Below are positions 1 through 64,000 of a stretch of DNA of 64,000 bases, one piece after another. Location: the NCBI GenBank assembly GCA_024137785.1, contig JAHRHZ010000088.1, forward strand, positions 7,262,375 through 7,326,374. Direction: 5' to 3'. The notes beneath the pieces are model-generated. The model did not search any database and was not told the origin of the DNA. It saw only the letters and a program-made list of their open reading frames with translations. Made by a program: the position numbers and the translations under genes. Source of the DNA: Ginglymostoma cirratum (lineage: Eukaryota). The stretch's first letter is position 1; each line of letters starts with the position of its first letter.

Positions 1-309
1 CCAGGTAAGTAAGGGGCATTGGACTGGAGGTTTTACTGATCTTAGACAGGGAGCAAAGGGGAATGGAGTGGTTGGTTTCAAAGTCTATGGGGGGGTATAA
101 GGAATTGGGGGTGTTACCTTCTGAGGTACTGGACACCCTCTGAATATAGTACTCCATTCCTTCCAGCAATTATAAAAACGTTAAGAGAAATATCTCCCTC
201 TCACCTGCCCACATCAGCTATATTATAGCATGGGCAAAGTAATATTGGGGTCAACTGAGCTTTTAACTTAACTATGTATTTATATCTGATTGGGTGGGCT
301 GCTGATTCT

Positions 310-828
310 CAGCTGGAATATTGTGAACAGTTTTAGGATGTGTAGCTAAGGAAAGATATACTGGCATTGAAAGTAGCTTAGGAAAGGCTGATACCAGGTA
401 TGGAGGGACTGTCTTATGAGGGGAGGTTAAGTTGGTTGGGACTATAAAGGAATGAGAGACAACTTTATTGAAACATACAATATTCTTCGGGGATTTGACA
501 GAGTAGATATGGATAGGTTGTTTCTGCTTGTGGGAGAGTCTGGGACCAGACAGTATAATCTCAGAATAAGTGCAGCACATTTAATACAAAGAGGAGGAAT
601 TTATTTTCTCAAAGGGCAGTGAATCTGTGGAATTTTTCACTCCAGAGGTCTATTGAGTTTGGATCATTAAGTATATTGAAGGCTGAGATGAACAGTCTTT
701 TTTTAAATCAGTATGGGAATCAAGGATTATAGAGAAAAGCCAGGAAAATGCAACTGTATTATTAGATCAGCCATGATCTCATTGAGTGCTGAGCAGGCTT
801 GATGGGCTGAATGGTCTACTCCTGCTCA
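310..828 (+). mobile_element. CR1 LINE 3' fragment (decayed)
   Basis: RT C-terminal remnants (IETY..., VNLWN-type motif gtgaatctgtggaat) followed by the typical 3'UTR gatcagccatgatctcattga...gggctgaatggtctactcctgctc. Confidence 0.85.
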
Positions 829-1069
829 TCTGTCTGTAGAACGGGGATGAGCTCAACTATGGGTGAGAAGATGAGGCACTGATCACACAACCTATTTTAC
901 TTGCCCTCATTCCTGAAAAAAAAACACCTGGCAGGAGCATGTGAAACCTTTTGTTTCTTTCCTCCCATCATCTTGCATCGTGCTGGGTGTCTTTGCTAAG
1001 TGCTATTCCACAAAACATGGCATGGACTGGGAACTTACAGAAAGAGATTGATTTCCACCCTCACGGTCT

Positions 1070-1540
1070 GTGTGAAGCTTGAAAGTTGAGGAAAAATTTA
1101 CAAGATGTTGCCAGGGTTGGAGAGTTTGAGCTCTGCGGATAGGCTGAAAACATAGAGTTCTGTTCCCTGGAGTGTTGGAGGCTGAGGGATGACCTTATGG
1201 AAGTTTATAAAATCATGACAGGGGTGGATAGGGTGAATAGACAAGGTCTTTTCCCTAGGGTACAGGAGTCCAAAATTAGAAGGTATAGGTTTAAGGCAAG
1301 AGGGGCAAGATCTCAAAGGGACCTAAGGAGCAACAGGGGGTTTTGCATGTATGGAACTAGCTGCCAGAGGAAGTGGTGGAGGCTGGTACAACTACGACAT
1401 TTAAATGACATCTGGATGGGTATATGAATAGGAAGGGTTTGGAAGGATTTGCACCAAATGGGACTAGATCGGTTTAGGATATTTGGTCGGACCGAAGGGT
1501 CTGTTTCCATGCTGTATGTCTCTATGACTCTATGACTCCA
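1070..1540 (+). mobile_element. CR1 LINE 3' fragment with (TATGACTC)n tail
   Basis: ORF 1197-1427 EVYKIMTGVDRVNRQGLFPRV... is a CR1 ORF2 C-terminus; ends in tctatgactctatgactc; same family as 58770-59467. Confidence 0.9.
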
Positions 1541-2369
1541 TTTCACTGATTGCTGCTATTCTAAGTTATTACACAGCCAGGTCGCCACTGACTCAGTATG
1601 TTTCTCATAATACCTCTCAATTTAACCAATACTTTTAAGGTATTGTTTCATTTTTACTGTAGTTTAGCATAACTGACACTTTAATTGACAGTGCAACAGG
1701 TATCTAAGTGTCAGTCTTCTTGGTTGTACCAGGTTATTTTGCCTTTAGCTGACAAAATTGCATCTGGTAAAATTTTCAATTGTCCGGTCAAGCCTGATCT
1801 TAATTTTCTGACTTCAGGATGTTTAAGGTCATCTACTGTTTTAAACTCAACGAAAGACTGGCTAAACAACCTTATACTGTCGATTATTTCAGCAGAAACA
1901 CAGTGCCTGAATAACAGCAAATAGCTTGGAAAAGATACAAAGCAAACTATTCATTCAAGACGCAGAAAAATATCGCAGGCTGATTTTCATACTTTCAAAG
2001 TTTTGAATCATTCAGAAAAATAAACAGAATTAGGAAAAATATTATTGAATGTTTTTTTAAATCTGTTTGCTGTCAAAAGGGCACCTGGAAATACTAGGAC
2101 GTGGCGATATGGTAAATGATTTTAAATACCTTTACTCAGATTTCCTGCCACGCAGTTCATAACTACCTGCCCTGAAGCAATGTAAAGCTTTAAATCCTGA
2201 TCTGAATAATGGGTAGAACGTCCTTCTTGTCCTTCAATTCCAGAGTTTTTCATACCTCCCTGTGGAATGAGTGTCAATCTCAGTGTTTATCATTTTCCAA
2301 TAAACGTGTGCCCTGAAGGTATTGCTTTACACTGTAACGGTTTAGTGCGCAATGGTGCATAGAGCACGT

Positions 2370-2630
2370 GGAAAAGAGCAGAGAGTTGAAGATGTCAAAG
2401 AAGACAGTGAGAGAGAAGTGGGAAAGAATCAGATTGACAGAGGTACATAGATACACACTTAATTAGAGAGAGTGAGAGTGACCAAAATAGATAAAGAGAG
2501 CAACAGAATGTGAAGACAGGCAATCATGAAAGAAAGAGAGACAGAGAGTGAGAGAGAGAGAGAGAGAGAAACATTGACCAAATGGAAAATGAATAAAGAA
2601 AGTGAAAGAAACATGAAAAGATAAAGGGAT
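2370..2630. repeat. Purine-rich tract with (GA)n microsatellite
   Basis: About 10 GA units at 2550-2568 within AG-rich low-complexity sequence. Confidence 0.85.
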
Positions 2631-3131
2631 GTGAATTTTTTTTTATTTATGTGAATGTTTTTAATTCAAAAGCAGTTTGGAAAAAGTTGTCTGGCTGCTA
2701 CAGAATGATTTAAATCAGACAGAATCTAAACTAAGGCTATTTTGTTACTTGATGTGGTTAAACTTCATAGTATGGGAAAAAATTACTTGCCCAGCTTTCT
2801 GAGACAATAAACTGTTGGGTTTGGACAACCAAGGCTGCTACTGTGGTTGCCTGACAGACAGTCAAAGCTAAAAATGGTGCAGATTATTCTTTGTAGTCCA
2901 AGGGCTCAATAAATCTGGGACTGATTTACATACTGCAACGTGATCATATTGTACAACTTTACTTCTTTAACTCACATTCACTGAACACTGCAGGAAAGCT
3001 TTTGTTCTGTTCCCTTCAGTTGAAACAATCTTCAACATGGGGCATCATTTTAACCTAAGTCTCCAGCTAGAAAAAGGTTTGTGTGGAAATCTGCTTTTGC
3101 ACTCTGCACATTATCATTCCATTTCCTGCAT

Positions 3132-3320
3132 GATATTACTCTCAGTTGTAATCAACCTGATATTACTCTTTATTACATTCCTCTCAACATTACTCTCAAT
3201 TGCAACCTGGCTAACATTAAACTCCATTTCATGCCATCTATCATTAGTCCCAAATGCAGCCCATGTAATATCATTCTCCATTGTAGCATTCCCAACATTG
3301 CTCTCAACTCTTCCCTGGCC
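3132..3320. repeat. Degenerate 27-bp tandem repeat, 7 units, indel-free
   Basis: Units start at 3132, 3159, 3186, 3213, 3240, 3267 and 3294; consensus about RAYATTACTCTCNATTGYANCCNNNCY. Confidence 0.8.
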
Positions 3321-3859
3321 CCAGGCACTTCTCTTCCTTAATTTCAGTGGATATTAAAAACACTCAGGGTGTAAATCCAGCATTGCAACCAATCATTTTG
3401 TTTTTACTGATGGAGGAGCTAAGTTACCACCTATTATTTCCAAATTGGATGAGGTCCCATTACTTCGTGGCTTTTCGGGAATCTACTGGGGCAGAGCAGG
3501 GATCGGCTCTGAGGAAATTCCTGAGAAGCATTAATGCATAATTTTCAACTGCACATGTTGAAAATAAAATGTATCAAATTACAAATTACAATCTGAGAAT
3601 GCTCCAACTGTACAGTTTCGAAAAGTGATTTGGCAGCGCAAAGTGTAAATGTTCAGAACTTTCTGGTTTAAATGCTTCAATCAGTCACCCAGCATCAACT
3701 ACTACAAAGCGAGCAAATACTTCACAGTTGATTTAGAGATGTTTCTTGGTGCTTAACCATCACATATAGGTATCAGATTACAGATGAGTAATTCACCTGT
3801 CACATCTGGAGAGTCAAAATAAGTACCAGATAGGAAGTTAGGAAATGGTTTGTTTTACA

Positions 3860-4410
3860 TTCCACAAGGAAGTTCCTACTCCAAAGCACCAAGAATCCAC
3901 AATTCTATCCCAAATCTACGAGATTCCCAAGTTCTGGAAAGAACCTACTAACACATTCCAGAAAAGAGATCTCATATCTCCACTTCACATCTCCGAGCAG
4001 TGAAACTCCAGAGCCCTGGACTCTCCAGATTCTGTCCCAAAACCAGCAATATCACACAAGTTAATCCCAGAGCAAGGTTCCACTGTGATCCTGCAGAGCT
4101 GCTAAGTTCCCATTCTAGACCAGAAAGATCTCACAGTTCTGTCCATCAGACCTGACTGCAGCTCGATCCTGCAAATCAACTTAAACAAATAAGGTACCGT
4201 CATCTGAATCTAAAGAATGAGGTGAAGCAACTCTGAATGCGGTAACAGTCTACAGTACCAGTGACAGCATGTACTGCAATCCCAAAGCAGCAAGATCCCA
4301 TAATCACATCTTAAACAGTATTGTCTTCTACCCCAAACCCAGAGTAATGTGATTCAATGATCCTTGAAAAGTAAGATTTAACAGCCTATATCAAATCAAC
4401 CAGGTCAAAC
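3860..4410. repeat. Highly decayed ~28-bp minisatellite
   Basis: Recurring ttct(a/g)tcccaaa and aagatc(c/t)cac words near 3890, 4030, 4125, 4280 and 4326. Confidence 0.5.
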
Positions 4411-5549
4411 TGTTACAACCCATTGTCAAAACCTCCAACATGTAGCCAAGGAACTCTCAAAAAGACTATTCTGAGTGAGGGTTGCTAAAGATGGCAAAAG
4501 TGTTTGACGCTTGCTGTAAAGCTGATGTCATGTCTTCAAACAATTGAATAAAAGTAGCCATAGAAATCATAGTTGCATAGAAGGAATGTGTCTCTAGTGC
4601 CATTGCCTTAGATCAAAGCAACTGCAAGCGACACAATCCTAATCAGTGTAAGCTCAGAGTTGGAAACACCCCAGTCAGTGATAACTAAAAGGAATTGATT
4701 GTACTGGCAGTATTCCAAGCAGGCTTTCCATAGATCACCATTCTGGAGCCATTGTTCATACAGCAATGTGCATGCACATAGAACTGTTGGGTGCTAGCTT
4801 TGCATGATCATGAATTATGAAAATGAAAGTTTGTAGCCAGCACTATTTGGCACCTCATTCATTTAAATACAATGGGAAAGTTTACTTAAGCAATGGGGTC
4901 TTGTGCTTATTTTTGCATCTTGTCTCCACTTTGCCTCTCTTTCACTGGTACTTTATCCAACATACATTTATTTGTCCCACTTGAGCACTACAGATAACTC
5001 AGTAATTTGTTTCACTTTAACAAAATTAATACTATCCCATTGTATTCAAATCCTGGGACTTAATCATCTTGGTTTATGATCTGAAAGTCCTGGATGATTG
5101 CATGCTATTGCTGCTTTAAACAATATTGTGAGAGGAGTTTTCAACAAAACTTGGAAGTAAAATGTAAAATTGTTTAAAGAGTTTATTTCAGTCCAAGAGA
5201 GACAACACGATAGTTAACAAAAATCTAAAAAGAACCTGCGTCAGATAATAACAGGATTCATCCTCACTTCTTTTCTTCTTTCAGGCAGCAAAAAATGACT
5301 TTCAAACCGTTTCAAGAGCCAATCGATCTTTAAATTCCCTGTGGACACCACCCTGCTCCCAATATGCTAAGTAGATTGCTGTAAAGACTCCCAGCCTTCA
5401 GCAACTTTATTTCAAGCCCTTCTGAAGCTCAGCCTTTTAGGTTTTCTAATTAGTCAATTAATACAACTTAAAACTCTATCCGCACTCCCCTAAGACAGAA
5501 TGCAAAGTCTGTGGAAATGGTTCCTACATGGTCAATGAGCACATTCTTC

Positions 5550-5830
5550 TTAGCTATCTGACTTAACTCCTCCACTATTTATACTGCTACCGCTACTCGT
5601 CATACTGGGTTGGGAGCTATTGGAGAGGGGAGTTGCAGCTTCTATATTGTTGCCCCAGCTAAAATTCTTGACTGGGGAACTGAAACAGGAATCAAAAAGC
5701 GTCGTTATTTTCCTTCCCCCTGCAGCACTGGCTTCTAACTGATTCTTTGAATAATCCATCGGTTCAATCAACCTCGATAAGTGAGTAACAGGATGACCAA
5801 TGATTGTTGCCCATGATACATGTTTACCGA
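5550..5830 (-). CDS. Candidate terminal coding exon of an unidentified gene
   Basis: Acceptor tttcacctttgtattgcag at 5831-5849; 281 nt open to TAA (xGKHVSWATIIGHPVTHLSRLIEPMDY...SSGSSINSGGVKSDS*); retained CpGs; minus-strand AATAAA at 5406-5411; not repeat-like. Confidence 0.45.
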
Positions 5831-6039
5831 CTGCAATACAAAGGTGAAACATAATTCATGAGAAAGCTCTGTACAAATAGATTGGCTGTCCTCTAGGACA
5901 TTCCTAAAGGCAAAATTTAGATTTATAGTTTGTTTTGGTTTGAAGCCTTATTTATGATTCCAGGAAGTAAGATTTTCTGTAGCAAAGCCGATTATTAAAT
6001 ATAAGCAAATTTAACCTTATGTCCTGATCGATACTTATC

Positions 6040-6215
6040 CCTTAAGCATCATCGCTGAAATGGATTATCTGGTCAGTAGCACACTGCTGTTTGTAAGAAC
6101 TTTCTGCGCACAAATTGATAGCTGTACTTATCCACAATACTACAATGACTGCTACTTCATCAGGCATAAAGTGCTTTCTCCCTGTCCTGAGGTCATGAAA
6201 GGCATTTGCAATTTC
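6040..6215 (+). mobile_element. Deu-domain SINE (SacSINE1/AmnSINE1-like) 3' part
   Basis: gattatctggtcag...ctgctgtttgt...gcgcacaaattg...tgtcctgaggtcatgaaaggc matches the Deu core plus L2-type tail as I recall it. Confidence 0.7.
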
Positions 6216-9200
6216 TTTTGGGCTTCCCGTGGCACTGCGTATGTCGCCTGATATTTAGTTGTTAATTCTGAATTGATAGTGCTGCAGCCTCTAATCACTA
6301 ATAGAATGGAATATGTCAAATCAGTTTTCATGGAATAGATCTGTTAAACATCTGCTTTGCAGAGAAAGTATTCCAATACTTCCAATCATTTTTGAAAGTG
6401 CATTGATTACCTCTTCCGTTGTGCCGTTTCCTGCACATAACAGCTCCATCTCCCACAAAGACCCTCCCACCACCCACTAGGACCCCATCTCTCCCCACCA
6501 TTCCCTCACCAACCACATCCCATGGATTAGTATTCCCTACACAGGCAGTGCTTTTTTTCCTGACTTTTAAATTACCCAAGTTAGGAGTGCAGTTTATTGA
6601 ACAAGTTGATGGACCAAAAAAAAACAAAGTTAACACAAGAAGCAGAGCACACATCTAAAAACAGTTGTCTTAAAGATACACACAGATGTTCAAACCCAGT
6701 GCCCTCAGACATGGTTACAAATTTGTATGAACTTGGTACAGTAAGAAATAGCCACACCAAAAATGTGCAACCCATGCTCCTGAAGCTGGTATTCTTCATG
6801 TATAAAGGCAAATGCTTGGATTTCCCATCAAGTACCATTCCCACCAAGTACCATTCAATGATTGCACCATATTCCTGGTAAGAAAATGGGCCAGTTCCCG
6901 TCTACTTTAATGCTGAACCACTTATCTCCGTTATTTGGAGTAGATGTTGGAAGGACACATTTAACATAAACATGTTCAAATGAAATGATCAACGACATGG
7001 CACCGTTATCCATTCCAGCTTTCATTATTTACACGCAGCAGCGATCAAAGCAGTAAGAAAACATTCAGGGCTATTAAACGCTGGCAACAAAGCAAATATA
7101 AATTTCAATAGTTCAGCATGAACTATTTTAAAGTTTTGCAAGATCCTTCTTTCTCCAAACAGTTTTAACTTTGTTTTGCCACTGCTAACCATCTTATGGA
7201 CATCTTTACTGCATTTGATTCCCAACTGGTGTTCCCATCACTCCTAGTAGGCAACCATGCAATTTATTTTTGACAAATTCCATCTATGTTTGCCGTCTAA
7301 AGGCTAGGTTGGTGAGGCTGTATCAGGGGCTTTCATTACATACACCTCTAGATCTTCCCATCCTTCAGGATAATTATCTCCTTATGAAGCCACCTATCTG
7401 AGTATTACACGCCCAAGTGATGAAACCACCATCTGGAATCCACTACCTGACACATTGCTCAGTACTTACCCAGCTGCCTGATCCTCAGCATTATGGGCAA
7501 GTCTGGGAAATAAGAACCAGATCTCTCTAAGTCCACCCCTTTCAGCACTTCAGAACATGTTCCATCACTCATTCTACCCCTGCTAATTATCACTGCACTG
7601 ACATACACCAACGGAGCTATTAGATTTTATTGGTTAGTCAGGCTTCGGGATAGCTCTGAGGTATTGTAAAGGATAGTTAAAAAATACATTAAGTTTGCAG
7701 ATTGTAAGTTTTCAGAAAATATTTCCAAAGCATTTTCTGCATTTATGATAATGTTCAACTTTTGAAATGTAGAGAAAATCCATTGCACAGATGTTGTATA
7801 ACAGGCAGCATGTGTACACATCTTCAAAGACCCTAAATTTACTAAGAACATAGGGGTTAAACCAGTACAAGGAAGTTTATTGTGCCAACACTGCATATGA
7901 GATCCCTTATATTATTTCTTGTTTTACTTCAGATGTACAAAACCTCTATTTCTGACCCCATCAGCAGCATTTGCTACACAGCCAATATTCTTTTTCACAA
8001 TGTATTTGGCTCAAGTTTCTTGCTCCTCTCCTGAGCGGAGATCACTGCCAAAGTTTAAGCATTTTCCAGATACAACATGAACATTTGTAGAATATAACAT
8101 TTCCATTAGGGACACGCTCAGTGAAAAGATGCATTTATTATGAAGCTGTGCCTGGCAAAGAAAGAGAAACTTAAACAAAAAAAACAAAAAAATATCTGGG
8201 CTCTGGAAAGTTTCCTTGCACTCAACCATTTAACACAATGAGAAGCAATAAATATTTCCATGTTCAGCTGTTTAAATCATTTGTGCTTTTCTTTAAATAA
8301 GTTGTGGCATCCTTGCCCTAGTATATTTGAACGTGAATGTGTGGATCTAATGTAAGGATATTTTTTGCAGTTACTGAACTGTTTGCAGGACAATTAATAT
8401 GCAAGTTACAGATTCATTAGTTTCTACCAGAAGCTAGCTTTTTACACAAGGTACAGTAGTTTGCAACTCATGGTCTGAAAATTAGACTCACACCTTATTT
8501 TATCTCTTTGAGATGAAACATATAATAATTTCAATTTGTAAACTTTTCTAGCCGGTAAAAGCTACAGCTTTGTGATATCAACAAACAGGTGACTAGAGTT
8601 CGTTGCACATAGACAATATTGAATCACAATCATGAAAAAAGAGCACACTTCAGAAATGTAAATATTGATCACTGAGGTACACATTAGCCATTTTCACATT
8701 GAGTGGAGGGACAGGTTTGAGTGACTGAATAGTCCGTTCTTGTCCAAAATCTCGAGTTAATATTGAAAGGTCCAAGAAATGCTCTGTAATAAAATTTCAA
8801 CCCCTTGTGTCCAATTGCATTAGTCCTTATTATGCTTGTAGGGACCAACGCTGGACAGTCTAGATCCTTCTCCACTGAGGTTCAAATGAGCACAATTTAT
8901 AGATGTTTTCATTATCAGCTACAACTTAATGGAATTAAGTAGGCAAAGGCCACAGCACAGTGACCTCCAGTGGGCTGATAATTGTGCTCCTGTACAATAA
9001 TTGCAATGCACAGACTTGGTATTGTCCTTCTCGAGACAGTGAAGAATGTCTGTGTGTTCTGCATAAAAGGTTTACAGGAGCGAGTTAATGTGGTTTGTGA
9101 GCATCAGACAAAGTGACAATGGCATCCCTTATTTATTAACTAGGTTAACCTGTGCATTGTTTGTGTGTTGCCCATTTCTTAATCGGGTCACCCTGCATCA

Positions 9201-9304
9201 TTTTTTTGAATATACATTGGCACCCTAGCTGCTGGTCCTGACTGGCACTTGAAAATAATTCTGGATTTTGTACCTTCAATGCAGTGAAGAGCTATAATCT
9301 AATA

Positions 9305-9768
9305 AAGAAAAATAAAACACTGCAGATGCTGGAAATCTGAAATAAAATCAGAAAGTACTGGAGAAAATCAACAAGTCTGGCAGAAGCCGCAAGACGAGAA
9401 ACAGAGTTCACATTTTCAGTCCAATTTGAATCTTCTTCAGAATTGAAAGGTGTTGAGAAATGTGTTTTTTTTTAATGCTGTGGACAGAAGGGAAGAGAAG
9501 GAAGTGGAACAGATTGTGAGAGTACCCAGAGCAAAAGAGAAAAGACAAAGGCAGTGCCCAGAGCAAAAGATCAAAATGATCACTTTTGCTCTGGGCACTC
9601 TCCAAAGCTATTCCACTTGCTCCTGTGCCCACAGCATTAAAAAAACAGCATTTCCCAGGCTTGGTCAGTTGTGAAGAAGTCATGCTGAACTTAAAATGTT
9701 AACTCTGTTTCTCTCTTCACAGATGTTGCCAGGTCTACTGAGTTTTTTCAGCACTTCCTGTTTTTATT
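9305..9768. mobile_element. Penelope-like pseudo-LTR inverted (hairpin) element
   Basis: Left arm (gatgctggaaatctgaaataaaa...ttcttcagaa) is the reverse complement of the right arm (gaagaagtc...gttaactctgtttctctcttcacagatg...); degenerate hammerhead cores in both arms. Confidence 0.85.
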
Positions 9769-10427
9769 ATAATCCAATAGAGCCTGTTTTTAGAAACCAT
9801 TGTTTTCATTTCAACCAATGAAGCTCTGATTACATCAAAGCTATGTTATTGCATCCTCAAAGGCTGTATAAAGCTGTTTCATCCAATTTCACCTGAACTG
9901 TCTAATTCATGCAAGTAAAATCCACTGGAGTCCATCAGAAGGCACATGCACACCAATTATTAAAATGTGCTGCTTGAAGATGTGTACACCTGAGCTCAGC
10001 TAACAGGCCAACCTGCTCAGAACCACTTGGTATGTGGCATTTAACCTGTTTGAGCCTATGAGCATCATCTTGTGCTATGAGAGGTACAGCATTTGCTACC
10101 CAGAGTGAGCTTCACATGAAAGGTCAATGACTGATAGTACCAACTGCACTCACCGATCTTAAAACCTGTGCAAATGAAAATTGGCTTCAGCTAGCTATCT
10201 AGGCTCAGCACATTGTTTCTGTGTCAAATAATGCATATTTGTCTTGGATAAATTGCTTATGGCTATGGATGGCTGTGAACATTTGAATAATTGGCAAATA
10301 CAATTGTTTCAAATTTCAGCAGCCAAAGTGGGAGAAATATTATTCACAACATATACAAAAAGATCAGAAATCACTACAAAAATACAGGGAGACACAATAC
10401 AATGACAAGAACCTGTAAAGACAATTT

Positions 10428-10915
10428 TAGAATTAGAATTAGCTTTATTGTTACATGTACTCAGTGAAAAATTTACAAGTCGCCACTTACGGCAGCACCT
10501 TAGGAACAAAGGAACCTAGGTACAAATTCTTAAGTACAAATTCTTAGGGGTAAGAAAAATAGGTAAAAATAAATAACTTAAAAATCCAGCATTACAAATC
10601 ATTGGAACAAATTAGAAAAATGAAGAAATAAAAAGTTCAGAAGATCTAGCCTTCCAAGCCCGTCTATGGTGGCACCTAGACTTTAGTCTGCACCGGGCCT
10701 TGACTCACACCAGGCCGAAAGACCGCCAGTCCGGGCCGCCGAGAGACCACTGCACTGGCCTTCGAGAAACCACCCAATTTGGCCATGAGATCACCATGCT
10801 GGGCCACCAAGAGACTGCCCTGCCAGGCCAAGAGACTGCCATGCCGGGCCAGTGAACCACTACGCCAGGCCAGAAGACCACCACACTAGGCTGAGAGATC
10901 GTTATGCTGGCCCGT
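10428..10915 (-). mobile_element. Non-autonomous retroelement with (TTAGAA)n-type tail and internal GC-rich minisatellite
   Basis: ttagaattagaattagctttattgttacatgtactc terminus; related copy at 57070-57300; tail architecture resembles the Rex1 tail at 36478. Confidence 0.6.
10708..10912. repeat. 21-24 bp GC-rich minisatellite, about 9-10 units
   Basis: Repeated YGCCRGGCC(A)AGAGACYRCCA; explains the VVVxWPG pseudo-peptide in ORF 10705-11004. Confidence 0.85.
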
Positions 10916-11589
10916 GCTGATTCAACTGAGATGGACATTTCATGTAATCGCAATGGTCGGCTAAAGAGTTTTGTTTCCTGTTGACAATGAACACTTCCGT
11001 GCAATCCAGCGGATTTTGGAAGTTCCCTGAGTGAAATTCAATATTCTCAGCAATTGCTTGTGCAGAGGGATGGTCTTACTTTTAAAAGCTGCAGCCTCAA
11101 ATTGGCAGTTCTGTCCTCTTTAGCAGAGACATAATGAGAGACAAAATGTGTAACAAGAGTGACAAACATGCAGAGGAACAATAAAATGGGCACCAAATTG
11201 GTAGTGAAAGCTATTATAAACTTGAGACCAATAGTGATTGTAAAATAATCTAACCAAAATAAATATGTTTCCAAACTTTAAGGAAGAGGATGAGATGGTT
11301 TTGTAGCAATTCAAAAGCCCTAATGAAATTAGTGTGTAGGAACAGAAAAAGATGTGAATGGAAACATTGCAGTTAAAATACTTTCTGCATTCAATGTAGA
11401 TTATGATGTGCTAAACATATAATTCTTGTAATTTTGAACTGATACTAAAAGTAAATGTGAACTGTTCTGGGAAGCTCAGAAACAGATACAGGAAGATGGC
11501 AATAGAAATGAAAGGTGAATTATTGATTTTGGAAGGCAATAATGGAATAAATTATGTGAGTTACTGTAAAAAAGATGCTGATTTTAGTT

Positions 11590-12480
11590 CCTTGAGAAGA
11601 GGTTTGATATCAAAGTCAGATGGTCAAACAAACCTATCATTTGGCAACCTCATTGGCTCCCAGGAGTTGACATGTGACTTGGGAAAACGGAAGTCTTACC
11701 CAATACTTCTGAAAAGAATTCACCTACATCCACATACATCCAATGTTTTACAGCCTGGATGATTACAGAGATAATTCCTGGGCTAATAAATATTACAGAC
11801 TGGAACCATAAAACAAACAATACAAAGAGGGAATCCAAGAATAAAGGGGAAGAATTAAGAACCATAAGAAGTTCATTTTGTGCTGACTGTTTACACCAAA
11901 GTCAGAGAATTTGCACCTGATCATAGGAAAAAGTGACAAAAGAATGGTTTGTGTCATTAATACATCTGAGTCCAAAGCAATTAGTTTATAAATGGTGGAT
12001 GTGCCTACATTAGTGGCATTTTAAGTTAGGATGGGAAGCCCATCTATGGCTAAGGCATGGTTAGAACATCTGTTTTGGACATGCGAAGTAGGAGTTTTGG
12101 TTGTATAGTATAACATTGGAGAATGATTTAATTCTTAGCAGTAGCCAGTATGGGTACTATACGGGTCAGATTAAGGTTGAGAAAGAGTCAAAAAGTAATG
12201 ACCAGCGATGGTGTAGACTGGTAGCACTATGCATGAATAGGTCTTCACCAACCTGAACCAGATCAAAATTTCAGAATATCTGTAGTAAGAAGGCACATTG
12301 CAATAGATTCACGAATAGAGAAAGCATACAGAAAAAGCAACTGACTGAGTATACATCTGGACATGGGAGTGTGAACTAAGCCAGACTGAATTCAATCTGG
12401 ATTGACACAAGAATTCAAACAATTAGAATAATGCAGCATAATCTAAAGTTTATTTTATATAAGAACATATTAGTCAAGGG
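11590..12480 (+). mobile_element. Possible very decayed Gypsy pol (RNase H region) remnant
   Basis: ttacagcctggatgattacagagataattcctgggctaataaatattacagactgg resembles the LQ-Y-I-Y-PG-N-AD motif; heavily frameshifted. Confidence 0.35.
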
Positions 12481-13199
12481 CACTGAAAGTGATAACAGAT
12501 CAACCTCACTTTATCCATTGAGAAATAATCTTGTGGTGTCTCTTCTGCCTTATACCTGCTTCAGTGAACAAAGAAAGAAAGGGTTAGAGTGGTATGGTAA
12601 ATTCATTTGATTGACACACGAGCAAACTCCTCAATGTTAGAAATTGTGCTCGGTAGACAGTGGACAAAGAAACAGAGAATGCAGGCCACAGTTTCCTTGA
12701 AAAAAACTTTCAACCAACCTTATGACATAGCTCATTGTCTGATCTAGCCAAAAAAAAGGGCAATGTAAGGAGTTTGTCCCAACAATTTAAGTCAGCCAAG
12801 CATTTACATCCCACATTACATACAAGACAGCTGCAAGAGTAAAGAGCAGGATTTGTTTATTGAGGTGGGAGAGAGTCTCCAGGAATCTGTCAGTGTTTTA
12901 ACTGTAACGGTTGTTGACATTGTTCAGGCCAATTCACTCACACAAGATGAAGCTGAAGATGATTCTTGTATGTACCTTACAAGGGAAACATGTCGGCAAA
13001 TACTTGTCCGAACAAATGAGGTAGAGTGACAAACAAATAGACTATTTGCACTTTTGTTGCAAAGGAGCAATGGTACAAGAGCTGTGATTGATGATCTCCA
13101 TGGTTATGTTTGATAAAATATTATTAGAATTCTGAAATTTTGTCCTATTAACTAGGGAACCAAGTTATCTTACAGAAGGGAAAATTATTTGCACATCGT

Positions 13200-13510
13200 G
13201 TCTCCAGAAGCTCTCTAAAATGACCAATCCAGTTAGAAACATTTCCTTGTCTTTGCCCCCATTCTAGTTACATTTTTCATTTCACTTTTCCTTTAAATCT
13301 GACTGTGGATTCTGCTTCCTTGACTGTTAGGATAGACCATATCCTAACAACTCTTTTCATAAACATAATCTTTCTGAATACTCCCTTCCCTCTTTTAGTT
13401 ATGAATTTACATTTATTCTCTCAAATTATCAATTCCTGATAAGTAGAGATATATTTTCCCAAAGTATTTTATTTGGTATTTCAATGAAATCTTCTGCACT
13501 GATGAAAATG
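13200..13510 (-). mobile_element. Very decayed CR1 3' fragment
   Basis: Residual CR1 antisense words (gattctgcttcc, ctaacaactct, tttacatttattctctc). Confidence 0.45.
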
Positions 13511-13599
13511 GCACCAATTTTGCTCACTTCTGATTCAGTATAAAATATCATAAAATCCAACTATTATCTTTAAGACATTGCAATTACCGTTGGAACATA

Positions 13600-14320
13600 A
13601 CAGAAGATAGATCACAAGATATAGAATGAAAAGCTCTGTGAAATTAATTTAAAACATAAAATTCTGGTCTGTGTGCGCTAGCTGAAGATGTGCGAGTGAA
13701 CCGAGGTACTCACTTGTACTCGTTTGGGTTCGAACACTGGTGTGCTTTGAAGGTTACAGTCAAAAAGTCACTATCCACCCCTGTATTGCAGGTAAATTGC
13801 TAATCTAATTCTGAGCACTTGCTTCCAGATAGCCATCATTCCTGCCAAAAAGAAACAGGACAAAATACTTTCAACTAATCTTCAAGACCAAAAATACCAA
13901 AATTGACTGCTCAACTATCAACATTCCACTACTTTTCTTCACAAGTGATTCATAGAGACTAATCTGTATATCTTTAATTTTCGCTTCTTTTTAAATTTGC
14001 TTCTCATTTCTAATCTGTGCATGTGTGTTGCATTGTTATTTCTACTTGCATTTAGTAGCTATAAGCTCACTCTTTCGTTAACTTAAGAAAGCCTGGTTAC
14101 TTTGGTTCATTTTAAAACATTAATTAATTTGGTCTGTGTGAAAGGTATTCACAAGGAAGGGAATTATTTACAAATGAACCCTGCTCCAACCAGGTGAGAG
14201 GGACAGGTGAACAAAGAAGGGGAGCCAATTCATCACTCCTTATTCAGATGTTTGACAATTTGGGGTATTCCATCTGAAGGTGTATTAACTTGGGGAACCT
14301 TGCCTGGGATCTGGTTGTAA
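13600..14320 (+). mobile_element. Probable long LTR remnant
   Basis: ataagctcactctttcgttaacttaagaaagcctgg...gtattcacaaggaaggg...ggggagccaattca resembles shark LTR sequence as I recall it; termini not clear. Confidence 0.4.
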
Positions 14321-14744
14321 AGCTTACATAGTATCCAAAGTGTTTTCCAATGATTTAGCACCCTGTAAACATGATTATCCTGGCAAAGTTGTGATTCCTC
14401 ATACATGGTTTGAAAACACCAAGGGATACAGGGAAAGTGCAGGAAAATAGCATTGAAGTAGAAGATGGGCCAATATCTCTTTGAATGGCGAAGCTGGCTG
14501 AAAGGGGTCAGTGACCAACCCCTGCTCCTGTCTTAAGGAGCTTAGGGTATGCCCTGTCTGTGCAAGTGCCTGAGAAGGAAATAAACTCCATCTGAAGGAC
14601 AAGAAGAAGGACCAGATTTTAAAAAAAGAAGCAGAGGACAAAGTGGTAACTAGTTTAGAACGACATCTTGAAAAGGGAATATTCCTCCACCCCTCTGACA
14701 AAGATTATGGTGCAGAACACTAACAAACACAAAGTTGGAAAGAT

Positions 14745-14850
14745 AAATTTACATTTCAATAGCATCTCTCATGATCTCAGTATGTCCCAAATTGCTTTAC
14801 AGCCAATGAAGTAGTTTTTGACGGGCAATTGGTGCTGTGACATGAGCAAT
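14745..14850 (-). mobile_element. Deu-type SINE 3' fragment
   Basis: tgtcccaaattgctttacagccaatgaagtagttttt is the reverse complement of the Deu-SINE tail. Confidence 0.65.
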
Positions 14851-17769
14851 GAAGTGACAATGAAAAGTCCATTTCAAAAGTAAAATGATACACTACTCGC
14901 ACTGATTGTACTCAAGGTAATGGAGACACGAGAGTGATTCTAGTCAAACTGGGATGTCTGAAGGCTCAGGAAAGGAAAAAAATCAGTAGCTGATAACCTC
15001 TTGTGTCATTCACAACTCCAGTAATCTTTTAAAAAAATAATGTTGGTACAGGTTTGGACACGACAAGACTGGGGCCCTACGAGAAGGGAATGGGGAAAGT
15101 ATAGATGGAAATATACATTTAAAGAAGGAAGGGAGGAAAATGTATCTTCAAAGAACACAGCATCAAAAGTAAACTACTGCCCCTGGCTGGGAGATATGTG
15201 TAAGTAACAACAAGCTTAGTTATAACCGAGCACAATCATTAGTATGAAAGCTATCACGTTGCCAACATCAAAGAAGCAATACCAAGCGAAAGAGAAGTAT
15301 CCTAAAGCCTCATGTTAGGAGGTACCAGCAGGCATTTCAGGTGCAGACGCTATGTTGGAGCCAGTACAATGTATGGGTTTAGTAACTGTGAACCGGTAAA
15401 GCCAAAAACACCAGTTAAAACAGAAAAACAGCTTGATTCTCTCAGCAGAAGAAAGCATTTCTATGAACCTGTTATTCAGTGCATTTAATCTCCTTCAGCA
15501 GGTTTGGAATTATTCCCAGAAATCTCATGCAGAGTATAAATGAGACTACTGCATGTTTGGACATCATGTCAAGGGCACCATGGGGAGTTCTGCTAAGAGT
15601 CACATTTAATTTAATAAGTGATTAGTTATTTCTTCTTAAAATAGATGCAAATGTTAACAACGGAATGACAAATAAAACTCTCTTATTCTGCTTGTCCCGG
15701 TGCTTAATGTATTCAAAATATCACCTTGATAAAGATTTGGTCAACCTGTCCACATATGGACTTTAAATCAGCATCCGGACAACACTAATAGCTCTTTTTA
15801 AAAAAAGTATCAATTTTTGTCATGTTTGAGTACAGAGTGACTGTAGGTGATGAATTTCACCTTGTAACTATTTAGAATTCCACAAAAGGGAAGATTTCGG
15901 GATCAATACTGAAGCTGAGTCGCAACCAGGCTCCAGAGCTGAAGTGGCGATGAATAACCAAATGGGAGGTCAATTTCAGAGTTCTTTATCGTGTTACCAT
16001 GGAGAGATATTACCATTTTGCAACCTTGCTGTATGATTCTTTATATGTGCATGCAAAAGTAAAAGCTGTGACAGGCGCTGGTAAAGGTGACAGCTATGAT
16101 GAGATCTAGGGGTACTTATGACCAGCCCGCTTGAATTATTCTTCACCAGCCCCAGTCGTTGTGTTCTTAAGTGGGAATGAAAGTTTCTGCACATATGCAT
16201 TTTGCAACAGATAAACCACTGTGTGGAGCACATCATTTTAAATGTGCTGAATTGTATTCATATGGCAATCCTGTAGCAACAAACACCCCCTTTCCAACCT
16301 CTTCCACTCCATGATTTTGAGCAGGGAGCAGACTCGTTAATTGCGGAAGGCAGCTGATATATTACCAAATAAGTTGAAGTAAAGCACAGTTTTGTCTCAA
16401 AATAACATCTCTGTGAGGGTTAATCTTTGCAGCATTTACAGTATTCTCTAAACTGTTTGAAGAAAAATGATTTCTCTGACTGACTTACAGTCAAGATACA
16501 TCCTGCAGCAGGCTAGAAATGTGAGTGGAAACACAGACTGCTTTCTTTAAGCCTTGTAGGCAAGTGAAAATGCACAATTATGAGCCATGAAAAGTACGAC
16601 TGATCAGTAACTAATTCTGCCATTGATCTTAGTATAGGAAGGTTCCTTAGTCAAGGTAATAGGTCATTTTAAGTTAAGCCATGCCACTAGAGCACCTTTC
16701 TTGTAACATTCAATCAGCACTTCGAAATAAGAGGAGTTTGAAAATATTTGGTAGTACCAAAGAGGCAGGCCCAGCTAAAGCTTTGAAAAACATAGAATCC
16801 CATGGTGTTGGCTTAGGAACAGTACAAAGTAAAAACTTCAGCCCTGAGGATAAAAAGCAGGTCAATGTGAGTGTCAGCTTTATTATTATTGGCAGCAAGT
16901 TTCACAAAGCAGCCAAATCACAAGTAAAGGAGGGACATGTTCAGGCACTGTTCGCATGTTGAGATGTTCAGAGAGATGAACTTCTCACTGCTCCACTGAG
17001 CACTTTAACAAAGCACCCTGCTTTCTTTTGGATGCACACCATGTCTCTGCCTTGTAATAATAATTTCAAGCCAGCAATGCGTGATTTTATTTCAAATCAG
17101 TGAGAGGTTCACTGGTTAGGGCCTGGCTCAGAGCTGTGTCCAGCTTTAAAGGTTCACTTTCCACATTTTTTTCTTGAAATCAAAGAACAATATTCCTTTG
17201 TCTATTTTCCTGCCTGGCTCATCGAATTGCAGTCTGTTTTTCACCATTCAATGTTGAAAGTCTAAATTATATTATGAAATTTATTTTCTGGAATCACTTT
17301 GCATCAGCGAGTAAACATCAAGGTGTTGATAGTGCTAACTGTTAACTTTTTTCATTTTCTACATAGTTTGTACTTTTGGCTTTTCAGACTCTCGTTACGT
17401 TGAGAATTACTCTGGTTTATCATATGTTGTAGAGATAATAATTTTTGTTTGTGAAGATATCCTATCATAGAGCCTCCAGCAACATCATAACTGATTGTGG
17501 AAATCTTCATAACTACTACTACTTTATTTCATGACAAACTAATTCATGTGCCAGTCTCCTTCATCTTATCCAAATACATTCTAAGGTTAAATTTGGAAGT
17601 GGCTGAGTGGCAGATTTTAAAACAACTAACTACTTCCCTTTCAAAACAATGGTCTGCCTCACACATCATTTTTCCTTTTCCAAATCTGACAATATTTTAC
17701 ATATTGCAATATTCAGAAGCAAAAATCAATGTAATTTATACAATGACTTTCATTTAGAAGGAGGAAATA

Positions 17770-18362
17770 ATCTGCATTTGTATACAGCTTTCCACATCCA
17801 GAGCGTTTCAGTCACTGAATTACCTTTTGAAGTGTGCGCTGTTGCATCTAGGAAATGTGGCAATTTACATACGGCAGGGTCCCACAAGCAACAATGCAAT
17901 ACTGACCAGCATGGTGGCTCAGTGGTTAGCACTGCTGCCTCACAGCGCCAGGGACCCGGGGTTGATTCCAGCCTTAGGTGACTGCCTGTGTGGAGTTTGC
18001 ACATTCTCCCTGTGTCTGCATGGGTTTCCTCAGGGTACTCCAGTTTCCTCCCACTGTCCAAAGATGTGCGGACTAGGTGGATTGGCCATGCTAAATTGCC
18101 CGTAGTGTTCAGGGATGTGTAGATTAGATGGGTTATAGGGGGATGGGTCTGAGTAGGATGCTCTGAGGGTCGGTGTGGACGTGTTGCGCTTGCTTTCCAC
18201 ACCGTAGGGATTCTATAATTTGTCATTTTTTTGAGTGATCTTGGCAGAACAATATATATTGGATTCAGGACACGGGAAAAATCTTCCTGGTTTACTTTTT
18301 AAAATGACTAGGACATTTTCATGTCCACTTTAGAGGGCAAACAGGATCTTATTTAAAAGTCT
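17770..18362 (-). mobile_element. Deu-type SINE interrupted by an HE1 SINE
   Basis: tgcatttgtatacagctttccac...gggtcccacaagcaacaatgcaatactgaccag | HE1 | ataatttgtcattttt...caggacacggg... Confidence 0.7.
17909..18216 (+). mobile_element. HE1-type V-SINE (tRNA head, V domain, CR1-type tail)
   Basis: A box ggtggctcagtggttagc, B-box-like gttgattcc, V domain gtgtggagtttgcacattctccctgtgtctgcatgggtttcctc, tail gtagggattctat. Confidence 0.92.
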
Positions 18363-18364
18363 AA

Positions 18365-18645
18365 TAGAGTCAGAGTAGAACAGCATGGAAACAGACTCTT
18401 CGGTCCAACTTGTCTATACCAACCAAGGTTCCCAAACTAAACTAGTTCCACTTGCCTCCATTTGGCCCATATCCTTCTAAGTCTTTCCTATTCATTTAAC
18501 TATCCAAATGTCTTTTAAATGTACTAACTGTACCTGCTTCTACCACTTCCTCTGGCAGTTCATTCCACTTACGAACCACCCTCTGCGTGAAAAAGTTGCT
18601 CCTCAGGTCACTTATATTCTTTCTCCTCTCACCTTAAAAGTATGA
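18365..18645 (-). mobile_element. CR1 3' end (same family as 1070-1540)
   Basis: agagtcagag tail, then cagcatggaaacagac...ctggcagttcattcca...aaaagttgc. Confidence 0.85.
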
Positions 18646-19569
18646 ACTACAACAACACTGACAGACAATACTGTCTCAGAGCTGCTTCTCCTAATTAGGA
18701 TAAGAATACCCGATCCTTCTGCAGTAAAAGTATGGGGCCTGTAATCTCAAGATTTGTCTTGCGCGGCAGAATACTTCAGTTACCAAATTGATCGGATTGA
18801 TGTCCCAGAATGAAGGGCATTTTGATGTTTACCAGATTTCCTGGCAATGGAACAGAATTTGAACAACACAGCGAGCTGAGTTCCCCTTTTCCTTTGTTAC
18901 ATTCTTTGGGGCTTATACCGCAATATACAAGACACATTAATCTACATCATTGTTTAATGCGGTACTGTTAAAAATAGAAGCTGTGTTTGTTTATGCGAAT
19001 GTGCTGAGTCTCAAACCTAGACAACATGGAAAAAGTTTTGTAGATAACTCTTAAAAGATCAAATGAAATGATCTTTCCTGGTCAGCATATGCTTGACAAT
19101 AAAATTAAAGTGTGTGTGTAGTAGGCAAGTGGTATTTTTGATATATTGTGCTTGTAGGAGCAAACTAGCAACTGAAAAAAACCCACTAAACTCAACAATG
19201 CTATCTTTTCAAAGATTAAATGTAATTCTATCATTATATCCAAACCATTTAATCTCCCGAATTCAAGGAAGGCAGGTTAATGAGCCAACTCTACCAGCCG
19301 GGATTTGGAGGAATGGGCCTTAATCATGTCCATATGCAGAGAGCAGGGCACACCTTAAATCCTAAGGGGCAAGATTTTGCAGTTAGGGCCAGGGACCCAA
19401 TGTCAGTACCTCTTCTGGGTCCTGATCCTTCATACAGTACAGGAGGAAGCAGTCATAGCCCACTGGCAAAGGTGGCATGCTAATTGGCTGAAAGGAGGAT
19501 TGGCAGCCAATAAGCAACAGTGAGTGTGGGATAGAGACAGGAGTTATAAAGTGCAAGTCTAGGGAAGAT

Positions 19570-19936
19570 ATTAATGTAGTGGTAATGTCATTGGATAAGT
19601 AAGTAAATACTCAAAGCTAATGTTATGGTGACATGGGTTCAAATCCCACAATGGCAGAAATGGCTGTAATTTGAATTCAATCCATGAATAAGAAGCCAGT
19701 CTTAGTAATGGTGACCATGAAACTGCCATTAATTGTTTTTTAAAAATCTATCAGATTCACTAATGTCCTTTCAGGAAGGAAATTTACAGTCCCTACCCAG
19801 TCTGGCTTACATGTGACTCCAGACACACAGCAATCAGGTTGACTCTTAAGTGACTGAGCAAGCCTAATAGCTAGGAGTAGGCAACAAATGTAGTCCATGC
19901 CAGCAATTCCCACATCCCATGAAGGAATAAAAATAA
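19570..19936 (+). mobile_element. tRNA-headed SINE with Meta-like core and LINE tail
   Basis: gtagtggtaatgtc head, gggttcaaatccc B box, core ttcactaatgtcctttcaggaaggaaat...acatgtgactccagac, tail cccacatcccatgaaggaataaaa. Confidence 0.8.
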
Positions 19937-20209
19937 AGTGTGAGTCTGCTTTAACGCTCGGAGCCTGAGGAGAGAAGCAGATCCCTCAAACTCGGGGCAG
20001 AGACATCCTACAGTTTTCTATTCCAGTCCTGGTTGTTCTACTGGGTCAGTAAAAGAGAGTCAAGGTAACTTGTTTCAGAGGATGACAGGAAAAGAATAAA
20101 TTAAATAAATCTAGCTGGAGGTGCAAAAAATTGTCAGCAGTTGAAATGTTGTGCGGAGGCCCTGGGTGCAGTACTGCATGAGGGTTAATAGCTTTCTTCA
20201 TTCATGTGA

Positions 20210-20620
20210 ACAAAAGAACTAGGAGCAGGAATAGTCAATTTAGACCCTCAAGCCTGCTTCATTACGCAGTACAATCATGGCCTATCTCAAGTCAGCCCCA
20301 ATTCCACTTTCCTACCCACTCCTCACAGCCCTGCAACCCATTATGGATTAGAAATCTGTCTATCTCCTCGTTAAATTGACTTAATGTCATCATATCCACC
20401 AGACTGTGCAGTTCTGAATTTCACAGAATCACAACCCTTTGAAGAAAGTAATTTCTCCTCATCTCTGTTTTAAGTCTGATACCCCTTATCCTGAAGTTAT
20501 AATCTATTGTTCTAGATTGCCCCACAAAAGGAAACATCCTTCCTATCCTGGGTCAATCCTCTTTAGCATCTTTGAGACCTCAGTTATATCTCTCATTCTT
20601 CTAAACTCTGGAGATTATAG
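20210..20620 (-). mobile_element. CR1 3' fragment
   Basis: aagaactaggagcagga...atcatggc...gaatttcacagaatcacaaccctttgaagaaag. Confidence 0.8.
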
Positions 20621-20846
20621 GGCTGGCAGGTTGAGTACCATTTGAAAGACTTCAGATCTGCAGCCATCAGTATGCACAATAACTAAACAGGAGAAACATC
20701 AGAGAAACATGTCCAGAGTCATTATTTAGTCAGCAAAGTTCAAGGTGGTAGGACTATTGGGAGCCTAACAATATTGATAAGTTCATATTCCTATTCAATT
20801 AAACAAATGGCATTGGTGTGAGAAACCAGCACTGTTTTATCTCTGA

Positions 20847-20965
20847 AATAAAACAAAGAACTGTGGATGCTGCAGATCAGAAACAAACAAAACCAGAAAT
20901 TGCTGGAGAATCTGTGGACAGAAAATAGAGTTAACATTTCAAGTCCAGTGACCCTTCTGCAGGAC
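20847..20965 (-). mobile_element. Solo PLE-derived pLTR unit, degenerate hammerhead
   Basis: aaacaaagaactgtggatgctg...gagttaacatttcaagtccagtgacccttctgcag. Confidence 0.8.
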
Positions 20966-21099
20966 TGATTGTGCAGTCACTTTAGCCCATGTACAAAATT
21001 AATGGAGAATGATGCCAATGTAAAGGAACATAAAATAACATATGCTTTAGAGTCCTTGGCTGTCTTCGAGCTGTAAGGTTCTAAACTGAGACCAATGTT

Positions 21100-21700
21100 G
21101 ATTTGCCATCTTTTTGGATGCACTCTTTGTAGTGAATGTTACAGTTTTTGAAAATTGTCAATTCCTTGAATAATTATTCTCTGAAGCATTTCTGTGGAAA
21201 ATGAAATCAACTTCTTCAGTGGGGGAGAGAGTAGGTGCTCTTCAAATATCCGCCAAAAAAAACTCACACAACCTCCCTGGCAATATTGATTCCAATGTGT
21301 ATTTCTGAGACATTCTCTGGGTGGGTCTGCCTGTGACAGCCAATGCATCAATGTCCAGTACTTTGCATTCATCAAAGCTGTCCTGAGATTGTGATAGGTA
21401 TTGATAGGTGTCTAGATTGTAGGAAGTCTCTTTTCATAACCACTCTGCATGGTTCACTTGTCTGCTCAACTCCAACTTGGAAGACAGCGGTTGGCTTGCC
21501 TCATCCACAGAGCCATTTGAAGGTTTCTGCGCATATTGCTGTCAGATTGGCTACTTGCAGGTCATATGTTCAAGTGTGCCAGCTCATTATAAAAGTTTCT
21601 TCCCATGAAACTCCAAAGTCCAAGGCTTTTAAATTAGTGTATGAGATATTAAGGATTTATGCCATCACATCAGACTACTAGACAGATATGCACCATCCAT
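21100..21700 (-). mobile_element. Possible decayed RTE-type LINE 3' region
   Basis: Minus-strand remnant YWTLMHWLSQADPPRECLRNTHW loosely fits the RTE W-gH-R...pk...W region. Confidence 0.3.
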
Positions 21701-21764
21701 TCATGGGGTAAGTAAATATAATCATGGTTAATGGAAGTTGTCACACAGACAAATCAACACGAGT

Positions 21765-21950
21765 AACAAAAACAGAAGTTCCTGGAAAAGCTCAGCAGGT
21801 CTCATCTGTGAAGAAAAATCAGAGTTAATGAGCTGGGTCTGGTGACTCTTCCAACCCTCTTACTGCTCAAAAATCTATCCATCTTTACCTTAAAAACGTT
21901 AAATGAGGTAACCTCAACTATTTCACTGGGCAGGGAATTCCACAGATTCA
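21765..21950 (-). mobile_element. Solo PLE pLTR fragment joined to a short CR1 fragment
   Basis: aaaacagaagttcctggaaaagctcagcagg...gggtctggtgactcttcc directly followed by CR1 LNLWNSLPSEIVEV antisense. Confidence 0.75.
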
Positions 21951-22334
21951 GTGCTACAGCACTCCTATAAGTCATTCTCCATGCATGTGTGGGCACACTT
22001 CCCTATCAGTTGTCATGTCACATTCATCTTCTGACAGCCCAGGGAATGGAAGCTCTAAGAGAGAGTGAGCAACTTGCAGGAAACAATGGATATTCCTTAT
22101 GTGATACTACTTACCCCTTGTTGTGACCTGGAGTAAAGATCAGGCAGGGTGTGCTTAGCCATTGACATTATCCTACTGAGGTCATTGACTCCTGAACTGG
22201 TCCTGGCAAGGAGATCATTTTGATTATGAACCCTGTGTGTTCCATCACTATATAAATACAGATACTTGCTATAGTTGTAGGAACAAAATATCCTGAAGAT
22301 TGACATAATCTAACTTCCTGGAGGCCCCTTGTCG

Positions 22335-22850
22335 CATAAGAAATAGGAGCAGAGTAGGCCTGCTCCACCATTTAATAAGATCATGGCTGATCTCTTCGTG
22401 GAGTCAGCTCCACTTACTCGCCCACTCACCATAACCCTTAATTCCTTTACTGTTCAAAAATCTATCTATCATTGCCTTAAAAACATTCAATGAGGAAGCC
22501 TCAACTGCCTCACTGGGTAGGGAATTCCATAGATTCACAATCATTTGGGTGAAGAAGTTCCTCCTCAGCTCAGTGGTAAGTCTGCTCCCCCTTATTTTGA
22601 GGCTATGCCACCTAGTTCTTGATTCACCTGCTAGTGAAAACAACCTCCACACTTCTATCTTATCTATTCCCTTCATAATTTTATATCTTTCTATAAGATC
22701 CCTGCTCTCTTCTAAATTCCAACGAGCATAGTCCTGATCGACTTAATCTCTCTTCATTAACCAACAATCTCAACTCTGGAATCAACCTAGTGAACCTCCT
22801 CTGCACCCCCTCCAGTGCCAGTACATCCTTTTTCACGTAAGGACACCAGG
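22335..22850 (-). mobile_element. CR1 3' fragment
   Basis: ORF 22404-22676 ...RNFFTQMIVNLWNSLPSEAVEASSLNVFK...KGYGEWASKWS; tail cataagaaataggagcagagtaggcc. Confidence 0.92.
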
Positions 22851-23599
22851 GACACAAGGTCCATACCAGTTTCAGCTGAGTAGCTTTACACTAAGCAATC
22901 CCAAGTAACAAAAAGAATAAATATATCTTATTTCGTCAGCTGCTTTTAGCAATTAAAATATTTCCTGGACTGGGCAGGGGGCAAGCATTACATGAAAAAT
23001 ATTGATTCTCAAACTGGCTTGTGCTTTTCAGAAAATTGAGACACAAAGGGCTGATGTAAAGTTTTTACTTGTTTTTGATGGGTGTGAGTCATAATTGAAT
23101 TCTACAATGAATCATCAAGAAGGTTAACATCCTTCATGATATCTATATGCGTTACAATGCAATAATGATAAGCTGCTCTTATTGGGATTAAAAGCACAGC
23201 AGGTCTGCACTGTAAAACAGTACATTTTTGTAGTATTTATTTCATGAGTTTACATGTACTGCTCACGAACATGAATGGAGGATCCATTCTTGAAGTTAAG
23301 CAAACAAATCTATCTTGAGTGAAGGCCCACTTATTGAATATGGAACTTTTAACAATGGACTGTTAACTATTACACTAGCACCAACTATCAGATATTCTTG
23401 TAAAGAGAAATCATCCATTTTTACCACATGTATTTCCTGCAAGAATGACGTGGAAAATGCATGTTGAAGGAGTAGCAGTTTTTTTTAATGGTCATGGGTT
23501 AAATCTTTGAGATTCCCTGTGAATAATACAAAATCAAGTTCACTGCAACAAAAACCAGTTTGAGTGACTGACTGGGTATGAGTTTGTGAGTAACAACAA

Positions 23600-24000
23600 T
23601 ATCTCATATTTACATAGCACTTTTATTATAATGATATCCTTATGACATCCCGAGCCACTTTGCTGGAGTGTTAACATCGAGTCAAGTAAGGAGATATTAG
23701 TTCAAATGACCAATTTCCTGATCAAAGAAGTGAGTTTTAAAACATGTCTGAAAAGCAGAAGGCAAAATCGAGAAAAGAAGAAGTGGAGAGTTGATGACCT
23801 AGGAAAGTCATCAATAGTGGAGCAAGTGAAATTATGGGATGCACAAGAGGCCACAATAAGATAAGGAGCTGGTGGAGATTACAGATATAGAAAGGGACAA
23901 GTTCACAGAGGGATTTGAAAAGAGAGACATGAAAATTTTAATTCAAGCTGTTGGCTGGCAGGGACCCACAGTAGGTCAGTGAGCACAGGAGTGAAGGGGA
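23600..24000 (-). mobile_element. L2 LINE 3' end
   Basis: catatttacatagcactttt...catccc...gagtttta...gggatgcacaagaggcc...gtaggtcagtgagcacaggagtga, the antisense of an L2 3' end. Confidence 0.7.
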
Positions 24001-24899
24001 AATAGCTGATGTGCTGAATCAGGGCTATGCCATTCAAGGTTTGGTATTTTCCAGAATAAAGCTATTCAATGATGTTATTACATACCCCTTACTAGGTGGG
24101 ACTTCAACTCTGGTCTCCTGGCATAGAGGTACCCCTAACACTATCCTTGCACCAAAGGAGTCCCCCATTCATAGGTTATGTCACAGCTCAATTTACAAAT
24201 AAGGAGTATTCATGTGATTCAGTGGCTAAATGTACATGTGCATTTTGAGCTCCATTAATTAAATGATTGAGCAGGATTAGTGCAGCTGGTTTTATTGAAA
24301 AGCACATCCTGCAGGTAACTATCAGAACACTTGTCAATGCACAAAGACAAGTAGAGCTCAAAGTAGAAATGAATCCAAATTGTGCTAATCTACCTTAATT
24401 TGAATTCAGTAATGACTATATACAATAGCTCTGATTTAAACAGAAAGCAAGTCAGTAAATAAAAAAATGGTTCAAGGCAATGAACAGGTGATCAATAACA
24501 GACTGTAATAAGAATAAAATTGAAGCCTGAGGAATTGTCCGACTACAATGTTCAATCACTGCCAGCTCCCCTTTAAAAATATCTTTTATAGATCTTTGAT
24601 CACCGCTAATAAAAGATAGATTTTATAGATGCCATTATAGCAACCTAAGAATGAAATGCCAATTGTAAAGTTACAATGCAAGGCTAATTGCAGGCTAAAC
24701 AGTAGAGCAGTGGACTTAGCTAAGTGATCTTACAATAATGGATGAGAGTAAAGCTCTTCATTCCTATTGCATCTACTTTAGAATAATGGTGGACAATTAA
24801 TCACAGAATCATGGAATTGTTACAACATAGGAAGAAGCCATTTGGCACCATCGTGTCTGTGTTGGGTCTACAAATGAGCATTTCACATATTGCTGCTCC

Positions 24900-25560
24900 A
24901 TTAACCCTACAGAGATAAAGCAAATGGGAGGAGGAGCTTCTTCGTGAACATCCCCAACTCAATAATTGCAGAGCCCAGCATGTCAGTGTAAAAGACAAGG
25001 TTGACAAGGCTCATAATCAGTTTCAGTAAGAAGTGCTGAGGGTACGATACATCTCAGCATTACTCTGAGGTTTCTATTGTCAAAGTGACAATCTACATCC
25101 AATTCAGTCACTCTGTGCGATATCAAGAAATCACTGAGTACACTGGAGTGTACTACAGCAACGGCTGAAGGCCTAACCGCACCCCAATTGTAATTCTGAA
25201 GACTTGTGTTCCAGAATTAGCTACACCCTTGGGAAAAACATTCTAGTACAGTTATAGTATTGGCAAGCACCCAACAATGTGCCCAGCTATGTCCAAGGTC
25301 CATGAAGCAGGGCAAAACCATATCTGGGCAATTACTGGCCTATTAGCACTCTCAGTCATCAGCGGATGGATGAGAATGTTGTGAACAATGCTATGAAGTG
25401 GAACTTACTCAGGAATATTATGCCTGATCATGTTCAGTTTAAGTTCCAACGAATTGTGAGGATCAATTAGCTCCAGAACTCTTTTCAGCCTTGCTTCAAA
25501 CGTAAAGCTGAGGCCAGAGATGAGGTACCCTTGACATCAAAGCTGCATTTGATCACTAAT
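24900..25560 (+). mobile_element. Decayed CR1/L2-group LINE ORF2 fragment (family of 37560-39745)
   Basis: Encodes LKTCVPELATPL... and NYWPIS-type pre-RT motifs with frameshifts. Confidence 0.7.
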
Positions 25561-27449
25561 GAGTGTTATGATGAAACCTGTATATTGTGCTTTTATGTGT
25601 GTATTCTGCCTAATATTTGTTCAATATGGGAAAACGTATGGATTTCATTTTGGGTTTATAGGAAATGTTATGAAAATTTATGGGTTGAAATTACATTGTA
25701 TAATTTTAACAACAATGTTAATGCATCCACAAGAAATTCCTCTGTCTGCCATTTTAATGAAATCTTTTACCATTTTAAGATAAACACCTTAAGGCTTTTG
25801 TTGAATCAAAGGAATTTCAGACTGAGTATTAAAATGTCCATTGCTAGAATGTATGTGACATGAGCCCTCTGGAGTTGAATATTAATAATTATTTATTATC
25901 TAGGACCAAGAGTTGCAGGGTGAAAAAGGTAGTGCTGAATAGCATGATTAAAAATTTGGCCCTGAACAATAATCAATTTTTTATAATAAACCCCTCCCCT
26001 TTAAAAGGCATTATGGTTTATTTCCACCATATTGCTATTGTGGTCTTGCCTGGCTATGAAAAGTGCATTACAGTTCTTTGAGATGCCCCTGTTTACTGTA
26101 CCTTTCTAGTAGCACCCAGTGATGGTGTACTACATGCACAACATGATTTAAGTCAGGAGTGAAACTCAGTCTCTGTAGTCCTCAGGTACTTTCGGACACT
26201 GTTTTGCAGCACCGCTTGCTGACTGGAGTAATATATAATGGGATATGAGTAGGCTAATCATATGATGCAAATGATGAATTTATTCAGACATCAGCAGAGC
26301 AGAAGAAAAGACTAGAGAGAAACATGTAACAGCAGGAAAAAGATACTTCAGTAGAGAGCTGTTTACATTAATGTGTAAATATGTGTATCTAAATAAACAG
26401 CTTGATAAATGTTGAAAAGAGTGGGAGAGCCTTACTCTAGGAGAAGTTCAAACTCAGGATGCCAGAGACAAAAACATTTACAATCCAGTAAAAACGAGTA
26501 GCGTCCAACAATGCATGTGTAGACACCCCATGTCCAGACACACTACAGATGATGCGGTATGCCCATAAAACACACTGAAAACAAGAATCGCAAATGTCCA
26601 TAATGCATTAGTGTTTCGAAATGCCAAGTAAGTTAGTTATCGAACAGATAATGGCATATTAAAGGGATCCCGTGTGCAGTGAAACTTTGTTGCTATCAGA
26701 TCATCATTTTAGTACAGTTGTTAACTTGAATATATGTCATAAATGCCCTGTTAGATATGGAAAATAAGTATTGTTTTTGCACTTGTACCTAATCAGTTCC
26801 ATCTGTCACACTGAGGCAATGCAGCCCATGATGTCCGTTGAAATAATTTAAACAAAATTCAACTGAAGGACAAAAAAATAAGCATCTGATTAGTTTTACT
26901 TGTTCAAGATTGTAACACAGTTTTCAGGCTACAAGGCAAAGCCATTCATTCTTTCTGTATGTAGTGTCCTATATAATATTGGCACTCTCTATGCCATATT
27001 CCCTTTTCTACAGCAACAAGAAATACTATTGGGCAGTTTGTACTCCATGGTAATATCACAAATGCTGGCAGATGTCGACATTCGTTTGTTGAAAGGTTTT
27101 TCCAATGGTTACTCACTTTAAGGTGAAAGCAAGTTACAGCAGAGGTCACATGACTCTGGCCAGCCACAGATGCACAAGACACAAATGTATTTCTCCAAAC
27201 ATCTCCCTTTTCATAAAAAAAATACTATCTTAAGTTACAAGTTACCCAAGTTAATTATTGTGTATAGGCAATAACAAAAAGAATCATTCATCAACAAAAG
27301 TGTGCATAATTCTAGTCATTCCCACTTTTGTCAGTATCTAAACATACATTTCATGCATGACCTCTAATGCATTCATGTCTTAGAATGGCATTTTTGCACA
27401 TTGGTGTTAACAGTTTGTGTGGTATTTGCTCATTCCTGGATTGATGTTC

Positions 27450-28100
27450 CTTCGCTGCAAGTGTCATTTCCATGGCAAGCATTTGATCAGAGCAAGATCC
27501 TTGTCTTTCAGTTCATGTTTCCACTGGCTATGACTTCCAGAGCATGCTTAGCTGTTTTTTTCTAGTTGATTGATTCAAATAAAAGTTGTTTCATGTTTGG
27601 TGCTCCAATACCACTGCACAATATTAGCAGTGATCTTGTGTAGAGGCTGACCCTTAGACCTGACAACGTCAAATTGTTTTCTGTGTAGACTGACTTGCAA
27701 GAATCATCGTCTGATACCTCTCCGCCAGCCTTTATGGGGACTTGCTATGTTTCTTCCCAGCTAATTATGGGTGTACAAAGTGCTTCTTGTGGTTAGAACA
27801 TTGCTTTCCCCATCCCAAACATGCATTTGTTTCTTTGATGCAATGTCTTCCACAATATTTATTTCGTGTTCTCTGACCGTAATTTTTCTATTGGCACTTT
27901 TGCAAATGTTTCTTTTCTTCTGCCAATATATTGTTCTCACTCAGCCTAGTATGTATCTCAGTTTAATGCAAAGCCTACTCTGTTTTCCCATTAACACACT
28001 CTAACTGATGATTGACAACCTCAGAGCTTCAGAACATTCTGATTGGCAGCTTTGTTCAGAATAAGTCCTCTTCTGTATGTCAGCAGATATGCTCTCAGAA
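27450..28100 (-). mobile_element. Probable decayed RTE LINE 3' region
   Basis: cttgtgtagaggctgaccct reads RVSLYT on the minus strand, like the RTE terminal SRIGLxSH motif. Confidence 0.35.
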
Positions 28101-28572
28101 TGGGAATTCTACGCCTAAGAGAACCCTATCTACAATGAGCTTTTCTTTGAGTTGTCACCACATACTGATCAATAGTTTCCCTCCCTCCCCTGGGCTCCAA
28201 TGTAAAACCCAGATCATTCATAAGTAATGTTAATAGATGGTTGTCTTCAATCACAGTATTTTGCATTCAAAAGGAATACATGGTGGAATTTTATAGGGGC
28301 CTGAGCTATATGGGCGATAGTGAGATTTGTGGCAGCCATATATGAGAAGTCAAATGACGCACATTTTGATATTGAGAACAGCTGGTGCCATCTTTTATGC
28401 AACAGCTAGGCAGCGAAGCAAGTTTCTCACAAGGCAGTGGCATATTGTCAATTAATGGGGATAACAGCTTGTTGAAAGCCTTATTATCGCCGCAACTCCC
28501 CTAATTAATATTTACCTTACTACTTTACACGAGGAGCCGAACAAGCGACACATTGAGTGTATACTTATGAGT

Positions 28573-29350
28573 GTTCTGATGAAGAGTCACCAGACTCGAA
28601 ATGTCAGCTCTGCTTTCTTCCCATGGATGTTGCCAGACCTGCTAAGTTTTGCCAGCAATCACAGTTTTTGTTTCAGATCTCCCACATCCGCAGTTCTTTA
28701 TTTTATTTTAGTGTTTAATTCACTGCCACATGTCTTCCAGGTATGCCTACCTTGAAGAAGTTCTGCTGCCCTCTCCAACAGGATTTCTGTTCTAATGTTT
28801 CTTCTTGTTCGCCATCGTTACTTCCGTCTTCTCTCCTAGTATTGGACAAAGTCTTTGCCAAAACTCACTTCCACAGCCACATTTCTCAGTGACTGTCTCC
28901 AACTCAGAATCACCCAATGTGGATTCCAACTGAAGTCTCATCCTTCCTGTTTTGAATCCACCCAGGATCGCAGGTATCTCCCTGATGTACAACACTCCTC
29001 AAACCACTGTTCTCACCACATCCTGAGATCCACACTCTGTGCTGAGTGTCGCCATGTGCACACTCGTGATCTCTCTCTCTCCACCAGTACCATCTCACAC
29101 TATCTCAGGATTATCTTGTCCTCCAGTTCCACTTTATTCTCTAGCTTGTTTGACCTTCTAACAAGAAACTTCTTCTTTCAGGCATTGAGGAATGCAAGCT
29201 GCAATGACTCAGGGATACCGAGGGCTGAAGAAGAACACTGGATTCAAAATATTAACTTTGCTTTCTCCCCACGTATGCTGCCAGACCTGTTGTTAAGTTT
29301 CACCAACAACTTCATTTTTGTTTCAGATATCCAGCATCTGCAGTTTCTAT
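28573..29350 (+). mobile_element. Internally deleted Penelope-like element: pLTR - ORF N-terminus - pLTR in direct orientation
   Basis: pLTR copies at 28573-28710 and 29222-29350; between them FLSDCLQLRITQCGFQLKSHPSCFES, matching the PLE N-terminal H..FL..C....iP.Gf motif. Confidence 0.8.
28576..28605 (+). ncRNA. Minimal type I hammerhead ribozyme motif
   Basis: CTGATGA-A-GAGTC-ACCA-GACTC-GAAA-T-GTC: intact core, perfect 5-bp stem II, GUC triplet. Confidence 0.7.
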
Positions 29351-30057
29351 AAATGTGAGGTATTCCACTTTGGTAGCAGAAAGAGGAAGGCAGATTATTA
29401 CCTGAACAGCAATAAATTAGGAAAGGGAAATGTGCAATGAGACCTGGGTGTCACCATACAAGCAAATGGCATGTTGGCTTTCATAGTGAAAAAATTCAAG
29501 TACAGGAGCAGGGATGGCTTGCCAGGCCTTGGTGAGACTGCACCTGGAGTATTGTGTGCAGAACTAATCTCCTTATCTCAGAAAGGATATTATGGCTATC
29601 AAGAGAATGTTTTCTACACTGATTCCTAGGATGGCTAGACTGACGTATGAGGACAGGTTGAAGCGACTAGGATTATATTTGCTGGAGTTTAGAAGATTAA
29701 GGGGGGAATCTCATAGAAACATAAAATTCTAAAAAGGTTGACATAGGAACTACATTCCCAATTGCAGAGGAGTCCAGAACCAGGTGTCACAGTCTGAGGA
29801 TACAGGGCTGAGATGAGGAGAATTTTTTTTTTCATCCAGAGTGGTAAGCCTGTGGAATTCACTGCCATGGAAAGCAGTTGAGGCCAAAACATTGTATGAT
29901 TTCAAGAAGGAGATGGATATAACACTTGGGGCTAAAGGGATCAATGGATATGGGGAAAAGCAGGAACAGACCATTGAGTTGGATGATCAGCATGATCATA
30001 ATGAATGGCAGAGCAGCTTCAAAGGGCAGAATGGCTTACTCCTGCTCCTACTTTCTT
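29350..30057 (+). mobile_element. CR1 3' fragment
   Basis: aaatgtgaggtattccactttgg (KCEV-HFG), HLEYCVQ, VSLWNSLPWKAVEAK, and 3'UTR ending ctcctgctcctactttct. Confidence 0.9.
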
Positions 30058-30540
30058 GACATGGAAGTCAGAGCAGGTACTTTGTGACTCAGCTCATTGC
30101 TAGCTGCAACCATCCAAACAGAATCTCAGGGCATGATCCACAGGCACCAGCTGCATGCAGCCTTCATCGATAGATATTGACATCTGGTGGATGACAATAT
30201 CCCACAATCTTCACAGTGCCTTTCCAATCCACTTGCAGGCTGTTTAGGAAATGCAGACCTGCACTGCAAGGCACCCCTACAACTAGCATTAAAAAGCTAC
30301 TGCAAGGATACTCTACATGCATGGACAGGCATCCAGCTCACAGATTGGACCAGGCTGGATCCTTGGGCTGTTCACTTGTTCTCTAAGTGCTTGCCCACAT
30401 AAAGAAGATACCTATCCATAACAGCATTGCTGCCTCACACAGCAACTTCCCGCCCATTAGCAGCATCCCTGCCTAGCCTTGCCTTGCTTTCCTCTGCCTA
30501 TTGTTGCATTGATGCTTTCAGCCAGAGCCAAAGACTAACA

Positions 30541-30733
30541 GCACTGCCAAACTGATGGGTCAGACAGCATCAGACGAGCAAGAAAGTCAACCTTTCAGGT
30601 CAAGACCCTTCATCAGGACTAGGGTTCTGACCTGAAACATCGACTTTCCTGCTCCTCTGATGCTGCCTGACCTGCGTGTTCCTCCAGCTCACACTTTATT
30701 GACTCTGACTCCAGCATTGGCAGTTCTTGCTAT
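30541..30733. mobile_element. PLE-derived hairpin element (family B)
   Basis: Inverted arms around gacccttcatcagg; minus-strand core CTGATGA-A-GGGTC-TT-GACCT-GAAA; flanked by an 8-bp direct repeat cagcactg (30539, 30737). Confidence 0.8.
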
Positions 30734-30749
30734 CTGCAGCACTGGTGGG

Positions 30750-32900
30750 CTCTTTTCTTCAGATATACAGTTTGTACTTGTTGCAATGGCTTTTCTCACT
30801 TGTTACTAGAGATCCATCCAGGGTGGGGTCCGTGGGTGGTGGGGTTGGGGGTGGGGGCACCTCACTGTATGGCACACAGAGACGTCGATCAAACACCTAC
30901 CTACAGCATGTAGCAACAAACTGCACCGTCACTCAATCAAATGGATACATTGGTGTGTCTCATCCTCAGTCAAGACAAAAACAGGAGATCTGTGTGAGTC
31001 AGAGAATCCCAGCAACATCAGTTACAGGCACAGTACAGGGATTTGCCCACCATCAGTTTGCTTCAGCCTGACATCATCTGGAGATATGTGTGAATACAGT
31101 CCAGGGAGTAGTCAACAGTCAGTACTGTAGGACAATCTCAAGCAGTAAGGAGAATCTCGCCCCCTCAGTCAGGGATCTGCCAACACAGCAATGAAGGTGT
31201 CTGGTCAGTTTAGTGATTGTTTATCATAAAAATCTGCAGTTAAGAGTCTAATGATGACCACAAAACCATTGTCAATTGTTTGAAAAACTCATCTGATTCA
31301 CTAATATCCTTTATGGAAGGAAACTGCCATCCTTCCCTAGTTTGGTTTACATGTGACTCCAGTCACACAGCAATGTGGTTGATTCATAACTGCCCTCTGG
31401 GTAATTAGGGGTGGGAAATAAGTGCTGGCCTAGGCAGCAATGCCCTCATCCCAAGAATGAATAATAGAAAAAAACTTTGGTCAGTGGTTTGAGATGAATA
31501 TATGCTAGGGGTCTGTGTGCTGATTGTTCAGGAGTTCAAGGGAGGCCCACGGGAGCAGCAGGGCATCACTGCCAAAAGGGATGGAGGAGTCAAGGCTGGA
31601 GTTGGAAAATGGAAGCATGGGTAGAGGTGGTGATTGACAAGGATAGTGATGAGAGGGGGAAGTCAAGATGTAAGGGGGAGGGTCGGCAGAACAGGATTGG
31701 AAGACATGGTGCTCTAGATGAGGGGGCGATATTGGCAATGAAGACAGTTGGAGAGTTCAATATGGTGAGTCTCTACATGGAGAAAATGGGTGGAAATGGG
31801 CTGCTGGGGTAGTGCAGGGTAAAAGAGGATATGGAGGCTCTTGGAGTTATCTGGTGACCAGGCTAAGCCTAGCGCTGATGGTATCCACAGCGAGCTATAT
31901 TCCCTGCCATCATTTGCAATTCACTAGATATCAACAACAACAGGAAAGTGCCTGGGACAATGACTGTGTGGGTGAAGTCGGTGTCATTTCGATGGGAAAA
32001 AGCCCGGCATCCATATCTGCTGGACACTAGAACATTGAAAGAGCACATGAGCATGTATTTCTGTACGCCAACTAAATTTCAATTTCAATCATTTCTTCAC
32101 CCATTTGCAATGCATGGACAGTGAGAGTACCCAAGCTTCAAATGCTGGGCAGAGGTGAATTGCAGCAAGTCAGTGAAATTTGGCAACCTAACACTGCTAT
32201 CTCAGCGATGCAGGTTAACAAAAATGAACTAAGACTTCACTTGTGAAACTTCAAAGGGTCCTAGTTGAGGGGAATATCATTCCATCATTTGTCATTGAAG
32301 TATGACGCTGGACTCTACCAAATGTAATGAAAAGATTGAAGCGGGTGTGGGATGGGAAGGGGTTCGGGGCAGAGCAGACACTCCCTTGATGTTAAGTGTT
32401 GGTCATTCAGCTGGTGTGGCACCTTCACCAAGTAGGTGCACACACTGCAACCAGTGTCATTGTGGAGCAGACGATAGGACTACTGAAGATCCTGCTCCTT
32501 GGGCCGGTCTTGGGGAGCTCCTCCAGTCTAGGTAGATTGTGCTGCAATATCCTGGTGTGCTACACCCTGTACAATTGGAGTAGGCGACGAGGCGATGGGC
32601 TGGATGCTGAGGAGTTGGGTGAACAAGGCAGTCTTCCTAGGTGGTCAAAGACAAGGAAAAGTACAATGGCGAGGAGGAAGCTCTCCTTGTCCATGACAGA
32701 GCTCAGTTATGCCAGGTACTACAAACCAGATAGGGCCTGATTTACCCTTAGTTTCAGTCAATGAGAGCTGGGTGCAGCAGACCATCATAGAATGTAAAAC
32801 AGTCACTGATCATGGTGCCAGCATTTGGTTTGCAATGTGGGGGTGAACTGCAACCTCTATTTGTAGAGTTTGTGGTCACATTTGCTGGCTGTAAATAAAA
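30750..32900 (+). mobile_element. Decayed PIF/Harbinger transposase remnant
   Basis: ORF 32396-32740 HTATSVIVEQTIGLLK...ILVCYTLYN followed by an acidic stretch matches the HARBI1-type H..R..vE.tIG.LK...C..LHN C-terminus; N-terminal-like LYGTQRRRSNTYL near 30865. Confidence 0.65.
31225..31474 (+). mobile_element. 5'-truncated Meta-like SINE
   Basis: catctgattcactaatatcctttatggaaggaaactgcc...acatgtgactccag...aataagtgctggcctagg...gaatgaataa. Confidence 0.85.
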
Positions 32901-34194
32901 CATCATGTTTGGAATTGTCTGACTCTTTGCCTGTCTGTGATGTTCACAATGAAAAGATGCTAGACTACAGTGAGCACTAGGGACAAAGTAACACTGACCA
33001 AGACATGGTGTTTAGATATAATGTGGCTAAGGACAGTTAAACTGTGTGGCCTAATGGTTACACAGTGACTACGTTGAGAGGATAGGGTTGTATGTGTAGG
33101 GGATTGTCCACCATGTGGCTTTGCGGCTGCTGTACCCTTAAGTTGCTGGTGAAGGGCAACACTAGATTTGTCAATGTTTATATGGGTACAAAATGGCCTT
33201 TTAGAGATGACTCAGGCACAGGTGATGCCAGTCTTTTGGTGGATTTCCACCATGTGGTAAATTGTTCTGTAAATGGTACATGTTCAGATGGAGACAGAAT
33301 TGATGGGAGAGTTATAATAAGGTCAGGGTAGGTAGTTAATGAGGTGCGTTTGGCAAAATGCAGCAAGAATTCAAGCCAATCCTCACAGTGAAAACCCCTC
33401 CAAAAACGTCAATGCAACTGGAACTTAGAACACACACTTCAACACACAGGCTTTGCCCCAACTATTGTATCATCTGAATAGCCAAATGATGTTGTAATAT
33501 CCTGCAGTTCATAGAAAGATCATAAAAATAAAATTCTTTATTCATGATTCATTAGGGTTACAATTTGCATGTTTTTTTCAGAGTACAGCAAGCAAGATAT
33601 AGCCTGTTGAGAAGACAAATTAAGGTCACAGTTGTGAATTTTCGATATTCTGCATTCCCTTTAGTGTTTTGCTGTCCACAAACAAGAATGTTTGCTTTAT
33701 GATTTCGATATACAGTACCTGGAACCCTGAGGGATTCACTCATATTACAAAACTATTTGGAATGTGTTCCATGTTCTTTACTTTGCACTAGTAATGAAGG
33801 GTGTACGTGGTTAATACATCAGCAAGAGTCTAAATTCTTGCCAATTTATGTCCTCCACTGTGTAGGTTCATCAGTTGGCTGGATATTCAAAAAAAAGCAA
33901 TGGACAAGCATACAATATTGTGACTGAATGGACCCATAGCTAGGCTTCCATGAGATAGTAAAAAAAATCTCAAAGTTTTATACTTGGCAAAATAGCAGCC
34001 ATACTAAAATTAGTCATAAGAAATGAACCTTACTTGCCTAATAATCTGACTGTAAAGAGACCTAGATCTAACGGTGACCAGAATGTAATTAGATTCAATG
34101 TTCATTTGGAAAGGATAAGCTTAGTACAGTTACTAAGATTCTGGATTTTAGGAAAGGTTAACTTAAACAACCTGAGACATATAGTGACAATAGC

Positions 34195-34790
34195 AAACTG
34201 CTCAAAACTGTGAACATTTTGAGTTCAGTATGACTTTTCTTCAGAACTGAAAGTCATTGGATGTTTTTCTTAATGTTTCTGAAAGAGGCAGAGGCCCAGT
34301 GCAAAAGACAAAGTTGTTGTTAATGGCAGAAAAAAAAATGTAAAATGTGTTTAGATTAAAGGTGTGAAAGGGAAAGAATGGTCTTCTATACTAGTGTAAA
34401 GTAAACAAGACAAGGCTGTAGACAGAAATGGGGAGAGAATGCAAGAAAAATGGAGAACAGACATAATGCAGTGAGTTTCTTAAGTTATTGAATTCAATTG
34501 TTATTGAATTCAATTTTCAGACATCAAGACTGTGAAGTACCTAAACAGAAAACGAGGTATGCATTGTGTTTGCATTGTGCTTTACTGGAACATTGCAGCA
34601 GGCCTAAGACAGAAATGTTAGCATGAGAACAAGATGGTTTGTTGAGATGACAAGCAGCTGGGAGGGTAGGGTGAATTCTGTGGATACAGTCAAGGTGTTC
34701 TGCAATGTGGTGAGCCAGTCTGCATTTGGTCTTGCAATGTAACAGAAACTGCATTTGAGCAGCGATTGTAAAAAACATTGTGATAAATAT
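34195..34790 (-). mobile_element. Penelope-like element 3' end (GIY-YIG C-terminus plus pLTR)
   Basis: ORF 34524-34793 KTKCRLAHHIAEHL...LPAACHLN...ISVLGLLQC...LVFCLGTSQ; degenerate hammerhead near 34212-34245. Confidence 0.85.
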
Positions 34791-34929
34791 CAAGATTAAC
34801 TCAACTGCTTTTGGAATTATATTATCAGGAAAAATAGATTCATAAAGGGGAATTCAATTCTTTCAGAAATAATGTTAGTAATACTAAAAATAAAATGATG
34901 AACAATTAATATGCATCAAATCACAGAGT

Positions 34930-35500
34930 AGCGCACAATATACCTCACATTCCAAGTAAACCAATAATAAATAAAGAACCAGACGTCAGCTAAAGTTGAT
35001 GAAGACAAGGCAACAGAATTAGAATGCAATAAAACTAGGAAATACTTAGTACTAAATGGATTTCTCTCTAGGGTTCTAAGTGAATTAGGTGAAGAAATTG
35101 TGGATATTTTAGCCATAATCTTACAATGATCTCTAGATTCAGGAATTTTCTCTTTTAGTTAGAAATTTAAATATCAACACCATTATTTCACAGGTTTAAG
35201 AGTAAAATCAGGAGATTGCAGACTTGTCAGTTTTGCATCTATTATGGAAAATTTGCCGGCGTTTCTAGACAAAGGGCCAGATTCTACTATCTCGAATGTT
35301 GTGGCGTTGGGGAAAGGCGGATGTGCAAATGCATAAAACATGGTTTAAAATGGAAATTTAAAGATTTGCCATTGAAGGCAATGCTTGCCTTCCAAACAAC
35401 TAGTGGATTATGCTCAGCACTGTTTGTTTGCACAGCTGTCATTAGGACTGTCAACATTATTTAGTCTCATTAGGGTAGTGTACTGTAAATAAAGACCCAT
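34930..35500 (+). mobile_element. Very decayed CR1 ORF2 internal fragment
   Basis: ctagggttctaagtgaattagg (PRVL-EL), gatctctagattcagg, aaacatggttt motifs. Confidence 0.55.
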
Positions 35501-35569
35501 TTTTCTCAGAATCATCACAAAACTAAAAGATTTTTAAAACTACACAGAATTCCTCAATTTACCTGTATT

Positions 35570-36475
35570 TTAGACCTAGATTGACAGAAAGCAGGTACCA
35601 GGATTCTGTCCTTAACAAGAATGACTACTTAATACAACTAAATTGATTTTAGCAGAAGATAAACAATTATGAACCATCAACATATGACCCCACTAGTTCA
35701 CACTCTGACCTCCTTATTATCTCCCTGACATGTACACATACAGAAAGGACAGGAAAAACAGCATGGATGTTCTGGAACAGAAAGAGAAATTGCTGGAGAA
35801 AGGCAGCAGGTGTGGTAGCATCTGTAAGAAGAAAGCAGATTTAATATTTTGAGTCTTCATTAGATAAGTTAGAGGACTCAAAACATTAGCCCTGGTTTCT
35901 TCTGACAGATGTTGCTGGACCTGCTGAGTTTCTCCAGCAATTTCTGTTTTTGTTTCAGATCTTGAGCATGAGCAGTTCTTTGTTCTATTTTTATATGTGT
36001 TACAGACAGAGGGAAGAAGAGAGAAAGCAGTTAAATAGCCCCTGTTCACAGGTTTCACTGAAATTGTCCTTTTGGCTTGTCAGGATATGCTATCCCTTGA
36101 CTTTCCCTCTCCAGGTACATTCACTTACTTGCAAAAGGTACAGGGTGACTGGTTTACTCTTAGGAAACTCTAGGTTGCTGGTTGAGAGTCACAACTTACA
36201 GCAACTTCTGAGAGGAAAATAAGTTGGCTTTCCTCAAGCTTAAGGTGGTTTTTAACTAGAGAATAAAGATACAGCTCCTGCATTTACGGAGACCCAATGA
36301 TTCCTCTTTGAACATTCACACGTTCAAGCTTTTCAGCAACCTGGAAAAAAATCACGTCATAGTTGGCAGACTGAAAATCTTCGTCATCAATAACTGGTCA
36401 CGTGTCCACAGACCAATCAGCCACTTGTTGCCAGCCAAATCTCCATTCATGTCCAGCCCCCATGGCTTCAGCTCA
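35570..36475 (-). mobile_element. Probable LTR remnant hosting a PLE hairpin
   Basis: Promoter-like block tcacgtca / ggtcacgtg / ccaatcag at 36352-36420 and LTR-like body; termini unclear. Confidence 0.35.
35755..35992. mobile_element. PLE-derived hairpin element (decayed)
   Basis: gaaattgctggagaaa... versus ...tttctccagcaatttc inverted arms. Confidence 0.8.
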
Positions 36476-36477
36476 TC

Positions 36478-37510
36478 TTTGATTTGATTTGATTTGATTT
36501 ATTGCTGTCATGTGTGCTTTAGTAAAGTGAAACATTTTGTGTGCAGTACAGACACATCATAACATGCAAGGACATACAGATTACTGGGCGATTGAACAGA
36601 GTGAGGAATACAAAGTTATGGCTGCAAAGAAGTTAAACAGAAAGCAAGATCAACAGGAGATTTGAAATTTGAGAGGTCCATTCAGCAGTCTAATAACCAG
36701 GGGGATCAAGCTGTTCTTGAACCTGTTGGTACGTGTGTTTAAGCTTTTGTATCTTCTGCTTGACAGAAGAGCTTGGGAGAGATTATAACTGGGGTGGGAG
36801 GGATCTTTGATGATGTTGGCTGCCTTTCTGGAGCAACGAGAAGTGTAGATGGTGTCAATGGATGGGAGGTTGGCTTGTGTGATGTTCTGGTCTATGTTCA
36901 CAACCTTCTGTAGTTTCTTGTAGTCCTGGACAGAGCAGTTGATGTACCAAGCTATGATGTATCCAGATAGAATGTTTTCTATGGTACACCTGTAAAAGTT
37001 GGTGAGGTTCCTTATGGACCTGCCGAATTTCCTCGGCATCCTGAGGAAGAAGAAGTGTCTTCTTGACTGTTGCATCTACATGGGAGGTCCAGGAGAGTTT
37101 GTTGGTTATCATCACTCCTAGGAACTTGATGCTTTTGACCCTTTCCACCTCAGCTCCATTGATGTAGATAGGGGCATGCCCTCCTTCTTTCTTCCTGAAG
37201 TCAATGATCAGCTCTTTAGTTTTGCTGACATTAAGGGAGAGATTGTTATCTTTGCAGCACAACACCAATCATTCTATTTCCTTCCTGTATTCTGTCTCAT
37301 CATTGTTTGATTTCTGGCCTACAACGGTGGTGTCTTCAGCAAACTTGTAGTTGGAATTCGGAAGAAATTTGGTCACACAGTGATGAGTGTACAGGGAGTA
37401 CAGTTGGAGGCTGAATACACATGCTTGAGGGGTGCCAGCATTCAGGATTATCGTGGTGGAGGTGTTGTTGTCTATCTTCACTGATAGCGGTCTATGCGTC
37501 CGGAAGGTGA
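36478..37510 (-). mobile_element. Rex1/Babar LINE, 5'-truncated, frameshifted RT
   Basis: GTPQACVFS..LYSLYT..KFAEDTTVVG, LNVSKTKELIIDFRK, KFLGV..., RTNRFKNS; (ATTTG)n tail at 36478-36500. Confidence 0.93.
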
Positions 37511-37559
37511 GAACCTGAACTCAAATAGAGTCACCATTGAACATTGTCACACTTGATCA

Positions 37560-39745
37560 TATGATAGAAGAAAGGTTTCTGATGAAGCAGCTGAAGACTG
37601 TTAGGCCCAGGACATTGTCCTGAAGCATTCTTGTGATGATACCCTGGTTTGAGATGACTGACCTCCTAAAACCACAGTTACTTTTAGGATAGAATCATAG
37701 AATCTCTACACTGTGGAAACAGGCCCTTTGGCCCAACAAGTCCACTCCAACACTTGGAGCATCCCACCCAGACCCACCCCCCTATAACCCACCTAAGCTA
37801 CACATCCCTGGACACTATGGGACAATTTAGCATGGCCAATCGACCTAACCTCCACATCTTTGGACTGGAGGAAACCGGAGCACCCGGAGGAAACCCACAC
37901 AGACAGTCACCTGAGAGTGGAATTGAATCCAGGTCCCTGGTGCTGTGAGGCAGCAGTGCTAACCACTGAGCCACCATGTCGCCCCAAAACATTGTGCTAG
38001 ACATGACTATAACGACTTGACAATTTCCCCTGATACTCACTGACTTCAATTTTTCCAGAACTTCTTGATGCCTCACTTGATCAAATGTTACTTTGATGTC
38101 AAGGACAGTCTCTCCCAACTCACTTCTGGAAATCATCTCCTTTCCCCTTGTTTAGACCAGATCTGTAATGGGGTCAGGAGCTGAGTAGCTTGTTGGAACC
38201 CAAACTCCACATCAGCTAGTTAATTATTGCAGTGTAACTGCTGTTTGATTATTGTGTTTGATGACACCTTCCACCACTCTGGTGATGATTGAGAGTAGAC
38301 TGACTGGATAGTATTTGACTGGATTTCACATGGGCACATTCCAATATCGTAGCTGAACTAGAACATCGTTTCAAGAGGTGGCACTGGTTCTGGAGCACCT
38401 GCTCAGCATGAAGGCCAAGATAGTATTGGGGTTTATAGCTTCTGCAGTCTCCAATGTCTTTTGGCTATTTCCTGCTTTCACCTAGGATGAATAAAATTGG
38501 TTGTTGACTCGCCTCTACGATGAGGGGTTCTCAAAACAAGATTGAGGTGGATCTTTCACTTGGTACTTCTGCCTGAAGATTGTTTCAAATGCTTATGTGT
38601 TGACTTCTGTTACCAGTGAAAATAGGATGTTTATTGAGTATCGTCTATCTTCTATTAGTTGTATAGCACCGCCATCCACTATCGGATGCAATGAGAGTGC
38701 AAACCCTTGATTGGGTTCACTGGTTGTGGAATTTCTTAGCATATTCCATAGCTTACTGTCTCCACAGTTTAGCATTCATTGGAGTCCTACATTGTTCCTA
38801 ACGAGGTTTGGACCTCACTTCTTGATGGACCTCGCGCTGATCCTTGCATGCTCTTCTGGATTCCCAATTAAACTAGTATTGATCCCCTAGCTTGATGGCC
38901 AGATATGCGTGATGGATATGTCAAACCATGAGGTTACAGATTACAGCAGGTCTGCAGGTCTATGCTCTTTGTGATGAACAATGCTTCATGATTTACTTCT
39001 ATTGTTTTTGTTAATAACTGCTGCAAGCCCAATCTGCCAGCTGTATCCTTCAGCGCTGATGTGGTTTGGCCTGTTGCAGCAATATCAAGCCATGATTGAT
39101 TATAGACACCGGAGCCTCTTCTCAGAATACATTCCTTGCTAGCCTCAGCACTTTGTCCAAGTGGTTTTCAACCCACTCAATATTTGAAGGGGAGATGAAC
39201 AATGACTATCAACAGGAGGTTCTCTTGCCCATGTTTGGATCGATGCCATTTGACTTCATGTGGTCAATGAGTCACTGTCAAGGGTCAAAGACATTCCTCT
39301 CCTCTCACCACTGCCAACCATATAATACTGTGCTATCACTTCCAGTAGATCTGTTCTACCAGTGAGCTGGAACATACTAGGGATACGGATGGAGGGGTAC
39401 ATGAATTTGGCTGTAAGGCATGATTCAGTGAGGATGACTATATCAGGCTGACGTTTGTCTAGTCTGTCAAATAGCTTTCTTATTCTTGGCACAAGTTCCC
39501 AAAAATTAATGCAGAGGTTCGACTGGTCAAAATATGTCTTTCTCAAGGCTGGTGCCTTAATCAAAGGGATATTATCATTCTGACTTTGTTGTTAAGTTTT
39601 CACATAGCTGTTTGATGCAACTAAGGGGTTTTGCTAGGCCATTTCAGACAACAGTTAAGAGCCAACCATATTGCTATGAATCCGAAGTCACATATAGGCA
39701 AGACATGGTAAGGGCAGTACATTTCTTTCTCTATTGTGAACCACT
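37560..39745 (-). mobile_element. Decayed CR1/L2-group LINE, 5' half (5' UTR, APE endonuclease, RT pieces)
   Basis: ORF 39256-39564 QPDIVILTES is an APE endonuclease N-terminus; LDIKVTFDQVRH..L.KL (RT) at 38030-38110; gtccTGGGCC QGS-LGP region near 37610. Confidence 0.8.
37690..37985 (-). mobile_element. HE1-type V-SINE inserted in LINE
   Basis: Reverse complement of the 17909 element; (atagaatc)n tail at 37689-37704. Confidence 0.92.
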
Positions 39746-39824
39746 TAAGATTTTCCAATCAAACACTAGTTTAATTGCTGATGCAAGCTGTTTATTCGAG
39801 ATTTTGGAGACGCGGAGATGTACT

Positions 39825-40143
39825 GGTATGTCACTTGATGAGCAATTCAGAACCTCACACTAATGTTCTGGGAACATGGGTTCAAATTCTATTGGATGGA
39901 TGGGGAAATTCAGATGCAATTTTCAAAGTCGGGGAAAATAAAGCTAGGCTATTGGTGACCAGACATTTCTTTTACAAAAAACCCATCTGGTTCACTAAGG
40001 TCATTTGGAAAAGGAAGTCTACCAATCTTACCTGTACTGGACTACACGTGACTCCAGACCCATAGCAATGTGGTTAGAGATGGGCAATAAATGCTGGCCT
40101 GGCCAGAGGCACCCAAATCCTATGAACCAATGATTAGAAAAAG
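39825..40143 (+). mobile_element. Meta-like tRNA SINE
   Basis: gggttcaaatt B box; acccatctggttcactaagg...gtgactccagacccatagcaatgtgg; tail aataaatgctggcctggcc. Confidence 0.85.
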
Positions 40144-40164
40144 AATTATTTAATAAACTGAATG

Positions 40165-40275
40165 TACTTAGGATTTAATTCCACCCAATTCTACAATGGG
40201 GTTTAAACTCACATCTTCACATAATTAATCCAGGTCTGTGGATTACTTCTCCAGTAACCAAATCACTATGCTACC
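40165..40275 (-). mobile_element. tRNA-like SINE head fragment
   Basis: Minus strand ggtagcatagtgatttggttactgg...gtgagtttaaacccc resembles the head of the 19570/54112 SINEs. Confidence 0.5.
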
Positions 40276-40430
40276 ATGTTTTTCTTGTGCATAGGCCTCC
40301 TGTTCCGCATTTCATTTTTGTTGTCTTGTGAGTATAGGTATAAATGCCTGTTTTCACTCCAACTTGAAAATAAGTCTGGGGAAGTTTCACTCAGCAAATG
40401 TTACATTGAAACTACATAATACAAGATCAC

Positions 40431-40559
40431 CTCCTGGATGTAGTCCACGAACTGTTGTTTTAATACTCTCGCTATCCACACAAAACCATTTTGTACAAAA
40501 GAGAACAGCATCGTGTAAAAGTGTATGTGCTCAAAACCCAAATAGGAATTGCACTGCCT
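40431..40559 (-). CDS. Candidate internal exon (129 nt, phase 0/0)
   Basis: Acceptor ttattttgacttttcag, moderate donor GAG|gtgatc; only frame 0 open: RQCNSYLGFEHIHFYTMLFSFVQNGFVWIARVLKQQFVDYIQE. Confidence 0.25.
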
Positions 40560-40978
40560 CTGAAAAGTCAAAATAAGATGATCTTCAATCAACAGCAATC
40601 TGCAAAACAATTACATTAGATTATAAGCAAACTGAAAACATCATTAAAAACTGAATCTGAATCAATATATTGGAAGCCTATATTGGGAGATTACCTACTT
40701 TTACATTGACGTATTGGTATGTATTAATAAATGAAGTGCTACATTCTTCAACTATATTCCATACAAAGGCATGTTTGTTATTCAAAGCATGATCTCCTTC
40801 GTGGTGCTGTCACAGTTTGATAACTTTTACACTAAAATTCTCAGCTAGATAGCAATGAAACTGACAACAGCATCCCCTATAGGAGACTCTGTCAGTAACT
40901 GACGATGTGAGAAAACTGATCAAAATCACTTTCACATTGTCCTTGTTCAAACCTCAATAGCATGTATTCATGAATTAC

Positions 40979-41089
40979 CTCTTCTGTTTGTTGGGTCCTT
41001 TTCACATAGACTGGCCGTTTAATGCAAAGTAATAGGTCGCTGCCCTCCAAATGTGGCTCATGCCATAACATATAATATAAAACACTGTG
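40979..41089 (-). CDS. Candidate internal exon (111 nt, phase 0/0)
   Basis: Acceptor ctgattatttacag, donor GAG|gtaatt; only frame 0 open: HSVLYYMLWHEPHLEGSDLLLCIKRPVYVKRTQQTEE. Confidence 0.3.
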
Positions 41090-42734
41090 CTGTAAATAAT
41101 CAGCAGGCCAGAAAATATTAATAGAGGGAGGATATTAGGACTAATATTTCTGGTCAATGACTTTTCACCAAAATGCGCAAGTATCAGGAGATACTTCAAT
41201 GAGGAGTAACAATGTAAGTGTTACTTCACTGTGCTTGTTCAAAACATAACAAGGGCCATTGACTTATGGTGAAGAACTGAACTAAATTAGAATGAGAGGT
41301 AATTTTATTCAGTGGAACTCCATGATTTTAATTGTTGTTGAATTTGGGGAAAGCAATTTTGCACAAATACAGTTAAGACTATTGGTTTACAGCAACTGAG
41401 CAAGTTCATTTTATCTACAGTTATTACTCATCCTGAGATTTCTACTGTTGGAATTTTATGCAATTATCAATGAAAATCTTGCCCACCAATATAACCAACA
41501 AAGCTGTACAAGAAATAAAATCTTCAACAAAATGATCTCTTCTGTCATGTGAAATGCAAGAAGACATATTCAGTTTATCAATAGTTCATTCATTGTCCCT
41601 TTTGATGACTCGGACAGGAAGTGGTTAACTCAAATACTGTGTCATTTGACAGTCCCCAGTGACCTAGCGAAATGAGCGTTGAAACTTACAATCAAAAAGA
41701 ATTGCTCAAAAGATTTTGCTCCCTGGAATCCTTTTTGTTTTTGTTTTGCCAATGGTGGTGTTTGTGTTTGTTGCAACAAAAAAAAAGTGATGTTCATTTG
41801 CAATAGTTTTTTTCATCTGACAGCACTGAAGTTCTTCTTTGAAAGCCAGTTTTGATAGAACTGGTTGCCTCCCTTGTCTGATTTATAAAGGAAATTCAGC
41901 CCTTGAGAGCCTGATTAATCTTAGGCAGAAATCACATCACAGAAATCAATGCATGCATAAAGCAACCGTGCTGTCCGGTGTGTCAATACAAATCAATCAA
42001 TCATCAAGGTACACAACTTCTTTTCCCCATTCTGCCTTGCACTTTGGCTGAGATTTTGGGCATTCTCAGCCTTGGTTTCACTTCCATTTTTGAAACACCC
42101 ACACACATACTCACTCTTCAGCAATTTCGGCTTCGAAAATGCGATATAACAACACCAGACATTACGTCCCTCCAAACTATTAAATCCCCCACATATGTGC
42201 TCTCATTTTGTTGACACACAGAAGGCAGTCAAGCTGAAGCACGTAAAATACAAAACCTTCTGCCAATGGCAAAGTGCAAATATTTACACATACATCCATA
42301 CACAGACAGGCATCTTTCAGCATAATGCAAAGGCCAAGCATTAGACGATTACAACCTACCGCCTTCCCTCAAATTGGAAGAAGCAACTAAATATAATGAG
42401 GCACAGCTATTCTATCGCTAGGGAACTTCAATGTCTATCATCAAATGCAATTTGGTTATACCATCACTAACTTTGCTGGCCAAATTCTCAAAGACGTCGT
42501 GGCCAAACTGGAATTATTGGTATCAAGAAAGCCAACATGATGAAATAAATTTTTTGGCTCCATTCTCTTTTATCTATCTTTAAGTCAAATGTAAACACTT
42601 ACAATATTGGTCGGAGTGATAGCTGCTTAGACTTTGTGAAACCATGTTATGTCTTCACAATGAGCACATTCTCTGTTGTATCACATGGAACTACAGTCAC
42701 ACAGATTTGAAAAGCTTAGAACAATTCTGATGAA

Positions 42735-43035
42735 GCCCATACTGCATCATGGATGCCCAGTGTTGAACTGATGAGTAAAACAAAGAACTGCAGATGCTGG
42801 AGACCTGAAACAAAAAATACAGAATTGCTGGTGAAACTCAACAGGATTGGCAGCATGTGTGTGAAAAAAAGCTTTAAACTCAAAAACTTGACTCTTTTGT
42901 TTGCACAGATGCTGCCAGATCTGCTGAGTTTTGCCAGCAATTTCAGTTGTGTTTTTGTTTCAGATCTCTAGCATCTGCAGTTCGTTGTTTCACTTGTCAA
43001 TTCAAAACTGGGCATCCATGAGGCAGAATGGACTA
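42735..43035. mobile_element. PLE-derived hairpin with inverted symmetry extending into the flanks
   Basis: Arms 42778-42870 and 42893-42992; outer ~45 bp also inverted (catggatgcccagt / actgggcatccatg). Confidence 0.85.
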
Positions 43036-43291
43036 TGAACAGCAGCAGAATGCCCTTAGCAGTAACCTTGTGGCCCAGCATGTACTTCATTCACAAAACC
43101 ATTGAGCCAGGTAACCAAAGTGTTTAGAAGAGCTGATGCCAATGTGCCAGTTCATTGAAGATATATGACAGAACTAAATGTATAAAGAAAAGTATGAGCA
43201 CACTGACACAGAAATGGCTGTGGGTTCCAGTAATATTTTGACTGTAGTGCTGAAAATCTGTGCTCTAGAAAGAAACGTGATCCAAACTAAG

Positions 43292-43510
43292 TTAACAAGA
43301 TGTGGAGCTAGATGAACACAGCAGGCCAGGCAACATCAGAGAAGCCGGAAAGCTGATGTTTCAGGTCTGGACCCGTCATACATTCTGAAGAAGGGTCCAG
43401 AACTGAAACATCAGCTTTCCTGCTCCTCTGATGCTGCTTGGCCTGCTGTGTTCATCCAGCTCCACACCTTGTTATCTCAGACTCCAGCATCGGTAGTTCC
43501 TACTATCTCT
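43292..43510. mobile_element. PLE-derived hairpin element (family B) inside a LINE remnant
   Basis: Inverted arms; + core CTGAAGA-A-GGGTC-CA-GAACT-GAAAC-ATC at 43385-43412; 12-bp direct repeat atccaaactaag at 43280 and 43521. Confidence 0.88.
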
Positions 43511-43549
43511 GAGTGAGACAATCCAAACTAAGATGTTTCATGGCTTGAA

Positions 43550-43745
43550 CATACAACACCACTCCTTCATTATCACTGGATTCATAACTTGTAACTTCCC
43601 ACCTAATGATATTCTGGGATTACCTTCAATTTAGGCATCAGTAGTTCAAGAAATTATCCTGCTACCAGCCTCTTGAGAGCAACTAACTGTCAGCAATAAA
43701 TGCTGGTCTCAGCAGTGATGGTCACAACCCAAAGAATGAATTTAA
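43550..43745 (+). mobile_element. LINE 3' end (tail shared with the Meta-like SINE)
   Basis: gcaataaatgctggtctcagcagtgatgg...aagaatgaat. Confidence 0.7.
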
Positions 43746-44467
43746 AAATTGTGATTATGGAACAAGAGTATCACATAGGCCGCCTTCAAAAATAATTTAC
43801 CACACAGGTGATTCAAGTTCAAAAATGGAATTGGAGGAATGTGTTCTTAGCCAGAGCTTAGACTACATTCACAGTGCTTCCAAATTAACTAAGTGAATTT
43901 TTATCTTGAGTTACTTTGGTTCAGCCACAGAACTATTCAATGAGTTTCTCAGAGCTTTCTCTTCTGCTGCCCTTTTAAGGATACCACAATTTTATTTAAA
44001 ATCATGTTTTATTCAGTTGTTAATTTCCTGTACCTTTGAACTTCTGATACAGTCATAATTCATAAGGTAGTGACATTAATATTTTAACTTTTAAAATATG
44101 TTGGTAAAGTGAACTCAGATTTTGCTTAAATTCTGGTCGTAGCTAACAAATAGATTTATAATATGCTCACAATGCCTGAAAAGTGCTTTCAGAGTACACT
44201 CAGCTCCAGTTTAGAACTTAAAACAGAATCAACTGTTGAGGTGGGGTGACTGTTCAATTAGAAGTTGAGTTACACATTTAGCTGCTGATTGAGATTTTAC
44301 TGAATTGAACATTTTAAACTACAATAGCTGACGTTGAGAGCTTTCTAAATATATTTTTCTTGTATGGCATTATCATGCAGACAGATATGTGGTTGATTGT
44401 TTGAAGCGGAAGTGAATCAAATGGCTGTTGCTCAAAATACTGTGATCAGTCTGTCACATTGGGTCAA

Positions 44468-44704
44468 GAACAAAGTTGCTGCAAAAGCTCAGCAGATCTG
44501 GCAGCAGTTGTGAAGGGAAAAACAGAGTTAACATTTTGGGTCCGGTGACCCTCCGTCAGAAGGGTCTGAAGGTTCTGAGGAAGGGTCACCGACCCGAAAC
44601 ATTCACTCTGTTTTTTCCTTCACAGATGCTGCCTGACCTGCTGAGGTTTTCCAGCAACTTTGTTTTTGTCCCTGATTTACAGCATCCGCAGTTCTTTCAG
44701 TTTT
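44468..44704. mobile_element. PLE-derived hairpin element (family A) with 16-bp TSD
   Basis: Inverted arms; + core CTGAGGA-A-GGGTC-ACC-GACCC-GAAAC at 44575-44600; tgtcacRttgggtcaa at 44452-44467 and 44705-44720. Confidence 0.92.
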
Positions 44705-45723
44705 TGTCACGTTGGGTCAATTGCTTAGCAGGAGCATTTTGACTTTAGTATAAAACATAATGTCTTGTCTTCTACACAAAACAAAATGTAGTAACATTGC
44801 AAAATAAAGAAAAATATCAGTTATCTCAATTCACATAATGTTGTAGTAATGTGGTAAATAGCACATAAGGTAACTTTGACTCTTTTTGTAGAGCAGGCAA
44901 CATCATATCAACATTACACTGTTGAGGATTTCAGGGTAGTTGAGCTATATCAAACTTACAAACATATTTGTGAATCCATCCACCCACGTTCCAAAACAAA
45001 TGGCGGCATTCAAAACGGGCATAGCCATAGTTTTTTTATGTTGTCATACTACAACTCAGTATGACCCATACACTCATTCTTGATACTTGATGGATGGATG
45101 ACTGCTCTACACCAATAGACCAAAAAAAGGCTTGAAGTAAATCAGCAGCAATTCTTTCATCAGACTAGTTGTTATCTTCCATCGGGAAATGTTGCTAAGA
45201 CTTTCGAGTCAAAATTGAGTAAAACAGTGAGTCTAGGAAAATTGTTTTGGAAATTTTAATAGAAAGAAGATACATACAGTAAAAAAAATTCTAATTTGCT
45301 ATTTTCATTGTTCACGATTTCACATGGCTGGAAGTACAAACCAATTTTATGTCCAATGTGTAGAGAAAATAGTAACTGGGCACTTTTCATTGTCTAAAAA
45401 TATATGAACATCTGGGATTGTGCAGAAAACAGAAATCTTAGTGTCAGCTCCTGCATATTGGTTTCCAACTGGGTACATGCCTTTCCTCCATGAAGGTGAA
45501 GCAGGGGAGGCTGAATGATGGTAGCAAGGCAATCATTATTTTAGTACAGTTTCAGAAACTCCATAAATGTCCATTGTCTTCTCTACAAAAAGTCTTTTTC
45601 CCTGTGCAAATGGCACCCAACTCCTTATACAATGTATGCACTAGACTTGCTTTTATGATTGCTAACTGTGTAAGGTAAGAATAATAAAGTTGACAGCTAT
45701 TGACAGAAATAGGTTACACTTAC

Positions 45724-45777
45724 CTGACAGAAATATTCCCTCATCTGATATTCATTTAAGTGGAATGGGCTATACAA
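45724..45777 (-). CDS. Candidate internal exon (54 nt, phase 0/0)
   Basis: Long pyrimidine tract ...cacctttttcaaaccattattctag, consensus donor CAG|gtaagt; only frame 0 open: LYSPFHLNEYQMREYFCQ. Confidence 0.35.
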
Positions 45778-46302
45778 CTAGAATAATGGTTTGAAAAAGG
45801 TGAAAAAAAAACCTCTCCTTTGATATAGCTCTTTTAAAGTAGCTGCATCCTGCATCACACAGCTAGGAATGTACTGCAGTCCTTAAAGGGATAATGCTAA
45901 ACTAGTGCTATGTGTCACTTGGGGATAATCTGCGAGGAGATTTTATTCTTTAAATAAAATATAGCAAACTACTGAGGAAAACAAAAAGAGAGCGTCTCGT
46001 GACCCTGAATCTTCTGTGAATCCAAAACCAGGTGCAGATGTGTGATTGACGTAAGAAAAATGCGAGATCTGCTACAACCACAGCAATAGTTTGATGTAAA
46101 TTTGACAAGTTGTCACCTGCATTACCTCCTCAAACCTTCTGCACCTCCAAAAGAGAAATAACATTACATCCCTGTCATCCTATCTTTTGCATTAAATAAT
46201 CTGTTCATTAAAGTAAGGATATTTGAGATGAAAATGTTATCTTCAACATTACAATTTAGGTGGAAAATGCAGTTGGATAACATAAAGTAATACATTTTAA
46301 TC

Positions 46303-46645
46303 ATTCATTGATTCCCTACAGTGCAGAAGCAGGCCATTCGGCCCATTGAGTTCATGCAGACCTTCCCAAGACCATCTCACCCAGACCCATCCCATTTTTG
46401 TAACCCTGCAATTCCCATGGCTAATCCACCTAGCCCACACATCCGTGGACACTATGGATAATTTAGCATGACTAATTCACCTAACCTGCATAACTTTGAT
46501 CCGTGGGAGAGAAATAGAGCACCTGAAGGGGATCCATGCAGACGCAGGGAGAATGTACAAACTGCACACAGTCAGTTGCCCGAAATCAAACCGGTCCCTG
46601 GAGCTGTGAGGCAGCAGTGCTGTGCACTGAGCCACCATGCTGTCT
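46303..46645 (-). mobile_element. HE1-type V-SINE
   Basis: ccctggagctgtgaggcagcagtgc...cactgagccaccatg head and antisense V domain. Confidence 0.9.
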
Positions 46646-46879
46646 CTTACAGTAACACTTGGCAGTAACACTTCAGAAATGAAATCTAGTTTACACAGGA
46701 ACTTTTAATACACAAATTCATTATTAAGGAAGGACTGAAAATTAGTAAGGTTATTTAAAAAAACACAAACGGGTTTCTTTGTGTTACATGCTCAGGAATT
46801 GCACACAAAACATGGAGATAATGCTGACCTTTGTTCAAAAGGTCATGTGTACACTTTCCAGTAACTCGAGATATAAAAG

Positions 46880-47480
46880 CAATAGAATTAAGAAAGCATA
46901 AATGCACGATTAAGTTATGAAAGTTGAGAGGTTTCTGTTTAGAAGAAAAACTTGAGAAATTTAAACTTTTCTATTAGAATTGAGAAGCAATGGCTTCTTA
47001 ATAGTCTTCAGGGCAATGAGGTAATACATTAAGATAACTAGTTTCTACCAGTTGTGAAATGGTAGCAAGACGACAGTAAATGAAGATAAACATTAAAGGA
47101 ATTAGAGACATGCAGACTGTCATTTGAATTTTCTAGTATATATGGAGGAATTCTGCTTGAATTGAAACAATTTATGAAGCAAAAAGGTCTTATTAAACAT
47201 GTCTGCAAGGAATATTTTGTGACTGCTCTGTTTCCCATAGAAATCAATGAGAAAACTTGAGGTTTTTAGCAACAATATAATGATGATGTAGCAGTATCAA
47301 TAGAATCCAATGGGGCAATTGCATACAGGGAGCTGCAGCAGAAACTGTTCCAAGATGTTCACATGTTATAGACTCCGATGAAGTCCTGCTAAATAATCTC
47401 ATCAATTAAATTGTTCAATAGATGAAAAGATTTCAAATTATAGGAAAGCTAAGGGACAGTGTCCAAATTCAAAGATGTTT
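46880..47480 (+). mobile_element. Very decayed CR1 3' remnants
   Basis: gattaagttatga...aaactttt, ataggaaagctaagggac...caaattc residual motifs. Confidence 0.35.
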
Positions 47481-50400
47481 ATCATAAGTTGTACTCCTTA
47501 TGGTAAGTACAATAATGGAAGCTTTATGCCCTCCCAGTGAAGAATATCATAGTATATGGTGGATTTATTCTGTCATAGTTCCAATTTCCATGATCTTCTG
47601 TCCCTTCAATATTTGTTACTGTGTTACCTGTGTCACATGCTCTTTCTAATTTTCAAAGCCTTTTAACAGCTATTTCCTCCCTCGTTTTTACGTGCTGAGT
47701 TGATTTCCATATGGACCTGATCACTGGCTCTGTAAATGTTTTCATATTATCCTGGCCAATATAGAGAAGAAAATCAGAACTCCAAAGCTTTGCTTTACCC
47801 ACATCTGACAACATTGAGGAAAGTTGGTTAAAAAAAAATCATAAGATAATACGTAAAGATTGATGAAGACAGAAAGCTTGTGAAGGTCAGAAAGAAGTAA
47901 AGGATGAAAAAAGAAGGAAGGAAACAGGAGTGGAAAAGAATTAAAATAATGGCAGTGTGCATTTCATGAATATATCCAGGTCTAGTTGATTATAACAAGC
48001 TACGAGAAATTGAAGAGGGGCTGGGAGGTGGTCAGGGAGAATGGTCAACAATGCTGCAGGACATTGTCTGAAAACTATTAGATCACTATTAAAAAATGCA
48101 TCACAAATGTGTGCATATATGTTTCAAAAACATCTGATCTTTGAGTATCTATTTGAAATTTGCTTGTTTATGCGATACAGTGTTGCTTTGGTACTGCACC
48201 AACATTTCAAAGCACTAACTAGGATAAAAAAAAACACATTTAACTCTTTGAATGAATAGTAAGCAAAATGAGCAATACTAGGTTGTTCAATGCTGGTTTC
48301 AGCTAATTGCTTTCACCAACACCAAGACAAAATTCCAGAAGAGATAGGAACTTGTTTTTAAATTCATTTTGTTTGTTTTATTTAAAAATTGCACATTCGA
48401 TTGTTCTGTTTCTTTTCGAAACAAAGCCTGCACTATAACAAAAACAAAAGCAAAAACAAATCTAAGCTAGACGCTCACTGGAATGATGTGTGGCACAATA
48501 TCTAATACATCACTGACTGTTAGCAGGTCATTTGATTTGTCCCTTCTTAAGAATCTATTGACTCCTCTTCCAAACTGTCCCTAAATAAATCTTCGAGACA
48601 GTTAATGCTGAAAGATAGGAGATGAAATCCCACTGTCAGCCTTCCTTTCAGATTATCTACACTCAATGTAAGTATCCAGAGAGAGATTGTAACCTGGCAG
48701 TCAAAGGGCTTTAACTTGATACATGCTTTATTAAGATAATGACTAAGAAATGGTTTAGTGCAAAGGTTTAAAATCAACAGCTTTTTCCTACATTAAGCAG
48801 CAGTTGTCAGTGAACTTGACAAGTAGAAAGCCTTCTAGAGAAGGAAAAATAATGTATAATGCTTGGTGGCTGTTTAATGTACTTTAGCAGAATTCCCACT
48901 TCACAATCTTAATTAGCAATATTAGACTGTAAAGAACCTTTATTGTGATCCAATAATTTATTAAAGAACCATGCTATTCCATAAAAGGTGCAAATTGCAG
49001 TAAAATCTTTGTGAAGTGTTTTACACTGAATAATATAATTCTTGTTGCAGAGCCACTCTATAATGCTGTCCTAATAGATAATGTGAATCCCTAATTTTCT
49101 TTAGTCATTGAAGTTGCAACATTTAATGTATATTAAAAATTTCACCTACACATTGCAGATGTAAACAAATTATACAAACAACTTTTGTCAAGGTGCTCCC
49201 TTCTACCAATAGGAAAAATGCCAATGAAAATATTTTCCAAAACTTGTCAAACACAACATTTTTTTTTTAAGAAAATGTTTGAGTTGTTAAATTAAGGGAA
49301 AGCTAGAATGGATCATGAGTTCCACAGGGTTGCCTGTGCAAAGGAGCAGAAAGAAGGATAATGGATTGGGCAGAGAATTGAGAGTTAAAACAGTGTGGGA
49401 GTTTAGGAGATTGTAACATCATTACAAGACTCAACAGAAATGGAAGTGATACCACTAAAACATCCAATGGTGACTTTCTACTTGCTGTAACATTTTGGAG
49501 AGTGGGATGACTCATGCAACAAAATCAATAACCCAAGAGGCCTTCACAATAGAGGGTTTTAGAAATATCACTGTCAACAGAAAGAATTTGAGGAGTTTGT
49601 GACTACCTAGTAATAATAATAATAGTGTGTTCATTGACCATATTATGTCGGACACCAACAAGATACAATTGGTTAGACATTCAAACTAAGAAGTCACAAG
49701 TATAAAAAACCGATGCAAAAAAAGAGATGATCTGACTAAACCAAAGGGTGGTATAAATAGAATAACTGACTTGTGAGGCTTGTACACCGCAAACTAATTC
49801 AGTCCAAGGATTCGGGAACTTATAACCCACTTGACCGTTAGCCCTTCCCGTAATCACTTATTGAATTTATTGTGTGGTATGCCACTAGTCGCCCGTTATT
49901 CTATATCTAAACTTTAAAATTGGAACCCACCTGCAACACAGAAAGGGAAATACAGTTTACTTTTTTTTAAACAATTGCATAGTTGGTCCCCTTCTCACAT
50001 CCAACATCTAAGCAATGAGAAGGAATAGCCTGTCTGCATTGTGAATGCGGTATGGTTGAGCACCAGTAGGTTTTGAAAGGTAATGAAGGTTTTCTTAGGT
50101 GGACAATCCTATGTGTGAGGCCCAAACTGGGTCAGTAGGTCTGGTTTTAGAGACGATCTGAAAGAAACACTAACAGCAAGTAGATGGAGTTCCTTATTTC
50201 AGTATGGTCAGCCCAATTAGAATGATTGATTGTCTGACCGAGCTAGAAACATCACAGAAAAGTAAAAAAAACAAAAAAAACCCAAACCCATCATTAAACT
50301 CCACATGAACAAAAGCTTTACAGCCTCCACTTGAAGCCTTCTTCCCCCACTATTTGGCAAAGTGGAAGTACATGCTTAGTTTCGAGAGGATGCTAACATT

Positions 50401-50519
50401 ACAGTGATCTTGCCTGAGATCAAATAACTCAATGGCCTGTGCTTTCTGTTCACTCCATGTGATGTTGTGAAGCAGCTACTGGCTGCTGTGATAATGAACC
50501 AAAGGCTGAGCTGAAGACC

Positions 50520-51277
50520 TTTGCATCAGAGTCAGCTGCATTGCAAGTCAAATCATTTTAGTGTACTTACAACATTGTCATCTGCTTGATAAATACCAAC
50601 TGCCTTACCAATTAGCTAATTGCCCATGTATGTCCAATTAGTGGAAACAAAGGACAAATCTAACATGGCCTTTTGCTGTCCTATCGGCCTCCTAATAATA
50701 GGTATGGTGATGGAATGAATTATCAATGGCAACACCTACTCGTCTATAACTTGTTCAACCATTTCTCAGTTTGGTTTCTACTAGAGTTATGTGACTCCGG
50801 ACATTTACAGTCCATATTTGGAATTTGATTCATATTTACCACTTACCTGAATGGGTGCAGAGCATTCAAGAGGATCTATCCATTCAATTCATTGCTTGAT
50901 GCTCCAGTGACTTGTCTTAATATTCATTCATCCTTCTCAAGTGCTGTGGTAATGCATTCTATATGTTCTACAGCATGCCTTTCAGGAACTCACCAATGAA
51001 GTTTTGATTACTTCATGCCCCTGCAACATCTATCACCAAGGCGAACAGCAGAAATATTATGGAACCATTGACTCTCCAAGTTTGCTTCCAGGTCACACAT
51101 CACCCACACCCTGACAAAACTCCCCCTTCTTGTACATTTCTGGGTTCAAATTGTGGAATTCCCGGCATGGAACCAATATGGGAGCTCTGTCACTACCACA
51201 ACCTGTCAAGTGAGAAGGGTTACCACTAATATCTTTATCAGAGCAACTGGGATGGGAGCAATTAATGAAGCATTTGT
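50520..51277 (+). mobile_element. Decayed LINE 3' region (family of 37560-39745)
   Basis: cacttacctgaatgggtgcag, ttccaggtcacacatc, ctgggttcaaattgtggaattccc (WNS), gcaactgggatggg tail. Confidence 0.7.
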
Positions 51278-51580
51278 GGGTGACACAGTAGCTCAGTGAT
51301 TAGCACTGCAGCCTCACAGCACCAGGGACTCAGGTTTGACTCCAGCTTTGGAGTCTTTGAGGAAGTTGCACATTCTCCCTGTGTCTGTGTGAGGTTCCTC
51401 TGGGTGCTCCAGTTTCCTCCCACAATCCAGAGATGTGCAGGTTAGGTGGATTAGCCATGGGAAATCCAGGGTCACAGGGACAGGGTAGGAGGTGAGTCTG
51501 GGTGGAATGCTCTTCTAAGGTTTGGCATAGACTCGATGGGCTGAATGGCCTGGTCCCACACTGTTGAGATTCTATGATTC
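51278..51580 (+). mobile_element. HE1-type V-SINE inserted in the LINE tail
   Basis: gtagctcagtgattagcactgcagcctcacagc head, V domain, gattctatgattc tail. Confidence 0.9.
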
Positions 51581-52219
51581 ATTGTCAACATTCCAAAATA
51601 TAAAAAGTGATCATTGTTAAAATTTTAGTGCTGTTATCCAGTCATATTTCATTTTCTTTAGTATACAACTGTTGCTTTAATGTCGATGCACTTCCAGAAG
51701 CCTGTTTACCAGGCCTTATTTCCCCTGAGCATGGTTTTCTGTGGGAAATATGTTTGGCTGGTGAGCTATAGAGTGAAGTGACCCTTTATACTAATGAGAT
51801 ATAAAGTAGATGCAGTACAGACTATAAGTACCATAAGCAATCTATATCTGTTTGACAGAGAAATAACAATGTGAAAGACCCCAATTTCAGACTACAAATT
51901 ATCAATGAAATTTGTTAATAATTTAGTTTAAACAGAAACTGCGAGCACAAAAAGTTGACTAATAAGTGTAGTATTTAAGTAATTGTCTCTGTTTAACAAA
52001 ATACACGTCAATAAACTCAGACTACTTTCCATGGTGTCACACCTTTGCTTTCATGATACAAAGTTTTACGTGATACTACAAACTCCTATTGGAATCCTTT
52101 TTAACCTCTACCTGCATCAGAAACCAACTGGCTAGCAGCAGTACCATCATCCTTAAGTTTAGTTATCTCCCAAAGGGTTAAAAATTCAAAAAGAGTTTGC
52201 AACAAATTGTGATGTGTGC

Positions 52220-52330
52220 TAAAGCAAAGTACTATGGATGTTGGAAGTCAGAAATGAAGCAGGAATTGTTGAAAATACTCAGCAAATTTGATAACATTGG
52301 TGGATAAATAAGCAACAAATAATTCAGAAC
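52220..52330 (-). mobile_element. Decayed solo PLE pLTR tail
   Basis: aaagcaaagtactatggatgttggaagtcagaaat...gaaaatactcagc. Confidence 0.55.
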
Positions 52331-53459
52331 TTTCAAAACTTCTTTTTGGTGGGTGCGGTGTTACTCAATAAAGCTTCTTTTCTTTTTGTCATGATCTGTG
52401 GAAGTTATCTTGTCATAACTATTTCTCTTGATAAGCTTCAGGGAAATACTTGGACTTCATCAGAGCACTGGTAAATATTTTCAAAACAGGTGACCTGCAC
52501 CGTGCATATTGTCAAAAAGTTCTCAAAATTGAAGCTAAGTGGAGAACAATGATCCATTTCCCGCACACCAGTCTCAGACAAAGTGGTCAATTTTGGAACA
52601 TTTTATTGAGTTAAAATGGGACATCTGTAGTTTTTGATCACTTTGTGTACTATAACAGGATTGAAGGCTCCAGTAGGAAGCTGGATCTTAGAAAATAATA
52701 TTTCACTTTTACCACATGACTTCCCTTTCCGGATTCAATATGCATCATAGCTGCTGATGCAGTAGCCATCACAGGCAGAATTGTGTTTAATCCTGTTGTG
52801 AGAGTGGGTCAGCATTCCTGTTTTTATGGTATCAAATTATTATCATGTATCCTTGCAATGGAACAGATGTCTATTGTTGTCATGAGTTGGCTGCAACCAC
52901 ATTAAGGGATTTTAAGCAGAATATACAGTAATTGTAATTCCACATAAAAATAAAGGTGATGGATGCTGCAGTCCAGATGGTGCTTACACATTCAACTATA
53001 ATTGCTAACCATGTTAGTAGTTGATTAATCAGGTCAGGTAGACAGAATAATTGAGCATAGAACTGAGGGTACTATTCCTATTCAATGAAACTGTGTTGAA
53101 TATGAAGGCTCAGGAATAATTTGACTATTTAGCTTGGGAGCTACACTAAGAAAGTAGGAACCTTCATTTTCCTAAATCAACATTGACAGATTGTTGAAAC
53201 CCTTTGTAGCAAGCCTTTGTGCCAGGCAAAATTAGCTTGCCAATGACAAGCCCAGTAAGACTCTTCCAGTCTTCAGCTCCTTCCAGAACTCTCTCTCACC
53301 ATACCAAGTTGATATTTTCTTTCCTTACAAAATTAGTTTAAAGCATGACCATCTTGATTTGTTGGGAATTGACCTGTGAAAATTAGTGAGCAACTTGAAG
53401 AGTGCTTGTATCAGTTTTTTTTGATTATTTGGTAAGGTTAAATTTGCTATGACATCCTA

Positions 53460-54035
53460 GTGAATATGGTTGGAGTTCTGAGGTGGGTGCAGGTAGGGGT
53501 AGTGGGGATTGGTCAGTGGGAGGGGTGGGGCAGATAGGTAGGAAAGGAGATGGACAGGTAGTGTCAGGTCAAGGAGGCGGGGATGAGAGGGAGGGTTGGA
53601 CGTGGGATGAGGCCAGAGGGCTGGGGAGATTTTGAAACTGGTGAATTCTATGTTTATGCCATCAGGCTGTAGACTCCCGAGGCTGAATATGAGGTGTTGT
53701 TCCTGTGACATCATTGTGGCGCTGGAAGAGGCCCAGGATGACACCTGATACTACCTGTCTATCTCCTTCCCTACCTATCCACCCCACACTTCCCACTGAC
53801 AAAGCTCTACTACCCCTACCTACATCCACTTATCAGCATCCAACCTACTTTCCACCAGCCCCACCCTTCCTTCCTCTATTTATTTCCCAGCTCCCTTCCC
53901 CCTCCCCAGGCCTAATGAAGGGTCTAGGTCCAAAACGTTGACTCTACTGCTTCTCTGATGCTGCCTGACCTGCTGTGTTCCTCCAGCTCCATGCTGTATC
54001 GACTCTAACTCCAGCATCTGCAGTTCTTGCCATCT
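53460..54035. mobile_element. Penelope-like element 3' end with inverted partner
   Basis: Minus strand EQHLIFSLGSLQPDGINIEF (GIY-YIG C-terminus) plus pyrimidine-rich UTR; plus strand repeats the UTR and pLTR with a degenerate core ctaatgaagggtctaggtccaaaac. Confidence 0.88.
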
Positions 54036-54111
54036 CCGATGGTTGAAGTTCTATATCTCTCCATCCTATGTGGTGGCCTACACATGGATCTGATACAAAA
54101 AAGGTGGACCA

Positions 54112-54495
54112 GTGGAGTAGTGGTAATATCACTGGTCTAGCAATCCAGAACCTCAGGCCAATTTCTTGGGTATGACAAATGGTAAAAATTGAATTCAATG
54201 AAAGAAAATCTGGATTAAAAATTTGGCCTAATGGCAATCATATGACTATTGTAAAAGCCCATCAAGTTCTCTAATGTCCTTTAGAGAAGGAAATCTGCTA
54301 TCCATAACTGGTCTGGTAGTTTCCTTCAGTATGAAATTAGTTAAAAGTATGACAATAAACCCTGATACAACACAACCTGGTCTGACCTACACATGACCCA
54401 AATCTACAGCAATATAGTTGACTCTTAACTGCCCTTTGGGCATTTAGGGATGGACAATAAATGTTGGCCTAGGCACATCCTGTGAATGAATAAAG
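54112..54495 (+). mobile_element. Meta-like tRNA SINE with an internal ~60-bp insertion
   Basis: gtagtggtaatatcactgg head, ctaatgtcctttagagaaggaaatctgc core, aataaatgttggcctagg tail. Confidence 0.85.
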
Positions 54496-56334
54496 GTTTG
54501 CACATCAACAATACATCCTGTTATTTTCTCAACTGGATTAACATGGCAACATTTTATGTGAAGTGCCCAATCCATGTTGAACTATTATAGCCTCAATATG
54601 GCAGGACATAATCCATCAGCCACTGGAATGTGGTGAATGGTTTCTTCATGATAAAAGGCATGAGTGTTGATTCAAAATGGCCACCATTTTTCAAAATAAC
54701 CACTGTATCACCGTCTGTCAGAACTCCTGTTATTTCGGTTTCTCAACTTGCTTAGAGTTATAATGATAATCAAAGACTCCAACTTGCTGACTGTGCCATC
54801 ATGCTGTTTCACTTGGCTCAGTCCATTGAGCCTAGCTACCACATCTTTGTTGAGATGTCTTAGCCAATTGTTCTTCTGTGGCCCAGCTTTACCATGCAGG
54901 AGATGCTTTCTATTAGAGAGCTTTCTGTAACTAAAATATTCTCCTATATAAATCAGCTGTGAAGTCACAAGCAGAAACAAAATGTTTCTTCTGAAAAAGT
55001 TGGAGAAAACTCAAATCATAACATGTACAATTTTATTGTTTGAACAGGGATGGGATTTTATTTCATCTTTCATTATTACTAACTAGCATATCCTGTATTT
55101 TCCAATGATTTGACAAAAATATCTAAAAATGGCAACACACGCTATGTATCTGCACTCAAGAGCTACTCTTACCAGAATCAACTCCAAACAGACATCTTAA
55201 AACGGTTAATTCTGGCAACTTTTCACCGCCACACCCCCTCTTTAAGAGCAATTTAAATGTGGATGTTATTGGTGTGTTTATAATACTGCCTATATTCACA
55301 AAGCACGCATTGTTAATAAAGACAAAACCTGGTCAGGGTACTTTGTGAATATGCTCCCAGACCTGTCAGGAAACACTGATTGCTATCTTGATCATTAACA
55401 CCACATCTCAGTACTGCTGCAAAAAGTTCAGGCATCCCAACTTTCAACAGTCTGCCCCAGAGACCTGCTATAAAAGTCATTTTCCTTTCCACCACCATTG
55501 CATAAAGTTCTCCACCCCAGCCCTTATTCAAGGTGCAGCAGGTTACAATAATAAAGCGTGATAGGTCTGTTACTATAATCAGTGTGAATGATGATTAAAG
55601 AATATCATTTTGGAACTCTCACAGATCATCAAGGATTGTGGGAGTCTGTAAATTGTAAAATGAAAAAAAGTCAGCAGTGGATTTCTGAAGTTTATTTACT
55701 CCATTATCGAAAGTAACCTCAGCAAATCGTTAAAAATCATTTATCGGACGATGAAAAGGAGTCCAAAAATAATATTCTCCAAAATTAAAATCAGTAGCAT
55801 GAAAACAGATTGGAGTTTCTTGTTTCAATTTCTCTTAAAATTTATTTCCTTGACACAGTAAATCTTATTTAACTTCTTTCAAAAGTAGCTGGAATGAAAC
55901 AAGAAACCGATGATACTCATGCTTTATATCTGGGAATATTATTCTTGGATTGCTCTGGTTTTCAGAAAAAGCAATCTTGAAATAAGAAGATTTTCTTAAG
56001 TTGTAGAGTTATTCTTGGCTGTGAATGACATGATTGGAGTAATCATTTATTTAAAGTGAAGTTCCTGTCTGGCTCTTGTTTTATTTATGCTGATGAAACA
56101 TGATGAGCTGTGGATAGAAAATGACATGTTATTGGCAGCATTGGAAATAGAATTGCAAGAGAGTCTTTTGTAGACTCAGATTAGTGTAGAGTTGTACCCT
56201 TAATTCCTAGGCTCCTCTGGGTCCAATGCAAACTGAACCTGTAGCTTATGAAGTGATTGAATGCTGTAGGGAATGAGTGCATTTCTTTTAAGCCACAGTT
56301 GTCACCTGCACAATCTTTGACTGGATTGCCGTTA

Positions 56335-56760
56335 GAATCACACAACAATTATAGCAGAGAGAAAGGCCATTCAGCCCATCATGCTATCACTCTGGGACAT
56401 CAACTCAGTTCATCCCATTGCCTGCCATTTCTTCTTAGCTTTACGAAGCTTTTCTCCTCTGATTGTCGTCTAATAGAAAGCTTTGAATTTGCCTCCAGAA
56501 CAGTCTCAGACACAAACCCTCCCATTTACTGCATTAAAAAAGTTTTTTTTTCCTCAAGTTGTCTCTTGTTCTTTTGTCAATCATTTTAAACTGGAGGCCT
56601 CTTGTTCTCAACCTCAATGATAATCATCTCTCTCTAGGCATACTGCTCAAAACCCTCATGATTTTGAACACTATCAGATCTCCTCTCAACATTCTCTCCT
56701 CCAAGAAGAACATTCCTCACTCCGCTGATCTAACCACGCAACTCAAGTCTCTCATCCAGT
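56335..56760 (-). mobile_element. CR1 3' fragment (decayed)
   Basis: agaatcacac...aggccattcagcccatc...ccctcatgattttgaacactatcagatctcctctcaac. Confidence 0.75.
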
Positions 56761-57069
56761 CCGAGTTTACATTTTAAAAATTTTCTGACATCAGAGGTGA
56801 AATTGTTCTAAAAGAAAGTTTTTATCCATAGGTAATGCCATAGTAACACAATTGTGCATCTTTGAAACATACACTTTCTGAGAATGTTATTTCATTAGTC
56901 AATAATTATGTCTGTTATATGTGGGTTAATACTGCATTGAGTGAACTAACTACCACTCACAGTGACAATGTCACAGGAAATCATCTGGAGTAAATAGGGA
57001 CCTTATAGGAGACCGACTTGCGGGGCTAGTGTGTTCGGTACAGATAGAGATATTAGACTCTGTTGTCAT

Positions 57070-57300
57070 TTAGACTTAGATTTTATTGTCATATGCACTC
57101 AAGTACAAAAGTACAGGAGAACAGTGAAAAGTGCATAATGTCACCACACAAGGCGCCATCTTAGGTATAAGTACCTAGGTACAGAATCATAAGAGGAAGG
57201 TAGAAAAAAAGAATAAAGTTAAAAGTTAAACAGTAATTCTTAGTATTAAGTAGAAAAATAAAGAAATAAAGCTAAAAGTCAAACATCACAGTCTTTCCAA
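57070..57300 (-). mobile_element. Truncated copy of the 10428 non-autonomous element
   Basis: ttagacttagattttattgtcatatgcactc...ggcgccatcttaggt...cctaggtaca. Confidence 0.65.
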
Positions 57301-57539
57301 AGCGCAAGTTCATTAACCTGTAAATAAAATGACGAATGCTATCATACTGCATATTGTTTAATCAACAAGATTCTCCTAGCATTCTCCTAGCTAGACCAGA
57401 AAGGCAGATATCTTAATCCACATTATGTCACCTTGGGCTTGGAGGAACACAACTTGATGGTAATGGGGCACTCCTATCACGACATTGTCCTTATTGATGC
57501 CAATACCCTTCAAAATCGGTGCTCGTACCATCAAGCAAA

Positions 57540-59467
57540 ATTGGTGCTGGTTCCATGGCTTTTCGCTATGTATATAAATGATTTGGATGTGAACATAGGA
57601 GGTATGGTTAGCAAGTTTGCAGGTGACACTAAAATTGGTGATGTAGTTGACAGTGAAGAAGGTTACCTCAGAGTACAACGGGCCAATGAGCTGAAGAGTG
57701 GCAGATGGAGTTTAATTTAGATAAATGTGAGGTGCTGTATTTTGGAAAGGCAAATCAGGGCAGGACTTATACCTTAATAGTAAGGTCCTGGGGACTGTTG
57801 CTGAACAAAGAGACCTTGGAGTGTAAGACCATAAGACCATAAGACATAGGAGTGGAAGTAAGGCCATTCGGCCCATCAAGTCCACTCTGCCACTTAATCA
57901 TGGCTGATGGGCATTTCAACTCCACTTACCCGCACTCTCCCCGTAGCCCTTGATTCCTTGCGAGATCAAGAATTTATCAATCTCTGCCTTGATGACATTT
58001 AACGTCCCGGTCTTCACTGCGCTCTGTGGCAATGAATTCCACAGGCCCACCACTCTCTGGCTGAAGAAATGTCTCCACATTTCCGTTCTAAATTGACCCC
58101 CTCTAATTCTAAGGCTGTGCCCATGGGCCCTAGTCTCCCCGCCTAATGGAAACAACTTCCCAGTGTCCACCCTTTCTAAGCCATGCATTATCTTGTAAGT
58201 TTCTATTAGATCTCCCCTCAACCTTCTAAACTCTAATGAATACAATCCCAGGATCCTCAGCTGTTCATCGTATTTTAGGCCTACCATTCCAGGGATCATC
58301 CATGTGAATCTCCGCTGGACACGCTCCAGTGCCAGTACGTCCTTCCTGAGGTGTGGGGCCCAAAATTAGACACAGTATTCTAAATGGGGCCTAACTAGAG
58401 CTTTATAAAGTCTCAGAAGCACATTGCTGATTTTATATTCCAACCATCTTGAGATAAATGACAACATTACATTTGCTTTCTTAACCACGGACTCAACCTG
58501 CAAGTTAACCGTTAGAGAATCCTGGACTAGCACTCCTAGATCCCTTTGTACTTTGGCTTTATGAATTTTCAGAAAATAGTCTATGCCTGTATTCTTTTTT
58601 CCAAAGTGCAAGACCTCGCATTTGCTCATGTTGAATTTCATCAGCCATTTCCTGGACCATTCTCCTAAACTGTCTAAATCATTCTGTAGCCTCCCCACCT
58701 CCTCCGTACTACCTGCCTGTCTACCTAATGTCGTATCATCGGCAAACTTCGCCAGAATGCCCCCAGTCCCAGGCTCATTGTTTTTTGAAAGTGGATTCGC
58801 AGGTACATAGGATAGTGAAGAAGGTGTTTGGTAGGCTTGCCTTTTTTGGTCAGTGCATGAGTGTAGGAGTTGGGAGGTCATGTTGTGGCTGTACAGAACA
58901 CTGGTCAGACCACAATTGGAATACTGCATGCTATTCTAGTTCCTGCTATATGAAGGAAGTTGTGAAACTTGAAAGGTTCAGAAAAGATTTACAAGGATGT
59001 TGCTGGGATTGGAGGATTTGAGCTCTAGGGAGAGGCTGAATAGGCTGGGGCTATTTCCCTGGAGTGTCAGAGGCTGAGGGGTGACTTTATAAAGGTTTAT
59101 AAAATCATGAGGGGCATGAATAGGGTAAATAGACAAGGCCTTTTCCCCAGGGTGGGGAGTCCAAAACTAGAGGGCATAGGTTTAAGGTGAGAGGGGAAAG
59201 ATTTAAAAGGGTCCTAAGGGGCAACTTTTTCGTGCAGAGGGTGGTGCATGTATGGAATGAACTGCCAGAGGAACTGGTGGAGGCTGGTACAATTACAATA
59301 TTTAAAAGGCATCTAGATGGGTATGTGAATCGGAAGAGTTTAGAGGGATATGGGCCAAATGCTGGCAAGTGGGACTAGATTTATTTAGGATATCCAGTCA
59401 GCATGGATGAGTTGGACCAAAGGGTATGTTTCCATGCTGTATGTCTCTATGACCCTCTATGACTCTA
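57540..59467 (+). mobile_element. CR1 (RT core to 3' tail) split by an antisense CR1
   Basis: YINDLD...SKFAGDTKIG at 57570-57640; resumes at 58770 and runs to WNELPEELVEAG and a (TATGACTC)n-type tail. Confidence 0.93.
57824..58769 (-). mobile_element. Younger CR1, 5'-truncated at the RT FADDT motif
   Basis: ORFs 58366-58929 (KFADDTTLG...LYKALVRPHLEYCV) and 57916-58299; (TAAGACCA)n tail at 57824. Confidence 0.95.
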
Positions 59468-60159
59468 ATATAGTGCAAACTGAGAGATATTAGAATTTAT
59501 GCCAGAAATAAAAAACAGGGGGAAAAATATGCGAGTGACCTAGGAGACTCAAAGAGAAACAGATACTGCTAATTGCTGACAGCAGAACAACTCCGCAAAT
59601 CTAGTGACAATTCTCAACAGAGCAAACAACACAGAAAGCATTTCAGACCTGACAGAAGTTGAGCTGGAACAGAAGCTACCTGCAGTTCCAAGGCAGAGGT
59701 GCAGACTACATCGTGAGGTGTTGGTATGTGGAAGCAGTCCCAAGTCCAAGTTGAGACAATGAGCCAACCAGACATCAATGGATTCCATGAGACAAAACCA
59801 AGAGTGCCTTGCACAGAAAGGGAAGCCTTAAAAGACACAGTAATTCAGCATGAAAGGCAATCATTTCTGGAAAATTTGCAGCTCTAGTTAGGCATAGCAC
59901 AGTGATAAACAAGGCAGGGCTGGGGAAACAAAGCTAAGAGGGCCATGAGAGAAAACTCATTTACTCTTGGAGTGAAGAGCTTGGGAAAGCGTGAACTAGC
60001 CATTTAACGGGGCCAACGTTCAGAAACTTAAGGCAGTGTGATACTGATCCAACAGAACTTTTCAGGAGGAGAACGCAGCAGAAGTCATAGTGGGGCTCGG
60101 GAGCATCGAAAACATCCAATTTAGCCAGAAACCACAGGAAAAACATCAAGCGCTCTGCT

Positions 60160-61290
60160 ATTAAATTTTTTATAATGGACTTTAGCATTTTCCATGTTCC
60201 TGATGTCAGGCTAACCGGTCCATATTTATCTGTTTTTGTGCTACCTCCTTTTTGAAATTACATTAGCTACCCTCCACTCCTTAGGATTCAGAGCTCCAGA
60301 GTCTATAGAATCCTGAATGTTGACCACCCAAGGCGATATAATGCATCTACTATTTCTACATCCACTTTCTAAAGTACAGTTCACTTCCTTAAATACTCTG
60401 GGGTGTAGATTATCACACTCAGTGGATTTGTTGGCCTTTAATCCTTTAATTTTCCCCAGTACCATTTCTACTAATTGGATGTCTTTAAATTTGTGTGTCT
60501 CTCTCTCTGTAGTCCATGTGTTCCCCAATATTTTTAAGATGTTATTTGCATCATCCTTTGTGAATAAAGAACCAAAATACACTTTTTTATTAGTCAGCCA
60601 TTTTCTTTTTCCCTCATTATAAACTTCCCCCATTTCTGGCTGTAAGGGACCTACATTTGCCTTCACTAATCCTTTTCTCTTCACATTCCTCTTGCAGCTT
60701 TTATAATTATTTGTCTGTTCCCAACAAGCTTACGCCAGTATTCTATTTTTCCCCTCTTAATCAATCCCTTTGTCCTCCTGAAATAAATCCACAAAGGCCA
60801 GTATCCCATCACCAAGGCAACCTTTATTTACATGTGCATTGTACTTGACACTAGTTCAGCTAGCACAGAGATAGCCCCTGGAGTAAACAGAACACTGACA
60901 CTCCTGCTTATATCTATGAGTCAGGGTTCCCTGATTGGACCAGGAAATCCACCTGGCTGACTTTGTTCTAATCACATCCTTTGGTGAAATCCAAAGTGCT
61001 CCCAATCCTCAGGTCTGCTGCTCTTTTTGGCCAATTTATATACACCATCCTTGAATCTAACACTAATCCCAATTTGCCTTATCATCCAAGGCTGGGCCAT
61101 CATTCCTATTGTACTTTTGAGCCAGACAGGAATAACCAGTTGCTGCAGTTCCTCTATGCACTCTTTAAATGTTTGCCATTGCCTATCCCTGTCATTCTTG
61201 CAAGTACTGCTCCCTATTTATCATAACCAATTCTCACCTCACATCATCATAGGTTCCTTTTTGTCGATTCAGCATCACATTAAATATTAA
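60160..61290 (-). mobile_element. Decayed CR1 ORF2 internal fragment
   Basis: ORF 60241-60684 KANVGPLQ...DNLHPRVFKE...WRVANV. Confidence 0.85.
60779..60976 (-). mobile_element. Solo LTR (Gypsy-type) inserted in CR1
   Basis: Minus strand starts TGTG and ends TTTCA; CCAAT, TATA-like and AATAAA in order; short tcc duplication; CR1 resumes on both sides. Confidence 0.75.
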
Positions 61291-61744
61291 ACATGAATCA
61301 CAAATAACTCTCCAAAATAGGGGCCATCAAATACTAGAAATACTTTTTATATTTCACAACAGGAAAGTTCTGTCCTGAACAGAAGGGTGTGGATTGAATT
61401 CAACTCAGTCAAAAGGTGGAAGTGGTTAAGCATCAAAAGCTAAAAGGGTTCCTTTGAAAAGGAATTTCCCAATTTATTAAAAGTTTTTGCAGGGTCAAAA
61501 ACCGAATATAGCATTACACTGAAGAAGGATACTAAACTCTTATGCCTTTATCCACTTGTGAAAATATCATTCACTTAATGAAACAGGTTAAGAAACAACT
61601 TGAAGAGGTTGCAAGCAAAGGAGTAATTTCTCAAGCCACAAAACCAACAGAGTGGTATTTTGGCCTGTTCCAGTATGAAGTCTAATGGAACTACTCTAAA
61701 AACCTCAACAAGACACTAGCTAGAGAACTTCACACTAAGTTCAA

Positions 61745-61844
61745 AAACAAAGTTGCTGGTAAAGCTCAGCAGGTCTGGCACCATCCGTGAAGGAAAAAAC
61801 AGTGTTAGTGTTTCGGGTCCGGTGACCCTTCCTCAGAACTAAGA
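61745..61844 (-). mobile_element. Solo PLE/hammerhead unit with 11-bp TSD
   Basis: actaagttcaa at 61734-61744 and 61845-61855; interrupts the Gypsy RT. Confidence 0.9.
61810..61836 (-). ncRNA. Minimal hammerhead ribozyme core
   Basis: CTGAGGA-A-GGGTC-ACCG-GACCC-GAAAC with perfect stem II; cleavage triplet mutated (ACT). Confidence 0.6.
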
Positions 61845-62529
61845 ACTAAGTTCAAGGTTGGTGTGAATCTAGCTAAACTATCAAAGAGCAGAGGTTTCAT
61901 GAAAATTGACAGAAATAGAGGCTTTTCACATGTGTCATTAGATGAGAAATCAAGTTGCTTACCACCTTGCTAACTCTATTTGGATGATCTTACTCTAACA
62001 GCCTACCTTGTGGAATTACATCAGAGATTTTCTACAGAATGATGACAAGTATCATCTCAGAGTCATATATCATAGGGATGATATAGTGCACCACAGGAAA
62101 CAGTTGAAGAGCATGATTAAAGATTAGATCATTTTGAAAAGAAAGGTTTTACACTGAATGAAAAGTGTGAATTCTCTAAAGAATCTATTCACTTCTTGAG
62201 GAACATTGTCAAGAGTGAAGGCTTGATGGTGGATTCCCACCAGATTAAAGGCATTACAGAATTCCAACTTCAAAGTCAGTCCAAGGTCTTCCAAAGCTCT
62301 TGGCTGTGCTGAATCAGTTAACAAAATTTCTGCCAAATCTAGCAACTATTACAGAATCCTTGAAAAAAATCCTCAAGGTGACACATATATGGTGTTGGAA
62401 TCGTCATCAAGCCAAAACTTTAAAAAATGAAATGTTGACATTTATAGATGTTTTATGTGCGTTATAATCTTTCATTTCCAATGATAATAGCAGCTGATGG
62501 TTTTGTTATAGGCGATAACTACCGCTAAA

Positions 62530-62880
62530 AGTGCACTAATCCCAATTTCCTGCACTTGTCCCATATCCTTGAATGTTATATTATCTGAAGTATTCATCCA
62601 AATACTTTTTAAAGTTATAAGGTTTCCAGATTCCACTCTATTCCCAGGCAGTGCATTCCAGATTCCCACCACTACTGAGTGAAAAAGTCTGTTCCCAAAT
62701 ACCCTCAGAATCTCCTGCCCCTTGCCCTAAAACCATGCCCTCTCATGATTGATCCCTCAACCAAGGGGAACAGCTGCTCTCTATTCACCCTGTCCATACC
62801 CCTCTTAACCTTATCCACCTCAATTATATCCCCCCCTCAGCCTTCTCTGCTCTAAAGAAAACAATGCAAGCCTACATGAT
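62530..62880 (-). mobile_element. CR1 3' fragment
   Basis: VGIWNALPG motif; ccaaggggaacagctg, ccccctcagccttctc. Confidence 0.85.
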
Positions 62881-62919
62881 CTATTTTTCATCAAGAACAT
62901 TATCTGATGGAGAAAGACA

Positions 62920-64000
62920 GAATCACAGAATAAACGCAGAACTGTTATGGCAAAGAAGGAGCCTATTCAGGCCATTGTATCTGCACCAGCTCTCCACCAA
63001 GCATTATGATCAAGTGTCATTCTCCTGCCTTTTCCCCACACCCCTGCACATTATTTCTATTCAGAAAACCATCCAATATCCTCTAGAATGCCTCAATTGC
63101 TTCAAACATACTTCCAAGTCATGCAAACCATTCATTGTACAACCAAAGTTTTTTCTCACATCAAATTTTCTATTTTTATAAATCACTTTAATGCTGTATC
63201 TTCTCTTCCTTGATTCTTTTACAAGCAGTAGCATTTTCTCCTTATCCACTCTATCCAGACCTCTCATGGTTTTTAAAATTTCCATCAGATCTCCTATCAG
63301 ACTTCACTCCATGGAGAACAATCCAAATCAATCCAATCTGTTCTCAAATCTGAAGTATCTCATCCTTGGAATCATTTTTGTAACTCCCTCCTGCACTTTC
63401 TCCAACATGTTTACACCTTTCCAACTCAAAGAAGTACCTTTACTCAAACCTTTACAATACTTCAGCTGAGGTCTCACAAGTACTTTTTATAAATTCAGCA
63501 TAACCTTCTTGCCCATTCTACTTTATGCTCCTATCAATAAAACCCCTCATATTATATGTTTTATTAACCACTATCTTCACCTGTCTTGCCACCTTCAGTG
63601 ATCTATGCACATATTCACCCAGTCCCCTTTTCTCCTGCACACCTTAACTGTTGTTCCCTGTATTTTATACCATCTGTCTATATTCTTGTTCCAAAAAGCA
63701 TCAACTCATATTTTTCAAAATAAAAAAATGAAAGAACTGCAAATGCTGTAAACCAGGAAACAAAACAGAAGTTGCTGGAAAAGCTCAGTAGGTCTGGCAG
63801 CATCTGTGAAGGAAAAAACAGAGTTAAAGTTTCGGGTCCGGTGACTCTTCCTCAGAACTCATATTTTTCTGCCTGGAACTTCACCTGCCATCTATTACCA
63901 CTGCACCAACTTGTCTATGTCCTGTTGGAGTTTTACTCTGTCCTGCTTATGGTTTAGAATGCTTCAAAGTTTCATATCATCCATAAACTTAGAAAATGTC
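62920..64000 (-). mobile_element. CR1 3' fragment running off the window
   Basis: agaatcacagaat tail; ILKTMRGLDRVDKEKM; RT core antisense near 63950-64000. Confidence 0.85.
63717..63855 (-). mobile_element. Solo PLE/hammerhead unit with 14-bp TSD inside CR1
   Basis: aactcatatttttc at 63703-63716 and 63856-63869; sense GAGTT-CTGAGGA-A-GAGTC-ACCG-GACCC-GAAAC-TTT-AACTC. Confidence 0.92.

Follow-up and report, generated by a model that had tools for sequence, protein, structure and literature searches.

Neptune-type EN+ PLEs are the closest described relatives of the elements analysed here. As portrayed in the available text of PMC8557442 and PMC3846280, the two share an RT followed by a C-terminal GIY-YIG domain with a cysteine linker between them, pLTRs that overlap the ORF start and contain a hammerhead, TSDs, and an inverted 5′ copy, one of whose arms may carry a tail of 30-40 nt; a TATA and an Inr are noted in an Adineta pLTR. 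Unlike those described elements, the commonest product here is only 100-140 nt long and its 5′ edge falls sharply at the predicted start, and the genome holds, by extrapolation, ~1 million arms. Metazoan PLE hammerheads (PMC4209133) share with ours CUGANGA, an extra base before stem II, G10.1-C11.1, GAAAC-GUH without helix III and a 4-bp stem I. Most occur as single, dispersed motifs that are attributed to PLE truncation, some lie on opposite strands, and sharks are not named among the metazoans in the available portions of that paper. In that paper templates are proposed to come from cleavage and circles, while the insertions here keep the cut site.

In Anolis Poseidon studied in vitro (PMC11167929), RT likewise starts at two internal sites that bound the tail; cutting and extension took place on both target strands, and uncut RNA was the main substrate. 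Poseidon belongs to a different clade, and the available text on it analyses neither the 5′ ends of RNA nor short insertions of the leader. Non-LTR retrozymes (10.64898/2026.07.22.740005, as far as its accessible text goes) are likewise pLTR-derived and non-coding with a type I hammerhead, and dispersed 'monomers' are described there, with one chondrichthyan included; they are tandem repeats with at least 2 complete hammerheads, whereas units here stand alone or head-to-head, and most are broken. The element type, the hammerhead, the inverted-plus-tail layout and the two RT starts are already published. The copies contribute evidence at population scale on where PLE template RNA begins, whether the ribozyme cuts that RNA beforehand and how the inverted arm comes about, and the short copies, or stubs, form an extensive natural record of the way these elements are copied.

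Parent elements and their copies in the window

Families A and B are the pLTR module of Neptune-type Penelope-like elements, a label that here denotes the linker motif: the RT-EN linker is C-x4-C-xx-C in both families and fits the Neptune criterion CX2-5CxxC given in the available text of PMC8557442. The module is present at both ends of RT/GIY-YIG ORFs, with the hammerhead inside (L052, L254). In 18/18 A loci the unit is found ~290 nt past the end of GIY-YIG, and in 21/25 B loci it follows the ORF; in L242 and L254 the unit leads directly into a 1,049-codon open frame with RVT_1 and GIY-YIG above Pfam cut-offs. The single ORF, RT plus C-terminal GIY-YIG, is intact in family B, which makes the system testable at the bench, and survives as broken copies in family A. 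Moreover, the inverted 5′ copy, the one-sided 30-40 nt tail and the TSD were all found. An earlier note on this DNA had derived the units from GIY-YIG PLEs and had them inserted by PLE enzymes; the identity of the units with the pLTR of RT/GIY-YIG elements bears out the first, and we judge the second right. A DNA search with the youngest B subfamily returned 0 matches, which is uninformative for so common a repeat.

The window, the whole 64,000-nucleotide stretch of Ginglymostoma cirratum DNA analysed, holds 19 arms across 13 insertions, plus one partial copy (Table 1). Related units were found at each of the 14 places where the earlier note had seen them, and its claim of at least two sequence families is upheld (A and B, plus older A subfamilies). 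Other parts of its observation had to be given up. The family is not unusually dense, since 1 arm per 3.4 kb in the window compares with 1 per 4.2 kb in the sample (189 arms per 794 kb), an ordinary value for this genome. The T-rich tail is templated and continues into the ORF in 5′ copies. A supposed direct repeat at 28573/29222 proved to be a pair flanking about 660 nt of PLE ORF start. GIY-YIG remnants noticed near 34524 and 53600 were located at 34570-34768 and 53565-53705, and the units listed near 34195 and 53460 turned out to be the termini of these same remnants; Pfam gave no match for the two window fragments, which were placed via genomic relatives. TSDs accompany the units near 9305, 43292, 44468, 53460, 61745 and 63717, and weakly that near 30541. 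Tandem Repeats Finder detected no array of A or B units in the window.

Table 1. PLE-derived features of the window (positions within the window; signed numbers count from the predicted start)
Feature	Coordinates	Strand	Remarks
Old A-type inverted insertion	9299..9768	.	12-nt TSD, one mismatch; arms tailed 9446->9300 (-) and tailless to 9768 (+), both running into upstream pLTR; hammerhead cores broken
Solo tailed A unit	20846..20973	-	20-nt internal deletion; core A6 altered; no TSD at score 8
Solo tailless A unit	21762..21852	-	begins at +9; core lost
Old-subfamily leader from +2, then ~520 nt of PLE ORF start	28573..29225	+	best-kept hammerhead in window; colinear with near-full-length copy L052 (670 nt, 72%)
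Second unit, closing internally shortened element	29225..29345	+	core G12, G16.2 altered
Family B head-to-head hairpin	30565..30735	.	short arm (-), tailed arm (+); weak TSD
3′ remnant of old PLE	34195..34853	-	GIY-YIG C-terminus 34768->34570, then UTR; decayed hammerhead at ~34250->34200; unit cut short
Old A hairpin	35771..35981	.	both arms from +21/+22; without CUGANGA box
Old A hairpin, two tailed arms	42734..43034	.	no core; arms have ~45 nt of non-PLE sequence in common past tail
Family B hairpin	43290..43510	.	tailless (-, +10..+97), tailed (+, +3..+132); 12-nt TSD
Family A hairpin	44465..44705	.	tailless (-, +3..+99), tailed (+, +2..+136); 16-nt flanking repeat
Inverted family B insertion	53480..54038	.	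TSD 53466-53479 / 54039-54052; GIY-YIG C-terminus and UTR on -; UTR and tailed unit 53912-54036 on +
Solo tailless A unit	61742..61840	-	+1..+99; 11-nt TSD
Solo tailed A unit	63718..63858	-	+1..+140; 14-nt TSD overlapping first four bases; core intact bar G16.2; one stem II mismatch

The sequence motif of a minimal type I hammerhead (core boxes, stems I and II, GAAAC-GUH) is present in both families, and its core is the known PLE one, as the earlier note had proposed. Most window units, however, were said to have kept their cores, whereas both core boxes survive in 7/19 arms, a relaxed descriptor is passed by 1/19 (28573) and a strict one by 0/19; in the sample, 19 of the 189 arms pass the strict and 25 the relaxed descriptor. 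The extra A after A9 is present in 5/5 window arms that parsed fully. Stem II variation (GGGTC/GACCC versus GAGTC/GACTC) amounts to one compensatory change at subfamily level, with A-T in 10/12 parsed from 29 relatives of 28573 and G-C in 16/22 parsed from 80 sampled A arms. An Rfam scan gave 13 weak matches with no hammerhead family among them, just hairpin-driven miRNA matches, and RNA folding of five units revealed no unusual stability (z -0.97 to +0.65).

The 5′ edge of the copies

Where the copies stop is sharply defined. After setting aside 24/189 arms with N or a locus end at the 5′ edge, 165 remained. Among the 94 that extend to the 5′ edge of the hammerhead (as far as +5 or beyond), 63 stop within -4..+5, in both families, a stop rate 33-fold higher per base than upstream. 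Nearly all N made up 59/142 sampled stretches, and long copies are likely undercounted because of losses to N or locus ends; in the worst case 63/118 lie at the edge. An initiator-like motif sits at the edge, 29-31 nt behind a TATA-like box, and within each 500-nt reference the sole TATA-like run 27-33 nt before an Inr match points to the edge. At 6-7 of 8, the TATA matches fall short of perfect, and the Inr is a loose motif; the run is among the most conserved upstream windows in B, not in A, and an AT-rich run occupies the same position in two older lineages. Motif spacing and insertion edges together suggest a transcription start at +1, and in the literature searched we found no description of such an edge in PLE copies. 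Ends at the hammerhead cut site number 5/165 against 7.4 expected from other inner edges, showing no excess; by these copies, the ribozyme apparently does not cut the template first. An extra G is seen at the edge in 9/15, mostly otherwise explicable, and a cap-derived G is indistinguishable from slippage.

The edge could instead be the point where RT halts, or where RNA is cut during processing, at the 5′ limit of a hammerhead that is folded or bound by protein within a longer RNA (from the 3′ pLTR copy), and would then not be a transcription start. In both families stem I begins with the initiator-like base of the edge, and copies that pass the edge are common (31/94), as such an origin would have it. 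However, RT would reach the 3′ side of the fold first, where there is no edge enrichment, the TATA-like run and Inr stand at promoter spacing in both families though their UTRs are unrelated, and ORF-bearing 5′ fragments start at the same edge too (28573, L239). We regard arrest or processing as unlikely.

Two proposed internal starts and the origin of hairpins

The 3′ ends fall at two sites ~36 nt apart, ~+100 and +135/140, and 30/32 hairpins pair one tailed with one tailless arm; the hairpin at 42734 and the left arm at 53480 fall outside this two-site rule. TSDs flank 24/32 hairpins and, among edge-starting solos, 7/14 tailed and 8/21 tailless, compared with 1-2% in mismatched flanks. Long inverted pairs (TSD 10/10) were chosen by TSD, which is circular, and were not counted. 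Because tailless solos have TSDs, +100 must be a start of its own.

Self-priming on an antisense template was proposed for inverted pLTRs in PMC3846280, in its available text, and a single template might accordingly yield hairpins through self-priming or fold-back. The junction region is rich in short self-complementary stems, and both arms of the 42734 hairpin extend into shared non-PLE sequence. Against this, the tailless arm reaches further 5′ in 13/30 hairpin pairs, an outcome that fold-back of either cDNA cannot produce, and the reverse holds in 12/30; the separate start at +100 tells the same way. We consider fold-back quite unlikely; the copies point to two primings rather than self-priming.

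The units are probably target-primed cDNA copies of the 5′ leader of an uncut PLE transcript, made from two internal starts, with the copied leader most likely spanning an internal RT start back to the predicted transcription start. Pol II would start at +1 from a TATA/Inr promoter within a pLTR, belonging either to a complete element or to a 3′ fragment that retains the promoter. One or both target strands would be nicked by the PLE protein, ~12-15 nt apart, priming would occur at either internal site, and after 100-140 nt RT would reach the 5′ end of the RNA and run off, as in the retroviral strong-stop product. A single cDNA would leave a solo unit, tailed or tailless, two cDNAs, one per site, joined at trimmed 3′ ends would leave a hairpin, and priming on the 3′ pLTR copy would give the longer ORF-bearing forms. 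The stubs are likely dead ends, since they lack the TATA box and decay. This mechanism fits the Poseidon results available in PMC11167929 on two internal initiation sites, extension of both strands and uncut RNA as main substrate.

A stronger joint reading strikes us as evenly balanced between right and wrong. It holds that directly integrated strong-stop-like cDNA is the main PLE product here, that the hammerhead forms the first 32-34 nt of the capped transcript and uncut RNA alone is copied, and that the inverted repeat is two such cDNAs joined, primed on opposite target strands. If true, the ribozyme would be a self-decapping switch or a protein-binding fold, not a template maker, and in any genome the ends of insertions would by themselves be enough to locate PLE promoters and RT starts.

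The stubs compared with retrozymes

The earlier note took the units for non-autonomous retrozyme-like derivatives. Its interpretation stands as to PLE origin, hammerhead and PLE insertion, and finds no support as to a separate lineage, the sequence being the pLTR of ORF-bearing elements. Retrozyme- or SINE-like elements that propagate themselves as an independent lineage would account for the very high copy number, the TSDs and the fixed length, and vertebrate retrozymes are reportedly pLTR-derived in the available text of 10.64898/2026.07.22.740005. The core is also 97% conserved versus 89-90% for the remaining unit; however, this is expected from selection on the parent elements and inflated by picking arms for 5′-end alignment. 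Moreover, hairpin junctions vary from copy to copy, the upstream TATA-like run is absent from the stubs, and in head-to-head arms the second hammerhead lies antisense, which rules out a dimer ribozyme for them. Among 189 arms there are 7 pairs of same-strand neighbours no more than 1.2 kb apart, none of them abutting intact units, and neither tandem intact units nor at least 2 consecutive complete hammerheads occur in the window and the 794-kb sample. No lineage stands apart from the attached copies: in trees, free and ORF/UTR-attached copies are mixed and identical rows are common to both, at low power for lineage independence (94-98 nt, few supported branches), and a nearest-neighbour test in B leaned to label clustering (p 0.06). 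Taken together, a self-propagating lineage seems very unlikely, and counts of dispersed vertebrate 'retrozyme monomers' may include such stubs.

Highly improbable are a hammerhead-cleaved or circularised template, largely refuted for this genome by the cut-site edges, a spliced RNA with its acceptor at the edge, where a pyrimidine run and CAG occur in family A while B has no AG, the stubs being joined to no shared upstream exon, and random truncation, which the earlier note had named as a case against itself and which, as a uniform process, is excluded by the 33-fold enrichment of sharply placed 5′ ends.

Parentage of the units

An earlier note had placed units at 14 coordinates of the window, and related units of 100-140 nt are present at all of them. 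Seeded searches gave 19 window arms plus one partial copy at 34195, which sort into families A and B, plus older A subfamilies. We then sampled 142 stretches at regular steps through the genome, two adjoining the window and 59 nearly all N; the 793,645 readable bases contained 189 arms. By this measure the window, described previously as dense, is typical of the genome, and extrapolation gives about a million arms genome-wide, provided that the remaining sequence is alike.

A search with the peptide encoded among these units in the window considered 69,899 candidates and scored 150 relatives. The peptide's homologues carry RT and GIY-YIG domains. A 76% match to a bamboo shark protein fits the shark origin that the earlier note had assumed. 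A cysteine linker marks the parent elements, on sequence grounds, as Neptune type. A family A unit lies about 290 nt past the endonuclease end in 18/18 loci (picked for long frames), and at both ends of the element at locus L052. With the homologous peptide P0028 as query, near-full-length family B elements were recovered, of which 21/25 have a family B unit after the ORF; at two loci (L242 and L254) the unit continues into an open frame with RVT_1 and GIY-YIG, and an Ala/Thr/Pro-rich repeat is seen near the N-terminus. Since identical leaders occur at separate loci, the family B elements may have been active recently. The T-rich tail of the units is templated. At about +40 to +58 and ahead of the ORF start, the family A leader contains a short upstream frame and a number of branch-point/pyrimidine/AG runs, with no clear donor site in evidence. 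A divergent GIY-YIG fragment at locus L112 probably represents a third lineage of PLEs.

The stubs are non-coding and derive from RT/GIY-YIG PLEs, in keeping with the proposed mobilisation by a PLE enzyme. A non-autonomous lineage of their own is not borne out: in tests of low power, free/attached labels changed 7 times on the family A tree vs 7.5-7.6 when shuffled (33 and 8 rows) and 12 times on the family B tree vs 13.0-13.1 (29 and 16 rows), with B leaning to clustering (p 0.06). Moreover, two free B copies share an identical sequence with two attached ones. It is likely that stubs are mobilised with the parent's enzyme for one generation only. None of the 7 same-strand neighbour pairs is an intact tandem with abutting units.

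Unit ends and the hammerhead motif

Numbering starts at +1, the base with which hammerhead stem I begins. Readable 5′ flanks were available for 165/189 arms. The 5′ end falls within -4..+5 for 63 of the 94 arms that reach +5, and the stop rate per base at this edge is 33x that upstream (26x in A, 36x in B). Starts at the hammerhead cut site number 5/165, vs 7.4 expected from 59 inner edges. Under the general definitions of the TATA-like and initiator motifs, in attached copies of both families +1 matches the initiator and a TATA-like run lies at -29 to -31; no other pair at that spacing occurs in either family's reference. Among upstream windows, this run ranks first for conservation across 14 B copies, whereas across 33 A copies it does not. 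Drosophila Penelope has a TATA-less internal promoter, according to PMC2377424. Inserts at the junctions of four loci (L098, L015, L017 and L014) repeat segments from the opening 10-15 bases of the leader, a pattern that RT slippage or renewed engagement at the end of the RNA might produce.

At the 3′ side the unit ends cluster at two places, about +100 and +136-144 for family A and about +96 and +132 for family B. Across 61 events, TSD-like repeats measure 8-19 nt with a mode of 14-15; they flank 24/32 hairpins and 15/35 edge-starting solos, vs 1-2% of mismatched flanks. In the stubs, descent from PLEs goes together with TSDs, a single 5′ edge, 3′ ends at two sites and a cut site that is retained.

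The family motif (CUGANGA, an extra A, a 5-bp stem II, GAAAC-GUH and a 4-bp stem I, weaker in B than in A) has the minimal type I hammerhead form set out in PMC4209133. It had been thought that most units bear hammerhead cores; both boxes are kept in only 7/19 window arms, with 1/19 passing a relaxed descriptor and 0/19 a strict one (54/189, 25/189 and 19/189 in the sample). Outside CpG the core is more conserved than the rest of the unit, at 96.9% vs 89.3% in A (27 arms) and 97.5% vs 90.4% in B (49 arms), due partly to ascertainment. The claimed stem II covariation is compensatory, but represents a single event dividing two subfamilies.

Hairpins and a proposed route

A tailed and a tailless arm are joined in 30/32 complete hairpin pairs (p about 1e-7). 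Of these 30, 13 have a tailless arm that extends further 5′ than its partner, 12 have a tailed arm that does so, and in 5 neither arm outreaches the other. An early-stopped tailed cDNA cannot template the missing bases, nor a tailless one the tail, so RNA served as template for both arms. The pattern favours priming twice, in line with the two starts and two-strand extension reported in PMC11167929, over the self-priming model proposed in PMC3846280. On this route Pol II would start at +1, target-primed synthesis would begin at two internal sites, RT would run off the RNA template, and the cDNAs would then be joined.

Searching the literature by title and abstract start, mostly outside subscription papers, we found no description of short PLE insertions bounded by the transcription start; the reading also covered PMC8557442, PMC5680766 and 10.64898/2026.07.22.740005. 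The stubs are a useful mechanistic footprint of a known element type.

One window hairpin has a tail on both arms and about 45 nt shared past the tail, unlike ORF-side sequence, perhaps reflecting inverted flank duplication or 3′ transduction. Elsewhere in the window a leader and ORF start are directly joined to a second leader at +5, which suggests a template jump or a deletion.

Coordinates of parent-element, junction and other repeat features
Feature	Sequence	Positions
PLE peptide	window	34524-34853
Family B 1,049-codon frame	L242	742-3888
Family B 1,049-codon frame	L254	739-3885
Divergent GIY-YIG fragment, 34% to P0001	L112	1810-2157
Junction insert	L098	2073-2095
Hairpin tailed on both arms	window	42734-43034
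Leader and ORF start joined to second leader	window	28573-29345
LINE-like reverse-transcriptase remnants	window	1071-1538, 18364-18644, 22404-22830, 36650-37268, 57391-59465, 60241-60729
RVT_1 match below cut-off (LINE-like remnant)	window	58366-58935
SINE-like family, tRNA-like head	window	17907-18220, 37692-37988, 46299-46642, 51273-51583
Further dispersed repeat family, kind unassigned (D4 and D5)	window	19706-19930, 31249-31464, 39973-40075, 54249-54475

The SINE-like family presumably resembles shark HE1.
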